A stretch of DNA of 64,000 nucleotides from an uncultured virus (IMG/VR IMGVR_UViG_3300014656_005142) (Duplodnaviria; Heunggongvirae; Uroviricota; Caudoviricetes). The notes under the pieces are model-generated. The model saw only the letters and a program-made list of their open reading frames with translations. It searched no databases and had not been told where the DNA came from. The DNA is taken from IMG/VR virus record IMGVR_UViG_3300014656_005142; one strand, given 5' to 3'. Position 1 is the first letter of the stretch. The number at the start of each line of letters is the position of its first letter. Position numbers and translations under genes: made by a program. Positions 1 through 64,000 of the stretch are shown one piece after another.

Positions 1-405
1 ATGGGGTGGACAGCTACTATTACTAACAATCTATTTGGAGATAAATACCATCTTGGCAAAAGGACTAGAGCTAAACTTCCAGAACAAAAGAGAACTGTTG
101 AAGGAACTCTTACTGTAGAGTTTGATAATCTTGATCTCTATAGGAGATTTCTAAACGGAACTCAGGGTAATATAATTATGATTTTTACTTCTCCTTCTTA
201 TATTACAGATACTGTTCTTGGGGATAGTTCTACTCAGTATAGCCTAACAGTTAGACAACCTGAAATAGAATTTAACGGAACAACTCCCGTTACGGCTGAT
301 GAAGGAATTATAACAGTTGAAATGCCTTATGTGGCTTTATATGATGATACTAATAGTATTCCTGAAATAAGGATTACTATAGTTTCGGATGTGGCTTATA
401 TTTAA
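1..405 (+). CDS. Phage tail tube protein, C-terminal part (probably 5'-truncated)
   Basis: WTATITNNL...KRTVEGTLTVEFDN...IEFNGTTP pattern typical of tail tube proteins; lies upstream of chaperone and tape measure. Confidence 0.75.
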   Translation: MGWTATITNNLFGDKYHLGKRTRAKLPEQKRTVEGTLTVEFDNLDLYRRFLNGTQGNIIMIFTSPSYITDTVLGDSSTQYSLTVRQPEIEFNGTTPVTADEGIITVEMPYVALYDDTNSIPEIRITIVSDVAYI

Positions 406-446
406 TCTCTGCCCTCCTTTCTTGCCATGACCGATGCCCATAATTT

Positions 447-476
447 GTGAGAGGGGAATTTTAAAACCCCTCTCAC
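447..476 (+). terminator. Stem-loop / probable intrinsic terminator after tail tube gene
   Basis: Perfect 10-bp inverted repeat GTGAGAGGGG-N10-CCCCTCTCAC; weak U tract. Confidence 0.6.
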
Positions 477-501
477 TTCCCTCTTAAAAAGAGGACTTCT
501 C

Positions 502-678
502 ATGGATTATGTTCTTTCCTTTCTTTGTGTTTATTTTTGGTATCCCTATATCTCTGCTCTTCGTCTACTTCGTTTAATTGGAAATCTAGCTTATTATCTT
601 CATTATGAGAAAGGAGTTCTAGGAACTTTTTCCAGAACTGTTTTCATAAAGTCTGCCAAGAAATTTTTTTTTGTGTAG
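502..678 (+). CDS. Small hypothetical protein (58 aa, not in ORF track)
   Basis: ATG preceded by GAGGA; MDYVLSFLCVYFWYPY...KFFFV* fills the intergenic gap. Confidence 0.4.
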   Translation: MDYVLSFLCVYFWYPYISALRLLRLIGNLAYYLHYEKGVLGTFSRTVFIKSAKKFFFV

Positions 679-719
679 ATGATTTAGAAAAATATTTTAT
701 TATTTTAAGGAGAAATGAA

Positions 720-1130
720 ATGGGAAAAATATTTGGGTTAAAATCAGATCAGGTCCATGATTTTATTCTTAAAGGACAAGAGAAAGACCCGAAAGAGGAT
801 CAGGTAAGTTGGAAAGTGAAATACTTGAGTGTTGCTATTGCGGCAGAAATTTCTGACAGTATTTATTCTGCAAAAGGGTTTGGGAAGAAAAGAGAAGAAC
901 TTCTTAAAGCTGGAACTCAACAATTAGAGATTCTCAGGCGTGGTCTAGTTGGATGGGAAAATTTTAAATATGAAGATGAAACCCTTGTTGAATGGGAAGA
1001 TCCTCCGAGGGGAGGAACTGTAACTAAATTCTATGAAGCTATGGATAAAAATCTTAATAAAGTTCCTCCTGAAATTAGGGATGAAATAGCTGATCATATC
1101 AGAGGAGGAAGTGTAGCTGAATTGGACTGA
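720..1130 (+). CDS. Tail assembly chaperone (gpG-like)
   Basis: Position between tail tube and tape measure; LRRGLVGWENF motif common in tail assembly chaperones; AAGGAG SD. Confidence 0.75.
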   Translation: MGKIFGLKSDQVHDFILKGQEKDPKEDQVSWKVKYLSVAIAAEISDSIYSAKGFGKKREELLKAGTQQLEILRRGLVGWENFKYEDETLVEWEDPPRGGTVTKFYEAMDKNLNKVPPEIRDEIADHIRGGSVAELD

Positions 1131-1603
1131 TCGAAGACCTTAGATTAGCAGTAAGATGGGGGATCGCTAAGAGATATCTTAAAAATCCTAGTATTTGGGA
1201 ATGTGATTACTGCGAGTCTAAGGGATTAAGGGAAAAAAGAAATTGTGAATGGGATCAACCTGGAGAATGTAAAGTATGTGGTTCTGTGTCCTTCGAGGAC
1301 GTCTATTGCGATCGAGGGAGCTCTAACTTTTTATGTGGTAGGTGTAATGGCCTTGTTAAATTTAAAGGAGAATTTTTACTCGGCAAAACTTACAGGACTC
1401 CAGGTTGTCCCGTTTCTAAATTAACTGAAAGAGCAGGATTTTTTATACAACTTGTTAATTGGTCTGATGAAGTGGGAGTTTTACCTACTGCAAAAACTCT
1501 TTTTGAAGAAAGTATGCTTTATTTTGAAATTAGAAACTTTGTCATTTCTGAGAGATCTATAGCTGAAGAAGAAATGTCTCCTAAAGAGGATACTAGAAAA
1601 TGA
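1121..1603 (+). CDS. Cys-rich tail assembly chaperone extension (gpT-like); frame is open from 1121, not 1286
   Basis: The -1 frame relative to 720..1130 is open from 1121 (IGLIEDLRLAVRWG...CDYC...CKVC...CGRC...GCP) and ends overlapping the tape measure ATG. Confidence 0.65.
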   Translation: MGLIEDLRLAVRWGIAKRYLKNPSIWECDYCESKGLREKRNCEWDQPGECKVCGSVSFEDVYCDRGSSNFLCGRCNGLVKFKGEFLLGKTYRTPGCPVSKLTERAGFFIQLVNWSDEVGVLPTAKTLFEESMLYFEIRNFVISERSIAEEEMSPKEDTRK

Positions 1604-4600
1604 TAACTCGTGATATAAATATGATTCTTAAACTCAGAAGAGAGAGACAGAGTGTGGAAGAATTAGGAAGTCTTAGAAAAGGATTAAGTGGCATTGAGAC
1701 TCAGATAAGAAATATTCAGCAATTAGGAAAACTTAGAAAAACTCCTATTTTCGAACAAGACTTAAAGTCTATTAAAGTTCTTCAAAAAGAAATAGAAATT
1801 CTTAATCAAGAAATGGTCAATATTTTTAAGCCAGGATTATTGAAGAGAGGGGCTGGAGTTACTGATCAGATGATAAAAGATTTCCAAAAAGCTAGAAAAG
1901 AAGCTGAAGCTCTTAAAGATGCTCTCTTTAGAATTCCAGAAGCAATAGACTTACTTAAAAATGTTGAAGCTGAATTTGATAAGTTAAAAGAAAAAACTGG
2001 AGAAAGTTCTAGGACTCTTATAGGATTAGCGAGAGAATATAGAAAAACAGGGGAAGTTTCTGTAGTTGAAGCTAAAAAAATGGTTGAAGCCTATGAAATG
2101 GTTAGACAAGAACTCGTCAAAATGTTTGAATCTATGGGAGTTTTCACAAAAGGAGCAGTAATAGATTTTAAAGCTGATACTTGGGCTGCTAAATATGCTA
2201 AAGCCCAAGAGACTGTTAATGTTTCTATGGCTAAGGCTAAAAATATCGCTAAAGACTTAGAAATGCAATATCTTAGAACCTATGAACAGATAGTTAGAGG
2301 AGCTGAAAGAGTCGCTTCAATATCTGCTGGAACTCTTAAGAGCCAAAATGAGCAGATTCAAGCTCAGATGTCTTATTATGAAAAATGGAGAATGGACACT
2401 GAAAGGCTTCAACAAGCTTATCTAGAATTGGGAGTAGCTGTTAAAATGGGAGGAGAGGCATTTAAGGGATCTTCCTATCATATGGAAAGGCTCAATGAAC
2501 TCCAAAGAAGAGGAACAGAGCATTTAAGACAATATGTGGGAATGAATAATGTTTTCGTTAAAAGCATGGTAACAAATTTAGAAGTTCAGAAAAGGATGAC
2601 TGTTACTCTTGAATTTCTTCAAAAACAATATATAGAAACTGCAACTGTCGTGATTAGATTAATGAATGAAGAAAGATTATTAGGAGAAGTAACTAAAGAA
2701 GTTGGAAAGAACGAGAATATTCTTCAGCAAAGACTTAATATTTTAAGAAATATAATGGAAATTCTTTCTGTTGAAATAATAAAATTAATTACTCTTAAAA
2801 AACAACTTGGAATAAGAACTCTACAAAATTCTAAAGAGTTTGATTTTTTGTCAGCTAAGATATTAGAAACTCAGGCCAGGATGGAAAAGTTCACTATCAA
2901 GATTGGTGAAGTTAATGATGCATTGGGAAAAATTCGAAGAAGAACTGGAGATGCTGCCAGAGCCATGGATCGTATGAGTGCTGAAGGCTTTGGTAATATG
3001 ATTATTAGCCAGGCTGCGTGGATGGCAGGATTTAAAGTTGTATTTGGAACATTAGATGCTTTTAAAGCTGCTTTGAATTCTTCTATTCAATTACAAGAAG
3101 CTCTAGCAAGAGCTATGAGAACAGCGAGGAGTGATACTAAGAATCAGAAAGAGATGTTCGAGTTATATAAGGATGCTATAATTCGAGCGAGAATAGAAAC
3201 AGGAGCAGCTATTCAGGATCTTGGAGAAATTATGTATCAATTAGGTTCTGCTGGTTTAAGTGCAGAACAATCTGTGGCTGCTCTAAATTCCACTCTATCT
3301 AGTATTATAGCCACTGAAGATGATGTTAGGGAATTGACAAAACTTGTTGCTAGTCTTTACAATAATTTTGCTGATCAAATATATAGAGTTGATGGAAAAC
3401 TAACTTCTCTTTCTAATACATTTGACGACTATAATACTAAGGTCGTAGAAGCTGTATCTATGAATGAAAAGTTTAAATACATTAATGATCTTTTGATCAG
3501 AGCTTTTGATGAAAACCAGATAGAAATGAATGAGCTTAGAGATGGTTTGAAGTTTATGGCTCAATCTGGAAGAGCAGCTAACCTATCTCTAGAAGATATG
3601 GCTGGAATTTTAGCTTTCTTAAACAATCACTTAATCAGAGCTGGGACTGCTGGTCGTTCAATGAGGGTCATACTAAGTAGATTAACTAAAGATGCTTCTA
3701 AGTTTGCAGAAGCTTTTAATATAAAGATTGATCTCGATAAACCTCTTAATTTCTTGAATATTATGAAAGAAGTTCATAAAACATATGGGGAGCAAATAAT
3801 TTCTGTTGAAAAATTAGGAAAAATATTTAAAAATATGGGATTAAGGGGAGCTGAGGCTTTCAATTTAATTCAGAGAAATGTGGGAGAAGTTGAGACTACT
3901 ATTTCTAGACTAAGAGATAATTTAGAAGGGGCAGCAGACAGGATGAGAGATATTCGTCTTTCTGATTTTGCTTCTCAGGCTAAAATTACTACTGCTAATG
4001 TAGAAGCTCTTCTTAGAAAAGGAGTGGAGCCGTTTTTAGAATCTGCTGGATTCATGGTTTCTATAGTTAATTCTTTGAGCAAGGGTCTTGCAAAAATTAA
4101 TGATTCTCTTTCTGGAACTTTAGGGTTTATTATCAGAATAATTGGAACTGTTGGAGCGATAATGACTTTTGCTTTTGCAGTTACTCATCTTGGAAAAGCT
4201 TTTGGATGGGCATCAGTGGTGGGGAAAACACTTTTTTTAAGAATGAAAGATCTAGGAAAAGAGACTGAAGCTAGTGTTTCTATAATGGATAAATTGAGGG
4301 GAGTATTCACTGGAATAGGGGCTGCGTTTACTGGGCTTAGAAATGAAATTTCGACCAATATAGTTGCTCTTAATCAGACTTCTAAAGCTACAAATGCACT
4401 AACGAGAACTTTTCCAGTAGTCACAAATGTTGTTAATGCGACTAAAGCTTCTGTTACAGGATTAGCTTCAGCTTTCATGGGCCTCAGTGCTATTATGAAA
4501 ACTGCTATAGTCACAGGAGTCATTGTGGCAATATATAAACTTGCAAGTTATTTTGATGAAACTATAATTAGATTAAAATCAGCAGCTAAAGAACAACAAA

Positions 4601-7326
4601 ATCTCGTATATCAAGCTGATTCATATATTATTAAATTAGAACTTGCTTTGAAAATAATAGAAAAATCTACTAAAATTACAAATGAAAATAGAGAAGCTGT
4701 AAATAAATTAGCTTCTGAAATTGGACTCCTTGGCAAAAAATATTCTGATGAATCTAAGTATATAAGTGATATCTCTTCTAAGACAGAAAAGTTAATTATT
4801 ATCCAGAAAAAACTTCTTGATATACAAAGAGATATTGCGAAAGAAAAAAATCTTAAATTAATTTCTGTAGAATTTTCTAAAATTAAAAATGCTGCTGATC
4901 CTGCCGTTGGAGCCTTTAAAGAATTATGGTCGGTTATTTCTAATTTTAATAATAAATTGACTGAAGTGGGACTTAATTTAAAAGAAAATATTATGTTTGG
5001 AGCAGGAAGAAAAGAAGTAATTACTGGAGGAATTGATTTTTATGGGGAGAGGGTTACAGAAGCCACCAAGAAGGTTGATTTTTTTATGACCAGAATTAAA
5101 ATGCTAGAATCTTCTCTTAAGACTGAAACAAATATAGGAAGAGAAGCGAGAAATAAAGAAGAACTTAGTAGATATAGAGAAGAATTAGATATTCAGCTTA
5201 AATTGAGAGATACATACCAAGAAAAATTACAATATTATAAAGAAGAGAGAATTGAACTTCATAAAACTGATATTCTTTTGAAAGATCAAGCTAAGAGTTT
5301 TGAAAAAATAGAAGAAGCAAAACACAAAGCCATAGAATCTATTAAAGAATATTCTAAACAGATAATAGAAATGAAAAAAATTTCTAGACAAATAGATGTA
5401 TTTTCAGAAGCTTTTAGAAATCTTAATTTTAGAAGTGTTACAACTTTAGAAGAAATTAAACAGAAATTCAAGGATATTGAAAGAGAAAGTTATGTAGTTA
5501 ATTTTGCTGATGATTTAAATCTTCTTCGTCAGAGATTGATAGAAGTTGGAGATAAAGAAGTAGAAATTAAGAAACTCTGGAACGATACTAATAAGCTAGG
5601 AATAGATGGAGTTAAATCTTTACAATCTTATTCGGATGAACTATCAGTAGTTTTGAAGAAAGTAGGAGATTTAGAAAGAACTCATTTAGACTTAGAAGTT
5701 GAAAGAATTAAATTTCAATATGGAGATCTTAGCACCTCTCTAGAAAGATCTGAGTCTCAATTATCTAGTCTTATTCAGACAAGTGAAAAACATTTATCTG
5801 CAAACGATAAAATAAGAGATAGTATATTAAAAGAAAAAGCTACTCTGTATGATCTTCAGGAACAATATAGAACAATGAATTCTAGTTCTGAAAAATATAG
5901 AGAAACTCAGGAAAAAATATATGCTCAACAAGGTAAAATTTCAATTATAGAAGGAAGACTTGAAAGACAGAGAGCTCTAGAGCGAAAAGAATTAGATAAA
6001 GGAATTATAAGTCTGGAGACAATGAGAGCAAGAACTGAGACTTATTTACAAACTCAGGAAGATTTAAAAATATCTCTATTGGAAGCTACTGCTGCTCATA
6101 GATCAGCAATATCTGGTTCAGATAAAGAAAGAGAAACTAAGTCTAAATTAGAAGCTATTCAAAGAGCTTTAACTGATGCAATTAATAGAACTAATGCCGT
6201 TAAAGCAGAAGAAACTACAAATACAGCCAGGCTCATTGGAGAATATGATAAGATTAAAATAAAATATGCTGAACAACTCAAATTATTAAAAGATCAAGAA
6301 GCTGTCAATAAGTTGAGAATATTTCAGGCTGAACATGAGATTATGGTATTGGGAAGATCTGCTGCTTCTATGGAAAAGAAAAAAGATCTATATGGTATTT
6401 TAAGAAAACAAATAGAAGAGCAAATAAAAACTTTAGATAGTCAGTTTGAGAAAGAAAAGAAAATTATAGAATTACAAAAAAAAGCTGGCGAAATTACTGG
6501 ATTAGATGCTTATTTGAGAAATCAAAATCTTATAGTTGAATATGATAGAAGAAAATTAGAACTCTCTAAGAAAAATAGTGAAGTTCTTTCAGATGAACAG
6601 AATATAATTAGTGAACTTAAGAATGAATACAATGAAATGGCGAGAAATCTTACCAGATCAATAGAAGAGTTAGGGAAAGAAGTTAATTCGCTAAGAGAAT
6701 TTTTTGTTCAGATAAGAAAAGTAGTAGAACAACAAATAACTATTCATCTTAATGATAAAGAAGTCAGAGCTGTCACAGATTTATTTGATAAATATTTTGT
6801 TAATAAAGAATATAATATCACTGTTCGTGTAAAAGAAATTGAATATAAAGGTAAATATCTGGGAGGAATAATTAAGAAAGCAAGAGGAGGATTAGTTCCC
6901 GCTATGGTATCTTCTGGAGAAGGATATGTTCCTCCTAATAAAGCCTGGAAAAATTTAGATGCTCTTAATTCTCTCAATGGAGGAAGATCTACTCCTTTTA
7001 TTCCTAATAGTGTTAAAATGTTTAAAGGTCCTGGGGGAGTAGATAATATATTTACTATGCTTCCCTCTGGATCATATGTTCTTTCCAGGAGAGGAATGGA
7101 TGCATATTCAAAATCCATGAAAGAAGGAGCAGTTTCTTTCCAGGAAGGCGGAGAAGTTAACGAAGAAATGATTCCTAGGGGAAATGCTCCCAGAGATGTA
7201 GGAACTTTTACAATAGTAGTTCAAAAGGGAGGAACTGCTAGAGAATTTCCTGTTTATGGAAAAGTGTCTGTTTTAGAAGAACTTAAAAACGAACTTGAAG
7301 AAGAAAGATTAACGAAACTTCATTAA
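1600..7326 (+). CDS. Tail tape measure protein (TP901-like core)
   Basis: 1908 aa, coiled-coil rich; core LKFMAQSGRAANLSLEDMAGILAFL..AGTAGRSMR; C-terminal GG..GPGGVDNI..MLPSGSYV motif. Confidence 0.92.
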   Translation: MITRDINMILKLRRERQSVEELGSLRKGLSGIETQIRNIQQLGKLRKTPIFEQDLKSIKVLQKEIEILNQEMVNIFKPGLLKRGAGVTDQMIKDFQKARKEAEALKDALFRIPEAIDLLKNVEAEFDKLKEKTGESSRTLIGLAREYRKTGEVSVVEAKKMVEAYEMVRQELVKMFESMGVFTKGAVIDFKADTWAAKYAKAQETVNVSMAKAKNIAKDLEMQYLRTYEQIVRGAERVASISAGTLKSQNEQIQAQMSYYEKWRMDTERLQQAYLELGVAVKMGGEAFKGSSYHMERLNELQRRGTEHLRQYVGMNNVFVKSMVTNLEVQKRMTVTLEFLQKQYIETATVVIRLMNEERLLGEVTKEVGKNENILQQRLNILRNIMEILSVEIIKLITLKKQLGIRTLQNSKEFDFLSAKILETQARMEKFTIKIGEVNDALGKIRRRTGDAARAMDRMSAEGFGNMIISQAAWMAGFKVVFGTLDAFKAALNSSIQLQEALARAMRTARSDTKNQKEMFELYKDAIIRARIETGAAIQDLGEIMYQLGSAGLSAEQSVAALNSTLSSIIATEDDVRELTKLVASLYNNFADQIYRVDGKLTSLSNTFDDYNTKVVEAVSMNEKFKYINDLLIRAFDENQIEMNELRDGLKFMAQSGRAANLSLEDMAGILAFLNNHLIRAGTAGRSMRVILSRLTKDASKFAEAFNIKIDLDKPLNFLNIMKEVHKTYGEQIISVEKLGKIFKNMGLRGAEAFNLIQRNVGEVETTISRLRDNLEGAADRMRDIRLSDFASQAKITTANVEALLRKGVEPFLESAGFMVSIVNSLSKGLAKINDSLSGTLGFIIRIIGTVGAIMTFAFAVTHLGKAFGWASVVGKTLFLRMKDLGKETEASVSIMDKLRGVFTGIGAAFTGLRNEISTNIVALNQTSKATNALTRTFPVVTNVVNATKASVTGLASAFMGLSAIMKTAIVTGVIVAIYKLASYFDETIIRLKSAAKEQQNLVYQADSYIIKLELALKIIEKSTKITNENREAVNKLASEIGLLGKKYSDESKYISDISSKTEKLIIIQKKLLDIQRDIAKEKNLKLISVEFSKIKNAADPAVGAFKELWSVISNFNNKLTEVGLNLKENIMFGAGRKEVITGGIDFYGERVTEATKKVDFFMTRIKMLESSLKTETNIGREARNKEELSRYREELDIQLKLRDTYQEKLQYYKEERIELHKTDILLKDQAKSFEKIEEAKHKAIESIKEYSKQIIEMKKISRQIDVFSEAFRNLNFRSVTTLEEIKQKFKDIERESYVVNFADDLNLLRQRLIEVGDKEVEIKKLWNDTNKLGIDGVKSLQSYSDELSVVLKKVGDLERTHLDLEVERIKFQYGDLSTSLERSESQLSSLIQTSEKHLSANDKIRDSILKEKATLYDLQEQYRTMNSSSEKYRETQEKIYAQQGKISIIEGRLERQRALERKELDKGIISLETMRARTETYLQTQEDLKISLLEATAAHRSAISGSDKERETKSKLEAIQRALTDAINRTNAVKAEETTNTARLIGEYDKIKIKYAEQLKLLKDQEAVNKLRIFQAEHEIMVLGRSAASMEKKKDLYGILRKQIEEQIKTLDSQFEKEKKIIELQKKAGEITGLDAYLRNQNLIVEYDRRKLELSKKNSEVLSDEQNIISELKNEYNEMARNLTRSIEELGKEVNSLREFFVQIRKVVEQQITIHLNDKEVRAVTDLFDKYFVNKEYNITVRVKEIEYKGKYLGGIIKKARGGLVPAMVSSGEGYVPPNKAWKNLDALNSLNGGRSTPFIPNSVKMFKGPGGVDNIFTMLPSGSYVLSRRGMDAYSKSMKEGAVSFQEGGEVNEEMIPRGNAPRDVGTFTIVVQKGGTAREFPVYGKVSVLEELKNELEEERLTKLH

Positions 7327-7343
7327 TTGGAGGATGTTGAGTT

Positions 7344-7709
7344 ATGTATGGAAAAGAACTAATCTTAGATATCCATAAATGCAATGAAACTAAATTTACA
7401 AGAAGTTCGATTGAAGAATATTTTAAAATATTATGCGAACTTATTGATATGAAAAGGTGTGATCTATATTTTTGGGATGATTTTGATGTTCCAGAGAATG
7501 AAAAACAAACAGAAGTTCATACTACTGGAACTTCAGCAGTTCAATTTATATTGACAAGTAATATAACTATTCACACTTTAGATCTTTTGAGAAAAGTATT
7601 TGTAAATATTTTTTCATGCAAAGATTTTGATTCAAGGAAAGCTAAGGATTTTACTATAGCTTGGTTTGATGGAGAACTTGCGTCAGAACATTTTATAGAA
7701 AGGATTTAA
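7344..7709 (+). CDS. speD: S-adenosylmethionine decarboxylase proenzyme-like (class 1b, pyruvoyl)
   Basis: GKELILDIHKC...GTSAVQFILTSNITIHT...VFVNIFSCKDFD; cleavage site reads T-SN rather than E-SH. Confidence 0.8.
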   Translation: MYGKELILDIHKCNETKFTRSSIEEYFKILCELIDMKRCDLYFWDDFDVPENEKQTEVHTTGTSAVQFILTSNITIHTLDLLRKVFVNIFSCKDFDSRKAKDFTIAWFDGELASEHFIERI

Positions 7710-7711
7710 AG

Positions 7712-8710
7712 ATGAATATTGTTTTCATTATACCAACCGGAATAGGATGTGAAATTGGGGGTCATGCAGGAGATGCTAATCCTGTCGTTAAATTAATTGC
7801 ATCTCTTTGTCACAAATTAATTACTCATCCAAATGCTGTAAATGCTTCTGATATAAATGAAATGCCAGAAAATGTTTTATATGTTGAAGGAAGTATTTTG
7901 GATAGATTTTTATGGAAACATATTTATCTTAAAGAAATTTATTATAACAAAATTCTTCTTGTAGTTAATAAGCCTCTTCGGAAAGATACGATTAATGCAG
8001 TTAATGCAGCTAGAACAACAATTGGCGCAGATATAGAAATTCTAGAACTCAAAGTTAGATTAGAAATGGAAGGAAAAATAATAAATAATCGGGCAACTGG
8101 AAACATTAAAGGGTGGGAGTCTTTAGTAAATCAAGTTGAAAAATATGATTTTGATGCTCTTGCTATTTGTTCCTCAATAGATGTAGATAGAGAGACAAAA
8201 TTTCATTATTTTAATCATGGAGGAATTAATCCTTGGGGAGGAATAGAAGCAATTACTTCTAGATTAATAGCGGATAAATTAGATAAACCTGTAGCTCATG
8301 CTCCTTTTCAACTTTATGGGGAAGATCCTGAATATGATAATTTGCATGAAAATTTGGTATGTGATCCGAGAATAGCAGCAGAGATGGTATCTGTTTGTTA
8401 TATTCATTGTGTTTTTAAAGGATTGCATAAGGCTCCGAGAATAGATTACCATAGAGGATTATCAGCAGATGAAATAGATTTAATGATTAGCCCTATGTGT
8501 TGGGGAGAACCGCATGAAGCTTGTAAGGAAGCAAAAATCCCTATAATTTTTGTCAAAGAGAATAAAACTTGTGTTGAAAATATTAATATTCCATCAGAAT
8601 ATATTATTGTAGATAATTATTGGGAAGCTGCGGGAATTATTTCTTGCTATAAATCAGGAATTCTTCCTTCTTCTGCTAGAAGACCAATTAAGGAAGTTAA
8701 AATTAATTAG
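7712..8710 (+). CDS. DUF3326 family protein
   Basis: IIPTGIGCEIGGHAGDA, LITHPNAVNASDINEM, YVEGS, GGINPWGGIEAITS, PVAHAP, GLHKAP, VDNYWEAAG motifs. Confidence 0.85.
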   Translation: MNIVFIIPTGIGCEIGGHAGDANPVVKLIASLCHKLITHPNAVNASDINEMPENVLYVEGSILDRFLWKHIYLKEIYYNKILLVVNKPLRKDTINAVNAARTTIGADIEILELKVRLEMEGKIINNRATGNIKGWESLVNQVEKYDFDALAICSSIDVDRETKFHYFNHGGINPWGGIEAITSRLIADKLDKPVAHAPFQLYGEDPEYDNLHENLVCDPRIAAEMVSVCYIHCVFKGLHKAPRIDYHRGLSADEIDLMISPMCWGEPHEACKEAKIPIIFVKENKTCVENINIPSEYIIVDNYWEAAGIISCYKSGILPSSARRPIKEVKIN

Positions 8711-8724
8711 GATTATAAAGTAAT

Positions 8725-9891
8725 ATGTATTTAACTTTTTCTATAGAACCTTCTTATGGATCTGATGCAACATCTCAGGATTATGTTGTGGATCTTATAT
8801 CTGATGAGATAATGGATAATGTAAATTATGTAAAGACTACTGAATTTAATCATCCCACAAGTAGAACAAGATATAAATCCATTAAAACAGTAGGAGGAAC
8901 AGTAGATCTTGAATTTACTTTTGGAAACGAAGCTTGGAATATTCTTTTCCAGTCTCTTATAGGTCAGAGATTAAGAGTTAGCAATTTTGCTTTAGCCAGA
9001 TCTTACGAAAAATGGAATATAATAACAGGAATGTTAGCTGCCGATATTACTGCTTCTGCTACTATTTTTAATATTACTGAATATAAGATCGGAGAATTTG
9101 ATAATATAGCAGGAATTATTGTGGATAGCGAATATATTGCCATAAGTGCTATAAGCAATGGCAGCGTAACAGGGTCTACAAGGGCCTCAGAGGGGTCTAC
9201 AGCGGCTCTCCACACACAAAGCACCCTTGTGTATGGGGTGGAAATTTCTGGAGGCAAAAGTATAGATATAATTTCGAGATATAGAAATGGATATTGCTAC
9301 TCTTTGCCTACGAGTCTGACAATGCTAATGTATAGAGCGGGAGATTATTTTAAATTTAACGGAATTAAGTTCTTCGACTTTATATTCAATTCTAGACCGC
9401 AAGAAGGAGTTTCTGCTGCTTTTAATCTAAGAGGAAGAAATTCAGGAATTATAGAATTAGCTTCTCCTTCTGCTACTACAGATGATTATCAAATGTTAGA
9501 TACAGATAATATTAATTGCTATTCTATGAATTCTGAAATAGATATATCTAGTCTGTACTTTCAAATCAGTAATACTCTTACTCAGACCACATCTTTATTT
9601 ATGGATTCTACATATCAGGCTGTTATAGTAAATGCCTTTTCTGCATATGGACAGTTTTCTATTCCAGAATCCTCCATTGATTACTATAATTCCTATATAA
9701 ATGATGAAACTAAAAATCTGAGTATGACTATCTGCAATTCTAGACCTTTTACGAAAGCTTATGTCTTCGCTTTTAATAATATTAAATGGGGAACAATGCA
9801 GCATATCTTAAGATCAAATATTATTATTCAAGACAGTATTCCTTTTTATGTATTTGGAGATAATAATTTCACTATTCTTATTCAGAATTAA
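8725..9891 (+). CDS. Tail-tube-like structural protein with internal insertion
   Basis: IEPSYG N-terminus, TVGGTVDLEF, SLTMLMYR..FKFNG, FQISNTL resemble tail tube family; tail operon position. Confidence 0.5.
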   Translation: MYLTFSIEPSYGSDATSQDYVVDLISDEIMDNVNYVKTTEFNHPTSRTRYKSIKTVGGTVDLEFTFGNEAWNILFQSLIGQRLRVSNFALARSYEKWNIITGMLAADITASATIFNITEYKIGEFDNIAGIIVDSEYIAISAISNGSVTGSTRASEGSTAALHTQSTLVYGVEISGGKSIDIISRYRNGYCYSLPTSLTMLMYRAGDYFKFNGIKFFDFIFNSRPQEGVSAAFNLRGRNSGIIELASPSATTDDYQMLDTDNINCYSMNSEIDISSLYFQISNTLTQTTSLFMDSTYQAVIVNAFSAYGQFSIPESSIDYYNSYINDETKNLSMTICNSRPFTKAYVFAFNNIKWGTMQHILRSNIIIQDSIPFYVFGDNNFTILIQN

Positions 9892-9900
9892 GGATCAGTT

Positions 9901-10323
9901 ATGGCTACACAATATCTTCAGAATATAAGTATTGCAGGATTAACATTAACTCTTAATCCTGATCAATATGAACAGAAGTTTAAGAAATATGGATCTTACA
10001 AGAGAACAATAGGGGGAGGAATAGTAGAAGTTGATGTAAATGGTTCTAAATTAATTATAGACATTAAAGGAATCACACAAGATCAAGTAGAAACTATTAA
10101 GAAATATTGTTCTCTTAATAAAATAATAGAGTTTATCGATTATGTTCCTATTGCAGAAAGAGATCAACAAACAAGAGAAGTTCAAGAAGATTTAGGTTCT
10201 GAAACAATAGATGGAGAGACTATCTATTTATATATTCCGAAATATTATATTATGATATTTGATTTTTCTACTAAATATGCTAATAATGTGATGGAATTTT
10301 CAATTTCTGCCGAAGAAGTTTAA
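9901..10323 (+). CDS. Putative distal-tail / tail structural protein
   Basis: LTLNPDQYEQ..YKRTIGG pattern; position in tail operon. Confidence 0.45.
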   Translation: MATQYLQNISIAGLTLTLNPDQYEQKFKKYGSYKRTIGGGIVEVDVNGSKLIIDIKGITQDQVETIKKYCSLNKIIEFIDYVPIAERDQQTREVQEDLGSETIDGETIYLYIPKYYIMIFDFSTKYANNVMEFSISAEEV

Positions 10324-10347
10324 TAAAAGTTAAAGGAGGATATAATC

Positions 10348-11334
10348 GTGGATTCAACAGATCTCGTTCTCATGAAAAGTGTAACTGTGAGTAATACGGC
10401 TGCTTCTAATGGGGGCAGAATGTCATATAACCAAGTGACAAGTAATATTTTAAACAACCTCTTTCCAAATGTCACGGAATCAGAGAGAACTGACGGAGTA
10501 ACTAGATATAGAAAATTCTTTTTCAGAAATAAGAATGCTTCTCTAGAAACTGCTGCTAATTCTAGAGTATGGATTTCTCAGAGATCTACTGGGGGAGATT
10601 ACTTTAGAATTAAAGCAGGAACAAATTCAGATGTTCAGACTGCTGCTGCGGGCTATACAAACTGGCTGGGAACTGGATATTTAACTTCCCCTTTAGCTAC
10701 AGATTCTACTACTATTACAGCTTTATTTGATACAGCCGACGGAGTTTATAATTCTTCCCTTATAAGGCTTACAGATAATAGTGGAGGAGAAGAATTCTTA
10801 ACTGTTAAATCTTCAGGGGGAGTTTCTTGGATTAGTAATACAGTTACGATAGTGACAACAACTCCAGCTAGAAGTACCTATCCTGCCAGTCAGAATTGTT
10901 TAGTTTCAGGAGTTGTGGATCTTAGTAACTTAGTCGCTTCTTCTGATTCTTGGGTAGAAACTTCAGTATCTGGAACTTATGATGAAACTACTTATCCTCT
11001 AGTTGTGAATAATGTAGGGACAGTAGAGGATACTTGGACTCTTACTTTTACTTCAGCTACTACATTTTCTGTAACAGGAACGAACATAGGTTCAGTGGGA
11101 AGTGGATCTAAAAGCTCTGACTTTTCTCCTGTGAATACTTCTGTGGGAACTGGAGATTATTATTTCACTTTAAGATCGAGCGGTTGGTCAGGGACATGGG
11201 CAACTTCTGAAACTATAACCTTCTCTACTCATCACTCCGCTGCTTCTTATTGGGTGAAAGAGATTGTTGGTGCTGGAACTGCTATTAGAACTTCTAACCA
11301 GATGAAGTTGAAAATGTATGCCGAGGGTTCATAA
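10348..11334 (+). CDS. Tail/baseplate structural protein (Ser/Thr-rich)
   Basis: SNGGRMS..NNLFPNVTESER.DG.TRYRKFF motif seen in phage tail proteins; GTG start with AGGAGG SD. Confidence 0.6.
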   Translation: MDSTDLVLMKSVTVSNTAASNGGRMSYNQVTSNILNNLFPNVTESERTDGVTRYRKFFFRNKNASLETAANSRVWISQRSTGGDYFRIKAGTNSDVQTAAAGYTNWLGTGYLTSPLATDSTTITALFDTADGVYNSSLIRLTDNSGGEEFLTVKSSGGVSWISNTVTIVTTTPARSTYPASQNCLVSGVVDLSNLVASSDSWVETSVSGTYDETTYPLVVNNVGTVEDTWTLTFTSATTFSVTGTNIGSVGSGSKSSDFSPVNTSVGTGDYYFTLRSSGWSGTWATSETITFSTHHSAASYWVKEIVGAGTAIRTSNQMKLKMYAEGS

Positions 11335-11514
11335 ATGTATTATGTAGAAAAAGATAAGAAGAAATTCTTCATAGAAGTGACAGAGTATGAATCTCTAATT
11401 TTCGGAATAGAGTTTGGATTCTATTTTGTAGTGTTTTATATATTGGTGTGGGGAATTAAAATAGGAATAGAAAAAGATATGAGTGAAGTTCATAAAAGGA
11501 GGAATTTAAAATGA
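11335..11514 (+). CDS. Small membrane protein (59 aa, not in ORF track), inserted mini-gene
   Basis: MYYVEKD...FGFYFVVFYILVWGI...; abuts upstream TAA and overlaps downstream start (ATGA). Confidence 0.6.
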   Translation: MYYVEKDKKKFFIEVTEYESLIFGIEFGFYFVVFYILVWGIKIGIEKDMSEVHKRRNLK

Positions 11515-12152
11515 CTTGCCCGAATATAACAATTCTCTGGAATTCTACTAATGTAGATTCTCCTAACGAAGCAGGGCCAGGAGGAACTCCGGGAACTTGG
11601 AACGTATTCGATACTGTTAATGACCAAATGAGTTTCCTTGGCAGTGGGACAGTTGATCAAGATCCTACTTCCTCCAAAGACGTTTTTGTTATTCCAGAAT
11701 CAGGATCTCAGGAAGTTCCTAAACAGTTTATTAAAGACTATTCTGAGAGCAAATGGGATAGAGTATGGCTAGCTGGATCTAATGCAAATAGTGGAGGAGG
11801 AGGAAATTATAAATTTGCTTATGGTGCTTATATAGATGGAACGAGCGCAAGTGTTCCTCAACTCATGTGCTTCGACAGCACTACTCATACTACATATGAC
11901 TTAGAAGTTTTAGGTTCTGGAACTCCTGCAAATTCCATGATTCGAGCAGTTTCCACTAGATACGCTGCTCCTGGAGATTCTTGGGCTGGAACTCCTTTAG
12001 CTGGAAGTGGAGGATCTAATATAGTTGCTCTGGATACAACTGCAATCACTGCTCCTCAGATGCTGTATTGGAATATGAGGATGTTAGTTCCCAGTTCAGC
12101 TAATCCTTTTGCAGCAAATCCAATCCTCTGCATCTACATGACATATTCCTAA
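11511..12152 (+). CDS. Virion structural protein
   Basis: Gly/Ser/Thr/Pro-rich beta protein, strong AGGAGG SD, in tail module. Confidence 0.55.
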   Translation: MTCPNITILWNSTNVDSPNEAGPGGTPGTWNVFDTVNDQMSFLGSGTVDQDPTSSKDVFVIPESGSQEVPKQFIKDYSESKWDRVWLAGSNANSGGGGNYKFAYGAYIDGTSASVPQLMCFDSTTHTTYDLEVLGSGTPANSMIRAVSTRYAAPGDSWAGTPLAGSGGSNIVALDTTAITAPQMLYWNMRMLVPSSANPFAANPILCIYMTYS

Positions 12153-12218
12153 TTAGGAGTGCATTTTGGGATTTTTGCTTAATTAAGTTAATAATGGTTA
12201 ACTCATATCTGAAAGGGG

Positions 12219-12623
12219 ATGACAATGTATGATCAGATTTTTAAAGTCACTTTCATAGATAAAGAGGAATTCATAGGAGGAACATTAGAAGCTCCTAAGT
12301 GGAATAAGTGTCCAGATAAAGGAATTTTTTCTTTAGAAACTAATCTTCCATTTGCAGATAAGATTACTCTTTCTGGATATTATAAATATAATTTTTTCAT
12401 AGGAGCTATAAAAACTCTCAATAATGGAATAACAACTATCAGCCATATGTTTGTTTTAGGATGTAATGAAAAGAATATGGTCACTTCATATAGAATAACT
12501 CTTGTAGGAGGAAATACTAGCAAGTATAAAATTGGAGATATAACTGTTAGACAGTTTCCTTTTGGGCAAGAAGGAATGGGAAAAACAGCTACTTCTGGAT
12601 GGAGAAAAGGAATAGAAGGATAA
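12219..12623 (+). CDS. Hypothetical protein (tail module)
   Basis: ORF track; GGGG SD-like sequence. Confidence 0.6.
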   Translation: MTMYDQIFKVTFIDKEEFIGGTLEAPKWNKCPDKGIFSLETNLPFADKITLSGYYKYNFFIGAIKTLNNGITTISHMFVLGCNEKNMVTSYRITLVGGNTSKYKIGDITVRQFPFGQEGMGKTATSGWRKGIEG

Positions 12624-12627
12624 TAAG

Positions 12628-13788
12628 ATGTCAGGAAATGATTCCAATGCGATAGTTCTCTTACATTCTAATACAACAGATGGAAGTGTAGTTTTTACTG
12701 ATTCCGCTGTAGGGGGGCATTCTCCTCATGCATTTACTGCTTATGGCAGTGTTCATCATGAAACAGATCAGCAAGAGTTTGGAACTTCGTCAATACAATT
12801 TAATGGAACAACTGATTATCTGACATTGCCTGATGATACTGATTGGGACTGGGGAACAGGCGATTTCACAATGGATTGTTGGGTAAGGTTAGATTCCATT
12901 CCAAGTGCTGGAAGAATGGCAGCGAGAGGAGATGTAGAAGTTGGGGATGGAGATTGGTGTTGGGGGGTAGGTACTACATGGGGAGGAGGAACAAAATTTA
13001 ATTTTGCTGATAGAATTGCTGGGGGCATTACAAATCATTTAAGTGATGCTCTAACTTTCAATACGAATACTTGGTATCATGTAGCAATCGTTAGAAATTC
13101 TGGAACTATTACTTTCTATTTAGATGGAGTTGCAGTTGGAACATCTTCTTGTGCTCATGATCTATCGGCAAGCACAATATTATATATAGGTTGTAGAAAG
13201 AAACCCGCTGGCCCTGGGGAATTTTTACCAGGATATATGGATGAACTTAGAATTTCTAATATAGCAAGATGGACATCTAATTTTACTCGTCCGATAGAAG
13301 CGTATTCTGAACTAATATATGAACATCTTGCTGATCTATATTTAGATACCACAACTTATAAAATTCATAGGGGAGAATTATATCTAGATACAGAAATTGC
13401 AGAAAGAATTTATGAACATAGGGCAGATGTTTATTTAGATCTAGAGACATATAAGCCTCACAGTGCTAATGCCCTTTTAGATACTCAAATAAGTAGATTT
13501 TTAAGACAATCTATTAAATTAGATACTGAAATAACTACCATTAGCAATCTTTCAGGGTATATAAGAGATTGGAGAGGAGAAATTGTCAAGAAAAAATGCA
13601 CAATAATTATTTCTTCTTTAGATGGATCTGTTGTTTATGGCCAGACAGAATCTAATGCTTCTACCGGATATTATAGTACTGATATAAAAGCCGCTTCAGG
13701 GACTTCAGTTTTTATAACTTGTTTTTATGAAGGAATTTTCAGGAGTCAAACTAATCTAGCAGGAAGTTTAATAGAGGCTACGGTTTAA
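12628..13788 (+). CDS. LamG/concanavalin A-like domain tail fibre or receptor-binding protein
   Basis: SIQFNGTTDYL, GDFTMDCWV, WYHVAIVR, FYLDGV, GYMDELRIS = LamG; followed by HxxxxYLDT repeats and a C-terminal beta-sandwich. Confidence 0.85.
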   Translation: MSGNDSNAIVLLHSNTTDGSVVFTDSAVGGHSPHAFTAYGSVHHETDQQEFGTSSIQFNGTTDYLTLPDDTDWDWGTGDFTMDCWVRLDSIPSAGRMAARGDVEVGDGDWCWGVGTTWGGGTKFNFADRIAGGITNHLSDALTFNTNTWYHVAIVRNSGTITFYLDGVAVGTSSCAHDLSASTILYIGCRKKPAGPGEFLPGYMDELRISNIARWTSNFTRPIEAYSELIYEHLADLYLDTTTYKIHRGELYLDTEIAERIYEHRADVYLDLETYKPHSANALLDTQISRFLRQSIKLDTEITTISNLSGYIRDWRGEIVKKKCTIIISSLDGSVVYGQTESNASTGYYSTDIKAASGTSVFITCFYEGIFRSQTNLAGSLIEATV

Positions 13789-13789
13789 T

Positions 13790-14347
13790 ATGGCTATTAT
13801 TCTTCAACAATCTAGTTATAATGCAGATGAAGAATTTGGAAGATCTCCGAATGAAACAGCTAGTCAATCTCTCTATTTTGACAGGCCCTTTATTTTAAAT
13901 TCTGTTACAGTTAGATTTGATTCTACCAGTATAGATATTGTTAACGATATAGAGTTTAAGTGTGAAGTTAGAACTGCCATTGGAGATGATCATCTTTTAG
14001 ATATAAGAGAATCTGTTGTTGATGAATCTCCTTGGTATAATGACGAAGATGTTCCTCCAGGAGAATTCACTTTTGTTCTTAACAGTCTATCTTTTGATTC
14101 TGGATTTTACTGGTTTACTATAAAGTCTAATCAAATAATTAATACTGAATTTTTAATAGCCACATATGAAGAATCAGGTGGAGAGTTTTTGGGAAGATTT
14201 ATTAAGATTAAAAGTGGAACGGGATTCTATAGAGGCGATACAAGTTTGATGATAAAGATTGATGGAACTTGGGGAACTTCTGTTGGAAAGTACGAAACAA
14301 GAATTCATAATGAATATACAAGCACGACAATTAGGGATGAATCTTAA
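13790..14347 (+). CDS. Tail-associated hypothetical protein
   Basis: ORF tightly coupled in tail operon. Confidence 0.55.
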   Translation: MAIILQQSSYNADEEFGRSPNETASQSLYFDRPFILNSVTVRFDSTSIDIVNDIEFKCEVRTAIGDDHLLDIRESVVDESPWYNDEDVPPGEFTFVLNSLSFDSGFYWFTIKSNQIINTEFLIATYEESGGEFLGRFIKIKSGTGFYRGDTSLMIKIDGTWGTSVGKYETRIHNEYTSTTIRDES

Positions 14348-15276
14348 TGGCTTCAGATCATATTATTGAAGATTGGGATTTTTGGTGTTATTATAAGAAA
14401 GTTCTTAGGAATAGAATTAATAACGCTGAGACTCTTATTGAAACTGGAAAATATCTTCATTCCAATTCTGGAATTTTAAGATTCGGAACAAAGTCTGCTA
14501 TGCAAAGTTCTACTGAAGAAATAAGGGATTATTATCTTGTAGTTTTTAAACCTAATATAGGAAGACTTCCTCAACAAGATTATCCTTCTTCAGCTAAATT
14601 GTCTATTATTCTTTCGACAGTTGTTTTAAATGTAGGAAACTCTTCTATAGTGGGAAAAATAAAATGCTGGTATCATCCTAATGGAAGATTCTGGACTTCT
14701 AGTGATAATGTTGGATTTAATAATATAAACGAATATTTTGTTCCTTCTGATATTCTAACTACTGATTATGATTCTTCTATATATGAAAAGTCTGAAACTA
14801 TTGGAACAAATAATTTAACTGTCGAATTTGATGAAATAGAACAAATCTTCTGGAAATTTATGAGAGGGAAAACTACAGGATTTACTTTAAGTGCCACAGG
14901 GGGATATTGCGATATTTATGGCTCTGAGTACAATCCCTACACTCTCAGACCCCAGTTTACAATAGGCCAGACTGTTTCTTCAAAGATGCATAGTAACTTA
15001 GTTATAGATTCTGAAATAAAAGCTCTATCTAGAATTAAAGGAACTTGTAAAGATAGAAATGGAAATGCTCTAACTGGAATTCAATGTAGGATAACAGCTT
15101 TTGATCCAGATGAATATAAAATTATAGGAACTGGATTATCTTCTGCTGCTGATGGAACTTTTCTTATAGATATAGATTACAGGGTGGGAGATAATATTAT
15201 TGTCAGTTTTGTCAATGAAGTTCAGTCTATTTCAGGTTCTGAAATCATGAAAACTGTTTCTTATAATACGGTCTAA
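14347..15276 (+). CDS. Tail-associated protein; C-terminal domain paralogous to 12628..13788
   Basis: IDSEIKALSRIKGTCKDRNG..C aligns with LDTEITTISNLSGYIRDWRG..C; TAATG coupling. Confidence 0.55.
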   Translation: MASDHIIEDWDFWCYYKKVLRNRINNAETLIETGKYLHSNSGILRFGTKSAMQSSTEEIRDYYLVVFKPNIGRLPQQDYPSSAKLSIILSTVVLNVGNSSIVGKIKCWYHPNGRFWTSSDNVGFNNINEYFVPSDILTTDYDSSIYEKSETIGTNNLTVEFDEIEQIFWKFMRGKTTGFTLSATGGYCDIYGSEYNPYTLRPQFTIGQTVSSKMHSNLVIDSEIKALSRIKGTCKDRNGNALTGIQCRITAFDPDEYKIIGTGLSSAADGTFLIDIDYRVGDNIIVSFVNEVQSISGSEIMKTVSYNTV

Positions 15277-15280
15277 ATAA

Positions 15281-16903
15281 ATGGGAACAATAATAATTAG
15301 AAAACCTTATGGTTATCTTGAAGAAAGACTTTATCCCCATGGGTGGAAAAGTTTTCCCATTGATATTATTTCTCTTAATCGAATAGAACTTACTAAAGAA
15401 ATAATTTCTATTAATAAAATGATGGGAGAGATAACTAATGAAATTATTTCCATTAATGATATAACTAATGCTATTTTTGTTGAAATTGTTTCTATTAATT
15501 CTATAGAACTTTCTAAAGAAATTATATCTTTAAATGTTTTAGGAAGTTCTGTAACTCTCGAAATCACTTCTGTTAATTCTCTAGCGGCAGAAACTACTAT
15601 TGATATAATTGGAGTTAATGATCTCTTATCTTTTAATGGCCCTTATACTAAAGAAATAATTTCCTCTAACAGGATAGGCCATAGTACATTAACTTCTTTT
15701 TCATATACAGTAAAAATATATTTAGATGATACTGATATTTCTAATTATGTAGTTGAATGGAAAATTGAAATTTCTGAAGAGAGTTATGTCAATACAATGA
15801 GTATGATTTTTGCAGATAAAAATTTCTTTACTCAATGTGATCCCACGATTAATATTGGGGATAAAAGAATTAGAATTAAAATAAATAATTTAAATCAGGA
15901 ATTCTTGTTAGAAAGAAGATCTTTAAATAGAGGAGATTCAGAAGGTTATTTTGAAATATGGGGAAGATCTTATATTGCAACTCTAGATACTCCTTATACT
16001 ACTCCAATTTTTGATAAAGAAGTCGAAAGAGATCCTGATACAGGGGATTGGTATTGTCCTGAAGATGACACATATGTTCCTAATATATGGCAAACTTCTG
16101 ATAGAATGGCAAGTGAAGTTATTGAAGATGTTATAGGTTCTGAATTTACTTTGGATATGCAGATAGATGATTTTGTTGTCAGAAGAGATACAATTAATGC
16201 TTCTGGGGAAAGTCCTATAGAAATAGTAAATAAATTAATTAGGGTGGTTGGAGCAAGAATTAGAACTGATGTTGATGATAATGTTATTATTAAATATTGG
16301 AAGTTTGATATAACTGGAACAGTTCAGGCAACCTTTACAGATCTTGAAAATATTCTTATGTTGGATGAGAAGTTAGAATTTCCTGAAGGATATAACAAAG
16401 TATTAGTACAAGGATGTGATGATGTGGCTGAAAGTGATATAGGGTTTGATATAGAGCTCGATAGTGATCTTAATGAAGAACAGACAACCTTTTTATATGG
16501 AATGTATATTTGGGTCAGAGTATATCGGTCTCCGTTTTCTACAGACTATTCTATAAGTTCTTCGCTTGGTAGTATAATTTTAGATAGTGAAAATGTTTTA
16601 GAAATTATTACAAGGGAACAGTCAGGATTTTCAGACCAGACTCTTAAACCAAATAAGCCTATAAATTCAGTAACTTCTATAGAGAAATATGATTATACAA
16701 TAATAGATTCGGGAGATTATTCTTATTCAGTTGGATATAAAACCATAAGTGATCTTACAGGTAATCTTGAAAATGTCCCTGTGGTCATAAGTTATACTTC
16801 CAAATATGATCTCTATAAATTAATAGTTAGCGAAACTGCTGCTCCTTCAGGAACAATAAGTTTTGAAGAAGTTATTTCCAGAATAACAGTAGAGAAAAAT
16901 TAA
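15281..16903 (+). CDS. Tail tip / baseplate hub-like protein
   Basis: N-terminal EIISxN repeats; KIYLDDTDIS, FEIWGRS, SPIEIVNKL, YNKVLVQG typical of hub proteins. Confidence 0.6.
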   Translation: MGTIIIRKPYGYLEERLYPHGWKSFPIDIISLNRIELTKEIISINKMMGEITNEIISINDITNAIFVEIVSINSIELSKEIISLNVLGSSVTLEITSVNSLAAETTIDIIGVNDLLSFNGPYTKEIISSNRIGHSTLTSFSYTVKIYLDDTDISNYVVEWKIEISEESYVNTMSMIFADKNFFTQCDPTINIGDKRIRIKINNLNQEFLLERRSLNRGDSEGYFEIWGRSYIATLDTPYTTPIFDKEVERDPDTGDWYCPEDDTYVPNIWQTSDRMASEVIEDVIGSEFTLDMQIDDFVVRRDTINASGESPIEIVNKLIRVVGARIRTDVDDNVIIKYWKFDITGTVQATFTDLENILMLDEKLEFPEGYNKVLVQGCDDVAESDIGFDIELDSDLNEEQTTFLYGMYIWVRVYRSPFSTDYSISSSLGSIILDSENVLEIITREQSGFSDQTLKPNKPINSVTSIEKYDYTIIDSGDYSYSVGYKTISDLTGNLENVPVVISYTSKYDLYKLIVSETAAPSGTISFEEVISRITVEKN

Positions 16904-16905
16904 TC

Positions 16906-17409
16906 ATGGCAACAGAAGTTAGAAAATATTTAGATATTACTGTTGTGTCTTCTTATGATGATGAAGATAATATATCTGCTGAAATTGTATCTGAAGATAA
17001 TGACAATAATCAATGTTATGTTCCAGATACAGATTATTACATAAGGCTTTATAAGTCTAGAGATGATATTTTAATTTCAGCAAAGATAAATTTTGGAGAA
17101 GTTGTTCAGTATTCTGTTGATAATATAAAAACTGTTGCTTCTGAATTTGTTATTTTTTCTGGAGCGTTTACTACTCAGTCTGAAAATATAATATGGGGAA
17201 ATTTTAATTATTCCAAAGAAGGAATAGTTTATAATATAGATCATACTGAATATTCTTCAGGACTTTCTTATACTCAGGGATCTAGTATGATCAGAGCTGT
17301 TAAGAAAATATTTGGAATATATGAAATTTCTTACTATTCTAAATATATTTTATATAGATTTAGAGTCAATAGAACAGGGCATATTATTATATCGTTTGTT
17401 GGAGAATAA
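16906..17409 (+). CDS. Tail tip protein, paralog of the 18171 N-terminus
   Basis: EDN...CY....YYIRLYK shared with 18171..19475. Confidence 0.55.
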   Translation: MATEVRKYLDITVVSSYDDEDNISAEIVSEDNDNNQCYVPDTDYYIRLYKSRDDILISAKINFGEVVQYSVDNIKTVASEFVIFSGAFTTQSENIIWGNFNYSKEGIVYNIDHTEYSSGLSYTQGSSMIRAVKKIFGIYEISYYSKYILYRFRVNRTGHIIISFVGE

Positions 17410-17575
17410 GAAATGATAGATAGCCCACCAACCAGAGAACACCTCATGGAACGATGGGACGAGTGGCGTAAATATATTGCCGAAGGCGGTAAAGCTTCAT
17501 GGCCCAGGGATGAATTTGAACGATTATTGGATTATCTTTATGAGTTGATAGAAGAAAGTGAGAATAAGAAATGAT
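17402..17575. repeat. 16-bp direct repeat GAGAATAAGAAATGAT (17402-17417 and 17560-17575)
   Basis: Exact match seen in sequence. Confidence 0.9.
17413..17574 (+). CDS. Small hypothetical protein (53 aa, not in ORF track), inserted mini-gene
   Basis: MIDSPPTREHLMERWDEWRKYIAEGG...; higher GC than flanks; flanked by a 16-bp direct repeat. Confidence 0.65.
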   Translation: MIDSPPTREHLMERWDEWRKYIAEGGKASWPRDEFERLLDYLYELIEESENKK

Positions 17576-17897
17576 TGAAATTATATGTGTAAAAGGAGCT
17601 GGAGATAAAGAAATGGATACTATTAAAGATAATCTCTTAACTTCAGAAGAAATGGCTATTAGAAGAGGAACATATGAAATCTATAAACAATGGTATTTAG
17701 TTCATAACCAGACTATCCAGACTCCCTTTAAATTTTCGGATTCTGGATATTTTTTAGAAGATGATGATATAGTGGAAATTTCTGATGCTCTATTTGGAAT
17801 AAGTGGAAATAGAAAGATAAATAAAGTTTCTATTTCGGGAAACACTTCAGATGTATCTATGCAATTAGATATTTCTAAATATGTGGAGTTTATATAA
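17571..17897 (+). CDS. Tail tip protein (hub C-terminal-like)
   Basis: GAGDKEMDTIKDNLLTSEEMAIRRG...DDIVEISD pattern; tail module. Confidence 0.55.
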   Translation: MIEIICVKGAGDKEMDTIKDNLLTSEEMAIRRGTYEIYKQWYLVHNQTIQTPFKFSDSGYFLEDDDIVEISDALFGISGNRKINKVSISGNTSDVSMQLDISKYVEFI

Positions 17898-17898
17898 T

Positions 17899-18174
17899 AT
17901 GAAGAGAAAAGGAGTTAAAATAATAGTTGGCATAGAATCTCCTAAAGTTAGATATGTAGATGCAGTTATAACTAAAGTTCTAGAGAATGCCTATAATATA
18001 AAATTATCTAATGGAAAAATCTATAATGGTGTTCAGAATGTATCTAATGTCCAGTTTACATCTGGAGATTATGTGGCTACTCTTTTTTATGATGATGAAA
18101 ATACAGATTGTAGAATTGTGGGGAGAGGTAAAAAAGTCACTTCAAGTGGAAATATTAAGATGGTGAGAGTATGA
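17899..18174 (+). CDS. Small OB-fold-like tail tip/spike protein
   Basis: Likely start ATG 17899 just after upstream stop; AVITKV..YNIKL..FTSGDYV pattern. Confidence 0.45.
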   Translation: MKRKGVKIIVGIESPKVRYVDAVITKVLENAYNIKLSNGKIYNGVQNVSNVQFTSGDYVATLFYDDENTDCRIVGRGKKVTSSGNIKMVRV

Positions 18175-19475
18175 CAGTATTTACAAGTTCTAATCTTCAG
18201 ATATTAAAGAGTTGTTCAGAGAAAGATTGTTCTCTGAATTGGGATATTATTGCTGAAGATAATAAAAGTCCTGAGTGTTATCTTTTAGGAACTGCTTATT
18301 TTATTAGATTATATAAGATTCCTACTGATCTTGATGTAACGGTGTTTTCCACTAATGGAAGTGTTATTTTAGATTCTTCTGTAGATGAAAGCATAATAGA
18401 TGAATATGTCATCTTCACAGGAGAACAGATTGGAAATTTATCTAAGCCTTACTATTCTTCTTTTTCCTATACTCTAATTGGAAATGCTTATAAATCTGAC
18501 GGAACTGTTATTTCTAACATAACTTTTACAATTACTCCTGGAACAAAAGAAATTAAAGCGAGTACTCCTTGTTATGCAGTCATATTAGTTAATTACATTT
18601 CTACTTATAAAAAATATAGATTCAGCGGATCTTCTCTAGGGAATCTTCTAATAGTAGCTACAGCTACTTGTGAAAATGAAAATCAAGTATCTTCTACTGA
18701 AACTGTTCTTATTAAATCTGGATGTGCTGGAGAATGTTTATCTGTTCTTATAGATATTGATACTTCTAGTGACACAGGGGCAGCTTATGATGCTCAGGGA
18801 AGTAAGCTGTTTTTAGTCTATGGGGTGGGTAAAGAAGATATATGTGTTGCGGCTACAAGAGGATCAGTTTCTTTTTTAGATTCTTATGAAGAACAGATAG
18901 AAGAAGAAATAACTGGAACAAAAAGTTCTTTTAGTGCGACTAAATATGTTTATAGCATTATTGAGCAGATTCCTATTGGAAAAAGTAATGTTAGTTCTCT
19001 ATATATAGAAAATGGAAATCTAAAGATGAGTACAAATCCTGGAGATTTGGAAATAGAGTGTATTCCTCCAGGATGTGGTTCTATAAAGATAAAATATCTA
19101 ACAAAATGTCTGAGATATCTTGTAACTTCTTCTGAACCTGGGAATGGGATTTTTGTTGTTAAAGATTTGAATTATGACGAGACTTCTGATTGTGATCAAT
19201 ATTTCTTTTCCACATATTCTATTGGAACTGAAGCTGGGATCCAAATATATGATATTACTCTAATATATAAAGATTTTGTTACAGGAGAAACCCTATCTGA
19301 TGCTCAGGTTTGGGTTGATAATGTGTATAGAGGAACTACAGATATTAATGGAGAAATCTTAGTGAAAGGACTTTCTGCGGATATTCAACATTCTGCTAAA
19401 GCTTCCAAGATTGGATATCTTACTACAGATTCTGATAGTTTAGCTAATGATAATTTCATAATAAGGTCTAAGTAA
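18171..19475 (+). CDS. Tail tip structural protein with C-terminal PEGA-like domain
   Basis: AQVWVDNVYRGTTD..G..KIGY; Cys-rich; ATGA coupling. Confidence 0.55.
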   Translation: MTVFTSSNLQILKSCSEKDCSLNWDIIAEDNKSPECYLLGTAYFIRLYKIPTDLDVTVFSTNGSVILDSSVDESIIDEYVIFTGEQIGNLSKPYYSSFSYTLIGNAYKSDGTVISNITFTITPGTKEIKASTPCYAVILVNYISTYKKYRFSGSSLGNLLIVATATCENENQVSSTETVLIKSGCAGECLSVLIDIDTSSDTGAAYDAQGSKLFLVYGVGKEDICVAATRGSVSFLDSYEEQIEEEITGTKSSFSATKYVYSIIEQIPIGKSNVSSLYIENGNLKMSTNPGDLEIECIPPGCGSIKIKYLTKCLRYLVTSSEPGNGIFVVKDLNYDETSDCDQYFFSTYSIGTEAGIQIYDITLIYKDFVTGETLSDAQVWVDNVYRGTTDINGEILVKGLSADIQHSAKASKIGYLTTDSDSLANDNFIIRSK

Positions 19476-20848
19476 TGGCTGTGGAATCTAATAAGATTGA
19501 TTTTTATATGATGAGAGATGGGATTATAAGCCAGGGCCAAGGCTTTATTGAACTTTATATGCAGAAACCTGGTCAAATTATAAGGCCAATTACTGATGCT
19601 TCTATTATTTTAGAAATTTTTGAATCTTTTGGTAATTTTTGGAAAGCTGAAGTATATGTAGATATAGAAGAAGATCCTCGCCTTAAATATGTATCTATCG
19701 TTACTAATTACACAGGAAAATATATTAAATATTTAAAACATTCTCCTGAAATGTTAGAATGTGGGATTTTGTATGCGACTAAAACAGTTGGGTATGATGA
19801 CTCTGTAGATATTCCTTCTGGAATTAGTGATCCTAGAACTACTGAATTTTCAGGAGATTCTGTAGAAATAGGAATGCTAAAAGGGGGATGGGAAGGAGAA
19901 AGAAAAGATTGGGCATATTATGATCAGGAAGATTATAATCCTAGAGTTTCATTATTCAAAGATGGTCCTGGATCTAATTTTGAATATATTGCATATTATG
20001 GACAGACAAGAAAGTCTGGAGAAATAATTGAGAGAGTTTTTGAGTCTATTCCTCGGATTGATAGTCCTTGGTGGGCGACTGAATCTTGGTTTATAGAATG
20101 GAAATTATGGATCAAAGGCAAAGGAGTAACTAGTGACACTATAGATATTACTCCAGATTCTGATCAGAAATATAGTTACAGAATTTATACAGATGTAGGA
20201 AATCCTAGAGAGTATATTTGGGTCCAAAGTCAAGAAGTTCTTTTAGATATAGGAACAAGGGTCGTGATTATAAGAAATTATACTAATCAACCTTGGGTCA
20301 TTTCTTCTACCCTGAGCACAACTGCGATGAGAAAAAGAACATTTGCCCTTGATTCTAGAAACCCTTTATGTACTTCTTTAATAAATTATGATCCTTCTGC
20401 GAATCCTGTTAATTCTAACCAGCCTTCCTCCCATACAATGAGATTTACTGATTATCATCCGATTCCTTCTGACACTTATTTTTTAATAGGGCATTATAAT
20501 GATGTAACTGTTCTTCCTGATGAATTGAGAGAAAGAGTTAGAAATAATTCTGATGAAAGACCTGAATATTATGGAGTGATTCTTGCTAAAGCTCAATATC
20601 TTCCTTCTAATTTAAGAGGAGGAGTTATAGTTGAAAAAACATCTTATGTGGAAAATTATCCATCAACTGTTAAATATAGATATAGAATAAAAACTCATCA
20701 AGAAGAAATGTGGGCCATTGGTCAGTATTCTCAATATGAATTAGGAAGATGGGTTGTTGTGAGTAATTCAGATGAAGGAAACTGGTATATTATCGCAACA
20801 TCTGATAAATATTATGGGATAGCTGACCCAGGGGAAGGATTAAGATGA
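19475..20848 (+). CDS. Tail-associated hypothetical protein
   Basis: 457-aa ORF with TAATG coupling. Confidence 0.55.
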   Translation: MAVESNKIDFYMMRDGIISQGQGFIELYMQKPGQIIRPITDASIILEIFESFGNFWKAEVYVDIEEDPRLKYVSIVTNYTGKYIKYLKHSPEMLECGILYATKTVGYDDSVDIPSGISDPRTTEFSGDSVEIGMLKGGWEGERKDWAYYDQEDYNPRVSLFKDGPGSNFEYIAYYGQTRKSGEIIERVFESIPRIDSPWWATESWFIEWKLWIKGKGVTSDTIDITPDSDQKYSYRIYTDVGNPREYIWVQSQEVLLDIGTRVVIIRNYTNQPWVISSTLSTTAMRKRTFALDSRNPLCTSLINYDPSANPVNSNQPSSHTMRFTDYHPIPSDTYFLIGHYNDVTVLPDELRERVRNNSDERPEYYGVILAKAQYLPSNLRGGVIVEKTSYVENYPSTVKYRYRIKTHQEEMWAIGQYSQYELGRWVVVSNSDEGNWYIIATSDKYYGIADPGEGLR

Positions 20849-21789
20849 GTCATTTTCAATGGCAAGACATTGATCAGAATGCAGGAAATATAATAGTTGG
20901 ATATATATTTGATGTAAATGCTACGAGTTTAACTGCTACTATAAAGAAAATTTCTGGATCTGGGTTTTCCACTCTTCACTCTAACGTTCCTATTCATTAT
21001 CATTGTGATAACGATGTTTTGGCTGATAGCGGAAAACCTCTTTCAACTATTTATCCAGATAGTCAGGATGAGAATGGAGCTTTAGCTTTTCAGGATGGAG
21101 ATAAAGTAATTGTAATATATCGTAAAGTTGGAAATAAGAATCCTATGATTATAGGATTTAGTAATTATCAAAGATCATGTGCTTTTTGCCAAGTTGCAGG
21201 AAATGTTGTTAGTAACTGTAGTTTTGATCAAGTTATAATTCCATCTGGATCTATTGGATTTGATAATTGGGTTATTATAGGATTAGAATATAGTACAATT
21301 ACAAGAGTTGTGTCAGAACATAAATGGGGGTCTTATTCTCTTTATGTAGAAGCGGATAATAGAGATGAACTAAGTATCATTCAGATATTATCTTCTTCTA
21401 TAAATGCTCCTATTAATTCTGGAATGTGGATTAATCCCACTCAGAGTCTTTCTGCTGTGGATAAATCTGAATTGTATATGGCTGAGTTTTTTTATGATCC
21501 TTGGGGAAATCTATGGGGATATGATTATTTAGGAGCCAGTTATATACGATGGCCTGAATCTTATGAACCAATTGATACAGTTGGAAGATTAAAAAAATAT
21601 AGAAATTGGTCTTCTATTATTCCTAATGTTTGGAGTTCTATAGAATATGATTATGGTGTAGATATTGTTCCTGAATTTAATCAGATAAGAGGAACTGGAA
21701 TTAGAGTTATTGGCTTAGATATATCCTTTTATCTTGATGGATTTTGGCTTAGAGAAGTTAATAGTGTTCCTACAGGGTATGTTTTTTAA
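20845..21789 (+). CDS. Tail spike / receptor-binding-like protein with carbohydrate-binding-like C-terminus
   Basis: NVPIHYHC..AFQDGDKVIV..IIGF N-terminus; NVVSNCSF..WGSYSL..FYLDGF jelly-roll-like C-terminus. Confidence 0.5.
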   Translation: MSHFQWQDIDQNAGNIIVGYIFDVNATSLTATIKKISGSGFSTLHSNVPIHYHCDNDVLADSGKPLSTIYPDSQDENGALAFQDGDKVIVIYRKVGNKNPMIIGFSNYQRSCAFCQVAGNVVSNCSFDQVIIPSGSIGFDNWVIIGLEYSTITRVVSEHKWGSYSLYVEADNRDELSIIQILSSSINAPINSGMWINPTQSLSAVDKSELYMAEFFYDPWGNLWGYDYLGASYIRWPESYEPIDTVGRLKKYRNWSSIIPNVWSSIEYDYGVDIVPEFNQIRGTGIRVIGLDISFYLDGFWLREVNSVPTGYVF

Positions 21790-21809
21790 TTTCAGAAAGG
21801 AGATTTTTT

Positions 21810-22154
21810 ATGGATCAAAAAGATATTCCAAAAAAAGAAGAAGGTCAACAATCTACTACTTTTCCCAATGAACAATTTATCAATGAAATTCTTTCTCATC
21901 TTTCTAGTGTTGTTTTATCTAACCTAAAGATCTACATATCAGAGAGATTTCAAGAATTAAGTCCTATCTTTAAAGATGTAGGAGATACTAAACTCAATGT
22001 AGCTGCTCTTTCTACTATTCTATCTTCTAAGAATCTATTTACTAAAGAAGAGTTTTCAGACTGTTTCCAAGAAATGACTAAATCTTTTGGAATTGTGGAT
22101 AAAGATGGAAACATGTCTGGAACTGTAGTTATAACAGATTATAATTTTAAATAG
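21810..22154 (+). CDS. Hypothetical protein, paralog of 46948..47274
   Basis: LSSKNLFTKEEF..VDKDGNMSG..YN vs LSNKKIFTADEY..VDKNGNMSG..YN. Confidence 0.7.
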   Translation: MDQKDIPKKEEGQQSTTFPNEQFINEILSHLSSVVLSNLKIYISERFQELSPIFKDVGDTKLNVAALSTILSSKNLFTKEEFSDCFQEMTKSFGIVDKDGNMSGTVVITDYNFK

Positions 22155-22169
22155 ACAGAGGAGGTCAGA

Positions 22170-23273
22170 ATGAAAGTAGTTAGGATAACAGAAGAATGCA
22201 AAGTTATAGATAGAGGGATAGAAACAGCTACTCTTGAAAAAGGCAAGTTTTATATAATGTCAGACATCTTTTTCGATAGAGTTTATTTCACAAATCCTAA
22301 TATTTTTGGCTTAGAAGTCCCGTTTAAAGAGGTTTATAATAAGTATAAAGGGCAACCATTAGACAATAAAAAGATACTTATGCTTAGACACGGAGGAGGA
22401 GGAGATATACTGTTCATGATGACAGGGGCTAGGGAATTAAAAAGAATGTATCCAAGTATGAAACTCGGAATTGCTATAGGTAAACAATATGATCCTATAG
22501 TAAAATATTCTATGACTGAAAACATATATACTCTTCCTCTTAAGTTAGATATTTGGAACAATTACCATTATCATCTTATATTTGAAAATTTAATAGAGAA
22601 TAATAAAGAAGCTGAAGAATTTAATTCATATGATCTTTTCATGAGAGAAATGGGATTAGATATTAAAAAAGTTGACCCTGAAAATAAAATTCCTTCTATA
22701 ACAGTTAAAGATGAAGAAATAGATCAAGCTAAAAAAGAACATCTTTTTCTTCTATCTCCTAAGAAAAAAATAGGAATTCAGATAGAATCTTCTTCTCCTA
22801 TAAGAACTTATCCTCCTTACCATTATATTAAAGTGGCAAAAATGCTGACTGACAAAGGATATCAAGTCTATCTTTTTGGAGGAGAAAATCAGAAAAATAT
22901 AATTGATTCTCTTATCGAAGAGATTGATAAAGTTGAGGTTTATGACGTTTCAGGACCTAATTTAAGAAAAGCAATAGTCATAGCTAAACTTATGGATTGT
23001 TTTATTGCTCCAGATTCTATGTTTATACATATAGCGGGAGCCTTTAGAATTCCTGTTATTGGAATCTATACTCCTTTTCATTCAGGCGCAAGAATGAGAT
23101 ATTTTAAAAATGCCATAGGAATAGATTCTCAAGTAGGATGTTCTCCCTGTTGGACTCATGGACATAGTCCTTGTCATAAAGGAAACCCCAGTCCTTGTTT
23201 TTCTACTATAACTCCTGAATTGATTATTGAAGTTTTTGAAAAGAAAATAGAAGGAGAACTTTGGGGAAGATAA
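22170..23273 (+). CDS. Glycosyltransferase family 9 (heptosyltransferase-like)
   Basis: RHGGGGDIL, SSSPIRTYP, FIAPDSMFIHIAGA, CSPC...C. Confidence 0.88.
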   Translation: MKVVRITEECKVIDRGIETATLEKGKFYIMSDIFFDRVYFTNPNIFGLEVPFKEVYNKYKGQPLDNKKILMLRHGGGGDILFMMTGARELKRMYPSMKLGIAIGKQYDPIVKYSMTENIYTLPLKLDIWNNYHYHLIFENLIENNKEAEEFNSYDLFMREMGLDIKKVDPENKIPSITVKDEEIDQAKKEHLFLLSPKKKIGIQIESSSPIRTYPPYHYIKVAKMLTDKGYQVYLFGGENQKNIIDSLIEEIDKVEVYDVSGPNLRKAIVIAKLMDCFIAPDSMFIHIAGAFRIPVIGIYTPFHSGARMRYFKNAIGIDSQVGCSPCWTHGHSPCHKGNPSPCFSTITPELIIEVFEKKIEGELWGR

Positions 23274-23274
23274 A

Positions 23275-24024
23275 ATGTGGATTAAATTAATGAGAGGAGA
23301 TTGTCTTGAAAGAATGAAAAAAATTGAAGATCATTCTGTTGATATGATTTTAGCAGATCCACCTTATGGAACTACAGCTTGTAAGTGGGATTCTATAATT
23401 TCACTAGAACCTATGTGGGATCATCTTAAAAGAATTATAAAGGATAATGGGACTATTGCGATGACAGCAGCGCAGCCATTTACAACTACTCTTATTTCAA
23501 GTAATATGAAAATGTTTAAATATGAATGGATCTGGGATAAGAATAAAGCTTCAAATCTAATGCTTGCTTATAAACAACCATTAAAAATTCATGAAAATAT
23601 CCTTGTTTTTTACAAAAATCAACCAATCTATAATCCTCAAAAAACTGAAGGAAAAGATTATAAAAGAAGAAAAAGTCATAATATAAATAGAACAGATGGA
23701 GCAATTAATCTGAGGAATAAAATAAAATATTCTGATAAACATGAAACAAATAAGAGATTACCTGTTACCATTCAATATTTTTCAAACCATAGAGAAAAGA
23801 AAAATGTTTATCATCCAACTCAAAAACCAGTAGCTCTTATAGAATATTTAATTAAGACTTATACCAATGAAGGAGATGTGATTTTAGATTTTGCTATGGG
23901 TTCAGGAACAACAGGAGTAGCTTGTGTAAATCTTAATAGAAACTTCATAGGAATAGAAATTGATAAAAAATACTATGAAATAGCCAAAGAAAGAATTAAG
24001 AGTAATAAATTATGGAAGAATTAA
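23275..24024 (+). CDS. DNA amino-methyltransferase (N6A/N4C, beta class)
   Basis: DPPY, HPTQKP, LDFAMGSGTT, GIEID. Confidence 0.93.
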   Translation: MWIKLMRGDCLERMKKIEDHSVDMILADPPYGTTACKWDSIISLEPMWDHLKRIIKDNGTIAMTAAQPFTTTLISSNMKMFKYEWIWDKNKASNLMLAYKQPLKIHENILVFYKNQPIYNPQKTEGKDYKRRKSHNINRTDGAINLRNKIKYSDKHETNKRLPVTIQYFSNHREKKNVYHPTQKPVALIEYLIKTYTNEGDVILDFAMGSGTTGVACVNLNRNFIGIEIDKKYYEIAKERIKSNKLWKN

Positions 24025-24224
24025 TTGCAAATTGGGTTTGTCTTAACTGCTTTTTCATAGGAAAGCATGAAGATAGAGAGTTGCTATGTTGTGATAAACC
24101 TCGGATATTTCTTGCCACAGAATACTATAGTTTGAGAAAAGAAGAAGTTGTATTTAGATCAAAAATTAGAAATGGATATCTATCAGGAAACCTTTCTTTT
24201 GAATCTTTAAAACTTATACAATAA
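24012..24224 (+). CDS. Small Cys-containing hypothetical protein
   Basis: ORF track; CLNC...CCD. Confidence 0.55.
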   Translation: MEELIANWVCLNCFFIGKHEDRELLCCDKPRIFLATEYYSLRKEEVVFRSKIRNGYLSGNLSFESLKLIQ

Positions 24225-24238
24225 GGAGGAAAATAAAT

Positions 24239-24559
24239 ATGGAAAGTGAAAACAAAAAACTTTATACAATCACTTTTGAAGGAATATATTCTCATGGAAT
24301 GAAGGGGATATTTTCAACTTTAGAAACTTCTATTAAAAAATCTATTGAAATTATTGGAGAAGAACCAGATGATTATCACAAATTTATAATTAGAGAATAT
24401 ATTCTTGATAATTTTGTAGAAGATGGAAAACTGATTGTAGGAGTTGAAAGATTTGGAACAAAAATAATTTTAAATATATCTAAAAAAGAAAGTTCCCATA
24501 AAAAACAAATATCAAAACTTTTTAATAATTATGAAATAAAAATATCTGAATATGATTAG
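24239..24559 (+). CDS. Hypothetical protein
   Basis: AGGAGG SD; ORF track. Confidence 0.65.
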   Translation: MESENKKLYTITFEGIYSHGMKGIFSTLETSIKKSIEIIGEEPDDYHKFIIREYILDNFVEDGKLIVGVERFGTKIILNISKKESSHKKQISKLFNNYEIKISEYD

Positions 24560-24568
24560 GAGGAAAAA

Positions 24569-25324
24569 ATGGAAAAGATAAATCTTAGTCCAGATCCAAA
24601 ATCTTCGATTATTATTCTTGCCTATGACAGTCCTCAGCATTTAATAAAAACAGTAGAAACTCTTAGAGATCATACAGATTATTTAGATTTTGAAATTGTA
24701 ATATCTGATAATTCCATAGGAACTCCTAAAGAAGAGGAAATAAGAAGTTTGTGCATAGATTATTCAGGAGGATGGGAGAATATATTTTATATTAAAAATT
24801 CAGAAAATTTATATCATGGGCCTGGATGTATGGCAGGATTCAGTATCGTTGACAAAAAGAGTAAATATATTGTATTTGCCAATGATGATATTTTTATTCC
24901 TGCCAGTCAATCTTATTGGCTTAAGAAAATGGTAGATTTTATGGAAAAGGATGAAAGAGCAGCTTCTGTTACTCCTGCTCTTTATAGTGAAAAAGAAACT
25001 GTATATTGGGTAGGAAAAAAGAATCCTGATCAACCTTATCATGATTTTCTGCATATTCCAAGAGGAGATGAAAGAATTCCTATTTATCCTACAAAGACTT
25101 GTTATAATAACTTTGCTCTTATCTTAACTAGAAGATATCTTGTAGAAGAAATTCCCATAGGGCAGACTTGTAAGCATTATGGATCTGATAGTGAGTTTGC
25201 AAATAGAATAAAAGACAAGTACCCAGATATGGAACATTGGGTCATTCCAGAGATTAAGTGTTATCATTTTAATCTCTTTGCTAAAAGATTTAATTATGGA
25301 AAGGATAAGATCGTCGACGGCTAG
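24569..25324 (+). CDS. Glycosyltransferase family 2
   Basis: SIIILAY, EIVISDN, YIVFANDD, YGSD. Confidence 0.85.
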   Translation: MEKINLSPDPKSSIIILAYDSPQHLIKTVETLRDHTDYLDFEIVISDNSIGTPKEEEIRSLCIDYSGGWENIFYIKNSENLYHGPGCMAGFSIVDKKSKYIVFANDDIFIPASQSYWLKKMVDFMEKDERAASVTPALYSEKETVYWVGKKNPDQPYHDFLHIPRGDERIPIYPTKTCYNNFALILTRRYLVEEIPIGQTCKHYGSDSEFANRIKDKYPDMEHWVIPEIKCYHFNLFAKRFNYGKDKIVDG

Positions 25325-25508
25325 TATCAGATAGGTGCAATTTTGGCTATACTAAAAATGCAGTACAAAAAACTTTATAAGACCGTTTCAGACGTGTCTA
25401 ATCGGATCGTGGTTAGCTTCAAACTAGGCAAGGCATGGTTTGGTATAGGCTGCTTTTTTAAGGAAGTTTAATTCTTATTTAAAATAAAGCATTTAGAGGC
25501 AACAAGTA

Positions 25509-26153
25509 ATGAAGGTTAGGCCCCTAAAAAAGAAAATTCTTTTAAAGAATAATAAAATTAATAGTTCTGAGCTAAATTCAACACAGATCGGAAAATTAGA
25601 ATTTTTATCGGAGAAAATAGAACTCTGCAATAAATGCAAAAGATTAAGAAAAAATGGAATAGCAATTCCTTACTGGAGCAAGAGATCTAAATATTTAATG
25701 TTGGCTGAAGGACCAGGGGGAGATGAAGTTAAAGAAGAAAACAGAACTCCTCTTGTAGGGAAAGCAGGAAGGTTATGTTTCAAAGTTCTTAATGATTTCG
25801 GATTTAAGAGAGAAGATTTTCTTATTATTAATTGTGTTCAATGTAGGCCTCTGAACGAATATGGAGGAAATGGAAAACCTCTTCCTGGAGAAATTGAAAA
25901 TTGCAATTTTTGGTTTAGAAAATATTTAGAAGTTTTAAATCCTCCTATAATATTAGCTTTAGGAGGATACGCTTTTAATAAAATTACTAAGAGCAATATA
26001 GGAATAACAAAAGTGAGTGGAAAATTAATTTACAGTTCTGGATTTAATGTTATTCCTTGTATTCATCCAGCTTCTGTTTTATATAGTCCAGAAAACAAAA
26101 GATTATTTGTCGAATCTCTAAAAAATTTTAAAAAGGAGGTTGCAAGAAGGTAA
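25509..26153 (+). CDS. Uracil-DNA glycosylase family 4
   Basis: CNKC, AEGPGGDE, PLVGKAG, NCVQCRP, LALG, HPAS. Confidence 0.92.
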   Translation: MKVRPLKKKILLKNNKINSSELNSTQIGKLEFLSEKIELCNKCKRLRKNGIAIPYWSKRSKYLMLAEGPGGDEVKEENRTPLVGKAGRLCFKVLNDFGFKREDFLIINCVQCRPLNEYGGNGKPLPGEIENCNFWFRKYLEVLNPPIILALGGYAFNKITKSNIGITKVSGKLIYSSGFNVIPCIHPASVLYSPENKRLFVESLKNFKKEVARR

Positions 26154-26330
26154 ATGGAAGATATTTGGAGTTTTAAAAACTCTGATCCCATTTCTGATAT
26201 CAAAGAATGGATGAGAATACATAGAAAGAATGAAGAGAATATATCTAATCAAGAAATTTTAAATAAAAAACTTAATCAATTTTATGAAAATGTTAAAAAA
26301 TTTAAAGAAAAGGAGGTTTTGGAAAAGTAA
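26154..26330 (+). CDS. Small hypothetical protein (58 aa, not in ORF track)
   Basis: MEDIWSF...EVLEK*; AGGAGG SD; fills the gap exactly. Confidence 0.6.
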   Translation: MEDIWSFKNSDPISDIKEWMRIHRKNEENISNQEILNKKLNQFYENVKKFKEKEVLEK

Positions 26331-27356
26331 ATGGAAAATCAATTAAAAGATATTATTCTATTTGCTAAGTTCACTTTTCATCTTTCCTGTTTAGAACCCA
26401 TAAGTGAAGAATTAACTAAATTGGGAATAGAGAATTCTCTTATCACTCAAAGACATGTGGTCTATGATTCTTTTAATGAAAGAAAGAAGAAATTCAAAGT
26501 TATAATAATTGCTGATGAATATTTCAACTTATTTAGAGATTGTGCTGAAGTTATGGTAGGAACAGGGCATTCTCTTGTATCTAAAAATACAACTTTCAGT
26601 TCTAGAAATAATGATGCTGATTATCTCTGTGTTGCAAGTAATTGGCAGAAAAACGAATTCATTAACAGGGGAATTTATCCTAGAAAAGAATTCTGGATAA
26701 CTGGATATCCTGCTGCGGATAATCTCTTTAAGAAAAATATCAGTAGTTATAAGAATATTATCTTCTTCCCAACTAATGGAAAAAAGAATATCTTAATTGC
26801 TCCTACATATAACCGTGATCTTAACTTAATGGACTCTTTTATAAGATCAGAACAAGTGGTTTCAGAATTGGTTAACAAATTTAACCTAATTTTTAAGCCC
26901 CATCCAGTTCTTCCAAAAAAATATCCTGATCAAATGGAATTTATGAAACATCTATCAAACAAATATGAAAATGTAAATTATGTAGAAGATAGCCATTCAA
27001 ATATATCAGATTATATTTTACTTAGTGATATGTTTTTAGGAGACTGTTCTGGAGCTATGATATTAGCTCTAGCTGGAAATAAACCCATTATAGCATATAA
27101 TAATCCTAATAGACTTAGTTCTCCATATTATGATAAGAATGGATTAGAATGGACAATGAGAAAAGATTTTGCTCATGAAATAGAAGATATCTCTGAACTT
27201 CTAAACACTCTTGAATACGGTATTTTTTATACTAAAGATATTTCTGATCCATTAGCTTATGAAAGAACTAAGGTTAAAAATTTAATCTTTGGAGATTTCC
27301 AAGATGGAGAAAGTTCTAAAAGAATTGCAGAAAAGATAAGGAGGATTATAACCTAA
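26331..27356 (+). CDS. CDP-glycerol glycerophosphotransferase (TagF/TagB-like) family protein
   Basis: GH, TGYP..D, ILIAPTY, KPHP, SDMFLGDCS, DGESSKRI motifs. Confidence 0.8.
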   Translation: MENQLKDIILFAKFTFHLSCLEPISEELTKLGIENSLITQRHVVYDSFNERKKKFKVIIIADEYFNLFRDCAEVMVGTGHSLVSKNTTFSSRNNDADYLCVASNWQKNEFINRGIYPRKEFWITGYPAADNLFKKNISSYKNIIFFPTNGKKNILIAPTYNRDLNLMDSFIRSEQVVSELVNKFNLIFKPHPVLPKKYPDQMEFMKHLSNKYENVNYVEDSHSNISDYILLSDMFLGDCSGAMILALAGNKPIIAYNNPNRLSSPYYDKNGLEWTMRKDFAHEIEDISELLNTLEYGIFYTKDISDPLAYERTKVKNLIFGDFQDGESSKRIAEKIRRIIT

Positions 27357-27397
27357 TGTTCAATGTTAGTAAATCAAATACAAAAGGAGATAGTATT

Positions 27398-27499
27398 ATG
27401 GGAAGAAAAAACAAAAAAGTAAAACCTAAATCTAAGGGATCTAATGCAACACAAACTTCTTCAAAAAAGAAAGGAAAGGGAGGAAAAAAGAAAAAATAA
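27398..27499 (+). CDS. 33-aa highly basic peptide (not in ORF track)
   Basis: MGRKNKKVKPKSKGSNATQTSSKKKGKGGKKKK; AAGGAG SD. Confidence 0.55.
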   Translation: MGRKNKKVKPKSKGSNATQTSSKKKGKGGKKKK

Positions 27500-27525
27500 C
27501 TTTAAACACAAAAGGAGATTAAAAA

Positions 27526-28269
27526 ATGAAAGCTTATATTTCTGGAGATCTCATATTCCCCGAAAAGCTTGATGAAACTTTTTTAGTTGTAATTGATAAT
27601 ACGGTAATAGAATCATGTGATGAAACTATAGGATTTTTTACAAGCAATTACAAGCCAATTACTAAGGAAATTAGTGGAGAAGATATGGTGGTTCTTGATC
27701 GAAAGGTATTAGATTATATAACCAAGAATGGAGAACCGAGTGGAACGATCTTATCTTCTAAAGCTAAAAAGCTCACTCTTATTGAACCTATAAAACCTAT
27801 AATTTTAAACAACGAAAAATTCCCACCTAAGAGAGCATTATATGATAGCAATCAAATATTCATTCCCAAGACTACTATTCCCTTAGGATCATCTGAGGGA
27901 GAGGGGGGAGGGGGGGAGTGGGTAAAACACAAAACTTCACATAAACCATCTAAACCACCTGAACCGAAAGATAACTTAAATAATCTAAATAAAACTAATC
28001 TAAATAAATCTAATCTAAAAGAATTAAAAGAAGAATCAAAAGATCAAGAAGATAATATTAATATTCGAGATCAAGAAGAAGAACCTGATACTAATAAAGA
28101 TCTTAAATTAGATTTAGAAGAAAAAATAAAGAATGAAAAAGATTCTTTCTTCTTTGATTCTGAAAATGAATATAGAAAGAAGAAAAAGATCAAGTTCTTG
28201 GATAAAAAAAGATCTAGAAAAATTAAAAAAATAGAAGAAGAAGGTTTTTTGGACGATGATGTTGCTTAA
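27526..28269 (+). CDS. Hypothetical protein with low-complexity C-terminal half
   Basis: AAGGAG SD; contains G-runs and TAATCTAAA repeats. Confidence 0.55.
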   Translation: MKAYISGDLIFPEKLDETFLVVIDNTVIESCDETIGFFTSNYKPITKEISGEDMVVLDRKVLDYITKNGEPSGTILSSKAKKLTLIEPIKPIILNNEKFPPKRALYDSNQIFIPKTTIPLGSSEGEGGGGEWVKHKTSHKPSKPPEPKDNLNNLNKTNLNKSNLKELKEESKDQEDNINIRDQEEEPDTNKDLKLDLEEKIKNEKDSFFFDSENEYRKKKKIKFLDKKRSRKIKKIEEEGFLDDDVA

Positions 28270-28644
28270 CTGGTTAATTAACAAATTTGAAAACTTTTTT
28301 ATTCCCAGAGCAATGATTTTATTTTTTGGAAAAAGGGAGAAAAGGGGTAGGGGATAAGAGGAAAAAAGGATATCTTAATCTTATTAAAGCTTATTAATAT
28401 TATATTTCTTTTCTTTCTCTTATCTCTCTCTGTTTTTATCTCTATCCTAATATATTATCTCTGAGAGTATTTCTCGAAGAGATACTCATCATTCAAGATG
28501 AATAAAGTAATCGATCAGACTCTGAGTCAAGATAAGAGTCAAGATTAGGGGTAAAAACGTTTTTGGTTAACCAAAAGAAAGAAAATTAAAAAAAAGATAA
28601 AGAAAAGATCTAAAAAAAATGAAAAAATAAGGAAAACGGATAAA
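28270..28644. other. Non-coding origin-like / regulatory region
   Basis: Largest ORF-free gap in the window; purine tract then pyrimidine tract, inverted repeats, GAGTCAAGAT direct repeat, A-tracts. Confidence 0.4.
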
Positions 28645-28848
28645 ATGAAAGAAAATAACAAAAAAGATCTTAAATTAGAAAAAGAAAAAGATAATAAAGA
28701 AGAAAAAATTTTAAAGTCTAAAAAAGAAAGAGCAGAAAAAAAGAAAATAGATAGAGAAATTATGAGAGTTAAAAGAATAAAAAATCTAGAAAGAGAACTT
28801 TCTTTCTTAGAAGCTTTTTTGGATCCAGAACTATTTAAAATTTATTAA
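28645..28848 (+). CDS. Small charged hypothetical protein
   Basis: ORF track. Confidence 0.5.
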   Translation: MKENNKKDLKLEKEKDNKEEKILKSKKERAEKKKIDREIMRVKRIKNLERELSFLEAFLDPELFKIY

Positions 28849-28884
28849 AAAATATGAATAATAAAGATAGGAGTTCAGTAAGTC

Positions 28885-29145
28885 ATGTCTAAAATAGAAA
28901 TAGATTTTAGGTCTGGATGGGGAATGAATAATAAAATAAACATTGACGATGTTAATTTGTCTAACTTAGTTTCAGATGTTAGCCTAAATTTTTCTCCAGG
29001 AAGTTTGGTTCTGGGAAGATTTGAAGTTTTTCTAACTTCAGCAAAAATAACTACAGAAGGAATCGTTGAAATTAATGGAGTTCCTGTAAGTGATGATATT
29101 GGAAGAGAAATTTATAAAAGTCTTAAAGAAAAATATGAAAAATAG
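28885..29145 (+). CDS. Hypothetical protein
   Basis: AGGAG SD; ORF track. Confidence 0.65.
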   Translation: MSKIEIDFRSGWGMNNKINIDDVNLSNLVSDVSLNFSPGSLVLGRFEVFLTSAKITTEGIVEINGVPVSDDIGREIYKSLKEKYEK

Positions 29146-29155
29146 GGAGAGATTC

Positions 29156-30151
29156 ATGAAGAAGAAAGCTCTTATAACTGGAATCACAGGGCAAGATGGA
29201 TCTTATCTTGCAGAATTTTTGTTACAGAAAGATTATGAAGTTCACGGAATTGTGAGGAGAGTTGCTATTGAAGATCCAGAGCATAGATTGTGGAGAATAA
29301 GGGGAATCTTAGATAAAATTATTCTTCATTCTGGATCCTTAGAAAATTATGCTATTCTTTTTAATATCGTTGATAAAGTTAAACCGGACGAATGTTATCA
29401 TCTAGCTGCTCAGAGTTTTGTTTCTTATTCTTTTGAAGATGAATTTTCTACTTTAAATACAAACATCAACGGAACTCATTATATCTTATCTGCTCTGAAA
29501 GAAAGAGCTCCTAGATGTAGATTCTATTTCGCAGGATCTAGTGAGATGTTTGGAAATGCTAAAGAAAGTCCTCAGAACGAAGACACCCCTTTTAATCCCA
29601 GATCATCCTATGGAATATCGAAAGTCGCAGGCTTCCATTTAACCAAAAATTATAGAGAAGCATATAATATGTTTACATGCTCTGGGATATGTTTTAACCA
29701 CGAGAGTCCTCGTAGAGGTTTTGAATTTGTTACCAGAAAGATAAGTTCTGGAGTAGCGAAGACTTTTTTAGGATTAGAGAAGAAGATTAAACTTGGGAAT
29801 ATTGATGCTGAAAGAGACTGGGGTCATGCTGAAGAATATGTAAAAGCTTTCTGGTTAATGTTACAACAAGATTATCCAGATGATTATGTGATAGCTACAG
29901 GAGAAACTCATTCTATTAAAGAATTTTTGGATATAGCTTTTTCTTATGTTAATCTTAATTGGAAAGATTATTTAGAAATTGATCAGAATTTATATAGACC
30001 TTCTGATATAAATCAGCTAAAAGGAAATTCTAGTAAGGCCAGATTGAAATTAGGATGGTCTTATAATTATAGTTTTGAAGATCTTGTTGAAGAGATGGTC
30101 GACGCAGATATAAAATTATATAAAAAAAAATATAGAGAGGAAATGGAATGA
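29156..30151 (+). CDS. gmd: GDP-mannose 4,6-dehydratase
   Basis: ALITGITGQDGSYLAE, LAAQSFV, YGISK, NHESPRRG, RDWGHA; start set to ATG 29156. Confidence 0.96.
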   Translation: MKKKALITGITGQDGSYLAEFLLQKDYEVHGIVRRVAIEDPEHRLWRIRGILDKIILHSGSLENYAILFNIVDKVKPDECYHLAAQSFVSYSFEDEFSTLNTNINGTHYILSALKERAPRCRFYFAGSSEMFGNAKESPQNEDTPFNPRSSYGISKVAGFHLTKNYREAYNMFTCSGICFNHESPRRGFEFVTRKISSGVAKTFLGLEKKIKLGNIDAERDWGHAEEYVKAFWLMLQQDYPDDYVIATGETHSIKEFLDIAFSYVNLNWKDYLEIDQNLYRPSDINQLKGNSSKARLKLGWSYNYSFEDLVEEMVDADIKLYKKKYREEME

Positions 30152-31089
30152 AAGATCAATACAGAATCTCCTGTATAATTCCTACATTTCGTCATCATTG
30201 GGAGCTAGAGAACACAGTTTATTCTTTAGAAGATGCTCAGGTAGGAATTACTAAGAATGAATATGAAATTATAATAATCAATGATGATCCTAAAGATTTA
30301 GAAACTAGACAAGTGGCTATAGATTATTATCGTAAATTTAAAAATGTAAGATATATAGAAGTTTATGATGCTGAGAAAGTAGGAATTAAAAATTCCACTA
30401 GATGCGGTAATATAGGAGCTAAAAGAGCAAAAGGGGATATCTTGATAGTTATGGTAGATTGTTGTAGAATTCCTACTCCAGGATCTATAATGAAAACAAA
30501 AATAATGTTTGAAGCTAGAGGATTAAATATCTGCACTACAATTCCTCCTTATCACATAGGAACCCATTATTCAGATAGAAATTTTACTCCAGAAGAATGT
30601 AGAAAAGTTATGAAAGATTTAAACTGGAGAGAAGATCCTTATAGGTTATTTAAAGTAGCTGCGTATACAAGAATATCTAAGACAGGAATTATAGATGAAT
30701 CTACTTTTATGGGGATAAGTAAAGAAAACTTCATAAAAATAAGAGGATGGAATGAATCTTTTAAAGATTGGGATAGATATAATTTAGATTTATGGAGAAG
30801 ATGTACAAGAGTTCTTCCCGAAGGAGGAATAAATAATCAGAAAGTTAATTCTTCTGGAAGATGGGGGAAAGTAGGTTTAGGTCTAGAAGTTGTTAATATA
30901 GATTCTGAGGGAACCTTCCATCAACATCATGACATATTTGTTCCCAGAAATCATTCCAATTTCAAAAGAGATAATGAAAAAGTATGGCTCCAATATGAAA
31001 ATCTGGGAGAATGTGTTATAGCTAATATAGAAAATCCTAATTGGGGAGAAGGAGATATTGAAGAAATAGATTTAGGAGGATTATTATGA
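30148..31089 (+). CDS. Glycosyltransferase family 2
   Basis: ISCIIPTF, EIIIIND, NIGAKRAKGDIL, GWNESF. Confidence 0.82.
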   Translation: MKDQYRISCIIPTFRHHWELENTVYSLEDAQVGITKNEYEIIIINDDPKDLETRQVAIDYYRKFKNVRYIEVYDAEKVGIKNSTRCGNIGAKRAKGDILIVMVDCCRIPTPGSIMKTKIMFEARGLNICTTIPPYHIGTHYSDRNFTPEECRKVMKDLNWREDPYRLFKVAAYTRISKTGIIDESTFMGISKENFIKIRGWNESFKDWDRYNLDLWRRCTRVLPEGGINNQKVNSSGRWGKVGLGLEVVNIDSEGTFHQHHDIFVPRNHSNFKRDNEKVWLQYENLGECVIANIENPNWGEGDIEEIDLGGLL

Positions 31090-31274
31090 TCTTGGAGTTT
31101 ACAAGAAGTAACAATTCAAAAGTTTCTATAGATTCATTAAGTATAGAATCAGTTTCAGACTTAGATAACTATAGTAATCGTCCAGAACAGACTATAATAA
31201 GAACAAAAAGTGGAGAGAAAATTGTTGTAGTAGACTCATATTCTACAGTTATAGATAAAATTGACAGAACGTGA
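31086..31274 (+). CDS. FlbD-like small protein
   Basis: MILEFTRSNNSKV.I....IESV...TIIRTKSGEKIVV.DS...VIDKI matches the FlbD family pattern. Confidence 0.5.
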   Translation: MILEFTRSNNSKVSIDSLSIESVSDLDNYSNRPEQTIIRTKSGEKIVVVDSYSTVIDKIDRT

Positions 31275-31281
31275 ATCTTTT

Positions 31282-32076
31282 ATGAATCCTAAATATATAT
31301 TTTGTTCTACAACTCATTTTTCTGGATCAAAAGTTTTATCTTTTGCTTTCGGATTTTCGAAAGATTTCTTATCTGTTAGACTTGGAAATCCTACAAACAA
31401 TAGATTAGCTATAAGTCTCTATGATAGGGGAAAATTTGAAGAAATAAGAGAAATATTCGAAAAAGAGAAGATTATGGAGATAGAAAAATCTCTCTTTAAC
31501 TTGGAAAAGAAAAGATATTTTGAATCTGATCCTGATTTTATAAGAACTTTTACAAAAGCTGCGTGTGAATTTCTTAAAGGAAATATTGCCATTGTTCATT
31601 TAATTAATAATCCTGTGTATGTAAGTCTTAATATGCTTGAAAAGTACTCTGACCTTCTAGAATCTCTAATTTTTAATTCTAAATCAAGAATGAACATAAT
31701 TAAGCCAGATTTTCTTAAATATAGAGAGTACCAGCATAAATTTTTTAGAATTTTTTGGTATTGTTTAGAAACATATGCGAGATCTAAAGATCTTATTTCT
31801 AGGCAAAGAGATATTAAACACTATATCTTCTTCACGAAGTGGCTACTTATTCCCTTTGAAATAAGATCTTTACTAAAATCTTTAGAAGTTAGAATAGAAG
31901 ATGATAAGATAGAATCTATCAAGGAAGCTTTTAAAGCCGAGGAAGATCTTTTTTATTCGACAAAATTCAGTCTTTCTTTAGACGAAGCTAGAAAAATGGC
32001 ACTCAGGTTCGTGGACAAATTTGGAGATCAATTTATGTTATCTAAAGAGGAATGCTTGCAACTATTAGAATTATGA
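31282..32076 (+). CDS. Degenerate sulfotransferase-like protein
   Basis: YIFCSTTHFSGSKVL (PSB-loop-like), YFESD, IVHLINNP. Confidence 0.5.
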   Translation: MNPKYIFCSTTHFSGSKVLSFAFGFSKDFLSVRLGNPTNNRLAISLYDRGKFEEIREIFEKEKIMEIEKSLFNLEKKRYFESDPDFIRTFTKAACEFLKGNIAIVHLINNPVYVSLNMLEKYSDLLESLIFNSKSRMNIIKPDFLKYREYQHKFFRIFWYCLETYARSKDLISRQRDIKHYIFFTKWLLIPFEIRSLLKSLEVRIEDDKIESIKEAFKAEEDLFYSTKFSLSLDEARKMALRFVDKFGDQFMLSKEECLQLLEL

Positions 32077-32279
32077 AAAAAAATTCAAAAATAAGACATA
32101 CTCGTTACTGTAAATTTTGTAAATTTTATAATATCTGTGATAAGGAAGTTGATTGTTTTGATGGAGAATATTGTGTATGGTTTACTCATAATGATAATCT
32201 TGTTTCGATTCCAGAAAAAATTGAAGAGGAAAGGGGGGAGTGGAATATGGATCAATTTTGGGAGGATAATTACGAATGA
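32073..32279 (+). CDS. Small Cys-rich hypothetical protein
   Basis: CKFCKFYNIC..C..C; ATGA coupling. Confidence 0.55.
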   Translation: MKKNSKIRHTRYCKFCKFYNICDKEVDCFDGEYCVWFTHNDNLVSIPEKIEEERGEWNMDQFWEDNYE

Positions 32280-32479
32280 TGACTAGAAAAAGGATTGAAA
32301 TTATTTCTGATTTTCTTAAAGGGGATGAAGTGGGTCCTCAAAGATTATTGATATTAGAAGTTCTTCTTGATATTAGAGATATGATGATAGTTCCTGAGTT
32401 TTCTAAAGAAGATAATAAGACAAGAATATTAACTAATGCATATAAAATCACTAGAGGTTCATCGGGAGAAGAACCATGA
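32276..32479 (+). CDS. Hypothetical protein, inserted mini-gene
   Basis: Shares its first 12 nt with the next gene. Confidence 0.6.
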   Translation: MMTRKRIEIISDFLKGDEVGPQRLLILEVLLDIRDMMIVPEFSKEDNKTRILTNAYKITRGSSGEEP

Positions 32480-33063
32480 TGACTAGATCTGAATGGAGAA
32501 AGTTAACAAAAGAGAATAAAATATCTATTCATAGCAAAGGAAATTATCATAGTGATAGACATAATCTAGATATTTATATAAAACATGGACCTGAATACAT
32601 TCCCATGATAATAGAAACAATAAAAAGACATAATCCTGACATTTTTATAGAGCTAGGAACTTTCATGGGAGGATTGACTCTGGCTATTCATGAAGAATTT
32701 CCTGAACTTTATATCTATTCTTTTGATATTAAAGTAGAAATTGATCCTAAGATTATGTACATTTTTAATCCAGAAAGAATAGAATTTTTCGAGAAAGATC
32801 TTTTAACTGAAGAGAGTTCTACTCTCTTGAATATCTTAGATATGTTTGGTAGGAAATTGCTATATTGTGATAATGGAAAGAAGGCTAAAGAAATAAATAT
32901 GTACTCTAAGTATTTAAATAAAGATGATGTGATAGGATGTCATGATTGGTTTTCTGAATTAGAATATGAAGATGTGAAAGATGCTCTGGTTGGGTTTGAA
33001 CCTTTTTGTGAAAAGATGTGGGAAGAGAGTTATTTGCTTTCTAGATTTTGGATAAAGGAATAA
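32476..33063 (+). CDS. CmcI/Methyltransf_24-like SAM-dependent methyltransferase
   Basis: FIELGTFMGG, SFDI, YCDNG, GCHD. Confidence 0.75.
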   Translation: MMTRSEWRKLTKENKISIHSKGNYHSDRHNLDIYIKHGPEYIPMIIETIKRHNPDIFIELGTFMGGLTLAIHEEFPELYIYSFDIKVEIDPKIMYIFNPERIEFFEKDLLTEESSTLLNILDMFGRKLLYCDNGKKAKEINMYSKYLNKDDVIGCHDWFSELEYEDVKDALVGFEPFCEKMWEESYLLSRFWIKE

Positions 33064-33067
33064 GTAT

Positions 33068-33250
33068 ATGGACCAAAACATAATTGATAGAGCAGTAAAT
33101 ATAGCTACGAGGCAAGCATTAGCTGGCTATCCAGTTTCTAGGATAATTTGGATTCCTCCAAACACTTCAGCAGAAGATTTTTGTGGTAATTTTGTTATTG
33201 AAGAATGTCCACCATTAAGTGCAGCAGAAATATCTCCATGGGATAGATAA
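33068..33250 (+). CDS. Small hypothetical protein
   Basis: ORF track; flanked by a 9-bp repeat. Confidence 0.5.
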   Translation: MDQNIIDRAVNIATRQALAGYPVSRIIWIPPNTSAEDFCGNFVIEECPPLSAAEISPWDR

Positions 33251-33271
33251 TAAAATAAAGGAAGGTAGTTA

Positions 33272-34045
33272 ATGAAACTATCTATAATTATGCGCTGCTG
33301 GAATCGGCTTGAATATACTGTAAGATCCATAATCTCTATATCCGAATTATCTGGATTAGATAGAAGCGAATATGAAATTCTTTGTGTGGATCAGAATTCA
33401 ACCGATGGAACAAGAGAATGGCTTAAACATGCCTATAGTGAAGGATATTATTCGGTTGTTCCTGTTCTCTTAGAAGAAAATGTGGGAGATGGGCTAGGAA
33501 TGAATTATGGCATTAAAGTTGCTGAAGGAGAATTTATTTGCCAGCATGATTCAGATTGTGAATTAGTTACTCCTAATTATTATAAACATCTTATAGATTT
33601 ATATGAAGCCCTAGAAAAAGAAGGACATAAAATTTGTGCTCTTGGAGGGAGTCATAAACAAGGATTAGAAATTGATTCTGCCCCTTTTCGCTTTGGAAGA
33701 CAAAGATATGGAGATAGAAATTTTATTCATCTTTCGGGAAAAGAAGTAAATAAAGGGTCTGATGTTTATTTATTTACAAGAATATATATGGCAGCATGGG
33801 TAACTGCCAGTTTTATTTTTAGAAAAAAGTTTGGAGAGGAATTGGAATTTGGAAAAGGAATGTGTAATTCTTGGTGCGGTCATTTTTGGGATCTAGGCTA
33901 TACAAACTTTATATGTGAAAGTATTAAGTTTTATCATATTGATTCGGGAGAAACTGGAGCCCATATCCAAAAGCAATATGATAAATTCCCGAGCTATTCG
34001 TACATTTTTCGCCATTACCGAAATTTTATAAAGAAGCAGGATTGA
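33272..34045 (+). CDS. Glycosyltransferase family 2
   Basis: LSIIMRCWNR, VDQNSTDGT, ENVG...MNYG, QHDSD. Confidence 0.9.
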   Translation: MKLSIIMRCWNRLEYTVRSIISISELSGLDRSEYEILCVDQNSTDGTREWLKHAYSEGYYSVVPVLLEENVGDGLGMNYGIKVAEGEFICQHDSDCELVTPNYYKHLIDLYEALEKEGHKICALGGSHKQGLEIDSAPFRFGRQRYGDRNFIHLSGKEVNKGSDVYLFTRIYMAAWVTASFIFRKKFGEELEFGKGMCNSWCGHFWDLGYTNFICESIKFYHIDSGETGAHIQKQYDKFPSYSYIFRHYRNFIKKQD

Positions 34046-34048
34046 ATT

Positions 34049-34780
34049 GTGAGAGATTATAATTCAGTATCAATTCTTCTTCCCACTAAGGGAAGACAGC
34101 AAGTTCTTCTCAATAGCTTATTATCTTTAAGTGAAACACAAGGAGCTAGAGATCTTCTTGAAATTATTATTGTTGCAGATGATGATCCTGAATCTTTTGA
34201 AATCGCTAGTGATTTTCATTTTCAATATAGATTTAAATCATATAGAGTCTTTCTTTCTCCTGAAAGACTTTATCCTGTTAATGCTTTTATTCTAGCTTAT
34301 TCTCTTTGTGCTTCTAGATATTTTGCTTCGATGAATGATGAAAATACTTATAAATCTGATTGGCTTTTAAAAGCGTTAGATAGATTTGATAAAGAATTTC
34401 CAGATAAGATAGGAGTTCTTTCTCTATATGATATTAGAAAATCTGGTTTAATGCTTACAACTCAGGATTTTGTTAGGTATAATGAAAATGAATGGTGGAA
34501 CAAAGAATATAAGCTATACTACGCAGATGATGAGTTCACAATGAGAGCTATCCTTCTTGGAAGATATGCATTCCAGAAAAATAATGGAGTTTTTCATGAT
34601 ATAGAAATAACTAAAAGAATTTCTGCAATTCCTTGGGAAGAAAAGATTGCAATTAAGAAAGTTGATAGAGGTCTTTTCTATAAAAGGTCTGAAAGTAATT
34701 TTGGTCTCCCTGTAGAAAAAATATATAAGTGGGAAGGTCTAAGGGAGATTAATCTTTCACTAAAGGGGGAAATTAAATAA
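34049..34780 (+). CDS. Glycosyltransferase family 2
   Basis: VSILLPTKGR, EIIIVADDD, MNDE, YYADDE. Confidence 0.85.
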   Translation: MRDYNSVSILLPTKGRQQVLLNSLLSLSETQGARDLLEIIIVADDDPESFEIASDFHFQYRFKSYRVFLSPERLYPVNAFILAYSLCASRYFASMNDENTYKSDWLLKALDRFDKEFPDKIGVLSLYDIRKSGLMLTTQDFVRYNENEWWNKEYKLYYADDEFTMRAILLGRYAFQKNNGVFHDIEITKRISAIPWEEKIAIKKVDRGLFYKRSESNFGLPVEKIYKWEGLREINLSLKGEIK

Positions 34781-35775
34781 TGAAAGAAGATTTTGATATT
34801 TTTAGAGATAAAAGAATTCTCATAACTGGAGGTACAGGCAGTTTCGGTAATGCTCTTGTTGATCGGCTTTTAGAACTTAGAACTAGGCAGATTATAATTT
34901 TTAGCAGAGATGAAAAGAAACAACAAGATATGTCCATTAAATATTCTGGAAAAAATCTTCTTTTTATCATAGGGGATATAAGAGATAGAAGAAAATTAGA
35001 AAAATCTTTTAAGAATATAGATTATATTTTTCATGCAGCAGCTTTGAAGCATGTTCCTATAGGAGAACTTTATCCTGAAGAAGTTATTAAAACGAATATC
35101 ATAGGAACAAAAAATGTTATAGAAGCTGCTGAATTATGTGGGGTTAGAAAAGTAGTAAATTTCAGTAGCGATAAAGCTGTTTATCCAGTTAATGCATATG
35201 GGATGAGTAAAGCTCTTGCTGAAAAGCTTGTTTGTGCTCATGGGGGGAACACAGAATGTATTAATTTGAGATATGGAAATGTCCTTGGTTCTCGAGGGTC
35301 TGTGATTCCCATATTCTTAAATCAGATAAGAAATAATCAACCTCTAACTATTACTAATCCAAGAATGACTAGATTTCTTCTTCTTCTTAGAAATGCTGTT
35401 TCTCTATCTCTAATCTGCGTTAGCGAGGGAAGACCTGGAGATCTATATGTAATTAGATCTCCAGCATGTACTATTGAAACCCTAGTTAATGTTATTAAAA
35501 AACTTTTTGATAAATTTCGTGGAGATGGAGAAATTCTTGTTAAAGAGATTGGAATTAGGCCAGGAGAAAAGATTCATGAAACTCTTCTTACAGAAGAAGA
35601 AGTTTCTAGGAGTAATTCGGGAGGTCGTTTTGGGATTGAATTTACGAGAGTTTTTTCTGTAGATAGAAATAGTTGTGGAGATTTTTCTAATACAGAACCG
35701 TTTACTTCAGAAAATGCAGAAAGATTTTATGAGAATGAAACTTTAAAAATATTATTGGAGGCTAAAATATTATGA
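34780..35775 (+). CDS. UDP-GlcNAc 4,6-dehydratase/epimerase (FnlA/CapE/WbjB-like)
   Basis: ITGGTGSFG, SRDEKKQ, HAAALKHVP, DKAVYPVNAYGMSK, RYGNVLGSRGSVIP, MTRF, GIRPGEKIHE. Confidence 0.92.
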   Translation: MKEDFDIFRDKRILITGGTGSFGNALVDRLLELRTRQIIIFSRDEKKQQDMSIKYSGKNLLFIIGDIRDRRKLEKSFKNIDYIFHAAALKHVPIGELYPEEVIKTNIIGTKNVIEAAELCGVRKVVNFSSDKAVYPVNAYGMSKALAEKLVCAHGGNTECINLRYGNVLGSRGSVIPIFLNQIRNNQPLTITNPRMTRFLLLLRNAVSLSLICVSEGRPGDLYVIRSPACTIETLVNVIKKLFDKFRGDGEILVKEIGIRPGEKIHETLLTEEEVSRSNSGGRFGIEFTRVFSVDRNSCGDFSNTEPFTSENAERFYENETLKILLEAKIL

Positions 35776-36836
35776 AAATAGGAATAACTGGAGCAAATGG
35801 TTTTATAGGAAGTCATCTCTGCAAGAAAATAAAAGATCCTATAGTTTTCAAGGGAAATCTTTTAGATTTTGATGCTGTTAAAGATTTTGTAAAAGAATGT
35901 GATATGATATACCATGTAGCTGGAAAAAATAGAGAAATAGAAGGAGTTATATTAAAAAATAATGTTTTAGGAACAAGAAATATAATTCAATCTATGATTG
36001 AACAGAATCATTTTCCTTATTTAGTTTTTCTTTCTTCTACTCAAATTGAATGGAATTCTCTTTCTGAATATGCAATATCTAAGAAAACAGAAGAAGACTT
36101 AATAAAAAGTAATTTAGATAATCATCAGTATTGTATATATAGAATTCCTAATGTCTATGGTCCTGGATGCAAACCTTTTTATAATTCTGTAATTTCAACT
36201 TTCTGTTATCAAATAGCCATAGGAGAAGAACTAACCATTAATGATTCAGATTCAACTAGAGAATTTATTTTCATAGACGATCTTGTTTCACAAATAACAG
36301 GAGAAGAAAGAAGGGGAAGATTTGTTAGAGTTTGGGGAGAAGTGATGAGTATTGGCCAAGTAGTTTCAGCCTTATTGAAAGAAGAAAATATAACTGCGAG
36401 TGAATCTGAATGCATTAATCTTCAAAAAACTCTTGAATATTATAAAAGAATACATGGAATATTTCCTGTTCATGAAAACGAAACTGGATCTTTTCAGGAA
36501 TTGGCTCATGATGATGATGTTGAATTTGCACAGTTAAATATTTTATCTATTAACCCAGGATGCACAAGAGGAGATCATTATCATAAAGAAATTCATGAAT
36601 GGTTCTGTTGTATTAAAGGATCTTGTTTGTTGGAATTAGTGGATGTTAAATCTGGCAAATTATCTTCTATAGTTTTGGATAGTTCGAAGAGAAAATTTTA
36701 TAAAATTGAAAGATTTCAAAATCATAAATTGGTTAATCGCAAAAATGAAATTTGTGAGATTTTAATTATAACAAATAGGAAATTTGATAAAAATAATCCT
36801 GATACATTTAAGATGGAGATTAGAGAATATCTATGA
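35772..36836 (+). CDS. SDR + C-terminal cupin sugar epimerase/reductase (FnlB/CapF/WbjC-like)
   Basis: GANGFIG, RIPNVYGPGCKPFYNSVISTFC, PGCTRGDHYH..EWF, NPDTF. Confidence 0.88.
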   Translation: MKIGITGANGFIGSHLCKKIKDPIVFKGNLLDFDAVKDFVKECDMIYHVAGKNREIEGVILKNNVLGTRNIIQSMIEQNHFPYLVFLSSTQIEWNSLSEYAISKKTEEDLIKSNLDNHQYCIYRIPNVYGPGCKPFYNSVISTFCYQIAIGEELTINDSDSTREFIFIDDLVSQITGEERRGRFVRVWGEVMSIGQVVSALLKEENITASESECINLQKTLEYYKRIHGIFPVHENETGSFQELAHDDDVEFAQLNILSINPGCTRGDHYHKEIHEWFCCIKGSCLLELVDVKSGKLSSIVLDSSKRKFYKIERFQNHKLVNRKNEICEILIITNRKFDKNNPDTFKMEIREYL

Positions 36837-36910
36837 ATCTTTCTATTCTTCTTCCTACAACTAACAGAACTTTATTTGCTTATTCTTGCCTTTCTTTATT
36901 GTCAGATTAG
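36833..36910 (+). pseudogene. 25-codon remnant of a GT2 glycosyltransferase N-terminus
   Basis: MNLSILLPTTNRTLFAYSCLSLLSD* resembles VSILLPTKGRQQVLLNSLLSLSE of 34049; ATGA-coupled to upstream gene. Confidence 0.55.
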
Positions 36911-36922
36911 AGTTTGTAAAAA

Positions 36923-37654
36923 ATGTTAAGATATAAGAAAAGAAGATTTATTCTCATATTGGGGCATGGGAGAAGTGGGACAACTCTGTGTGCAAGTTTA
37001 TTAAACATGATTCCAGATATTAATATCGCATTTGAATATTTAAATAGAGAAATTGTGGGAGAGGAATTTGATGCAGGGAGGCAAGACAGAATAGAGAAAA
37101 GTCTTCCTCTTTCTTATACTGGAAATAAAATAGTTATTCATAATGGATTATATTTTGAAAATATTATTAAATGTTACAAAGATAAAAGTTGGATTTTTCA
37201 TAATAGATTTGATGAATTGAAGGTTATTTTTACTAAAAGAAATCCTATTAATGTAATTGTTTCTGAAAAGATGAAACTAAAAAATAAAACAACTGAGGAT
37301 ATTTCTATTGATATTCTTGTGGAAAATTATATTTTTGCAGAAAAGATGATTCAAGAATTGAAAAGGTTTTTCTTAAAATATTATGTTTTTGATTTTGAGA
37401 AGATTGTCATGTGTGAACTTCACAGATATAAACTTTTTGAGTTTGTAGGCGAAGAATATTTGCCTATTTTTTCAGACACTTATAAGGGAGATGGAGAATA
37501 TAAGTATGGCTCTATTCATTCTAGTAATATTCTTTTTGGGAAGTTTGGGAAGTACCCTTATTCTTGGGAGAGTGAAATATTAAGTGCTTTTGATGCAAAA
37601 AGGTTTTGGCCTTGGCAATCTTTTGAATGTAATTTGGAAGTAGAGAATGAATAA
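36923..37654 (+). CDS. Sulfotransferase family protein
   Basis: LGHGRSGTT PAPS-binding loop; KVIFTKRNP...S. Confidence 0.8.
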   Translation: MLRYKKRRFILILGHGRSGTTLCASLLNMIPDINIAFEYLNREIVGEEFDAGRQDRIEKSLPLSYTGNKIVIHNGLYFENIIKCYKDKSWIFHNRFDELKVIFTKRNPINVIVSEKMKLKNKTTEDISIDILVENYIFAEKMIQELKRFFLKYYVFDFEKIVMCELHRYKLFEFVGEEYLPIFSDTYKGDGEYKYGSIHSSNILFGKFGKYPYSWESEILSAFDAKRFWPWQSFECNLEVENE

Positions 37655-38426
37655 TTTGAGAGAAGATCTTTTTGTTTTTATAGTAAGTCATGGAAGAAGT
37701 GGATCTAGTGCTTTATATGGATTTCTAAATCTTTTTTCTGAATTGAATATAGCTTTTGAAGAAAGTAGTCCATATGTATTTGATAATCATTCTCATGTTA
37801 ATTATGGAATTGGAAATTTTTCTTTTAATCATAAACTTATTATTAATAATAGACTGCCATATGAGTTTAATGGAAATAAATTTGTGTTTAATAGATTTAT
37901 ATGTCCAGGAGAAAGAGTGATTGAACTTTATAAAAGAAGATTGCTTCTTTTTCATGATAGATTTACAGAACTTAAAGTTATAATATTAAAAAGAAATCCT
38001 CTTGATACAATGACTTCTATGTATATGAGAAGATTCTTATCTCTTCCAGGAAAGCATAATCTCCTTTCTCCTCACCATCCTGATCTAAGTATAAAGTGGG
38101 CTGTTTCCAATTGGGTCACTAATGAAATTCAAATGAGGAAAGTGGAATCCTTTTTTGTTCCTCATTTTAAGTTAGATTTTTATGACTTTGTAGATAATGA
38201 TGGTTTAAAAGAGGATCTTATTAATTGGATTGGAGTTGAATTTGATCCTTCTTATCTTAATAAAAAAGTTAGAACTGAAGCTTATGGAAATAGTTCATTA
38301 TCTCAAGATAGAATGAAGTTTCGTGAGGGAGGAGATTATAAGATGGTAAGAGAAAAGATAGAAGAAGAAGCTGTTAAAATATTATCTGGAAAAGAAGAAT
38401 TATTATGGATACTAGAAAAAAAATAA
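37647..38426 (+). CDS. Sulfotransferase family protein, paralog of 36923
   Basis: SHGRSGSS; FHDRFTELKVIILKRNP..S. Confidence 0.8.
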   Translation: MNNLREDLFVFIVSHGRSGSSALYGFLNLFSELNIAFEESSPYVFDNHSHVNYGIGNFSFNHKLIINNRLPYEFNGNKFVFNRFICPGERVIELYKRRLLLFHDRFTELKVIILKRNPLDTMTSMYMRRFLSLPGKHNLLSPHHPDLSIKWAVSNWVTNEIQMRKVESFFVPHFKLDFYDFVDNDGLKEDLINWIGVEFDPSYLNKKVRTEAYGNSSLSQDRMKFREGGDYKMVREKIEEEAVKILSGKEELLWILEKK

Positions 38427-39472
38427 TAAAGTTTATAGACTATTCTTTTCAAAATCGATTTCAGCTCACGGAAAGTTACGACGATTCTAATTCCATGAGA
38501 TATTTGAGTAGAGATTTCGATATAACTGTTATCGGAAGATTTAATATCCAGGCTACAGAAACTCATGTTATTAAGCCCTTATTTGGAGGAGAGTATAAAG
38601 TCACTTTTCTCCCTTCAAGATATTCAAGAGAACAAGTTCTAGAATTCTTTACTTATATTAATCCTAGTGTGTTCCATTTCCATGGTAACCATTCTTGGAA
38701 AGATTCTCTTTTTTATGTTTCTTCTTTAAAGAATTTTATCCCCACTATCAGAATGATATTTTCTCCTGCGGGATCTTCTTGTGGAACAGAAGAATTTCTT
38801 AAATATTTTAATAAAGTGATTGTTAACCATCCTTTGCAAATACAAAGAATGAGATGTGATCCTAGCAAAGTAATCGTTAGAAAAAGATCTGCTGATCCTC
38901 TTGTCTTTTATCCTGTAGATGTTATTGATGAGATCTATGATTTTGTATTTGTCTCTGGATTTGTTCCTCAGAAAAGAATAGATTTAATGATAGATTTTGT
39001 AAAAGAGACTCCTTATAATCTAGTGATTATTGGAGACTTTACTAGAACAGAAGAGCATTTTAAGCAGATAGTTAACAAAGTTAACTCAGAAAATTTAGGC
39101 AAGAAGATTTTTCTTCATAATTTTATAAAACAAATAGATTTATCCTTTTTTCTTGGAAAATGCAAGGTATGGGTTTGGCCGAATATCCGTCCGGAAAATC
39201 CAGAGACGACTACAAATAGAGCCATAATAGAGGCTCTAGCTTGCGGTCTACCGTTGTTAGTTGGAGAACGTGCGTTTAAGGATTCCGATTTCATAAGGGA
39301 AGGATTTAATGGATACAAGTATTGTGATTTAAATTCTTTTAAGAAATATGCAGATATTTGCATTTTCGACCATGAGAGAATGGGAAAAGCTTCTAGAAAA
39401 TTATCTAAACAAAAGTTTGATTTTAGAGAGAACTTTATAAACTTTTATAATAATCTTTATTCTTCTATATAA
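38405..39472 (+). CDS. Glycosyltransferase family 4 (GT-B)
   Basis: FVSGFVPQKRID, IIEALACGLP, GFNG; true start may be the downstream ATG. Confidence 0.85.
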   Translation: MDTRKKIIKFIDYSFQNRFQLTESYDDSNSMRYLSRDFDITVIGRFNIQATETHVIKPLFGGEYKVTFLPSRYSREQVLEFFTYINPSVFHFHGNHSWKDSLFYVSSLKNFIPTIRMIFSPAGSSCGTEEFLKYFNKVIVNHPLQIQRMRCDPSKVIVRKRSADPLVFYPVDVIDEIYDFVFVSGFVPQKRIDLMIDFVKETPYNLVIIGDFTRTEEHFKQIVNKVNSENLGKKIFLHNFIKQIDLSFFLGKCKVWVWPNIRPENPETTTNRAIIEALACGLPLLVGERAFKDSDFIREGFNGYKYCDLNSFKKYADICIFDHERMGKASRKLSKQKFDFRENFINFYNNLYSSI

Positions 39473-39482
39473 TTTATGAAAA

Positions 39483-39695
39483 ATGAGACCATTCCCTATA
39501 AAACTTAATTATAATTTAGTTCCTGATATTGCTAAAATTCACAGATATCTGTATTGTGATTTTTATTCTAAGTGCCTGAATAAATCTATTAAAAAAAATT
39601 GGAAAACTTTTTCGTGTGTTGAATGTGGTATATTTAAAAAACACAAAAAGGAAATAAGTAAAAATGGAAATAGCCAAAAAAATTTATTGGAATAA
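39483..39695 (+). CDS. Small Cys-rich hypothetical protein
   Basis: YC..Y.KCL....W..FSC.EC. Confidence 0.6.
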   Translation: MRPFPIKLNYNLVPDIAKIHRYLYCDFYSKCLNKSIKKNWKTFSCVECGIFKKHKKEISKNGNSQKNLLE

Positions 39696-40434
39696 GAGAT
39701 CTGAGACTTATAATTTATTAGATTCTGTAGGAACAAGACAGGCTTATAGGATCGCTAACATCGTTAAGATGTTTTCTATTAATAATCCTTTCGTTGTGGA
39801 CGTGGGTTGTGGTCCAGGAATTATTTCTAGAATTGTTAAAGAAAGATTAAGAACTTCTAAGGTTTTAGGAATAGATATTTCTGAAAGGATGATAGATTTT
39901 GCTAAAAGATCTATTATTAATAACCTTGGATTTTTAGAATCTGATTTTCTTGATGATTCTTTGCAGAAACATCTTAATAATAGAGTAGATGTTTTTATAA
40001 TGAGTCTTTTCATGCATCATATGGCTGATGGAAAAGATCTTATTGTTCTTGAAAAATCTTATGAACTTCTTAAAAATAATGGATATATATTAGTGGCTGA
40101 AGCTGTTCCTCCTGAAGATGAAATTCTTGGAGAATATAAGCTTATATTTTCCTTTAAAGAAACTCGTAATTGCTATATTCCATCTAATCTAATTTCTATG
40201 TTAAGGAAAGTGGGATTCATTGGAGTAAGATTTGTAGATTACCCCTTTAAGATTAAATTGAAAAATTGGCTGAATGATAAAACTCTTTCTGAGTGGAGAA
40301 AAGGGTTAATATATGATCTTCATGTAAATGCGACTCCTCAATTTAAAAAAGCTTACAATATGGTTGCTTTTCCAGGGGGAGACTATGAATTGACTTGTAA
40401 AATGTGTCTTGTCTGGGGGCAAAAGAGGGTTTAG
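39664..40434 (+). CDS. Class I SAM-dependent methyltransferase
   Basis: VDVGCGPG, GIDISERMI, FMHH, LKNNG. Confidence 0.9.
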   Translation: MEIAKKIYWNKRSETYNLLDSVGTRQAYRIANIVKMFSINNPFVVDVGCGPGIISRIVKERLRTSKVLGIDISERMIDFAKRSIINNLGFLESDFLDDSLQKHLNNRVDVFIMSLFMHHMADGKDLIVLEKSYELLKNNGYILVAEAVPPEDEILGEYKLIFSFKETRNCYIPSNLISMLRKVGFIGVRFVDYPFKIKLKNWLNDKTLSEWRKGLIYDLHVNATPQFKKAYNMVAFPGGDYELTCKMCLVWGQKRV

Positions 40435-40483
40435 TTTACGAAAAAAGTATAATATTTTATAAACTAAATGCTGGGGGGGAGGG

Positions 40484-40675
40484 ATGATCAGAAAAGAGTT
40501 ATTAGATAAGCATAGACAGTTGCTTATACAAGAAATTGAAATCTTGCTGGAGCAATTTGAAGAAAACACTAATAAACAGGTCGGGAGTATCTCGTTCATA
40601 AGAATCTTGACGGGGTTAAAGTATCCCCAGAAGGAGATTGAATATTTAGTCAGTGCCGAGGTGGTGGAAGGGTAG
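40484..40675 (+). CDS. Small hypothetical protein; 3' end overlaps the tRNA-like RNA
   Basis: GGAGG SD; ORF track. Confidence 0.5.
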   Translation: MIRKELLDKHRQLLIQEIEILLEQFEENTNKQVGSISFIRILTGLKYPQKEIEYLVSAEVVEG

Positions 40676-40768
40676 ACACTAAGCCTGATAGTTGGAGGGA
40701 CCAGATCAATGGCAATGCAGCAGGTAGCACGCAACTCCGACATGCGGGTTCGAGTCCCGCCCTCGGCA
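40655..40768 (+). ncRNA. tRNA-Leu-like RNA with non-canonical, enlarged anticodon/variable domain
   Basis: Acceptor GCCGAGG/CCTCGGC+A, D arm TGGTGGAAGGGTAGACAC, T arm GCGGG-TTCGAGT-CCCGC; 64 nt between D and T arms with no standard anticodon arm; no encoded CCA. Confidence 0.75.
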
Positions 40769-40791
40769 ACAAAAAATAATAGGAGGATTAT

Positions 40792-41166
40792 ATGAATGAA
40801 AATAAAGAAAAATTTAATATGACTTCAATATTAATTGTTCTTATGTTTATGGCTCTACTTTTATCTGGATTAATTAACTCTTATTATACTGTTAGAAATA
40901 ATGGTGATATTAAGTTTCTTCATTCTTCCATAATGTCTTTCCAAGATCATGTTTTGAAATTAAAAGGTTCAAATCCACCTGCAATAACAGTTGGAAGATC
41001 AGATAAAGTTGACATTATCACAACGAGTAGTAAAATATATGTTCAATTAGAAGCGAAGAAATTATTTCCTGATGATGAAGAAGAAGAAAAAGATCTAGAG
41101 AAAAAAGCTAAGTCTTCTAAAGAGGAGAAAAGTAATGGGAAAAGAAATAAAAAGGATAATAAGTGA
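40792..41166 (+). CDS. Membrane-anchored hypothetical protein
   Basis: N-terminal hydrophobic helix; AGGAGG SD. Confidence 0.65.
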   Translation: MNENKEKFNMTSILIVLMFMALLLSGLINSYYTVRNNGDIKFLHSSIMSFQDHVLKLKGSNPPAITVGRSDKVDIITTSSKIYVQLEAKKLFPDDEEEEKDLEKKAKSSKEEKSNGKRNKKDNK

Positions 41167-41290
41167 ATTCAGAGGTCTTGAAAGAGCTATTGTTGCATTT
41201 ATATCGTTTGTGTTAGTTTTTTTCTTGGTTATCATTCCTTGGGTGTATGGGTGGGTAATGTTAGCGAAAAGATGTGGATTTCTGAATTGA
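41135..41290 (+). CDS. Small membrane protein (51 aa, not in ORF track)
   Basis: MGKEIK...AIVAFISFVLVFFLVIIPWVYGW; GAGGAG SD. Confidence 0.55.
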   Translation: MGKEIKRIISEFRGLERAIVAFISFVLVFFLVIIPWVYGWVMLAKRCGFLN

Positions 41291-41291
41291 T

Positions 41292-41471
41292 ATGACAAAA
41301 GCTATTTTTGATATATGTTCAAGATGTAGAAAATATGGTAGATTTGAAAAAAGAGTAATTGTTGATATGAGAAGATATTTCTGTAATTCCTGTAGGGCTG
41401 CTCTTTTCTCTAAGAATAAATGTGAAGATTATGAGAAATGGAAATTATATGTTTATAGAGAGGATAAATAA
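41292..41471 (+). CDS. Small Zn-finger protein (59 aa, not in ORF track)
   Basis: CSRC...CNSC; fills the gap before cysC. Confidence 0.55.
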   Translation: MTKAIFDICSRCRKYGRFEKRVIVDMRRYFCNSCRAALFSKNKCEDYEKWKLYVYREDK

Positions 41472-41473
41472 AG

Positions 41474-41809
41474 ATGATATTCTGGATAACAGGAAAAGCT
41501 AAATCTGGTAAAACCACTTTAGCTTACAGAATGGCGAAGCAAATAAAAGGAATTGTTCTTGATGGAGATGATGTTAGAAAATACTTTCCTGAAGAATATG
41601 ATTCTATGAGCATATATAGGCATCTTGAACGAATAACTAATTTTGCTCTTATATTAGAGAATCAAGGATTTAATGTTATAATCTCGTGCATTAGTCCAGA
41701 TAGATCTATTAGAAAATATTTTCAAAGAAAATTTGAGAGTTGTATAGAAATCTGCCTTCCTTTTGGGACAATGTGGGAAGGAACTAAATATGAATATCCT
41801 AAGGATTAG
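41474..41809 (+). CDS. cysC: Adenylylsulfate (APS) kinase, short form
   Basis: IFWITGKAKSGKTTLA, LDGDDVR, LENQGFNVIISCISP..R; lid region shortened. Confidence 0.8.
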   Translation: MIFWITGKAKSGKTTLAYRMAKQIKGIVLDGDDVRKYFPEEYDSMSIYRHLERITNFALILENQGFNVIISCISPDRSIRKYFQRKFESCIEICLPFGTMWEGTKYEYPKD

Positions 41810-41844
41810 CATCTTTCATGGAATTCCCTCCCCATGTTAGGTGC

Positions 41845-41877
41845 ATAGACCCCTCCCCGGAGGGGTCTATCTCTTTT
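41845..41877 (+). terminator. Intrinsic terminator ending the glycan region
   Basis: ATAGACCCCTC-CCCG-GAGGGGTCTAT hairpin followed by CTCTTTT. Confidence 0.75.
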
Positions 41878-41891
41878 AGTAGATATAAATT

Positions 41892-44213
41892 ATGAAAATA
41901 ATAGTAGATTCAGTTAGAGGAAAAATATTTGATTGTCCTAAAGATTTAAGTAAGAATCTTTATACTTTATGTTCATATAGACATCCTCAATATCAATTTT
42001 CTAATGCTTATTTAAATGGAGTTTGGGATGGATATATAAGAAAATATACTACAAATAATTCTTTTCCTTCTGGGTTGTTATTCAGAATAACTCAATTTCT
42101 TAATAAGAAAAATATAAAATATGAATTATTAGATACCAGAAAGAAATTTAAGATTGATGAAAAAGTTGTTCTGGAGAATATAGAAAAGTTTGGTCTTATT
42201 TTGAGACCTTATCAAATAGATGGCCTTATAATGGGGATTAATAATCCTTATATGATTTTCTGGTTTGCTACTGCTTCTGGAAAAACTGTTGTGTTTTCTT
42301 CTCTTATTACTGCATTTAAAGCAAAAAATAAGTTTAGAAAAACTCTTATTCTTGTGGCTTTAACGGATTTAGCTTTCCAGCATAGAGAAGAAGTGGGAAA
42401 ATTACTTGGAACCAAGATGGGTCTAATAGAAGAAGGCAGGTTTGAACCTGAAGATATAACTGTATCTGTAATTAATACTTTATGGAATAGAGCAATTAAA
42501 AAGAAAGACAATAGAGTTCTTAAGTATCTTGAAAATGTGGAATATCTTATAGTGGACGAATGTTTTGATGGAAAACAAGTAGTTTTAATGCCAGATGGGT
42601 CTCAGAAAATAATAAAAAGAATAATAGAGGATAAAGATGAATACGTTATGTCTTTGTCTTCTAATGGAATTCTAGAAAAGAAAAGAGTTCTTAGGTGGAT
42701 TAGTAGACCTTATTTTGGAAAAATGCTGAGAATCAAGTTTAGAAATTTAAGAGGAAAGTATTCATCTATAGTTTGTACTCCTAGCCATAAATTTTTTCTT
42801 GAAGATGAGTCTTTGGTGAGAGCAGATAAATTAAAGAAATTTGATTGGGTTAAATTTGTAGTAAGAAGAGATAAAGGATGTCTTGTTAATTTAAAATCTC
42901 AAAATGGAAGACATTTAAGTGGAGGAAGAAGAATATTTTGTATTACTTTGTCAAAATTAAATGAACACATTTCTCATCTATCTACCCTTTCTGGACTTTC
43001 TAAAAAGATTGTTAAAGAAAAAATTGATCGCATACTAAAAATTATAGATTTAAAAAAAGGAAGAATTGCTGAGCATCTTTTAGTTTATGCTTTGGTTCAT
43101 GATATTCATTTGTTAGAAAAAAAATTGGGACATGATATAAATATTCATCATGTTAACAATAATCATTATGATAATAAAATAGAAAATTTAGAGTTGCATT
43201 CACATGGAGATCATTCTAGAATTAGTGGAAATCAATATTCTTCTTCTCCAAAAGATTTGGAAATAAGTGAAGCTTTTGTTCTTTCTGTTGAAGAAGTTAA
43301 AAATGTGCAAACTTTCACTAAATGTGTTTACAATTTAGAAATAGAAGAGACTAATAGATATTTTGTAAATTGTGTTCTTGTTTCTAATTGTCATCATGTT
43401 GTTGAAAGTAAGATGATGAAACAAGTGATAAATAAATGTAAAAACACAATAGCTAGACACGGATTTTCCGGTTCTCCTTATAGCTTAACCATTGATGATA
43501 TAGAGTTAGAATGTTATACAGGCCCTCCTCTTTCTAAAGTAACTCTTTCTGATTTAATTAGAGAAGGGTGGATTTCGAGACCTCATGTTTATATTCTCAA
43601 ATATGAATTTCCTTTTATGAAGGGAGTTTATTATCAAACTGCTTATAAAAAAGGAATAGTTAAAAATGAAATTAGAAATAGAATGATAGTAGATATTTGT
43701 AAGAATAAATATCTAAATTCTGATAAGACTATTTTGATTCTTATTCGAATGATTCAGCATGGTAAAATATTAAAAGATATGTTGTTAGATTCTGGCATAG
43801 AAAACTCTGATTTAGAATATGTTCATGGAAGCACTCCTAAATTTGTAAGATCTGGAGTTAAAGAAAAATTTAGAAATAAGGAAATTAGAATAGTTATAGC
43901 CAGTCAGATATGGAATGAAGGGGTTAATATTCCTTCTGTTGATGTTCTCATTAAAGCTGATGGAGGAGGAGGGCATGAGATTAAAGGAGATAAAGGAGTT
44001 AGATCTGTAGTTCAGCAGATTGGAAGAGTTTTAAGAAAACCTTTAAATGGAATAGATGTGGATACTAGTATAGAAAATATTGTTGAGATATATGATTTTA
44101 ATGATAATATTCATAAAGACTTAGCTCGGCATTCTAAGAATAGAATTGATACATACAAAATGGAAAAGGAGTTTGTTATTCATGAAGAAAAAGGATATAA
44201 GAAATGTCTTTAG
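41892..44213 (+). CDS. SF2 DNA helicase (UvsW-like) containing an intein
   Basis: LRPYQ, ATASGKT, DE|intein|CHH, GFSGSP, EGVNIP, QQIGRVLR. Confidence 0.9.
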   Translation: MKIIVDSVRGKIFDCPKDLSKNLYTLCSYRHPQYQFSNAYLNGVWDGYIRKYTTNNSFPSGLLFRITQFLNKKNIKYELLDTRKKFKIDEKVVLENIEKFGLILRPYQIDGLIMGINNPYMIFWFATASGKTVVFSSLITAFKAKNKFRKTLILVALTDLAFQHREEVGKLLGTKMGLIEEGRFEPEDITVSVINTLWNRAIKKKDNRVLKYLENVEYLIVDECFDGKQVVLMPDGSQKIIKRIIEDKDEYVMSLSSNGILEKKRVLRWISRPYFGKMLRIKFRNLRGKYSSIVCTPSHKFFLEDESLVRADKLKKFDWVKFVVRRDKGCLVNLKSQNGRHLSGGRRIFCITLSKLNEHISHLSTLSGLSKKIVKEKIDRILKIIDLKKGRIAEHLLVYALVHDIHLLEKKLGHDINIHHVNNNHYDNKIENLELHSHGDHSRISGNQYSSSPKDLEISEAFVLSVEEVKNVQTFTKCVYNLEIEETNRYFVNCVLVSNCHHVVESKMMKQVINKCKNTIARHGFSGSPYSLTIDDIELECYTGPPLSKVTLSDLIREGWISRPHVYILKYEFPFMKGVYYQTAYKKGIVKNEIRNRMIVDICKNKYLNSDKTILILIRMIQHGKILKDMLLDSGIENSDLEYVHGSTPKFVRSGVKEKFRNKEIRIVIASQIWNEGVNIPSVDVLIKADGGGGHEIKGDKGVRSVVQQIGRVLRKPLNGIDVDTSIENIVEIYDFNDNIHKDLARHSKNRIDTYKMEKEFVIHEEKGYKKCL
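42561..43388 (+). mobile_element. Intein (276 aa) with HNH homing endonuclease
   Basis: Starts CFDGKQ; block B CTPSHKF; HNH IHHVNNNHYDNKIENL; ends VYNLEIE..YFVNCVLVSN|C. Confidence 0.92.
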
Positions 44214-44895
44214 AGGATATTTGTCTGATTTGAGTGGAAGTGGAAAAATTGAATTTATAATTGATAGAGATAAGAAAGTTATTAATGAATTATGCATTAA
44301 GGTTTTAAAAAATTTTGAGAATAAAGAACAGATAGAAGAATACCTAGATTTTGTTGTTGAATATATTAAAGGGCTAAACAAATTCTTTGTTAAGAAAAAA
44401 AGAAGTAGAATTTCTTATACTAGGCTTTTTAATTTTGCGAATAAAGATGAAAGAATTTCTGAGTTTTTTATAAATAAAAGCATAAGGAATAAAAAGGAAA
44501 TAGAAGAAAATAAAAAAGATATTGCTGGATTCTCTTCGACACAAGATGATAATGAAGAAATTTTAGAGATGTCGAGCTTATCTATTAAATTTGAGGGAGA
44601 AATTTATAAGTTTATTTGGATAGAAAACGGAATAATGTTTTTCTTTTCTCCAGTGAAAAGAGAAATTGTAGTTCAGTTTTTAGGTGGAAAAATTATAACT
44701 TTTAATTCATATAAAAAGAATTTTAAAATAGATAATTCCATAAGTCATAAGTTTGTAGGAAGAATGGTTTTATTTAAAAAGATTTCTAGGTTTGATAAGA
44801 AAACAGATACAATGCACGCTTTTCTAATCTATATAAGACAGGAGAGAGCCAAAATTGCAAGGAGAAAATTTCAGAAGAGAAACCTCAATATCTGA
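44182..44895 (+). CDS. Hypothetical protein upstream of helicase loader
   Basis: ATG 44182 with AAGGAG SD. Confidence 0.6.
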   Translation: MKKKDIRNVFRGYLSDLSGSGKIEFIIDRDKKVINELCIKVLKNFENKEQIEEYLDFVVEYIKGLNKFFVKKKRSRISYTRLFNFANKDERISEFFINKSIRNKKEIEENKKDIAGFSSTQDDNEEILEMSSLSIKFEGEIYKFIWIENGIMFFFSPVKREIVVQFLGGKIITFNSYKKNFKIDNSISHKFVGRMVLFKKISRFDKKTDTMHAFLIYIRQERAKIARRKFQKRNLNI

Positions 44896-45661
44896 TCTTG
44901 ATATTCTAAGACTCAGAATTGTTGGAGAACATAAGATATGCGGAGGAAAGGGAATAAGAGAAAAATCCATTATAGATAGTAATGGAGTTCCCAGAACTGT
45001 TGCTAGATTATGTAAATGTAATAGAAGATTCGACTTAATTTCAAGGTTCGTCCTATCTGATATTCCCTACTATAGTCTGATAAATCAAAAAATTTATAAA
45101 AAAATAGTCGTTGATGAACTTTCTGGAAAAGATATAGATCTTAAGAAAGAACTTGTATATCCTTTTATTAAGAAAATAAGACAAGTGATTGTGAATCCCT
45201 ATGGCCTTGTGTTCTTGGGAAAACATGGAACTGGAAAGACCTTTGTTGGTCAGAAAATTTTATATTATGTTCTTTCTAATGGACATACTGCTCATTATAT
45301 TGAGCTTTCTAGTTTTTTAAATCTCTTGAGAAGAAATTTTGAAGAAAATTTGGATCCGTTAATACATGAAATTTCCAATGTTGATATTCTTATGATAGAT
45401 GAAATAGGGAATGAAAGCAAGAGAAGTGAATTTTCCATAGGTGAATTTAAGTCTCTTTTAAAGAGAAGAGTTGAAAGCAACAAGCCTACTATTTTAGCCA
45501 GTAACTATTCTTACGGAGAATTCAAGGTGGCTTATGGAAAATCTGTTGAATCTATTGTTGAAGCTTTTTCTAAAATATTGAATTTCAAAAAAGTTGTGGA
45601 TGTTAGAAGAGTCAAGGGAAGAGCTGATTTAGAATCATTCTTCAAGAAAATTAAGGAATAG
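44855..45661 (+). CDS. DnaC/IstB-like AAA+ helicase loader
   Basis: HKICGGKG..CKC Zn motif, GKHGTGKT, LMIDEIG.E, PTILASN. Confidence 0.88.
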   Translation: MQGENFRRETSISDLDILRLRIVGEHKICGGKGIREKSIIDSNGVPRTVARLCKCNRRFDLISRFVLSDIPYYSLINQKIYKKIVVDELSGKDIDLKKELVYPFIKKIRQVIVNPYGLVFLGKHGTGKTFVGQKILYYVLSNGHTAHYIELSSFLNLLRRNFEENLDPLIHEISNVDILMIDEIGNESKRSEFSIGEFKSLLKRRVESNKPTILASNYSYGEFKVAYGKSVESIVEAFSKILNFKKVVDVRRVKGRADLESFFKKIKE

Positions 45662-45664
45662 AAG

Positions 45665-46951
45665 ATGAGTCTTGAGAATTTTGAATCTGATTTCATTGTA
45701 TTTCTTTTAAATAAAGATAGATTTTTAAAATTTCATAATAGAATAAAAGAAAAGCATTTCACTAATGAGATATTGCGATGGATATTTAAAGTGATAGAGA
45801 CTCATTATAGAAGATATAATGAAATTCCTAATCTAAAAGTTTTCAAGACTGAAATTTTTAAATTAACAGTTCCGAATAATGAAAAGAAAGCTTATTATAT
45901 TACAATAAAGAAACTTCTTAGTAAAAAATTATCTATTTCTGAAAAGTATATAGAAGATAATGTGAGAGAAAAAGTTGAAAAGGAAGAATTTGTTGAATCT
46001 ATTCAAAAAGCTGTATATAATATTGAAAAGGGGGATCTGAATAGAGCTAGAAAAGATTTAATACAATCTGTTCTCTTGGGAAAAGAGGATAAAAAATTTC
46101 CTATTATAAGTGTTCTTAAAGATTGGAAGTCTAGACAAGTTATAAGGAAAGAGTTAAAAAAATTACCTTCTAGTAAGAGATTTGTTTCTACCCCTTATTC
46201 TGCCATTAATAGAATTTCTAGTGGAATTCAAATTTCAGAAGCTGCTACTGTTGCTGGATTAACTGGAGTGGGAAAGTCTATAATGCTTGGAGAATTTGGG
46301 CTCAATTCTCTGCTAGAAAATTTAAACGTACTGCATTTTCCTCTAGAAAATACTGGAGAACAAACTGCTCAGAGATATGATAGTAGAATTTCTGAGATTG
46401 AATATGATATAATAAAATTCTACAGGTTTAAGGGGCCAGAAATAAAGACCTTTGAAAAAATATTTAAAGTATTAAGTTCTACTATATCAGGGGATGTTAA
46501 AATCCAGGAAACTTATAGAAACGAAGCTGATTTTTCCTATATAGAAGAGACTATTCTGTATTTAAGAGAACAGGGATCTAATACTGATTTCTTAATAATA
46601 GATTCGTGTGATATAATGAAATCTGCAATAAGATATGAATCCTATAGACTAGATAGAGCTTCTATATATTGGGATTTTAAAGACTACTGTAAAATGAAAA
46701 GAATTCCTGGATTAACCACTACTCAATTAAAGATTGGAAGTAAAGGAAGAGTAGCCACTTCAGAAGATCTTGCAGAATCTTATGATAAAGCTAGAATTTT
46801 GGATTTAGTTTATATTATGAGCCAGACAGAAGAAGATAGGAAAAAAAATATAGTTAGATTTTCTCTTGATAAAAACAGAGATGGAGTTGATGGAATAAAT
46901 GTTAATCTTTATAAAGATGCTGCTAAAATGAGATTTTTAGAGGTTATATGA
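45665..46951 (+). CDS. dnaB: DnaB-like replicative helicase
   Basis: GLTGVGKS, PLEN, LIIDSCD, TTTQL, DLAES, DKNRDG. Confidence 0.88.
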   Translation: MSLENFESDFIVFLLNKDRFLKFHNRIKEKHFTNEILRWIFKVIETHYRRYNEIPNLKVFKTEIFKLTVPNNEKKAYYITIKKLLSKKLSISEKYIEDNVREKVEKEEFVESIQKAVYNIEKGDLNRARKDLIQSVLLGKEDKKFPIISVLKDWKSRQVIRKELKKLPSSKRFVSTPYSAINRISSGIQISEAATVAGLTGVGKSIMLGEFGLNSLLENLNVLHFPLENTGEQTAQRYDSRISEIEYDIIKFYRFKGPEIKTFEKIFKVLSSTISGDVKIQETYRNEADFSYIEETILYLREQGSNTDFLIIDSCDIMKSAIRYESYRLDRASIYWDFKDYCKMKRIPGLTTTQLKIGSKGRVATSEDLAESYDKARILDLVYIMSQTEEDRKKNIVRFSLDKNRDGVDGINVNLYKDAAKMRFLEVI

Positions 46952-47274
46952 TGTCTAAAAAAAGAATAAATAGAATTAAAAAACCGACTTCTGTAAAGAA
47001 ATCTTTTGCTTTTAAGTTTGAAATAGAAACTAGAAGAATTGTAGCCCAGGCTATTCTTCCTTTGAAATCTGAAATTTCTAGATTGTCAGAAGAACTATTA
47101 AACGCTAAAGGGAATTTGGTTGCTTGCACTACATGCTTGAGTAATAAAAAGATCTTCACTGCTGATGAATATATAGCGGAATATAATAGATTTATCTTAG
47201 AAGAAATAGGGGTAGATAAAAATGGGAATATGTCTGGAAGATCTATCTTTTCTTTATATAATGTGGAGGATTAG
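46948..47274 (+). CDS. Hypothetical protein, paralog of 21810..22154
   Basis: Shared IFT..E..GVDKNGNMSG..YN. Confidence 0.7.
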   Translation: MMSKKRINRIKKPTSVKKSFAFKFEIETRRIVAQAILPLKSEISRLSEELLNAKGNLVACTTCLSNKKIFTADEYIAEYNRFILEEIGVDKNGNMSGRSIFSLYNVED

Positions 47275-47279
47275 TTAAT

Positions 47280-48446
47280 ATGCAAATAGGTCATATCTTA
47301 AAAAATAATATAATTATATATGGAAATTATGAACTTGAAAAGGGTGGAAGATATGTAATGCCAAAATCTATTCTTGATCACATGAATAGTATATATCCTC
47401 GGTGTGTTAGAGAAAAGGGAAATTTTGATAACTATTATAATCATCTAAATTTTAAAGATATTTCTAATGGAAAGAAAATTTTCTTATTTAGAAGTGGAGG
47501 GATAGGGGATCTTATGTTTATGCTTCCTCTGGTTCATTATATAAAGAAATTTTTTGATGTTGAAATAAAGGTTGCAACAACCACGACATATACTTCCATT
47601 TTCAGAAATAATCCCTATGTGGATAAAATTATTATAATGCCATTTAAAGTAGAAGAACTAGAAAATTCTGATTTGCATTTGATGTTTGAAAATGTAATAG
47701 AGAATAATCCAGAAGCAGAGAAGAATCATGCTGTGGATTTATTTTTTGGACAGGCAGGAATAGATTATAAAGGAATAAGTGATGAAGAAAAAATTCCTAA
47801 ACTATTCTTATCAGAAGATGAACTTAAAAAAGGAGAAGTTGTAGTAAATAGATTATCTGGGAATATGAAAAATTCTAAGAAAATAGGAATTCAGATAAGC
47901 GCATCTTCTCCTATAAGAACATTCCCTTTAGATAAGTTTGTAGATATAATAGAAGAACTTGTTGAGAAAGATTATTTTGTATTCTTATTTGGAGGATATA
48001 GGCAATCAGAAGAAGCTTCTTATATAGAATCTATTGTAAAGAAAAATTTATGTAATCTAATTAAGTTTAAACTTTCTTTGAGGGATTCTATTATCATTAC
48101 TAAATTTTTAGATTTGGTTATTGCTCCAGATTCAGCTTTTATTCATATAGCTGGAGCTTTAGGTGTTCCTATAATAGGATTATATGGATGCTTTCCTTCT
48201 CTGGTTAGAATGAGATATTATAAAAATGCAATAGGAATAGATTGCGCTGTGTCTTGTTCTCCTTCTTTTTTACATGGTCATAATCCTTGCAAGAAGGGCT
48301 TCCCTTCTCCTTGTTTTTCTGTAATAAGTATTAAGAATGTTTTGGATGCAGTTGCTCACTTCTTAGAAGGGACATCTATTAAGAAAGAATATCCTGAGTA
48401 TAATGAATTTAAAAAAGGAATTCCTATTAGAACTATAGGGATGTAA
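47280..48446 (+). CDS. Glycosyltransferase family 9, paralog of 22170..23273
   Basis: RSGGIGDL, SSPIRTFP, IAPDSAFIHIAGA, RMRYYKNAIGID, HGH.PC.KG.PSPCF. Confidence 0.88.
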   Translation: MQIGHILKNNIIIYGNYELEKGGRYVMPKSILDHMNSIYPRCVREKGNFDNYYNHLNFKDISNGKKIFLFRSGGIGDLMFMLPLVHYIKKFFDVEIKVATTTTYTSIFRNNPYVDKIIIMPFKVEELENSDLHLMFENVIENNPEAEKNHAVDLFFGQAGIDYKGISDEEKIPKLFLSEDELKKGEVVVNRLSGNMKNSKKIGIQISASSPIRTFPLDKFVDIIEELVEKDYFVFLFGGYRQSEEASYIESIVKKNLCNLIKFKLSLRDSIIITKFLDLVIAPDSAFIHIAGALGVPIIGLYGCFPSLVRMRYYKNAIGIDCAVSCSPSFLHGHNPCKKGFPSPCFSVISIKNVLDAVAHFLEGTSIKKEYPEYNEFKKGIPIRTIGM

Positions 48447-48450
48447 GTAA

Positions 48451-49461
48451 ATGAGTTCATTCAAAATAAAAGATTATCTATCACAAAATAAGTTTTCCTT
48501 CAAGGAAATAGGAAGAAATGAACTTCAGATGGGTTGTCCTATTTGCGGCAGGGAAAATCATTTCTATTTTAACTCAGAAAAAGGAACAGGAATATGCCAT
48601 AAATGCAAGTGGTCAACTTCCATAGTAGGCTTGCTAATGGTAATGGGTAAGTTGCAAAAAAAAGACGCTGTACGACTTGTTTTCGGACTCTCAGATCATA
48701 GTTTAAGTGGCATTAGCGGTAGGTTAGAAAAATTAAAAGGTTCAGAAATTTCCGAAGATTATAATTTCTATGTAACCTTTTTTAGAAACGAAATTCCAGA
48801 TGGATGTATAGATGTAAATGCAAAGAATTTTCCTAAAGCTTTATCGGAAAGAAAGATAACTTCAGGAATGGCTATAAAACTAGAAGCTAAGATATGTAAT
48901 AAATCTGGAAAATATTTTAACCGAATTATTTTTCCAGTTTCTACTCTTAAAACCAGAACTTTTATTGCTCAAACTGGATTCACTAAAGATAAGTTCAAAG
49001 AGATGAAGTTATTCAGTAAGGACAAAAAGAATAAGGAATTAAGAAAAGTTCTTTTTCCTGTAGGATCTTTTATGTCTGAAACTTTATATTTATATGATGA
49101 CTTTAGAGATAGTGAAAAAGACTTATTTATTGTAGAAGGTCATTTAGATGCCATATCCATGGTGAGGAGAGGATTTAATTCTAATGCTTTATTTGGAAAG
49201 AGTATAAGTTTAGAACAGGCTTATCTATTATCTAAAACTAAAGCTAATAAAATTTTCTATGTTCCGGATGGTGATGTATGTCATAAAGATTCAGTGAGAT
49301 ATGTTTCTATTTTAGATAAAATATGCTTCGATAAAGAAATAAGAGTATGTGTTCTTCCTTTTGAAAATGATCCTGATGATATTGATGATGATTCGTTATT
49401 TAATTCTATTAGTAAAAGCCTTCCTCTGGATCTTTATAAATTACTTGGAGTACATCTATGA
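48451..49461 (+). CDS. dnaG: DNA primase (Zn finger + TOPRIM)
   Basis: CPIC..H..CHKC, NRIIFP, VEGHLDA, PDGD, DPDD. Confidence 0.88.
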   Translation: MSSFKIKDYLSQNKFSFKEIGRNELQMGCPICGRENHFYFNSEKGTGICHKCKWSTSIVGLLMVMGKLQKKDAVRLVFGLSDHSLSGISGRLEKLKGSEISEDYNFYVTFFRNEIPDGCIDVNAKNFPKALSERKITSGMAIKLEAKICNKSGKYFNRIIFPVSTLKTRTFIAQTGFTKDKFKEMKLFSKDKKNKELRKVLFPVGSFMSETLYLYDDFRDSEKDLFIVEGHLDAISMVRRGFNSNALFGKSISLEQAYLLSKTKANKIFYVPDGDVCHKDSVRYVSILDKICFDKEIRVCVLPFENDPDDIDDDSLFNSISKSLPLDLYKLLGVHL

Positions 49462-50327
49462 GAATAATAAAAGAAATTAAGAATGAGTTTAAACCATTTA
49501 TTAGATTTAAAAATTTAGAAACTGATCAATTTGAATCTGTTGAAGTTCTGGATAATAATCTATTATATCTTAAAAAGAATCTTTCTGAAAATATTAACGA
49601 ATCTGGAGTAGAGAATCTAGGGACAGATTTTATGCTTTATCAAATGGGACAAGGGAATTTAAAATTTAGTAGAAGATGGGCTTGGCTATTTAGACATTAT
49701 ATATGGGCTTCCAGAGTTATTGTCCCTAGAGCTAATGTTGTGGATGTAGGATGTGATGTTGGAGAGATTCGTAAGATAATAAGTAAATCTTTTTATATTA
49801 AAAATCCTTTATATTTGGGGATAGATCTTAATTATAAAGGATTAAAAGAAGGGGCTGAAAAAATACAAATGAAGATTCCTGCTATATATGTCCAGCATGA
49901 TGTAACTCTGGGATTACATTTCATTAAGTCTAATTCTGTGGATATTATTTTTGCAGGAGAAATTATAGAACATTTTAAGAAAAAATTTGGAATCATTTTA
50001 TTAAAAGAAATGAAAAGAGTTCTTAAAGAAGGAGGAAGATTTATAATTTCTACCCCTAATAAGAATCATTCTAAGGGATATGATTTTCATGTTCATGAAT
50101 ATGAAATTGAAGAGATTAAAGAGTTAATAGAAAAAATTGGGTTGAAAGTTGATAAAATATGGGGGTGGGTGACTACAGAGAAGTTAGTATTATCTTCTAA
50201 AAAAAAGAATGTCAAAAAAATGTATAATATCTTGAAGAAAAATGTTCATAAAGATATAGTTGTGAATCTATTAGCATATATTGATCCTGAAATATCTGAT
50301 GCTTTTTGCATAGAAGGCATTAAATAG
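49458..50327 (+). CDS. Class I SAM-dependent methyltransferase
   Basis: VDVGC, GIDL, EIIEH, RVLKEGG..IISTPN, HVHEY. Confidence 0.88.
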   Translation: MRIIKEIKNEFKPFIRFKNLETDQFESVEVLDNNLLYLKKNLSENINESGVENLGTDFMLYQMGQGNLKFSRRWAWLFRHYIWASRVIVPRANVVDVGCDVGEIRKIISKSFYIKNPLYLGIDLNYKGLKEGAEKIQMKIPAIYVQHDVTLGLHFIKSNSVDIIFAGEIIEHFKKKFGIILLKEMKRVLKEGGRFIISTPNKNHSKGYDFHVHEYEIEEIKELIEKIGLKVDKIWGWVTTEKLVLSSKKKNVKKMYNILKKNVHKDIVVNLLAYIDPEISDAFCIEGIK

Positions 50328-50513
50328 GGAACCTCTAAGAAGCTCTTTTTTGCGAAGGTCGTATATATATGCACAAGGTAGGCCACGAAAAAATTTTAAA
50401 AACTTGTTCCAAAAAATTCTTGAAAAGGAGGGAAATTTATGTAAGTGAGATGAAATTTATATGGGTTATTATGTTTTATTATTTAATTTTATTTTAAAAA
50501 GGAGTGTAAGAGC

Positions 50514-51473
50514 ATGGCAAAAGATAAAAAGAGCAAGAAAGGAAAGCCTATTAAGGCTAAGGAAGAGGTTGAGGAAGAGGAGTTAGATCTGGATGATCTG
50601 GATCTAGAAGATGATGATCTAGAACTAGAAGCGGAGGAAGAAGAAGAGGAGACTGAAGAAGAAGAGGAGACTGAAGAAGAAGAGACTGAGGAAGAAGAAG
50701 AAGTGGAAGAGGAAGAGGAGACTGAGGAAGAGGAGACTGAGGAAGAGGAGACTGAGGAAGAGGAAGAGGAGACTGAGGAAGAGGAAGAGGAGACTGAGGA
50801 AGAGGAAGAAGAAGTAGAAGAGGAAGAGGAACTTCCTAAAGAAAAGGCTCGTTTTCCTGGAAAAAAGATTATTCCCCAAGTTAAGAAAATAGCATCATCG
50901 GGAACTAGAGTTAAGAGATTAGAGGTCAATGGGCAAAAAACCGTCGTCCCTATTGCTTTTAAGCCTCTGATTTTAGCTCTTGGGAAGTTTGGGAAAGTGG
51001 TTCATAAACCTTCTATAACAGTTTGCCTCCTTGACGGTAAAGATGGGGCTAACTTTGCGAGCATTGTTCAGCAAGAATCTGCAGATACGGTAACTAATTT
51101 GTGGCTTAATAAATCTATCCTGAAAGATGGAAGAAAGTTTGTTCCTGCAGGAAAGAAACTGGTTGCCATGTGTGGTTTTTGGAAAAAGGGAGAAGTGATC
51201 ATTGCTGTGAAAGTGAAGATTGGCCAGGATCAAATAGATGATGCCATAGAGTTAGTTAAACAATATGCAGAGTGGTTTAAAGCGAATGTTCTTTCAGGAT
51301 CCAAAAAAGCTTCTAAGAAAGAGGGGACTGAAAAGAAAGAAGTCAAGAAGGTTGTGAAGAAAGTGGCCAAGAAAGTAGAAGAGGAAGAAGTGGAAGATGA
51401 AGAGGAGGAGGTAGAAGAGGAGGTAGTGGAGAAGAAGAAAGTCAAGAAAATTAAAAAGAAAGTCAAGAAATAG
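50514..51473 (+). CDS. Acidic/basic low-complexity protein with central DUF5655/YjbR-like domain
   Basis: Long Glu/Asp tract, Lys-rich ends; FKPLILAL..NFASIVQQ..LWLN..GFWKKGEV..QIDDAIELVKQ. Confidence 0.65.
   Translation: MAKDKKSKKGKPIKAKEEVEEEELDLDDLDLEDDDLELEAEEEEEETEEEEETEEEETEEEEEVEEEEETEEEETEEEETEEEEEETEEEEEETEEEEEEVEEEEELPKEKARFPGKKIIPQVKKIASSGTRVKRLEVNGQKTVVPIAFKPLILALGKFGKVVHKPSITVCLLDGKDGANFASIVQQESADTVTNLWLNKSILKDGRKFVPAGKKLVAMCGFWKKGEVIIAVKVKIGQDQIDDAIELVKQYAEWFKANVLSGSKKASKKEGTEKKEVKKVVKKVAKKVEEEEVEDEEEEVEEEVVEKKKVKKIKKKVKK
50634..50830 (+). repeat. Tandem GAGGAAGAGGAGACT-type repeats encoding (E)nT units
   Basis: 15/18/21-nt repeat units visible directly. Confidence 0.85.
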
Positions 51474-51504
51474 TTAGGAGATTAAATTTGATAACTTAAT
51501 CTAG

Positions 51505-51536
51505 AAAAGGGCAGGATATTTTTCTGCCCTTTTTTT
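51505..51536 (+). terminator. Intrinsic terminator
   Basis: AAAAGGGCAG...CTGCCCTTTTTTT hairpin plus U tract. Confidence 0.88.
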
Positions 51537-51555
51537 ATTATTTTAGGATCATTAT

Positions 51556-53259
51556 ATGAAAATAGGATTAGTGTTATATGCTCTCTCAGATCTTGGCGGT
51601 ATAATTAATCATGTAGAAAATCTTGCATTAGGGCTTAGAGAAATAGGCCATAGTGTAAATTTTCATATTCTTCTATGGCAATCTGATTTTCAGAATCTGA
51701 GATATACAGATGAAGAAATTATTAACCTTCCTGGATGGTCTTATGGGACTTTTTGTGCCATTAATCAAAGCACTGGATGGAATGCTTCTCCAGGGAAAAT
51801 TAAACTCGGATATCTTGGGGAAGAAAATTTAAAAAGAGTAAAAGAGAAATTATCCTCTTATGATTTAATAATATGGGAAGTTCCTGTTCCTACAAAATTA
51901 AGATCTAATATGGGAAATCATGATTGGGTAGATTTTTATAACTGTTGCAGTAAAAATATTGCAGTAATTCACGATGGTAATCTTAATAAAATTCCTTGGA
52001 TATATGAAGTTAAAGATAAATTTGTTGGATTGGCTTGTGTTCATGAATGTGCTTATAATACATCTTCTATATTAGATATTCCTAGATCTCTTATTCTTAA
52101 TCCTCAGGACTTGCTTGGCCTAGAAATGCTTAATGATTATAATGAAAGAAAAAGAGGATTTCTTTCTTTACAAGTATTTAAGGCATGGAAGCATGTGGAT
52201 GATGTAATTAGAGCTATTCCTTATCTTCCTGAATCTTATGAAAAGGTAATAGCAGGAGGAGGGATAGAACAGAGATATATGGTTTCTAGAGATAAAGTTA
52301 AACCAAGATATGTATGCAGCAGTAATTATGATCCAGATATTCCTGAATCCATATGTGGCTTTGCTAGAATTTGGGATCGTGCTTTATGGTATGGAATGAA
52401 ATATATTGGTTTTATTTCAGGAATGAAAAGGGATATGATTTTAAGGGAAGTAAGAACTCTTATTGATCCTTCTTGGAGTAGAACATATTCAGAAAAAGGA
52501 TCTCATTTTAATAGGGTAATAGTGGATGCGATGAAACAGGGAACAGTTCCCATAGCGGTAAATTTGGGAATGTCTTCTAAAGAAAGTGGAGAGGGGTTAA
52601 TATTTAAACCTAATGAAAATTATATTATGATTCCTTATAATTCTACTCCCAAAGAATATGCTTCTATAATAGAATATGCCAATAACCTTCCGAAATACAT
52701 TTATGAAGAACTTTTATATAATAACTATAAACTCTTAAATCTTTTTGATAGAAGAAAGGTTGCTCAAGATTATATTGATCTATCTAATGGAAAAAAGTGT
52801 GGGCCTTTAAGTAAGAGAATAAAGTCAGTTAATGTTGACCCTACTCTTCCTGAACGTTCTGAATATGAAATGGTATCTTTCTTTGGAAGAAAAAAGAAAG
52901 AAGTTAAAGAAAAAGGATTTGCTAAAATAGGGGGAGAATATACTTTTCTCTATAAAACATTTTTCAACTTCATAAAAGCTTTATCTGGTTATGGAAAATT
53001 GAAATTATCTAAAGGAAATATCTATTTGATTATTGACAATAAGCCGAGAATTTGCATTATAGAAAAGCAGTCTTCTAAGAAGAGACTCGTGTTGTGTTTA
53101 ATTGGGGCAGTGGGTTCTGAAAGTAAATTTTCTCTTATGGAACCTAATTTAGATGCTATGCTTATATTATCTAAAAGTAAGATCTTTCTATCTGTAACGA
53201 ATGGAAATATAGATGATTGTTTAGAAATAATAAGGATATTCTTAAATTGGATAAAATAA
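51556..53259 (+). CDS. GT-B glycosyltransferase, probably DNA-modifying, with C-terminal DUF5655-like domain
   Basis: LGGIINHVENL..LGH.V, IHDGN, FKAWKHVD, IDPSW, HFNRVIVDAM..GTVP; ~110-aa C-terminal extension. Confidence 0.75.
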   Translation: MKIGLVLYALSDLGGIINHVENLALGLREIGHSVNFHILLWQSDFQNLRYTDEEIINLPGWSYGTFCAINQSTGWNASPGKIKLGYLGEENLKRVKEKLSSYDLIIWEVPVPTKLRSNMGNHDWVDFYNCCSKNIAVIHDGNLNKIPWIYEVKDKFVGLACVHECAYNTSSILDIPRSLILNPQDLLGLEMLNDYNERKRGFLSLQVFKAWKHVDDVIRAIPYLPESYEKVIAGGGIEQRYMVSRDKVKPRYVCSSNYDPDIPESICGFARIWDRALWYGMKYIGFISGMKRDMILREVRTLIDPSWSRTYSEKGSHFNRVIVDAMKQGTVPIAVNLGMSSKESGEGLIFKPNENYIMIPYNSTPKEYASIIEYANNLPKYIYEELLYNNYKLLNLFDRRKVAQDYIDLSNGKKCGPLSKRIKSVNVDPTLPERSEYEMVSFFGRKKKEVKEKGFAKIGGEYTFLYKTFFNFIKALSGYGKLKLSKGNIYLIIDNKPRICIIEKQSSKKRLVLCLIGAVGSESKFSLMEPNLDAMLILSKSKIFLSVTNGNIDDCLEIIRIFLNWIK

Positions 53260-53260
53260 T

Positions 53261-53893
53261 ATGTCTCTAAAATATATAACAAAAGATAAATTTCCAGATT
53301 TTCTAAGTGAAATAAGAGTGATTGATCCTAAGATTATTCCTATTAATGCATTTGCTCGAGTCTTTTGTAGTCATTGTGGGTTGTATGCAAGAGCAATCCT
53401 TTGTCCTCCATATTTATGCCAGACATATCCTCAGTTTGAAACAATTAAATCTTCTAGAGAATGGTTTCGCCAATTTACTGAGGCTTATCTTTATATATGG
53501 AAAAATGATGGAACACAGAAATGGTGGAACTCTGAAGATGATGATAATTATAAATACATAGATCTTGTTAAAAGAAAAGGGAGAGCATTAAAAGGGTGTG
53601 AAGCATCTGGATCTAAATATATTCAGAAGATTATGAGAAGAATACAAATTGTCAATAAGAAAAGAGGATATGATGTTTTTTGTTTTGTCACGGGGAATTG
53701 CGCACTTTGCAGCGGGAAAGGGCATGGGAATAAATGCGAAAACAGAGATAATCCCCCTTGCAAGAAAGGAGGATTAGTTTCATTAGAGGCTGGAGGAATA
53801 AATGTATATCACTTGCTTAGAAAATTAAAGATAGATTATCAGTATCCTGTTGTGGATTATTTAACTCTTGTAACTTTAATGGTAGTGAAATGA
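53261..53893 (+). CDS. DUF2284-like metal-binding protein
   Basis: C..CGLY....CPP, GNCALC..C...PPC, SLEAGGINVY. Confidence 0.75.
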   Translation: MSLKYITKDKFPDFLSEIRVIDPKIIPINAFARVFCSHCGLYARAILCPPYLCQTYPQFETIKSSREWFRQFTEAYLYIWKNDGTQKWWNSEDDDNYKYIDLVKRKGRALKGCEASGSKYIQKIMRRIQIVNKKRGYDVFCFVTGNCALCSGKGHGNKCENRDNPPCKKGGLVSLEAGGINVYHLLRKLKIDYQYPVVDYLTLVTLMVVK

Positions 53894-53905
53894 GGAGAAA
53901 GTGAA

Positions 53906-54256
53906 ATGAGTGGAATTAAGGAAATTGATCTTAATGTAGGTTGCCAGTGTACTGAGCCTGATCATATCATTTTAAGTGCTATGCCAAGTGAAGATGTTAT
54001 CAAATCGGGGATGAAGTCCTGGGCTGAGATTCATAAGTCCATTGGGCAACGGGGGGGTAGAAAAATGAATGATGAAGAAAGATTAAGATTTGCGAAAGCT
54101 GTTTTGGAAACATATTTTAGCCTAAATGAATCTGTAGATAAAGCTGGAGGGATCGGATTTTCTATTAAAGACCTTAAAGAAATGAGTGTCATAGAACTAA
54201 TTTCTATTATTTGTACTAACAATATTCGGTTCTGCTTTAAGGAGAAAGAAAGTTGA
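53906..54256 (+). CDS. Hypothetical protein
   Basis: GAGGAG SD; possibly two fused mini-genes (internal MNDEER). Confidence 0.55.
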   Translation: MSGIKEIDLNVGCQCTEPDHIILSAMPSEDVIKSGMKSWAEIHKSIGQRGGRKMNDEERLRFAKAVLETYFSLNESVDKAGGIGFSIKDLKEMSVIELISIICTNNIRFCFKEKES

Positions 54257-54483
54257 ATACAATTATAAATGCAAAAAAGAGAACTTCGTTATTGTGGGAT
54301 AATATGATAGTATTAGATAAGATAGAAAAATTAACTTCTAAGGTAGAAGATTTAAATGAATCCGTTAGGATATTGTGTGAACTTTTAGCATTAGTTTTGA
54401 AGGTTAAAATTAATTGGGAAAGTGATAAAGAAGAAGAAGAAGATAAAGAAGAAGAAGATGAAGAATATAATCAAACAACCTGA
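54253..54483 (+). CDS. Hypothetical coiled-coil protein with acidic tail
   Basis: TTG start, AGGAG SD. Confidence 0.5.
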   Translation: MNTIINAKKRTSLLWDNMIVLDKIEKLTSKVEDLNESVRILCELLALVLKVKINWESDKEEEEDKEEEDEEYNQTT

Positions 54484-54937
54484 TCGCCATTCTTGTATGG
54501 TATGTGTCGCCTCGATGATTACAAACAAAGATCTTAAATATGTCACTGATTTTATAGGTCATGATGGTTCAGAATTTTCCTTTACTTCTGGGCATCCTCT
54601 TAGATATAGAGGATTTGGGATGATAGAAGTGATGCAATATCTTTTATCAGAGAGGTTTATGTTAGGCCATTTTTATAGATCTTCTGATAAAGATGGTCTA
54701 TTGAAAATTAAGAGTAAAGATAAAGAACTTAATATAGTTTTTAATCTTAAGAATCCTGCGATGTTGGTAGTTGTTAGTCAAGTTTTTGGATCTAAAGTGA
54801 GACATAGTGTTTATTGGGATGGAGAAGATGTTCTTGATCCCAATCCTGATGTTCAAGGATTAAGAAAATTAGAAGATTATGAAATTACTGAATGGTGGCC
54901 TGTTGTGAGGTTTGAAGAATCTGTGGAGGATTTATAG
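54458..54937 (+). CDS. Peptidase C39-like protein
   Basis: IKQPDRHSC..C..SMI, HSVYWDG..VLDP (Q/C/H/D). Confidence 0.65.
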   Translation: MKNIIKQPDRHSCMVCVASMITNKDLKYVTDFIGHDGSEFSFTSGHPLRYRGFGMIEVMQYLLSERFMLGHFYRSSDKDGLLKIKSKDKELNIVFNLKNPAMLVVVSQVFGSKVRHSVYWDGEDVLDPNPDVQGLRKLEDYEITEWWPVVRFEESVEDL

Positions 54938-54948
54938 GAGGAAATGAT

Positions 54949-55197
54949 ATGAATATAAGTTCAGGAATGGCTGCTGTAAAAGCAAAAAGAAGACAAGAAA
55001 ATTTTAATAAATCTGCTGAGAGAACAATAAACAGTTTATCGATTTCTTCATTGTCCAAAGTGAGAGTGTCTACAAGATTAGCAAAATATATCTTGATAAA
55101 TTATGATACTATAATGGTTAGTGGAAAATTATATTCTACTCAAGTTAGAAATATTGGAGCAGGAGTTAAAGAATTATTTTTAAAGGAGGTAGAATAG
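54949..55197 (+). CDS. Hypothetical protein
   Basis: AGGAGG SD. Confidence 0.6.
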   Translation: MNISSGMAAVKAKRRQENFNKSAERTINSLSISSLSKVRVSTRLAKYILINYDTIMVSGKLYSTQVRNIGAGVKELFLKEVE

Positions 55198-55788
55198 GTG
55201 GCTCTTCCTAAATTAATAGATGAAATTGATATAATGGAGAAGTGGATTCCTAAAATAGAAAAGCATCCTTGTTTTCTTTATAATTTTAAAGCAATGGGGA
55301 TTACTCGTACTCAATTTGCAAATCTCATAATTGGCAAAAAGGCCATGTTATTTGAAAAGCCTTTAGAAGAAGAACTCAGAGCTAAAAAATGTCCTTGGTG
55401 TGATTTTAACGAAAGGGGAGGCCGAAAAATGTTCAGCAATAGAGATGGCAAACCTTTCAAAACTGTTCCTTTATCTCATCATGTTATGTCTCATGATAAA
55501 AATTTCGTAAGCGTTCAGGCGTTAAAATTCCAGAAAGAACTTTATGTCTATAGATTACAGCTTGTAAGAGACGGATATCATGGGGCCATGCCTTTTCTTG
55601 TAGAACATGAATGCAATTTCTGCATCTCTCCCGAGGCCAAAGGAAGAAAAAATAAATGTGCGTTACCCCAATCCTCAAGAAACAAGATGAGAAGTTTAAA
55701 AGTTCTAGGATATCCTCTAGAAGAAATCACTAAGTATAGAACTCATAAATGGTCTTTATTAGGAATCATTGTTCTTAGGAAATATTAA
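55198..55788 (+). CDS. Cys-rich protein, divergent DUF2284-like with inserted C2H2-like finger
   Basis: CPWC...HVMSH; ECNFC...CALP..SR..MRSLKVLG..L..LLGII. Confidence 0.45.
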   Translation: MALPKLIDEIDIMEKWIPKIEKHPCFLYNFKAMGITRTQFANLIIGKKAMLFEKPLEEELRAKKCPWCDFNERGGRKMFSNRDGKPFKTVPLSHHVMSHDKNFVSVQALKFQKELYVYRLQLVRDGYHGAMPFLVEHECNFCISPEAKGRKNKCALPQSSRNKMRSLKVLGYPLEEITKYRTHKWSLLGIIVLRKY

Positions 55789-55838
55789 AAAAGAATATTA
55801 TATATAGTTAAAGTTAAAACAATATAGGAGGATAAAAT

Positions 55839-56087
55839 GTGGATGTGAATAAGATCTTAACTGACGAAGAAGTCTATAAGAGTTTTCTTTACAAGAGAAT
55901 TGTTTTAGGATCTTTTGTTGCTTTTTTTTCTGGAGTGTTTACAAGTATGGGAGTTTATTTAGTTTCAGATAACCGAATTATATTTGGAATAGTTTTGTTT
56001 GTAGTTTCTCTTGTTTTATTATTTGCTTCTATTGCTTGGGGAGCATATAAGCTTTTTGAAGAAGAGAAAGAAGAAGAAGGAGAGTAA
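55839..56087 (+). CDS. Two-TM membrane protein
   Basis: Two hydrophobic segments, acidic tail; AGGAGG SD. Confidence 0.65.
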   Translation: MDVNKILTDEEVYKSFLYKRIVLGSFVAFFSGVFTSMGVYLVSDNRIIFGIVLFVVSLVLLFASIAWGAYKLFEEEKEEEGE

Positions 56088-56088
56088 A

Positions 56089-56328
56089 ATGAATTCTAGA
56101 AATATCAGCATTGAAGAAAATTATATAAGACTGATTCCCACTGTTGGTCCTAATTTCATCAAACTTCAAGTGGAAATAAGTGATTGGGGAAGATTTGTTG
56201 CTGAATTGAATAAAATTAGAGATGGAGGGAAGATTCACCTTAGAGATAATTCTAATGATAAGATGATTGTTCTGCTAGAAATAAATAATAACATAATGGG
56301 AACTAGGAGGTTAGCAGATGAGGGATGA
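56089..56328 (+). CDS. Hypothetical protein
   Basis: ATG 56089 with AGGAG SD. Confidence 0.55.
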   Translation: MNSRNISIEENYIRLIPTVGPNFIKLQVEISDWGRFVAELNKIRDGGKIHLRDNSNDKMIVLLEINNNIMGTRRLADEG

Positions 56329-57466
56329 TTTTTTATCAGTAGTTTGCGATGGAATAGGAGATTGTTACAAAGATCTTACTCGGTCTGTCTATGACGAAGG
56401 AGATATTGTTGTTTCTAGAGGGCTAGAGACTAAAGAGATAAGACCTTTTGTTTTAATCCTAAATAAGCCGCAAGAAAGATTTCTTATGTGTCCTGGCAGG
56501 AAAGCTAATATCTTTTTCCAGGTTTTAGAGAGCATATGGATTTTAGGAGGAAGAGGAGATCTTGAATTTATCTCATACTATCTTAAGAATATGCAAGCAT
56601 ATGCAGATAATAAAGAAGAATTTCACGCTCCATATGGAATTCGAATGAGACATGTTGGAAAACATAGAGAAATGTATTATGATAGTTACGGGTTTCATGA
56701 TCAATTAAAACATTGTTATGAATATTTGAAAAAAGATCCTGATACAAGACATGCAGTTATGTCTTTTTGGGATCCCGTTTTCGATAATTATCAAGTGAAA
56801 ACAAATGACAGACCGTGCAATATCGCATTTCATCTTCTTATTCGGGATGGAAAGTTGGATTTTACAATTTTCAACAGAAGTAACGATCTTCACTGGGGAT
56901 TGGCAAATACTAATGTTGTTCAATTCTCCGTGATTCTCGAAGCAATGGGAATGTTACTTTCTATTCCAGTAGGAAATCAGATTCATATATCGAATTCTTT
57001 ACATTATTATACGGATAGTCTTCTCACTAAAAGTGTTTTAGATGCAGAATATGAATTTAATCCATATGAGCATATTGAGCCTCTCCCTTTTGAAATGGAA
57101 TTCAAAACAGAAGATAGATTAGCGGATCTAGATGAAGAGTTAGAGTTATTTTTTAAGTTAGAAGATAAAATAAGAAAAGGAACTGATGAAGAATCTGATA
57201 TCGATCTTTCTTTTAATTTTTTACAAATTGCTCTCATTTTATCTAGATCTTTTAAAGCTTATAAAGAAGAAAATTATAGAAAGGCTTACAGTTATATAGA
57301 AAGAATTGAAGCAGATGATATATTTGTTTCAGCAACAGAGTTTTTAGTTCGTAAGATTACAGAAGATCTTTTGAGAGATGAGATTTCTGTAACTGTTAAA
57401 GCAAGATTTCAGAAATTATTAGATGAAGAAATTAAACAAATAATTCATTTCATATTTAATCATTGA
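56318..57466 (+). CDS. Thymidylate synthase-like protein, dUMP hydroxymethylase type
   Basis: ANIFFQVLESIWILGGR, YG.R, DPDTRHAV, DRPCN (catalytic Cys), NRSNDLHWG...N, SNSLHYY; long C-terminal extension. Confidence 0.85.
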   Translation: MRDDFLSVVCDGIGDCYKDLTRSVYDEGDIVVSRGLETKEIRPFVLILNKPQERFLMCPGRKANIFFQVLESIWILGGRGDLEFISYYLKNMQAYADNKEEFHAPYGIRMRHVGKHREMYYDSYGFHDQLKHCYEYLKKDPDTRHAVMSFWDPVFDNYQVKTNDRPCNIAFHLLIRDGKLDFTIFNRSNDLHWGLANTNVVQFSVILEAMGMLLSIPVGNQIHISNSLHYYTDSLLTKSVLDAEYEFNPYEHIEPLPFEMEFKTEDRLADLDEELELFFKLEDKIRKGTDEESDIDLSFNFLQIALILSRSFKAYKEENYRKAYSYIERIEADDIFVSATEFLVRKITEDLLRDEISVTVKARFQKLLDEEIKQIIHFIFNH

Positions 57467-57485
57467 AAATGAAGGAATATTATAT

Positions 57486-60400
57486 ATGAACCCACCTCCC
57501 CTGCACGTTCACGATCATTTTTCAACTCTCGACGGAGTTCCTTCTCCTGAATCTTATCTTGAATTATGTGATGAGCTAGAAATCCCTGCTATAGCTTTTA
57601 CCAATCACGGCAATTTATCTAGTCATGCTCAGGCTTCTATAGAATCTAAAAAATATAAAACCAAAGTCATTCTTGGAATAGAAGCTTATGTTTCTAGAAG
57701 CATAAAAGAAATTAATCTTTTAAGAAATAAAACAGATGAAGAAAGTAAGAATAAGCTTAAAAAACAAAGAGGAACATATCATATTATCTTACTTGCCAAA
57801 AATAAAGAAGGCTATCAGAATCTCATTAGACTTAATAATGAATCTTGGACAAAAGGGTTTTATTATCGTAATAGGATTGACTTTGGACTCATCAAAAAAT
57901 ATTCTTCTGGATTAATTTCATTGTCTGCTTGTTCCTCCGGAGTAATAAGTAAACTTTTATTGCAAGATAGAGACAAGGCTGCTGAAAAAGTTGCAACGTA
58001 TTTTAGAGACACATTTGGAGAAGATTTCTATTTAGAACTACAGCTTATAGATTATGAACCTCAGAATGTTGCAAACAGTAAACTAATTCCATTGGGAAAA
58101 AAACTTGATATTCCTTTTGTTCTCACAAATGACGTACATTTTTTAAGAAGGGGAGATGACAGGCTACAATCTGTACTCATCCAGTTAGCCACAAAGGGAA
58201 AGTTTGAGATGAAGGCTAAAGAGCTTTATTTAAAAACTCTTTCTGATTATGAAGAAAATTTTAAGAACCAAAGTATTATTCCCAGAGATATTTTTGTAGA
58301 ATCCATTGATAATACTTTCAAAATAGCTGATAAATGTAACTATCAAGTAGAAACCGGCAACTTATATTTTCCTGAATTTAATCATAAAGAACATTTTTTA
58401 TATAACAAATTTCCATTAGAAGATAAGAAAGAATTCTTTAAAAAGATAGTTCTTTATAGAGCTAAAAGAATACTGGGGAATAAGTTCAGTGATGAAGTTT
58501 ATAGAAAGAGAATCAAGAGTGAATATAATACTATTTCTTCTTTGGGAGGAATTGATTACTTTCTAATAGTCGATGATCTACTTCATTTTATTAGAGAAAA
58601 TAAAGCCTTTACTGTTATAAGAGGATCTGCTAATGGAAGTCTTATTGCTTTCATATTAGAGTTCGGGCTTATAGATCCCATTAAACATAATATAATGTTT
58701 GAAAGATTTATAAGCAAACATAGAAGTCTTAATGATATTGATATAGACATAGATGTAAGATCTGAGTTTAGACAAAAAGCTATAGATTATCTTAAGAATA
58801 AATATGGAAATGATAGAGTTCTATCTATAGGAACTTATAATAGAATGCAGCTTAAAGGAGCAATTAAAGACATAACGAGAGTGTTCAAGGAGAGGCTTGA
58901 TGAAAAAATAGCTAAAACTAAAGATGAAGCGAAAGCTGAACGCCTTGCAGAGAAACAATCTGAATATCTCTTTCCTGTTATCAATAGAGTCACTTCTATT
59001 ATGGAAGGAGACTTAGATGTAGAAACTGCTAGAAGAAATCATGAAATTTTTAACAAGTGGTACGAAAGAAATAGCAAGTTGATGCAGAGATATATAGAGC
59101 CGGTAATAGGAAATATCAAAAACGTATCTCTTCATCCCGCTGGAATAGTTATTATTCCTGAGAAGGCTGATAATCTTCTTCCCATAAGAACTCAGGCTCA
59201 TCCTCATGATCCTAAGAAAAGAGTTATTGCTACAGCTTGGGAAAATTCTCATACGGGTAGAGAAGATTTAAATGAAATAGGAGTTATGGTATTAGATATT
59301 TTAGGAGTTAAAACTTTATCTGTTGTTTCTGAAGTGATAAGTCTGGTAAAGAAAACTCGAGGGATCGATATAGATATTTCTAAAATATCTCTTGAAGATA
59401 AAAAGACTTTAGATATGTTTAATAGGAAAGAATTGATAGGAGTGTTTCAGTTTTCAGGAGGAGCAGCTTCTCAGATAGTTGATATAACAAATATAACAGA
59501 GTTTAATGATCTTATAGTTATTAATGCCTTAGCCAGACCAGGAGCTCTAGGAGCTAAAGCGGAACAGGATTTTGCAGAAAGAAAGAAAAATCCTAAACTT
59601 GTCAGGTATGATCATCATTCTCTTAAAGATATTCTAGGAGATTCTTTGGGGGTATTAGTATTCTCAGAACATATTTTAAGAACAGCTTCAGAATTTGCAG
59701 GAATGCCTCTTAAAGAAGCAGATACTCTTAGGAAAATTATTAAAAGTAAGAGTCCAGAAGTTTTTAAAAAGTATAGATCTATTTTTATTAAAGGGGCTAT
59801 GAAGAAATGGAAAAAAGATAAGAACATTAAAGAGATAGCTAAAAATATATGGAATAAATTTTCTAAAGCAGGGAGTTATTTATTCCCCAGGGGACATGCT
59901 GCGAGTTATGCTCTCCTTGGGTATATATGTCAATATCTTAAAGTTCATTATCCTATAGAATTTTTTACATGTCATTTAAGATATGCTGAGCAGAAGAAAT
60001 ATGGAAAGATCAGAGATGTTGCTCAGTCAGTGCATGGAATTAAGTTTAAAATGCCCACTATACTTACCCCTTGTTTAAAGTTTGAGACTAGTGTAGACCA
60101 CATTAGATGGCCTCTGACCGGCCTTAAAAGCGTGGGTAGTAAAGCTGTTGGTAGCATAGTTGCAAATGTTCCTTATTCTTCTTTTGAAGATTTTTATAAC
60201 AAGGTAGATAAAAGAGTTTGTAATAAGAGAGTCGTGACTAATTTAATTATAGCTGGTGTATTTTCAGAATTTGGAAATAAGAGAGCTATAATGGGTAAAT
60301 ATATAGAACTCAGGAAAGATAAAAATAAAGATCTTCCTATTGCCTTTTCTTCTAAGAATTTATTAGCTGCTGAAATGGAAAATATTTATGGATTTGAATT

Positions 60401-60776
60401 AGAATCTATAGAAAAGATGTATCGTGAACAACTAAAGCCGTATAGGAAATTATTAACCAGCAGTAAGGAATTCTTTGAAGCTGATGCTGGAGATCAAATT
60501 GTTCTTTTTGGAAGGGTTGAAAAAATTAATCCCATAGTCACTAAGAAGGGAGATAAGATGGCGTTTTGTAGTCTTAAGGGGATTGAAGATATATATAATA
60601 TCACTTTATTTCCTAAGACTTATGAATTTGCTAAAGATTATTTCAAGAAAAATAATGTACTAGTCATATCTGGCAAAAAAAATATTTACAATAGCGAACA
60701 TTCTCTTATATTAGAGGTTTCTGATAGAGGAAAAGTGATTGGATTCAAGGATAAAAATTGGGCGATAAAACTATAG
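57486..60776 (+). CDS. dnaE: DNA polymerase III alpha subunit
   Basis: PHP domain (LHVH, TNHG, TNDVHF), RGSA.GSL, FERF, DIDID, HPAG, LDILG, F...HA..Y, C-terminal OB fold. Confidence 0.97.
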   Translation: MNPPPLHVHDHFSTLDGVPSPESYLELCDELEIPAIAFTNHGNLSSHAQASIESKKYKTKVILGIEAYVSRSIKEINLLRNKTDEESKNKLKKQRGTYHIILLAKNKEGYQNLIRLNNESWTKGFYYRNRIDFGLIKKYSSGLISLSACSSGVISKLLLQDRDKAAEKVATYFRDTFGEDFYLELQLIDYEPQNVANSKLIPLGKKLDIPFVLTNDVHFLRRGDDRLQSVLIQLATKGKFEMKAKELYLKTLSDYEENFKNQSIIPRDIFVESIDNTFKIADKCNYQVETGNLYFPEFNHKEHFLYNKFPLEDKKEFFKKIVLYRAKRILGNKFSDEVYRKRIKSEYNTISSLGGIDYFLIVDDLLHFIRENKAFTVIRGSANGSLIAFILEFGLIDPIKHNIMFERFISKHRSLNDIDIDIDVRSEFRQKAIDYLKNKYGNDRVLSIGTYNRMQLKGAIKDITRVFKERLDEKIAKTKDEAKAERLAEKQSEYLFPVINRVTSIMEGDLDVETARRNHEIFNKWYERNSKLMQRYIEPVIGNIKNVSLHPAGIVIIPEKADNLLPIRTQAHPHDPKKRVIATAWENSHTGREDLNEIGVMVLDILGVKTLSVVSEVISLVKKTRGIDIDISKISLEDKKTLDMFNRKELIGVFQFSGGAASQIVDITNITEFNDLIVINALARPGALGAKAEQDFAERKKNPKLVRYDHHSLKDILGDSLGVLVFSEHILRTASEFAGMPLKEADTLRKIIKSKSPEVFKKYRSIFIKGAMKKWKKDKNIKEIAKNIWNKFSKAGSYLFPRGHAASYALLGYICQYLKVHYPIEFFTCHLRYAEQKKYGKIRDVAQSVHGIKFKMPTILTPCLKFETSVDHIRWPLTGLKSVGSKAVGSIVANVPYSSFEDFYNKVDKRVCNKRVVTNLIIAGVFSEFGNKRAIMGKYIELRKDKNKDLPIAFSSKNLLAAEMENIYGFELESIEKMYREQLKPYRKLLTSSKEFFEADAGDQIVLFGRVEKINPIVTKKGDKMAFCSLKGIEDIYNITLFPKTYEFAKDYFKKNNVLVISGKKNIYNSEHSLILEVSDRGKVIGFKDKNWAIKL

Positions 60777-60946
60777 CTTTTCTATTTGTAGCTGTTAAAG
60801 CTTTAAGAGAAATTCATGATACTCAGGGCAGAGTGTGTCCGGTATATGAAATATGTGAACAAAAATCTTGTAAGGGCAGCTATGAATCTTGGATTATTGC
60901 AGATAAGGCTTTGAAAGAACTAGAATTACTGGTAAAAGAGAAATAA
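60758..60946 (+). CDS. Small hypothetical protein
   Basis: ORF track, TTG start. Confidence 0.45.
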   Translation: MGDKTIAFLFVAVKALREIHDTQGRVCPVYEICEQKSCKGSYESWIIADKALKELELLVKEK

Positions 60947-60952
60947 CGGAAT

Positions 60953-61648
60953 ATGGATATTTTTAAAAATAAATTAGTTGATGATATTTCAGACTTTCAT
61001 CCCACTGAAAGAAAAAAGAATTGGAGTTTCGAAGTATTATCTCATTTTGGAGAAGTTGGGGCGATAATAAAATCTGTAATAATGGGAGTTTCTTTTACCA
61101 GCCTTACAGAAGAAGTATATGGATTTAATTCTATAAGATCTGGATTGATAAAAGAGTTTACTGATCTTAGTTATGATTCTTTTATGAATATTCTCAATCA
61201 TTATTCTGGATATTATAATGTGTTCATTAAAGAATTTATTGAAAGTGTTTTAAAAAAATCTTTTATCAAAAGAGACTACAGAAAACTTTTAGAAATTAAT
61301 AATACTTTAAATAGAGAGTATATAAAAATTATTCATGAAAAGAATAATAGATATGATTCTAATGCTTTGCAGATTTTGGGATTTTTTCCTAAAGATAATA
61401 GGTGGAAAGATTTTGGATATTTTCCTAGAGATCTTTCTTCTTTTATTTTTACAGAATTTGGTTTACAAAATTCTTTATTAATAGGATTTGAGAAAAAAGG
61501 GGAGAGAAATCTTATTTTAACAATCTTGTGTAACAAGAATGGATTTGCAAATAAAATAATAGAAGATAAATTTGTTGAAAATAAGAAAGAATTTGAGTTT
61601 CTAGATCTTAGAAAGTTAAGAGAAAAATTATCTGTGCAAGGGGGGTGA
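60953..61648 (+). CDS. Hypothetical protein, possibly degenerate MazG-like N-terminus
   Basis: HFGEVGAIIK...LIKEFTDL resembles the MazG GEV..K / ExxD helices. Confidence 0.35.
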   Translation: MDIFKNKLVDDISDFHPTERKKNWSFEVLSHFGEVGAIIKSVIMGVSFTSLTEEVYGFNSIRSGLIKEFTDLSYDSFMNILNHYSGYYNVFIKEFIESVLKKSFIKRDYRKLLEINNTLNREYIKIIHEKNNRYDSNALQILGFFPKDNRWKDFGYFPRDLSSFIFTEFGLQNSLLIGFEKKGERNLILTILCNKNGFANKIIEDKFVENKKEFEFLDLRKLREKLSVQGG

Positions 61649-61995
61649 TTAATATTATCACTAAAATAGTCGGGGTGACGTTTAGAAATTTGGAATACAA
61701 TATTAATAGGCAGGATATAATTAAACAATTATCTGGAAAAGAAAAAGTTTCTCTTAGAAGAGAACCAAAGAATAGATTTGATACTAATGCTGTGGCTGTA
61801 TATGTAGATCTTAGTAGTAAGAAATATAAAATAGGATATCTAAAAGCTGAACTTGCAGGAATAGTTGCAGAAATGTGGAAAGACTATAGATTCGTTTCCA
61901 GCATTTCTGAAATAAGAATGGGAGATGAGGAAAAGAATATTTCTTGGGGAATTTCTCTTGAAATTAAAAAGGCTAGATTAAGAAAATATGAATAA
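61645..61995 (+). CDS. HIRAN domain protein
   Basis: KIVGVTF, LRREPKNRFDTNAVAV, KIGYL. Confidence 0.92.
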   Translation: MINIITKIVGVTFRNLEYNINRQDIIKQLSGKEKVSLRREPKNRFDTNAVAVYVDLSSKKYKIGYLKAELAGIVAEMWKDYRFVSSISEIRMGDEEKNISWGISLEIKKARLRKYE

Positions 61996-62009
61996 AAGGA
62001 TTCAATATT

Positions 62010-62384
62010 ATGCCTATTTATAATTATGAATGTAAGAGTTGTGGATATTCTTTTGAAAGAATAGAAAAGATCACTTCTCTTTCTTGGAAAGAAGTTTCTA
62101 AAATTAGAATAAGATGTCCTAGGTGTAATCAGAAGAAATCTAAAAGAATTGTAGAATCTTTTAAAGTGGGATCTAAGATTTTAGAAACTAGAAATAAATC
62201 TGGCTATCAAACAGATGAACTCACTTTGGGGAAGATGATAGATGAAGGAGGAGTTCCTTATGAATATAAAGAAGATCTTAGAAAAAGAAGAGAAATAATT
62301 ACACGGCAAAATGAATATAATAAGGGCCTTTTAGAAAGAGCTAGAAAATATAAATTTGATCCTTTTAGTGAAGATGAATCTTAG
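62010..62384 (+). CDS. FmdB-family zinc ribbon protein
   Basis: MPIYNYECKSCG..FE..CPRC. Confidence 0.88.
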   Translation: MPIYNYECKSCGYSFERIEKITSLSWKEVSKIRIRCPRCNQKKSKRIVESFKVGSKILETRNKSGYQTDELTLGKMIDEGGVPYEYKEDLRKRREIITRQNEYNKGLLERARKYKFDPFSEDES

Positions 62385-62802
62385 ATATATAGAAATAGAA
62401 GATAAAGTGAAGGAAGCAGGATTTAGAAATTTTGCTTCTTTCTATTTTACTTACTATTATAATAAAGATTCTAAAACAACTCTTAAAGGGAGTGCTAGAA
62501 TTTTAGGAGTTTCTGAATATAAATTAAGAACTTCTGTTTTGGAAAGAAACTGGCCTATTAAAAGCAGATCAACTTGTTCCAGAACGAAACATAGAAAAAG
62601 AAGATTGTATATATGGGAAAAGGTAAAGATGAATACTCCTTTTATTTTTCCTTGGTGCGCTATTAATTATTATTATAATAGATGTCTGCTTACAACTTAT
62701 GAGGTAGGAAAAGTAATAGGAATAAGTCAATTTTCTGTAATAAAACTTATGAACAAATATAAAATGGATAGGAGGAAGCAGGGATCTTATGAAAAAAGAT
62801 AA
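62374..62802 (+). CDS. Putative HTH DNA-binding protein
   Basis: Two HTH-like segments (TLKGSARILGVS, TTYEVGKVIGISQFSV). Confidence 0.6.
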   Translation: MNLRYIEIEDKVKEAGFRNFASFYFTYYYNKDSKTTLKGSARILGVSEYKLRTSVLERNWPIKSRSTCSRTKHRKRRLYIWEKVKMNTPFIFPWCAINYYYNRCLLTTYEVGKVIGISQFSVIKLMNKYKMDRRKQGSYEKR

Positions 62803-63421
62803 TGAAATATTAGATTTTCTTAGAAGAGCTAGAAGGTTGAGTTATATAGAAAGATGTAGTAATACTATTCATATAAAACCTTATAGTGTCGCAGAGCATT
62901 CTTTCTATATAGCTTTATATACTATGATATTTGCAGATTTAGAGAATGAAAGAATTGGTGAAGAGATTTATGATGTAGGAAGTATAAGTAATTCCTCAAG
63001 TAATATTAAAAAGACATATGATGTTTTTGAAGCTGTAAGAAAAGCTTTAGTTCATGATCTTGAAGAGAGTGAGACAGGAGATATTCTATATCCTATGAGG
63101 AATATGGATTCAGATCTTAGAGATAAAATTAATGAGGTTAGAGATATTTGTGTAAACAAGGTAGTCTTTTCTGAATTACCTGTAAATGTAAGAAATTATT
63201 ATATTAGGTTATGGTCGACATCGAAAGATGATAGTAAAGAAGGAATATTAGTAGCGGCTATGGATAAATTCGAGATTCTGATGTTTGCAATAGATGAATT
63301 AGATATTGGAAACAAGGCTTTTTTAAAGATGTATAAAGATGTTAAGGAAATATTATTCCAATTTACTATCCCTTCTTTACTGTCTGTGTTAGATAAAATA
63401 GAATCAATTTATGGAAAATGA
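62789..63421 (+). CDS. HD-domain 5'-deoxynucleotidase (YfbR-like)
   Basis: RLSYIERC, SVAEHS, HDLEE..TGDI, DKFE. Confidence 0.88.
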   Translation: MKKDNEILDFLRRARRLSYIERCSNTIHIKPYSVAEHSFYIALYTMIFADLENERIGEEIYDVGSISNSSSNIKKTYDVFEAVRKALVHDLEESETGDILYPMRNMDSDLRDKINEVRDICVNKVVFSELPVNVRNYYIRLWSTSKDDSKEGILVAAMDKFEILMFAIDELDIGNKAFLKMYKDVKEILFQFTIPSLLSVLDKIESIYGK

Positions 63422-63452
63422 TTCTAAATTTAAAAGAAAGGAGGTGAATCTT

Positions 63453-63824
63453 ATGGGATTATCTTTAGGAGATGTTGCTGGAGAAGTATTTCTTAGGATT
63501 GATAGTGTGGAAGGGCTTCCTAAGCTAAAGAAGACTGGAGTTTATGAAATTCTCAAGGCTTCTTTTGATGTAATTACTCAAGCTGTATCTGCGGGAGAAC
63601 CTGTTTCTATTTCTTATTTTGGAAAGTTTACTCCCTATATTAAAGCAGCTAGGAAAGCTAGGAATCCCCATACGGGTCTATCAGTTTCTGTTCCAGAAAA
63701 AACCGTTGTTAAATTTAGGCCGAGTAGTGCTCTTAGAGAATCTGCTCTTTCTGCTCTTGGAAATCTTAAAGAGTCTTCTAAGAAGGAAGAGAAGAAACCT
63801 CTCAAGAAGAAGAAAAAGAAGTAA
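63453..63824 (+). CDS. HU/IHF-family histone-like protein with Lys-rich tail
   Basis: GEPVSISYFGKF..ARKARNPHTG..VPEKTVVKFRPS; GGAGGTG SD before ATG 63453. Confidence 0.9.
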   Translation: MGLSLGDVAGEVFLRIDSVEGLPKLKKTGVYEILKASFDVITQAVSAGEPVSISYFGKFTPYIKAARKARNPHTGLSVSVPEKTVVKFRPSSALRESALSALGNLKESSKKEEKKPLKKKKKK

Positions 63825-63843
63825 TTTTAATATTAATATCTTT

Positions 63844-63878
63844 ATAGGGAGGAAGCCTAAAAATTTCCTCCCTATTTT
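63844..63878 (+). terminator. Intrinsic terminator after HU gene
   Basis: ATAGGGAGGAA...TTCCTCCCTAT followed by TTT. Confidence 0.7.
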
Positions 63879-63887
63879 AAGGATCAC

Positions 63888-64000
63888 ATGAAACAGACAG
63901 TTGGAAAATTTCAGAAATCTAAACTTAAAAGAGAAATTGCAGGAAAGCTTTTCGAAGATCTTACTAAAATTACATTCACTTTTAAGACTAAGACCTTTGA
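63888..64000 (+). CDS. 5' part of a gene running off the window
   Basis: AAGGA SD then ATG; MKQTVGKFQKSKLKRE... Confidence 0.45.
   Translation, partial: MKQTVGKFQKSKLKREIAGKLFEDLTKITFTFKTKTF

Follow-up and report, generated by a model that had tools for sequence, protein, structure and literature searches.

A phage RNA gene with an intact leucine-tRNA frame and no anticodon arm

The stretch of DNA analysed here, referred to below as the window, comprises 64,000 nucleotides of a large uncultured phage. Its GC content is 0.27–0.37. The plus strand holds 81 open reading frames of at least 60 amino acids and the minus strand four of at least 100. A gene for a tape measure protein lies at 1600–7326. 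A block devoted to glycan building includes glycosyltransferases, a GDP-mannose dehydratase, two sulfotransferase-like genes and a short APS-kinase-like gene; next come the replication genes, which encode a UvsW-like helicase with an intein, a DnaC-like protein, DnaB, a primase, a thymidylate synthase and DnaE. We found no close relatives of the phage among 50,697 phage records or in IMG/VR. Its DnaE is at most 29% identical to those of cultured phages, a query with the UvsW-like helicase retrieved no relatives from the viral contigs, and a blastn search of positions 40400–41200 against the 50,697 phage records gave no match.

Within the glycan and sulfation module, between ORFs of the same strand, lies a 114 nt RNA gene that is framed like a leucine tRNA (Table 1). 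Read as RNA, it runs GCCGAGG-UG-GUGG...CAC, followed by a centre of 64 nt and then GCGGG-UUCGAGU-CCCGC-CCUCGGC-A; the terminal CCA is not encoded. The 63-codon ORF that runs into its 5' part has no Pfam or PHROG hit, and neither the small ORFs around the element nor a minus-strand ORF at 40306–40743 matched any family. Promoter-like sites number 16, against 12.2 ± 3.8 expected, and none beside the element stands out. The search for a terminator belonging to the element itself gave nothing beyond chance beside it.

Table 1. Features at the RNA locus, in coordinates of the window
Feature	Position	Strand	Evidence or remark
63-codon ORF	40484..40675	+	overlaps the 5' part of the RNA gene by its final 7 codons and stop codon
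tRNA-Leu-framed, anticodon-less RNA gene, 114 nt	40655..40768	+	RF00005, 34.2 bits, full length
Acceptor stem, 5' strand GCCGAGG	40655..40661	+	pairs with 40761–40767; 7/7 pairs
Class II type D arm: 3-bp stem GUG/CAC, loop AAGGGUA with GG	40664..40679	+	Rfam alignment
Central domain, 64 nt, in place of anticodon arm and variable arm	40680..40743	+	
GCCUG, candidate anticodon-stem remnant	40683..40687	+	pairs with CAGGU 40721–40725 around 33 nt
GUUGGAG	40691..40697	+	pairs with CUCCGAC 40735–40741 (7 bp); constrained minimum-energy fold
T arm GCGGG-UUCGAGU-CCCGC	40744..40760	+	Rfam alignment
Discriminator A (A73)	40768	+	Rfam alignment, constrained fold
124-codon ORF	40792..41166	+	AGGAGG at 40781–40786, 24 nt after the RNA; no family hit
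Short APS-kinase-like P-loop gene	41474..41809	+	PF01583, E 7.2e-11
Terminator-like hairpin, first such signal 3' of the RNA	41845..41870	+	

The Rfam tRNA model (RF00005, gathering score 29) spans the whole element, with an E-value of 0.0023 over the entire window and 7.9e-06 when searched locally. Pairing within the frame is complete, including 5/5 pairs in the T stem and 3/3 in the D stem. This bears out the first-pass annotation, made from the sequence alone, which had recognised acceptor, D and T arms and a discriminator A of tRNA-Leu type. Where the model has 18 positions for the anticodon-arm region, the alignment places 58 nt of the element. Run with default settings over the 64-kb window, ARAGORN called zero tRNAs, the element included. 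ARAGORN -m found no tmRNA there and Rfam gave no tmRNA match, so that a tmRNA identity was rejected. Neither ARAGORN nor Rfam detected another tRNA-like gene in the window, and the element is solitary there. Positions 40655–40768 are thus confirmed as an intact Leu-type frame without a decoding arm.

The central 64 nt had been described as lacking any 5-bp stem with a 7-nt loop. We agree: the best such hairpin anywhere in 40680–40743 reaches 4/5 pairs and has no U33. No Rfam family matches this segment at E-values up to 10. When the frame is held fixed, the minimum-energy fold consists of the 7-bp helix GUUGGAG/CUCCGAC, which encloses two 3-bp hairpins (CCA/TGG and TGC/GCA). The complementary segments that the annotation had listed, GCCTG/CAGGT among them, all lie where it had placed them, but the fold of the centre lacks statistical support. 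The minimum energy of the centre is –14.2 kcal/mol, compared with –12.6 ± 2.9 kcal/mol for shuffled sequences (z = –0.55). For the whole element, z is –1.14, and a helix of at least 7 bp arises in 44 of 500 dinucleotide shuffles. Because the three copies of the element described below are nearly identical, they yielded no covariation for the centre, and its fold is therefore unproven. No antisense match of 11 nt or longer to the RNA exists in the window, and 10-mer matches number two against 2.6 expected.

A clue to the origin of the centre comes from two tRNA-Leu(UAA)-like genes of IMG/VR viral contigs, L032 and L018, whose T arm, acceptor and D arm are nearly as in the window RNA. One difference in the frame is compensated, acceptor position 4:69 being G-C in the window element and C-G in both L032 and L018; the D-loop is equally long in the element and L018. 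Each of the three genes is solitary within ±2.5 kb. Unlike the window RNA, L032 and L018 keep a full anticodon stem and the loop CTTAAAA, with insertions of 21 and 10 nt 5' of the loop. They score 42.5 and 50.6 bits with Rfam, against 34.2 for the window RNA. Their variable arm, GGGAG-GCAA/GUAA-CUCCC, aligns with GCAA-CUCC of the window, which identifies the latter as what was once the variable-arm loop with its 3' strand. The window RNA itself has no self-contained variable-arm hairpin: CUCCGAC pairs with GUUGGAG 38 nt upstream and not with the adjacent AGCAC. GUUGGAG, the present partner of the old variable-arm strand, sits within what corresponds to the expanded anticodon loop. GCCUG/CAGGU is a candidate for the leftover anticodon stem. 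As this pairing and GUUGGAG/CUCCGAC interleave, they could form a pseudoknot that clasps both former arms. L032 and the window RNA also have the 9-mer GCCTGATAG in common, which may be chance, given that 38 of the 39 loci found with a pattern containing it carry an unrelated coding motif and none of them was called as a tRNA. A pattern joining GCAACTCC to the T arm matched the L032 contig alone among the viral contigs.

The element occurs in two further sequence contexts. A metagenome contig of 1381 nt from a different phage (L008) was the sole match of a metagenome scan that used an exact 25-mer as query, and it carries the element with 113 of 114 positions identical. The one difference, C40761T, turns the pair G7-C66 into G-U and preserves pairing. 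On either side of the element, identity between L008 and the window falls to 14/40, the random level, and the flanks differ in GC content (0.43–0.45 in L008 compared with 0.30 in the window). The only other feature common to both is the APS-kinase-like gene, at 51–52% protein identity and 68.6% DNA identity. The third context, a 508 nt sequence (X15 record 17), reproduces positions 40654–40772 with no difference (119/119); its upstream flank resembles that of L008, and its downstream flank is unlike those of both the window and L008. All 64 positions of the centre are identical in the three contexts. The conserved stretch begins 1 nt before G1 and ends 1–4 nt after A73. As these limits coincide with tRNA ends, we take the borders to be those of an RNA gene.

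These copies constitute strong evidence that the centre is under selection, or at least is passed on as an exact unit, since the sequence is invariant where the neighbouring kinase gene is not. Alternatively, the copies could be nearly identical because the element has recently moved between phages, and not because of constraint. L008 has two further copies of the element's initial 15 nt upstream, at ORF junctions, which makes three copies where 0.04 are expected; this shows that the 5' border of the element has been a recombination junction. Exact 25-mers from the 5' part and from the centre were found in none of the viral contigs. A 25-mer from the T-arm region is also present in ordinary tRNA-Leu genes of viral contigs, and in read mapping short pieces at 40741–40775 were discarded as deriving from the ordinary tRNA-Leu genes of other organisms. 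The public sequencing runs that carry the stretch are groundwater metagenomes from 11 studies; runs with a small share served to name no habitat narrower than groundwater. Gaps in coverage along the stretch in the four mapped runs carry no evidential weight.

The gene order around the copies is only partly the same. In L008 and X15 record 17, the homologue of the APS-kinase-like gene comes directly after the RNA. The upstream ORF of L008 terminates before the RNA, unlike the overlapping 63-codon ORF of the window, which shows no similarity to the ORFs of L008. To see how far the pairing of RNA and kinase extends, we consider the 35 viral loci that encode relatives of the APS-kinase-like protein. 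These share with the window the kinase gene alone. A Leu-framed element was found at 0/35 of them by ARAGORN combined with a T-loop regular expression, and Rfam, applied to 20 of the 35, returned three ordinary tRNAs in two loci. The association between RNA and kinase gene is therefore confined to the lineage of the window.

We lean towards the view that the element is a constrained phage gene whose RNA is matured like a tRNA, with the invariant centre as the active part carried on a stable, non-decoding frame. Its transcription would take place within a long plus-strand operon. The evidence from an RNA library is a single unspliced contig of 440 nt from metatranscriptome X12, which spans 40571–40990 with one difference and no joint, is silent on ends, abundance and strand, and could stem from DNA carry-over. 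Host RNase P and 3' processing would then release the RNA at exact tRNA ends, after which CCA would be added. We infer such tRNA-type maturation because the acceptor, T and D frame is intact and conservation breaks off abruptly where a tRNA would end; that the RNA is processed, receives a CCA and is stable is presumed. The frame would provide for maturation and stability, and possibly for binding of LeuRS. The invariant 64 nt would act on a protein or RNA partner, probably in a shape in which the anticodon-stem remnant GCCUG/CAGGU is clasped by the 7-bp helix to the old variable-arm strand. The first-pass annotation had suggested a non-decoding tRNA mimic, and at the level of sequence this holds: the Leu frame is intact, there is no anticodon arm, and the centre, whose conservation the annotation had made a point of, is conserved in three contexts.

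The strongest competing explanation, which we nevertheless consider unlikely, reverses these roles. Here the frame itself does the work, as a leucine-accepting RNA or as a mimic that binds LeuRS, EF-Tu or a nuclease (a decoy, a sponge or an aminoacyl donor), and the centre need only be inert and incapable of decoding. The roles that the first-pass annotation had offered for its mimic, decoy and aminoacyl donor, belong to this reading. In its favour, what we take to be the identity elements of bacterial LeuRS can all be read in the element: A73, U8, A14, A15 with U48, G18G19 and a class II D arm. The list reportedly goes back to Asahara and co-workers. A minimal tRNA-Leu without anticodon and variable arms is reportedly still charged by E. 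coli LeuRS (Larkin et al. 2002). The surrounding glycan-building and sulfation module makes an aminoacyl donor conceivable. However, an inert centre is not expected to be identical at 64/64 positions beside a protein at ~52% identity. An RNA without an anticodon loop would also make poor bait for anticodon nucleases or for sensors of the ribosomal A site, and the absence of this loop leads us to disfavour a decoy for anticodon nucleases in particular. Moreover, no aminoacyl-transferase family (Fem, L/F-transferase or similar) was found among the 36 + 47 scanned ORFs.

Less probable again is that the element merely punctuates its transcript. As a cis-acting processing signal of the t-element kind, it would direct RNase P and RNase Z to cut the polycistronic mRNA, and the excised RNA would have no task of its own. 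The setting fits this, with ORFs of the same strand on both sides, no convincing promoter or terminator belonging to the element, and a ribosome-binding site with a start codon within ~35 nt downstream in 3/3 contexts. Yet the frame alone suffices for cutting, which leaves the perfect conservation of the centre unaccounted for, and the gene to be set free differs from one context to the next: the window has the 124-codon ORF downstream of the RNA, L008 the kinase gene. In addition, a cut at 40655 would take the stop codon off the 63-codon ORF.

That the gene contains an intron and is spliced to a decoding tRNA, as the first-pass annotation had offered among its options, appears very unlikely. 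The intron mode of ARAGORN does produce a model, tRNA-Thr(agt) with a 33-nt intron, but only with a shifted D arm and a C-C mismatch. A scan of single excisions with the canonical 1-nt linker between D arm and anticodon stem restored the anticodon arm in 0 models. If the linker is allowed 3 nt, there are four ways of removing 26 nt that leave a 5-bp stem and a 7-nt loop, all of them built on GCCUG/CAGGU, a result that only 5 of 300 shuffles equal. The anticodons obtained in these ways (UGC, AGC and AGU) do not belong to leucine, and the 18-nt variable region that is left over lacks an internal hairpin. For a group I intron the insert is much too short, and no Rfam intron family, group I included, matches the element at E-values up to 10. 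No bacterial enzyme that splices in this manner is known to us. The RNA-library contig is unspliced, and across four runs, one of them RNA, no joined form spanning the centre was seen, on the understanding that rare forms can escape contigs. An ordinary tRNA with a defined anticodon was thus found neither by default ARAGORN nor by the excision scan.

A decaying tRNA-Leu pseudogene is a still more remote explanation. Decay would fit the loss of the anticodon arm, the 5' strand of the variable arm that no longer pairs with the old 3' strand, and the unremarkable fold energy of the centre. Against this, the element is identical at 113/114 and 119/119 positions across three contexts in which the flanking DNA matches no better than random sequence. 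Every stem of the frame is fully paired, and the lone change keeps pairing. Drift is disfavoured because the element is conserved with the borders of an RNA gene amid unrelated flanks.

We give similarly little credence to a DNA-level attachment or recombination site derived from tRNA-Leu, the other degenerate form that had been proposed. The 25-mer from the T-arm region does recur in viral contigs L001, L002 and L005 within 3' halves of tRNA-Leu that look like att sites, and the 15-nt repeats of L008 mark the 5' border as a recombination junction. But 5' and 3' parts of the frame flank a non-tRNA centre here, unlike in attP, which has the 3' part alone. No integrase was found among the scanned ORFs of the window, and conservation stops at the limits of the RNA gene. 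For both proposals, decay and attachment site, the identity of 113–114 out of 114 nt beside a protein at ~52%, together with the presence of both frame halves, speaks against them.

Finally, a leader with a small ORF (GGAGGG and an ATG at 40709, 28 codons, and a TGA at 40793–40795 that overlaps the next start codon) is just as improbable, for although the corresponding frame of L008 continues in-frame into the kinase gene, it apparently stops earlier in X15 record 17, the T arm and acceptor strand would be what codes for its 'peptide', the GGAGGG falls within the 7-bp helix that is predicted, and a chance open frame is expected in so short a GC-rich stretch. Pooled, the processing-signal, intron, pseudogene, attachment-site and small-ORF readings still amount to an improbable set.

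The reading of the element as a stable frame that carries an active centre also draws support from a scan of viral contigs. A gapped pattern of Leu-type arms around a long centre matched 40 viral contigs, 5 of which are called by default ARAGORN. At least 26 of the 40 have an acceptor with at least 6/7 pairs and a T stem with 5/5, a lower bound, since the register was off by one for some of them. The pattern was built around Leu-type arms and hence cannot show a preference for the Leu frame. The centres sort into 18 groups without relation to one another. Such variety within a frame that stays constant is suggestive of a carrier loaded with cargo. We put forward, as a tentative and more doubtful generalisation, that the leucine-tRNA frame serves phages as a natural 'tRNA scaffold' with swappable central cargo modules. 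The frame would confer maturation of the RNase P and CCA type as well as resistance to nucleases. The centre of the window RNA would be one type of cargo, made rigid by the clasp between anticodon-loop insert and variable arm, and during infection it might have a target in trans, a factor of the host or the phage, possibly linked to the sulfated-glycan module around it. A bolder variant of this generalisation, in which the RNA is leucylated and gives its leucine to a non-ribosomal acceptor, is at best very improbable. If phages do possess such a modular RNA platform, it would add a new layer to phage–host interaction and parallel in nature the tRNA scaffolds that have been engineered.

tRNA-shaped modules with non-decoding uses are familiar from the tRNA-like domain of tmRNA, from YrlA and from mitochondrial and archaeal t-elements. 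The YrlA family (RF02553) has a cut-off of 69 bits, of which the window RNA reaches 12.7, through a match confined to 17 nt of its T arm. The two also differ in architecture, as the tRNA-like part of YrlA is internal and that of the window RNA forms the ends of the RNA. Compared with an ordinary bacterial class II tRNA-Leu, the window RNA has the same acceptor GCCGAGG, D arm, T arm and A73, whereas the anticodon arm is absent and the centre measures 64 nt instead of ~33. Chromosomal tRNA-Leu-like genes with hairpin inserts are also found in metagenome-assembled genomes of Dehalococcoidia. The part of the literature that our search covered held nothing on short hairpin inserts in bacterial tRNA-Leu genes and no paper on anticodon-less Leu-type phage RNAs; older work on T5 and T4 probably lies beyond its reach.

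Annotated precedents are found in phage T5 (RNA1) and in T4 (species 1 and species 2), and the window RNA probably belongs to this loosely defined group of phage 'tRNA-like stable RNAs'. No Rfam family covers T5 RNA1 or rna2, or T4 rnaC or rnaD, and the literature within our search contained no paper that explains these RNAs. Species 1 and 2 of T4 (rnaC, 139 nt, and rnaD, 119 nt; AF158101.6) are annotated as small stable RNAs with no function assigned. The 3' end of rnaC is a tRNA-like T arm and acceptor. The T4 tRNA cluster ends with these two genes, and they have neither a complete Leu-type frame nor sequence similarity to the window RNA.

The closer parallel is T5 RNA1 (misc_RNA rna1, AY543070.1 30501–30644), which is annotated, together with rna2, as 'tRNA-like stable RNA with unknown functions'. 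Like the window RNA, it is phage-encoded, has the acceptor, D arm and T arm of a Leu-type frame, is interrupted by foreign sequence where the anticodon would be, has no function attached to it and escapes being called a tRNA by default tools. Its frame is of the Leu(UAA) type, and ~40 nt are inserted at the place where the inserts of L018 and L032 sit. Beyond the frame, blastn and an alignment of the centre reveal no sequence similarity between the two RNAs. RNA1 keeps an anticodon stem and the loop CTTAAAA 3' of its insert; the window RNA has neither, apart from the possible stem remnant, and, unlike RNA1, it has a 3-nt linker and a rebuilt variable arm. RNA1 lies within a tRNA gene cluster, whereas the window RNA is the sole tRNA-like gene in 64 kb, outside any such cluster and in a glycan and sulfation operon. 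Taken singly, the window copy is one further probable member of the phage stable tRNA-like RNAs, and a clean case in which the decoding arm has been lost entirely. Judged by its sequence, it is of the T5 RNA1 kind and further derived, having dispensed with the anticodon-loop sequence, rebuilt its extra arm and come to stand alone.

The tRNA-Leu-like RNA gene of the window (40655-40768, + strand) shares its 5' end with a short coding frame. The stop codon (40673-75) of the upstream 63-codon ORF (window 40484-40675) lies inside the RNA gene, which starts at 40655, and RNase P cleavage at G40655 would therefore yield an mRNA lacking a stop codon. The ORF may be spurious; if it is genuine, its expression and the maturation of the RNA are in competition.

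The same border is marked by a repeat in L008, a 1381-nt metagenome contig from a different phage that carries a nearly identical copy of the element. L008 contains three occurrences of GCCGAGGTGGTGGAA, the 15-nt sequence with which the RNA gene begins, against 0.04 expected; they have 0, 1 and 1 mismatches and are spaced about 115-160 nt apart. At both upstream copies, the sequence (...GGAATGA) provides the stop/start junction of small L008 ORFs, which for this reason end in ...EVVE; likewise, the 63-codon ORF in the window reads on into the RNA gene and so has the C-terminus ...AEVVEG. Taken together, the repeats in L008 look like the product of repeated cassette insertion at the 5' border of the RNA gene.

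A second small frame opens within the element itself (window 40694-40795), where a GGAGGG motif is followed 9 nt on by the ATG at 40709 of a 28-codon frame. Its TGA stop (40793-95) overlaps the ATG of the next gene, and its counterpart in L008 (1-282, - strand) continues in-frame into the kinase gene. This frame is probably due to chance.

In the window at large, the glycan synthesis and sulfation block encodes GT2, GT9 and GT1 glycosyltransferases, a GDP-mannose dehydratase, epimerases and a glycerophosphotransferase, together with two genes resembling sulfotransferases and a short APS-kinase-like gene (111 aa). The S-adenosylmethionine decarboxylase-like gene and the DUF3326 gene after it immediately follow the tape measure gene. 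A short L008 segment gave several overlapping blastn matches at window positions of about 50700-50810, which indicates a tandem repeat inside the ORF 50514-51473; this region falls in the window bin with the highest GC skew.

Features of the window, of L008 and of other tRNA-like loci
Feature	Location	Coordinates	Strand	Remarks
GCCGAGGTGGTGGAA copy	L008	597-611	-	
GCCGAGGTGGTGGAA copy	L008	436-450	-	
GCCGAGGTGGTGGAA copy	L008	322-336	-	
S-adenosylmethionine decarboxylase-like gene (phrog_3125), then DUF3326 gene	window	7344-8710		DUF3326 E 8e-66
Glycan synthesis and sulfation block	window	about 22000-41800		unusually long for a phage
UvsW-like helicase	window	41892-44213		interrupted by intein splicing domain PF14890, residues 231-499
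Chromosomal tRNA-Leu-like genes	L049, L052 (one Dehalococcoidia MAG), L051 (another)	about 3001-3102	-	
One common tRNA-like RNA	L009, L010, L019, L020, L034, L040, L043, L045, L048			9 viral contigs

The three Dehalococcoidia genes encode CCA and carry a 32-35-nt hairpin within the anticodon loop, between TTG...CAA. All three score below the Rfam tRNA cut-off. The two copies of one genome (L049 and L052) are distinguished by a change that restores pairing at an A-C mismatch of the hairpin. Judging from the literature searched, bacterial tRNA-Leu genes with short hairpin inserts seem not to have been described.

The RNA common to nine viral contigs combines an AGTCAGG/TCTGACT acceptor with a 6-bp stem and a 33-nt loop containing an inner hairpin. 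Its copies differ at few positions, and pairing is kept at these (U-G to U-A, for example); the family has enough members to support a covariation study. In each of two further viral contigs, L039 and L042, a well-formed Leu-type frame and a long extra arm are combined with a non-Leu anticodon in a normal 7-nt loop. The anticodon of L039 is TGG, both by reading of the sequence and in ARAGORN intron mode; that of L042 is GCG, and default ARAGORN calls a tRNA-Arg. If charged by LeuRS, these RNAs would misread Pro or Arg codons.

Follow-up and report, generated by a model that had tools for sequence, protein, structure and literature searches.

A predicted thymidine-replacement and DNA-glycosylation cassette adjoining the DNA polymerase gene of an uncultured groundwater phage

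Introduction

Hydroxymethyluracil (hmU) in the DNA of phage SPO1 is not known to be glycosylated. Phage gene clusters in which DNA glycosyltransferases (GTs) are associated with 5mYOX or ThyS enzymes were reportedly described by Burke and colleagues in 2021. That a GT-B enzyme associated with ThyS might act on phage DNA has already been published as a general idea (Pyle et al., bioRxiv 10.1101/2023.12.21.572611), and that work (2023 bioRxiv; 2024 Cell Rep) states that ~28 % of GT-B contigs have ThyS. The glycans demonstrated there were solely those on 5hmC in 5mYOX pathways, and ThyS-linked clusters were counted rather than dissected. A full-text search found DUF2284 in neither Burke et al. 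2021 nor Pyle et al. Published surveys list synthase-associated DNA glycosyltransferases, without the core of DUF2284, Cys196, thymidylate synthase (TS) homologue and DnaE genes described here.

Our study examined 64 kb of DNA from an uncultured groundwater phage (hereafter the window), which represents about half of a ~119-kb contig. The phage is siphovirus-like and its replication module contains a cassette that adjoins the phage's own DNA polymerase gene (Table 1). The encoded enzymes are predicted, most likely, to replace thymine with hydroxymethyluracil and then to add sugars to hydroxymethyluracil in DNA. On balance, we consider it probable that the cassette brings about thymidine replacement by a pre-replicative route, together with glycosylation of the DNA. 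A preliminary description of the locus had proposed that T is replaced by 5-hmdU, which is then directly glycosylated, and this reading was supported in silico only, as both the phylogenetic tree and the gene co-occurrence were favourable to it.

Results

The genes and domains named in the preliminary description were all recovered at the coordinates given there, and only the identity of its second DUF2284 protein is doubtful. The gene for the TS homologue ends 19 nt upstream of dnaE, and the order DUF2284, Cys196, TS homologue, DnaE was retained in all 11 related viral loci that contain DUF2284. Because it recurs in relatives, we do not regard the arrangement as a product of chance.

Table 1. 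Features of the cassette and of the upstream block, with positions in the window
Feature	Position	Strand	Match or context
Upstream sugar/transferase block	22170-41809	+	Pfam, PHROGs, NCBIfam
GT9	22170		In upstream block
DNA N6/N4 methylase	23275		Interleaved in upstream block
GT2 (four genes)	24569, 30148, 33272, 34049		In upstream block
Family-4 UDG-like gene	25509		Interleaved in upstream block
TagF-like gene	26331		In upstream block
Gmd	29090		In upstream block
FnlA/PseB-like	34780		In upstream block
WbcJ-like	35772		In upstream block
Two sulfotransferases	36923, 37647		In upstream block
GT4	38405		In upstream block
Methyltransferase	39664		In upstream block
APS-kinase-like fragment	41474		In upstream block
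GT9 (heptosyltransferase-like)	47280-48446	+	PF01075, E 1.6e-16; between DnaB and primase
SAM methyltransferase (class I)	49458-50327	+	Methyltransf_11, E 2e-10
Glu-rich/Lys-rich 319-aa protein	50514-51473	+	Between methyltransferase and GT
GT-B glycosyltransferase, predicted DNA 5-hmdU glycosyltransferase	51556-53259	+	Glycos_transf_1, E 9e-4; AlphaFold GT-B fold
DUF2284 metal-binding protein	53261-53893	+	PF10050, E 2.9e-15
Cys196, Cys-rich, predicted DUF2284 partner	55198-55788	+	No Pfam match of its own
TS homologue, predicted 5-hmdUMP synthase, 382 aa	56318-57466	+	PF00303, E 6e-19
DnaE-type DNA polymerase III alpha	57486-60776	+	Pfam DNA_pol3_alpha, PHP, finger, HHH_6
YfbR-like HD 5'-deoxynucleotidase, candidate dTMP/dNMP phosphatase	62789-63421	+	PF12917, E 4.3e-27

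Upstream of the cassette lies a 20-kb block of sugar, sulfo- and methyltransferase genes that was missed in the preliminary description. This block comes after the tail genes and is conserved in the relative G001, where a dCMP deaminase gene lies inside it, and we infer that it is linked to DNA.

Several genes of the cassette recur in only some of the DUF2284 loci. Homologues of the SAM methyltransferase were found in seven of the 11, and a metagenomic protein of 803 aa (P0012) is a single-ORF fusion of a methyltransferase and a GT that are 57 and 58 % identical, respectively, to those of the window. The methyltransferase is therefore predicted to be functionally linked to GT-B and to tailor either the sugar or the base. 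The YfbR-like HD protein (homologues in 6/11 loci) scored 43 bits against the NCBIfam 5'-deoxynucleotidase model, under the cut-off of 122. The GT9 protein encoded between DnaB and primase, with homologues at the same position in five of the 11 loci, matched a heptosyltransferase II model at E 6e-15, below the cut-off, and is a candidate second DNA-glycan transferase. The 319-aa protein is Glu-rich/Lys-rich and is not a DUF2284 member; it gave no Pfam or PHROG match and is conserved in close relatives (54 % identity in L087, L088 and L090).

Two DUF2284-like Cys proteins had been proposed. One of these is clear, with 56.8 bits against a gathering cut-off of 25 in Pfam PF10050 and seven invariant Cys across 21 sequences; a nitroreductase-like fold for this protein is a lead only. 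The assignment of the other, Cys196, to DUF2284 is doubtful. This protein has a C2H2-like CPWC...H motif, a basic C-terminus, a zinc-finger-like character and six invariant Cys. Among 12 members of its family, three matched zf-Di19 and two matched DUF2284 weakly (best E 0.028), and hhalign aligned only the C-terminal Cys motif with DUF2284 (probability 10 %, E 0.0032). The modelled complex of the two proteins reached an ipSAE of 0.78, compared to 0.00 for the best of three controls, a mark that 116 of 157 solved complexes attained, as against 2 of 215 mismatched pairs. The runs shared at least 92 % of contacts and the partner pLDDT was at least 80. DUF2284 and Cys196 are a conserved and so far unstudied pair, and this modelling predicts that they bind each other as a Cys-rich, metal-binding heterodimer.

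DUF2284 goes with the TS homologue rather than with the GT. It lies upstream of the TS homologue in every one of the 11 DUF2284 loci, a favourable outcome of the co-occurrence check suggested in the preliminary description. The GT is not universal in the clade, which weighs against the glycosylation reading: the GT-B family occurs in just two of the 11 loci. The slot upstream of DUF2284 is variable and holds different glycosyltransferase families, including the TET-associated family TAGT (in L089 and L092), or radical-SAM enzymes; no recognizable GT was found in the slot in L091, L095 and L096. In an alternative reading, the TS homologue and the DUF2284–Cys196 pair form a conserved core whose product is some thymidine derivative and not plain 5-hmdU, perhaps because a redox reaction alters the C5 substituent, either on the nucleotide or in DNA. 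What is encoded upstream (GT-B, other GTs, TAGT, radical-SAM/SPASM enzymes and methyltransferases) would then be variable, lineage-specific decorators, and the sugar of the window might sit on a different acceptor group. We judge this alternative to be rather unlikely.

The AlphaFold model of GT-B (pLDDT 86.5) shows a clear GT-B fold, in which residues 1-445 make up the enzyme and residues 446-567 a poorly modelled extension that is lacking in relatives. The model superposes on the two-Rossmann fold of T4 alpha-glucosyltransferase (AGT), with 10-11 % identity in the structural alignment, and the GT4 enzymes PimA, BshA, TarM and HepE, whose targets are lipids, small molecules and teichoic acid or wall polymers, are equally close. 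Membership of the T4 AGT sequence family was rejected, as Pfam (E ≤0.01) returned only a weak match to Glycos_transf_1. GT-B is probably a retaining enzyme of the GT4/T4 alpha-GT-like kind. Its fold group is mostly retaining, and an alpha linkage is therefore likely for the product.

Relatives of GT-B are encoded on 272 viral contigs, and 80 loci were kept for neighbourhood counts. A Tet_JBP gene adjoins the family in 57 of these loci and a dUMP-type TS homologue accompanies it in 17 (16 adjacent and one just past the locus end), giving 74/80 loci with a 5mYOX (TET/JBP) or ThyS neighbour, frequently with a 4-nt overlap between the genes. The co-occurrence check suggested earlier was favourable here too, as these neighbours are enzymes that form a hydroxymethyl-pyrimidine. 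In the window, 3 kb separate GT-B from the TS homologue downstream of it. No C5 cytosine methylase was found in five TET+GT records, two of which are at least 90 % complete, and this favours T-oxidizing dioxygenases and a 5hmU acceptor. Of the 16 loci with an adjacent TS homologue, 13 also encode HMUDK; the GT family thus operates alongside the kinase pathway in those phages, and glycosylation there need not be direct. The GT-B and DUF2284 queries from the window gave no tblastn match in 50,697 GenBank phage records. Taken together, the fold and the strong gene-neighbourhood evidence predict that GT-B glycosylates 5-hmdU in DNA.

Whether or not T is replaced by 5-hmdU, GT-B and the sugar genes might instead glycosylate non-DNA targets, for example proteins of the virion, polymers of the host envelope or acceptors resembling teichoic acid. 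The structural tie between AGT and the GT4 enzymes is compatible with such targets, as are the location of the upstream block after the tail genes, its surface-polysaccharide gene types (GT2, TagF-like, Gmd, FnlA/WbcJ-like) and the ~65 % of GT-containing contigs that have no neighbouring base-modification enzyme according to Pyle et al. However, the 74/80 loci with a TET/JBP or TS neighbour argue against it, and GT-B is found within the replication module both in the window and in L001, with TAGT filling its slot in relatives. Genes for a DNA methylase and a UDG-like protein are furthermore interleaved in the block, which in G001 also includes one for a dCMP deaminase. We consider non-DNA glycosylation unlikely.

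The TS homologue is predicted from its sequence to be a dUMP-type pyrimidine hydroxymethylase with 5-hmdUMP as its product. PF00303 covers residues 17-234, a full-length match was obtained to phrog_5131 (E 1.3e-78), and a PDB search returned TS-family structures. All core catalytic residues are kept, including Cys167 (the E. coli C146 column); DRPCN and RSND align with every reference, with the RSxD motif intact, and the previously reported string FNRSNDLHWGLANTN is present. A tblastn search of 1054 phage records placed the SP8 dUMP hydroxymethylase first (45.0 % identity, E 6e-58), alongside SPO1 gp29 (44.3 %, E 4e-55) and SP-10 (42.7 %), with these matches spanning 43-45 % identity and E 1e-50 to 6e-58. 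The Asn of 'NTN' falls in the E. coli N177 column, which is also Asn in SPO1, SP-10, Ab18, E. coli and, in the same alignment, 19 of 19 other TS homologues from GT and DUF2284 loci, whereas T4-type enzymes and MilA have Asp at this specificity column. That SPO1, SP-10 and also the M6-like protein share this column with the window protein upholds the earlier claim of a uracil-selecting Asn.

Canonical ThyA was rejected as an identity for the TS homologue, which scored far below the cut-off in seven of seven NCBIfam ThyA models (for example, 64.2 vs 174.55, 60.1 vs 327 and 46.6 vs 108.35 for equivalogs). In a tree of 30 rows, it was excluded from both the canonical ThyA clade (support 100/100, branch 3.98) and the T4-type dCMP hydroxymethylase (gp42) clade (100/99, branch 3.41), and the nearest references by path were SP-10 (2.54) and SPO1 gp29 (2.70). 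The comparison with ThyA, dCMP and dUMP hydroxymethylases suggested in the preliminary description thus placed the protein nearest to the last of these. The backbone was weakly supported (59/94), and the window clade did not group with SPO1 and SP-10 at a supported node; the dUMP-type assignment is made because of the nearest distance, the exclusion from both outgroup clades and the Asn. A rival identity as a standard thymidylate synthase, or as a dCMP hydroxymethylase, with no 5-hmdU made, would fit its TS-family domain, its intact catalytic residues and the weak backbone support, but is highly improbable given that its best matches are characterized dUMP hydroxymethylases, that it has Asn and not Asp, that it misses the ThyA cut-offs and both reference clades, and that Pfam scans of the window ORFs revealed no DHFR domain.

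Pfam scans of 118 window ORFs contained neither an HMUDK (PF18723) nor an aGPT-Pplase domain, as had been noted previously, and tblastn of the window with HMUDK from a related locus gave a best E of 1.2. None of five records from the DUF2284 clade, one of them a 140-kb genome that is 100 % complete, gave HMUDK in a search that recovered the positive control in 2/2 HMUDK loci. The Pfam scans of window ORFs also returned no amino-acid transferase domain and no TET/JBP domain (PF12851), and TET/JBP was likewise not found in the close relatives G001 and G002, by a search run without a positive control. No GT-A TAGT/JGT (PF20691) was present among the window ORFs. A point against the replacement scheme is that the 64 kb of the window, about half of the contig, yielded neither an hmdUMP kinase nor a dUTPase nor a dCMP deaminase. 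Of the five relatives, none gave a thymidylate kinase and two encode a dCMP deaminase.

Discussion

Our preferred scheme of thymidine replacement followed by glycosylation would begin with the TS homologue, which by homology would convert dUMP and methylene-tetrahydrofolate to 5-hmdUMP in the manner of SPO1 gp29. Host or phage kinases would then generate hmdUTP; no dedicated kinase was seen in the window. The phage DnaE is predicted to incorporate hmdUTP in place of T, and the dTMP pool may be depleted by the YfbR-like HD nucleotidase. On the basis of its fold and neighbourhood, GT-B would move a sugar from an NDP-sugar directly onto the 5-hmdU hydroxyl in duplex DNA, a step that would do without the activation by a kinase on which ViI and M6 rely. 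The SAM methyltransferase, possibly with GT9 and the upstream transferases, may tailor or extend this sugar. The scheme does not account for the DUF2284–Cys196 pair, which is found with the TS homologue in all relatives and whose function is probably an accessory one, either redox or metal-dependent.

A more elaborate reading, which we think unlikely, is that 5-hmU in the DNA bears a tailored oligosaccharide and that DUF2284–Cys196 is a new heterodimeric Fe-S or zinc redox enzyme. Methyl groups and possibly sulfate would decorate the glycan, which would contain 6-deoxy or N-acetyl-6-deoxy sugars, with assembly by GT-B, the GT9 paralogues and the transferases of the upstream block. If true, a DUF2284–Cys196 redox step in pyrimidine C5 modification, hitherto unknown, would be common to an entire clade of DnaE-encoding phages.

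Compared to known systems, the TS homologue most closely resembles those of SPO1, SP8 and SP-10, with 43-45 % identity over the TS core and a gene beside DNA replication genes. SPO1 gp29 is of similar length (383 vs 382 aa) and shares the C-terminal helical extension, the catalytic Cys and the Asn. SPO1 differs in its family-A-type polymerase (gp31), where the window has DnaE, and no DUF2284, Cys196 or GT was seen in the stretch of SPO1 viewed. The T4 system (gp42 with alpha- and beta-glucosyltransferases) modifies C, whereas the Asn in place of Asp predicts U as the base here; the methyltransferase and DUF2284–Cys196 are additions in our locus, and no dCTPase analogue was seen in the window. 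ViI, M6 and PhiW-14 (5-HMUDK with aGPT-Pplase/AADT) likewise begin with 5-hmdU that a dUMP-type TS homologue supplies, and the same GT family occurs inside HMUDK clusters on 13 viral contigs, but HMUDK is missing from the window and from five of five clade relatives.

The preliminary description had likened the system to base J (JBP1/2 with JGT). This holds for the predicted product class, as both involve O-glycosylated 5-hydroxymethyluracil in DNA, but not for the enzymes, as the window encodes a GT-B and not a GT-A JGT/TAGT, and a TS-type route and not JBP. Kinetoplastids use the thymidine hydroxylases JBP1/2, whereas no TET/JBP domain was found in the window, and the J linkage is beta, whereas alpha is likely here. 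As hmU would be made before replication, the replacement could be global and not site-specific, unlike base J. Finally, the work of Pyle et al. describes GT-B enzymes akin to T4 GTs, BshA and MshA that lie beside TET-like dioxygenases or ThyS, as in our GT family, and the cytidylyltransferase neighbours of its contig 53 are also seen in the TET-type loci of this family.

Gene context and occurrence of the cassette

ORF and Pfam checks recovered every gene named in the preliminary description at its position and with its claimed domain, and the association between these genes is real and non-random. The reading proposed for them, in which T is replaced by 5-hmdU and then glycosylated directly in DNA without a 5-hmdU DNA kinase (HMUDK), is supported by every computational test available and stands as a prediction from sequence.

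The window has a G+C content of ~30 % and carries all of its long ORFs on the + strand. The genes of the replication module are, in order, a UvsW-like helicase with an intein, DnaC, DnaB, GT9, primase, a methyltransferase and an acidic protein, and then the GT-B enzyme, the DUF2284 protein, small ORFs, a Cys-rich protein (Cys196), the TS homologue, DnaE, two HIRAN proteins, a zinc ribbon, a YfbR-like HD protein and HU. The TS homologue lies directly upstream of dnaE as described, with a gap of 19 nt.

Features of the window and their positions
Feature	Position	Strand	Remarks
Tail tube, tape measure and baseplate-like genes	left part of window	+	
S-adenosylmethionine decarboxylase and DUF3326 protein	7344-8710		directly 3' of tape-measure gene
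Sugar/transferase gene block	22-42 kb (22170-41809)	+	
APS-kinase-like ORF	41474		111 aa
UvsW-like helicase	41892-44213		split by intein
Replication module	42-64 kb	+	Pfam, PHROGs
GT9 near primase	47280-48446		
Linked methyltransferase	49458-50327		
Acidic/basic protein	50514-51473		319 aa
Indels and joints in public contigs	50582-50668		inside gene for 319-aa protein
GT-B enzyme (GT)	51556-53259		
GT C-terminal extension	52891-53259		residues 446-567
DUF2284 protein	53261-53893		
Four small ORFs	53906-55197		116, 76, 171 and 82 aa
Cys196	55198-55788		
TS homologue	56318-57466		predicted dUMP hydroxymethylase
DnaE	57486-60776		
Two HIRAN-domain proteins	60953-61995		in a row just 3' of DnaE

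A contig of 119,386 bases is recorded as carrying the DUF2284 protein of the window; the window represents about half of the phage genome. Near-identical DNA was found in 16 groundwater metagenome runs from 10 studies, 4 of the runs being possible sources. The 21 runs listed are all in the form of assembled contigs, with no Nanopore run among them. In one run from an RNA library (X12), the GT, TS, DnaE, GT9 and zinc-ribbon genes were partly covered by identical contigs, which were not counted as expression, DNA carry-over being possible. Among GenBank phages, nothing was matched by megablast of positions 49000-63500, nor by tblastn of the GT and of the DUF2284 protein against 50,697 records; a cultured relative is not available.

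Several further features of the window were observed. The intein of the helicase (Intein_splicing, residues 231-499) has matches to HNH endonucleases, and the second of the HIRAN-domain proteins is kept in relatives. The S-adenosylmethionine decarboxylase (PF02675, E 3e-11) and its DUF3326 neighbour (E 8e-66) may serve an auxiliary function related to polyamines; other phages are known to have DNA modifications derived from polyamines. The N-terminal part of the 319-aa protein is a long Glu-rich repeat, its middle is globular and its ends are Lys-rich. The protein was rejected as a DUF2284-like protein, being of acidic/basic low complexity, and is 54 % conserved in three relatives, again in the methyltransferase-GT interval. 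The indels and joints that public contigs display inside its gene suggest repeat-length variation.

The TS homologue and the predicted route to hydroxymethyluracil

The TS homologue contains the motif previously noted, FNRSNDLHWGLANTN, and matched 1054 of the 50,697 GenBank phage records by tblastn. The best matches were dUMP hydroxymethylases of Bacillus phages, namely SP8 (45.0 %, E 6e-58), SPO1 gp29 (44.3 %, E 4e-55) and SP-10 (42.7 %). SPO1 gp29, which is annotated as a dUMP hydroxymethylase, is of similar length (383 aa against 382 aa) and, like the window protein, ends in a helical extension of ~130 residues that is absent from ThyA and from T4 gp42. Among PHROGs, the top match was phrog_5131 (E 1.3e-78 over the full length), and the family for TS in general, phrog_160, came behind it (E 3e-29). 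For each of the seven NCBIfam ThyA equivalog models, the window protein fell far under the cut-off. The closest PDB sequence was that of the CMP 5-hydroxymethylase MilA (E 3e-20), with all thymidylate synthases behind (9e-13 and weaker); the last Asn of NTN in the window protein corresponds to Asp in MilA. In a 30-row alignment the catalytic Cys was present in every row. Asn occupied the column of E. coli N177 in all 19 further TS homologues of related loci as well as in the window protein, the M6-like Ab18 protein, SPO1 and SP-10; T4-type enzymes had Asp there.

A comparison of the TS homologue with ThyA, dCMP and dUMP hydroxymethylases had been proposed as a check, and the maximum-likelihood tree came out in favour of the proposed assignment. 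The four canonical ThyA proteins (support 100/100, branch 3.98) and the three T4-type proteins (support 100/99, branch 3.41) each formed a fully supported clade, and the window protein fell outside both, in a starred four-row clade together with three uncultured relatives, which excludes it from the ThyA enzymes and from the dCMP hydroxymethylases. The nearest references by tree path were SP-10 (2.54) and SPO1 (2.70), although the backbone was unresolved (support 59/94) and gave no supported sister relation between the window protein and SPO1.

The claim that the kinase route is missing from the window also held, as neither Pfam scans of ORFs nor tblastn found HMUDK there. HMUDK was likewise found in none of five clade records, including one 100 %-complete genome of 140 kb with terminal repeats; as a positive control, the same search found it in both of two HMUDK-type records. 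Of the five relatives, none had a thymidylate kinase and two had a dCMP deaminase. The window, about half of the phage genome, contained no dNMP kinase, dUTPase or dCMP deaminase. TET/JBP was not found in the genome records of two relatives (G001 and G002) in a search run without a positive control.

The glycosyltransferase and its partners

The GT was modelled as a confident GT-B fold over residues 1-445 (mean pLDDT 86.5), and residues 451-466 and 504-549 were modelled poorly. Foldseek placed GT4-type HepE, PimA and BshA first (~1e-11), followed by the T4 alpha-glucosyltransferase (2.4e-10). The modelled fold by itself cannot discriminate between a DNA acceptor and a lipid or wall-polymer acceptor, and gene context is decisive. 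The C-terminal extension of ~120 residues, which is missing from relatives of ~445 aa and poorly modelled, may have been gained as a small domain or through fusion of an ORF.

A protein search found 113 metagenomic members of the GT family, and relatives were encoded by 272 viral contigs. From these the 80 best loci were analysed by clustering every ORF and naming cluster representatives by Pfam. A Tet_JBP dioxygenase gene lay next to the GT in 57 of these 80 loci, typically with a 4-nt overlap. A dUMP-type TS homologue adjoined the GT in 15 by ORF cluster and in one more (L040) by tblastn only; in another (L011) it lay 22 nt past the locus end. Neither partner was seen in six, two of which (L027 and L033) are cut at the GT.

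Of the 16 loci in which a TS homologue adjoins the GT, 13 also had HMUDK. The gene order in such loci is HMUDK, FkbM methyltransferase, small ORF, GT, TS, PD-(D/E)XK nuclease and PolA; this cassette was seen in 13 viral contigs (listed as L002-L013, L026, L040 and L073). Judged from sequence, a DNA-GT-like enzyme is thus located within kinase-type thymidine hypermodification clusters, a combination that we did not find described in the accessible text of Lee et al. 2021, where the word 'glycosyltransferase' does not occur.

None of five TET+GT records, of which two are 90 % complete or more, contained a C5 cytosine methylase. By the reasoning in the accessible parts of Pyle et al. (bioRxiv 10.1101/2023.12.21.572611) and of the 2026 T-dioxygenase paper, this points to the TET dioxygenases beside the GT family being thymine-oxidising. 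One GT family thus swaps its partner between TET/JBP dioxygenases and TS-type hydroxymethylases. That it is paired with two unrelated routes to 5-hydroxymethyluracil argues more strongly than any other finding for 5hmU in DNA as its acceptor.

In P0012, a metagenomic protein of 803 aa known from one gene call on a contig of 3 kb, a methyltransferase and a GT that are 57 and 58 % identical to those of the window are joined in a single reading frame. Homologues of the linked methyltransferase were also present in 7 of 11 DUF2284 loci. Both observations support a tailoring role for this predicted enzyme.

The DUF2284-Cys196 core

A single-sequence viral scan gave no DUF2284 loci; an alignment-based scan gave 11, two on contigs already seen. 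In all 11, DUF2284 was followed by a Cys196 homologue, the TS homologue and DnaE. The expected co-occurrence of GT, DUF2284 and TS was therefore upheld for DUF2284 with TS (11 of 11 loci), but the window-type GT was present in only two of them. The slot upstream of DUF2284 held a Glyco_trans_1_2 GT in L087, L090, L093 and, weakly, L097; that of L087 was rejected as a relative of the window's GT family (hhalign probability 0.1 %, unrelated). In L089 and L092 the slot held a TET-associated glycosyltransferase (TAGT) and a radical-SAM/SPASM enzyme, and in L095 and L096 proteins without a Pfam match, L096 having a methyltransferase in addition. Further radical-SAM genes were seen in L091, L094 and L097. 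As the core is constant while the GT slot varies, DUF2284 tracks the TS homologue rather than any one GT, and the decorating enzymes are exchanged among lineages.

Two variations in spacing were observed. In L094 (G002; positions 1833-9992) the GT-to-DUF2284 interval holds a radical-SAM/SPASM gene, an IS605 OrfB/TnpB-like gene with a Cas12f1-like TNB domain, two HNH endonucleases and a PfkB sugar kinase, and this cassette is split by mobile elements. L001 lacks the four small ORFs that separate DUF2284 from Cys196 in the window, and there DUF2284 and Cys196 adjoin.

The preliminary description of two DUF2284-like Cys proteins applied to the first (56.8 bits against a cut-off of 25) but not to Cys196, which has no Pfam match of its own. 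The DUF2284 assignment was confirmed by an ESM Atlas search, and the protein has seven invariant Cys (C36, C39, C48, C147, C150, C159 and C167); its confident model (pLDDT 91.3) gave no Foldseek match. Cys196, for which the ESM Atlas search returned nothing usable, has six invariant Cys and a zinc-finger-like centre, CPWC...H. Among its 12 homologues, Pfam matched the zinc-finger family zf-Di19 in three (best E 5e-4) and, weakly, DUF2284 in two (best E 0.028). In a profile comparison of the two families the C-terminal Cys motif alone aligned, with a probability of 10 %.

The modelled DUF2284-Cys196 complex scored 0.78, against 0.00 for the best of three controls. Among solved complexes, 116 of 157 attain this score, as against 2 of 215 mismatched pairs; this calibration is only rough, as the modelling drew on alignments of our own. 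Runs agreed in at least 92 % of contacts, with partner pLDDT of at least 80. The modelled interface comprises DUF2284 residues 27-43, which carry C36 and C39, and Cys196 residues 26-43, beside C25, from which we infer that the two proteins may share a metal site.

A full-text search of papers, main texts only, found no published function for DUF2284 and no role in DNA modification; the papers that mention it are not on DNA. A table row in PMC13188914 gives an NCBIfam arsenite-methyltransferase/DUF2284 fusion family, which hints that DUF2284 is linked with SAM methyltransferases. Our analysis flags the conserved DUF2284-Cys196 pair as a candidate thymidine-modification component in a clade that recurs in groundwater metagenomes.

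The upstream sugar and transferase block

The 20-kb block upstream of the replication module encodes seven glycosyl/glycerophospho-transferases: a GT9, four GT2 enzymes, a TagF-like glycerophosphotransferase and a GT4. Counting the gene near primase there are two paralogous GT9, and 5 of 11 clade loci have a GT9 in the DnaB-primase gap. Sugar-forming enzymes include a GDP-mannose 4,6-dehydratase (Gmd, 397 bits against a cut-off of 415) and FnlA/PseB-like and WbcJ-like enzymes of the 2-acetamido-2,6-dideoxy-L-hexose type. One methyltransferase and two sulfotransferases are also present. The APS-kinase-like ORF, which covers about half of its profile, was rejected as a 5-hmdU kinase because its matches are confined to models of adenylyl-sulfate kinase and because it lies close to the sulfotransferases. 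A DNA N6/N4 methylase and a family-4 UDG-like gene are interleaved with the block. The block is kept in relative G001 (L098), where a dCMP deaminase takes the place of the methylase.

The block may make either a DNA glycan or a virion or surface glycan. If it also acts on DNA, the known chemical range of DNA glycans would be wider, and the block could be a source of new enzymes for hmU labelling.

Comparison with known systems

Phages classically shield their DNA from restriction and CRISPR nucleases with hydroxymethylcytosine that carries sugars; for hydroxymethyluracil, the chemistry of a sugar-modified form is known from kinetoplastid base J. Our full-text search of papers, main texts only, found no report of glycosylated 5hmU from a phage pre-replicative pathway. 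In the accessible text of Pyle et al. (10.1101/2023.12.21.572611), the glycans demonstrated are on 5hmC only, and ThyS-linked clusters are counted rather than dissected. By fold and neighbouring genes, the window's GT family is assigned to the phage 5mYOX/ThyS-associated GT-B enzymes surveyed there.

In summary, the cassette is a defined, testable gene set for sugar-modified hydroxymethyluracil. Its chemistry is a prediction, and it would represent a known kind of system in a variant form, the most original elements of which are the DUF2284-Cys196 pair and a possible complex glycan. It resembles T4 in its logic, with a TS-family hydroxymethylase followed by a GT-B enzyme acting on DNA, SPO1 in the type of its base-forming enzyme and base J in the predicted class of its product.
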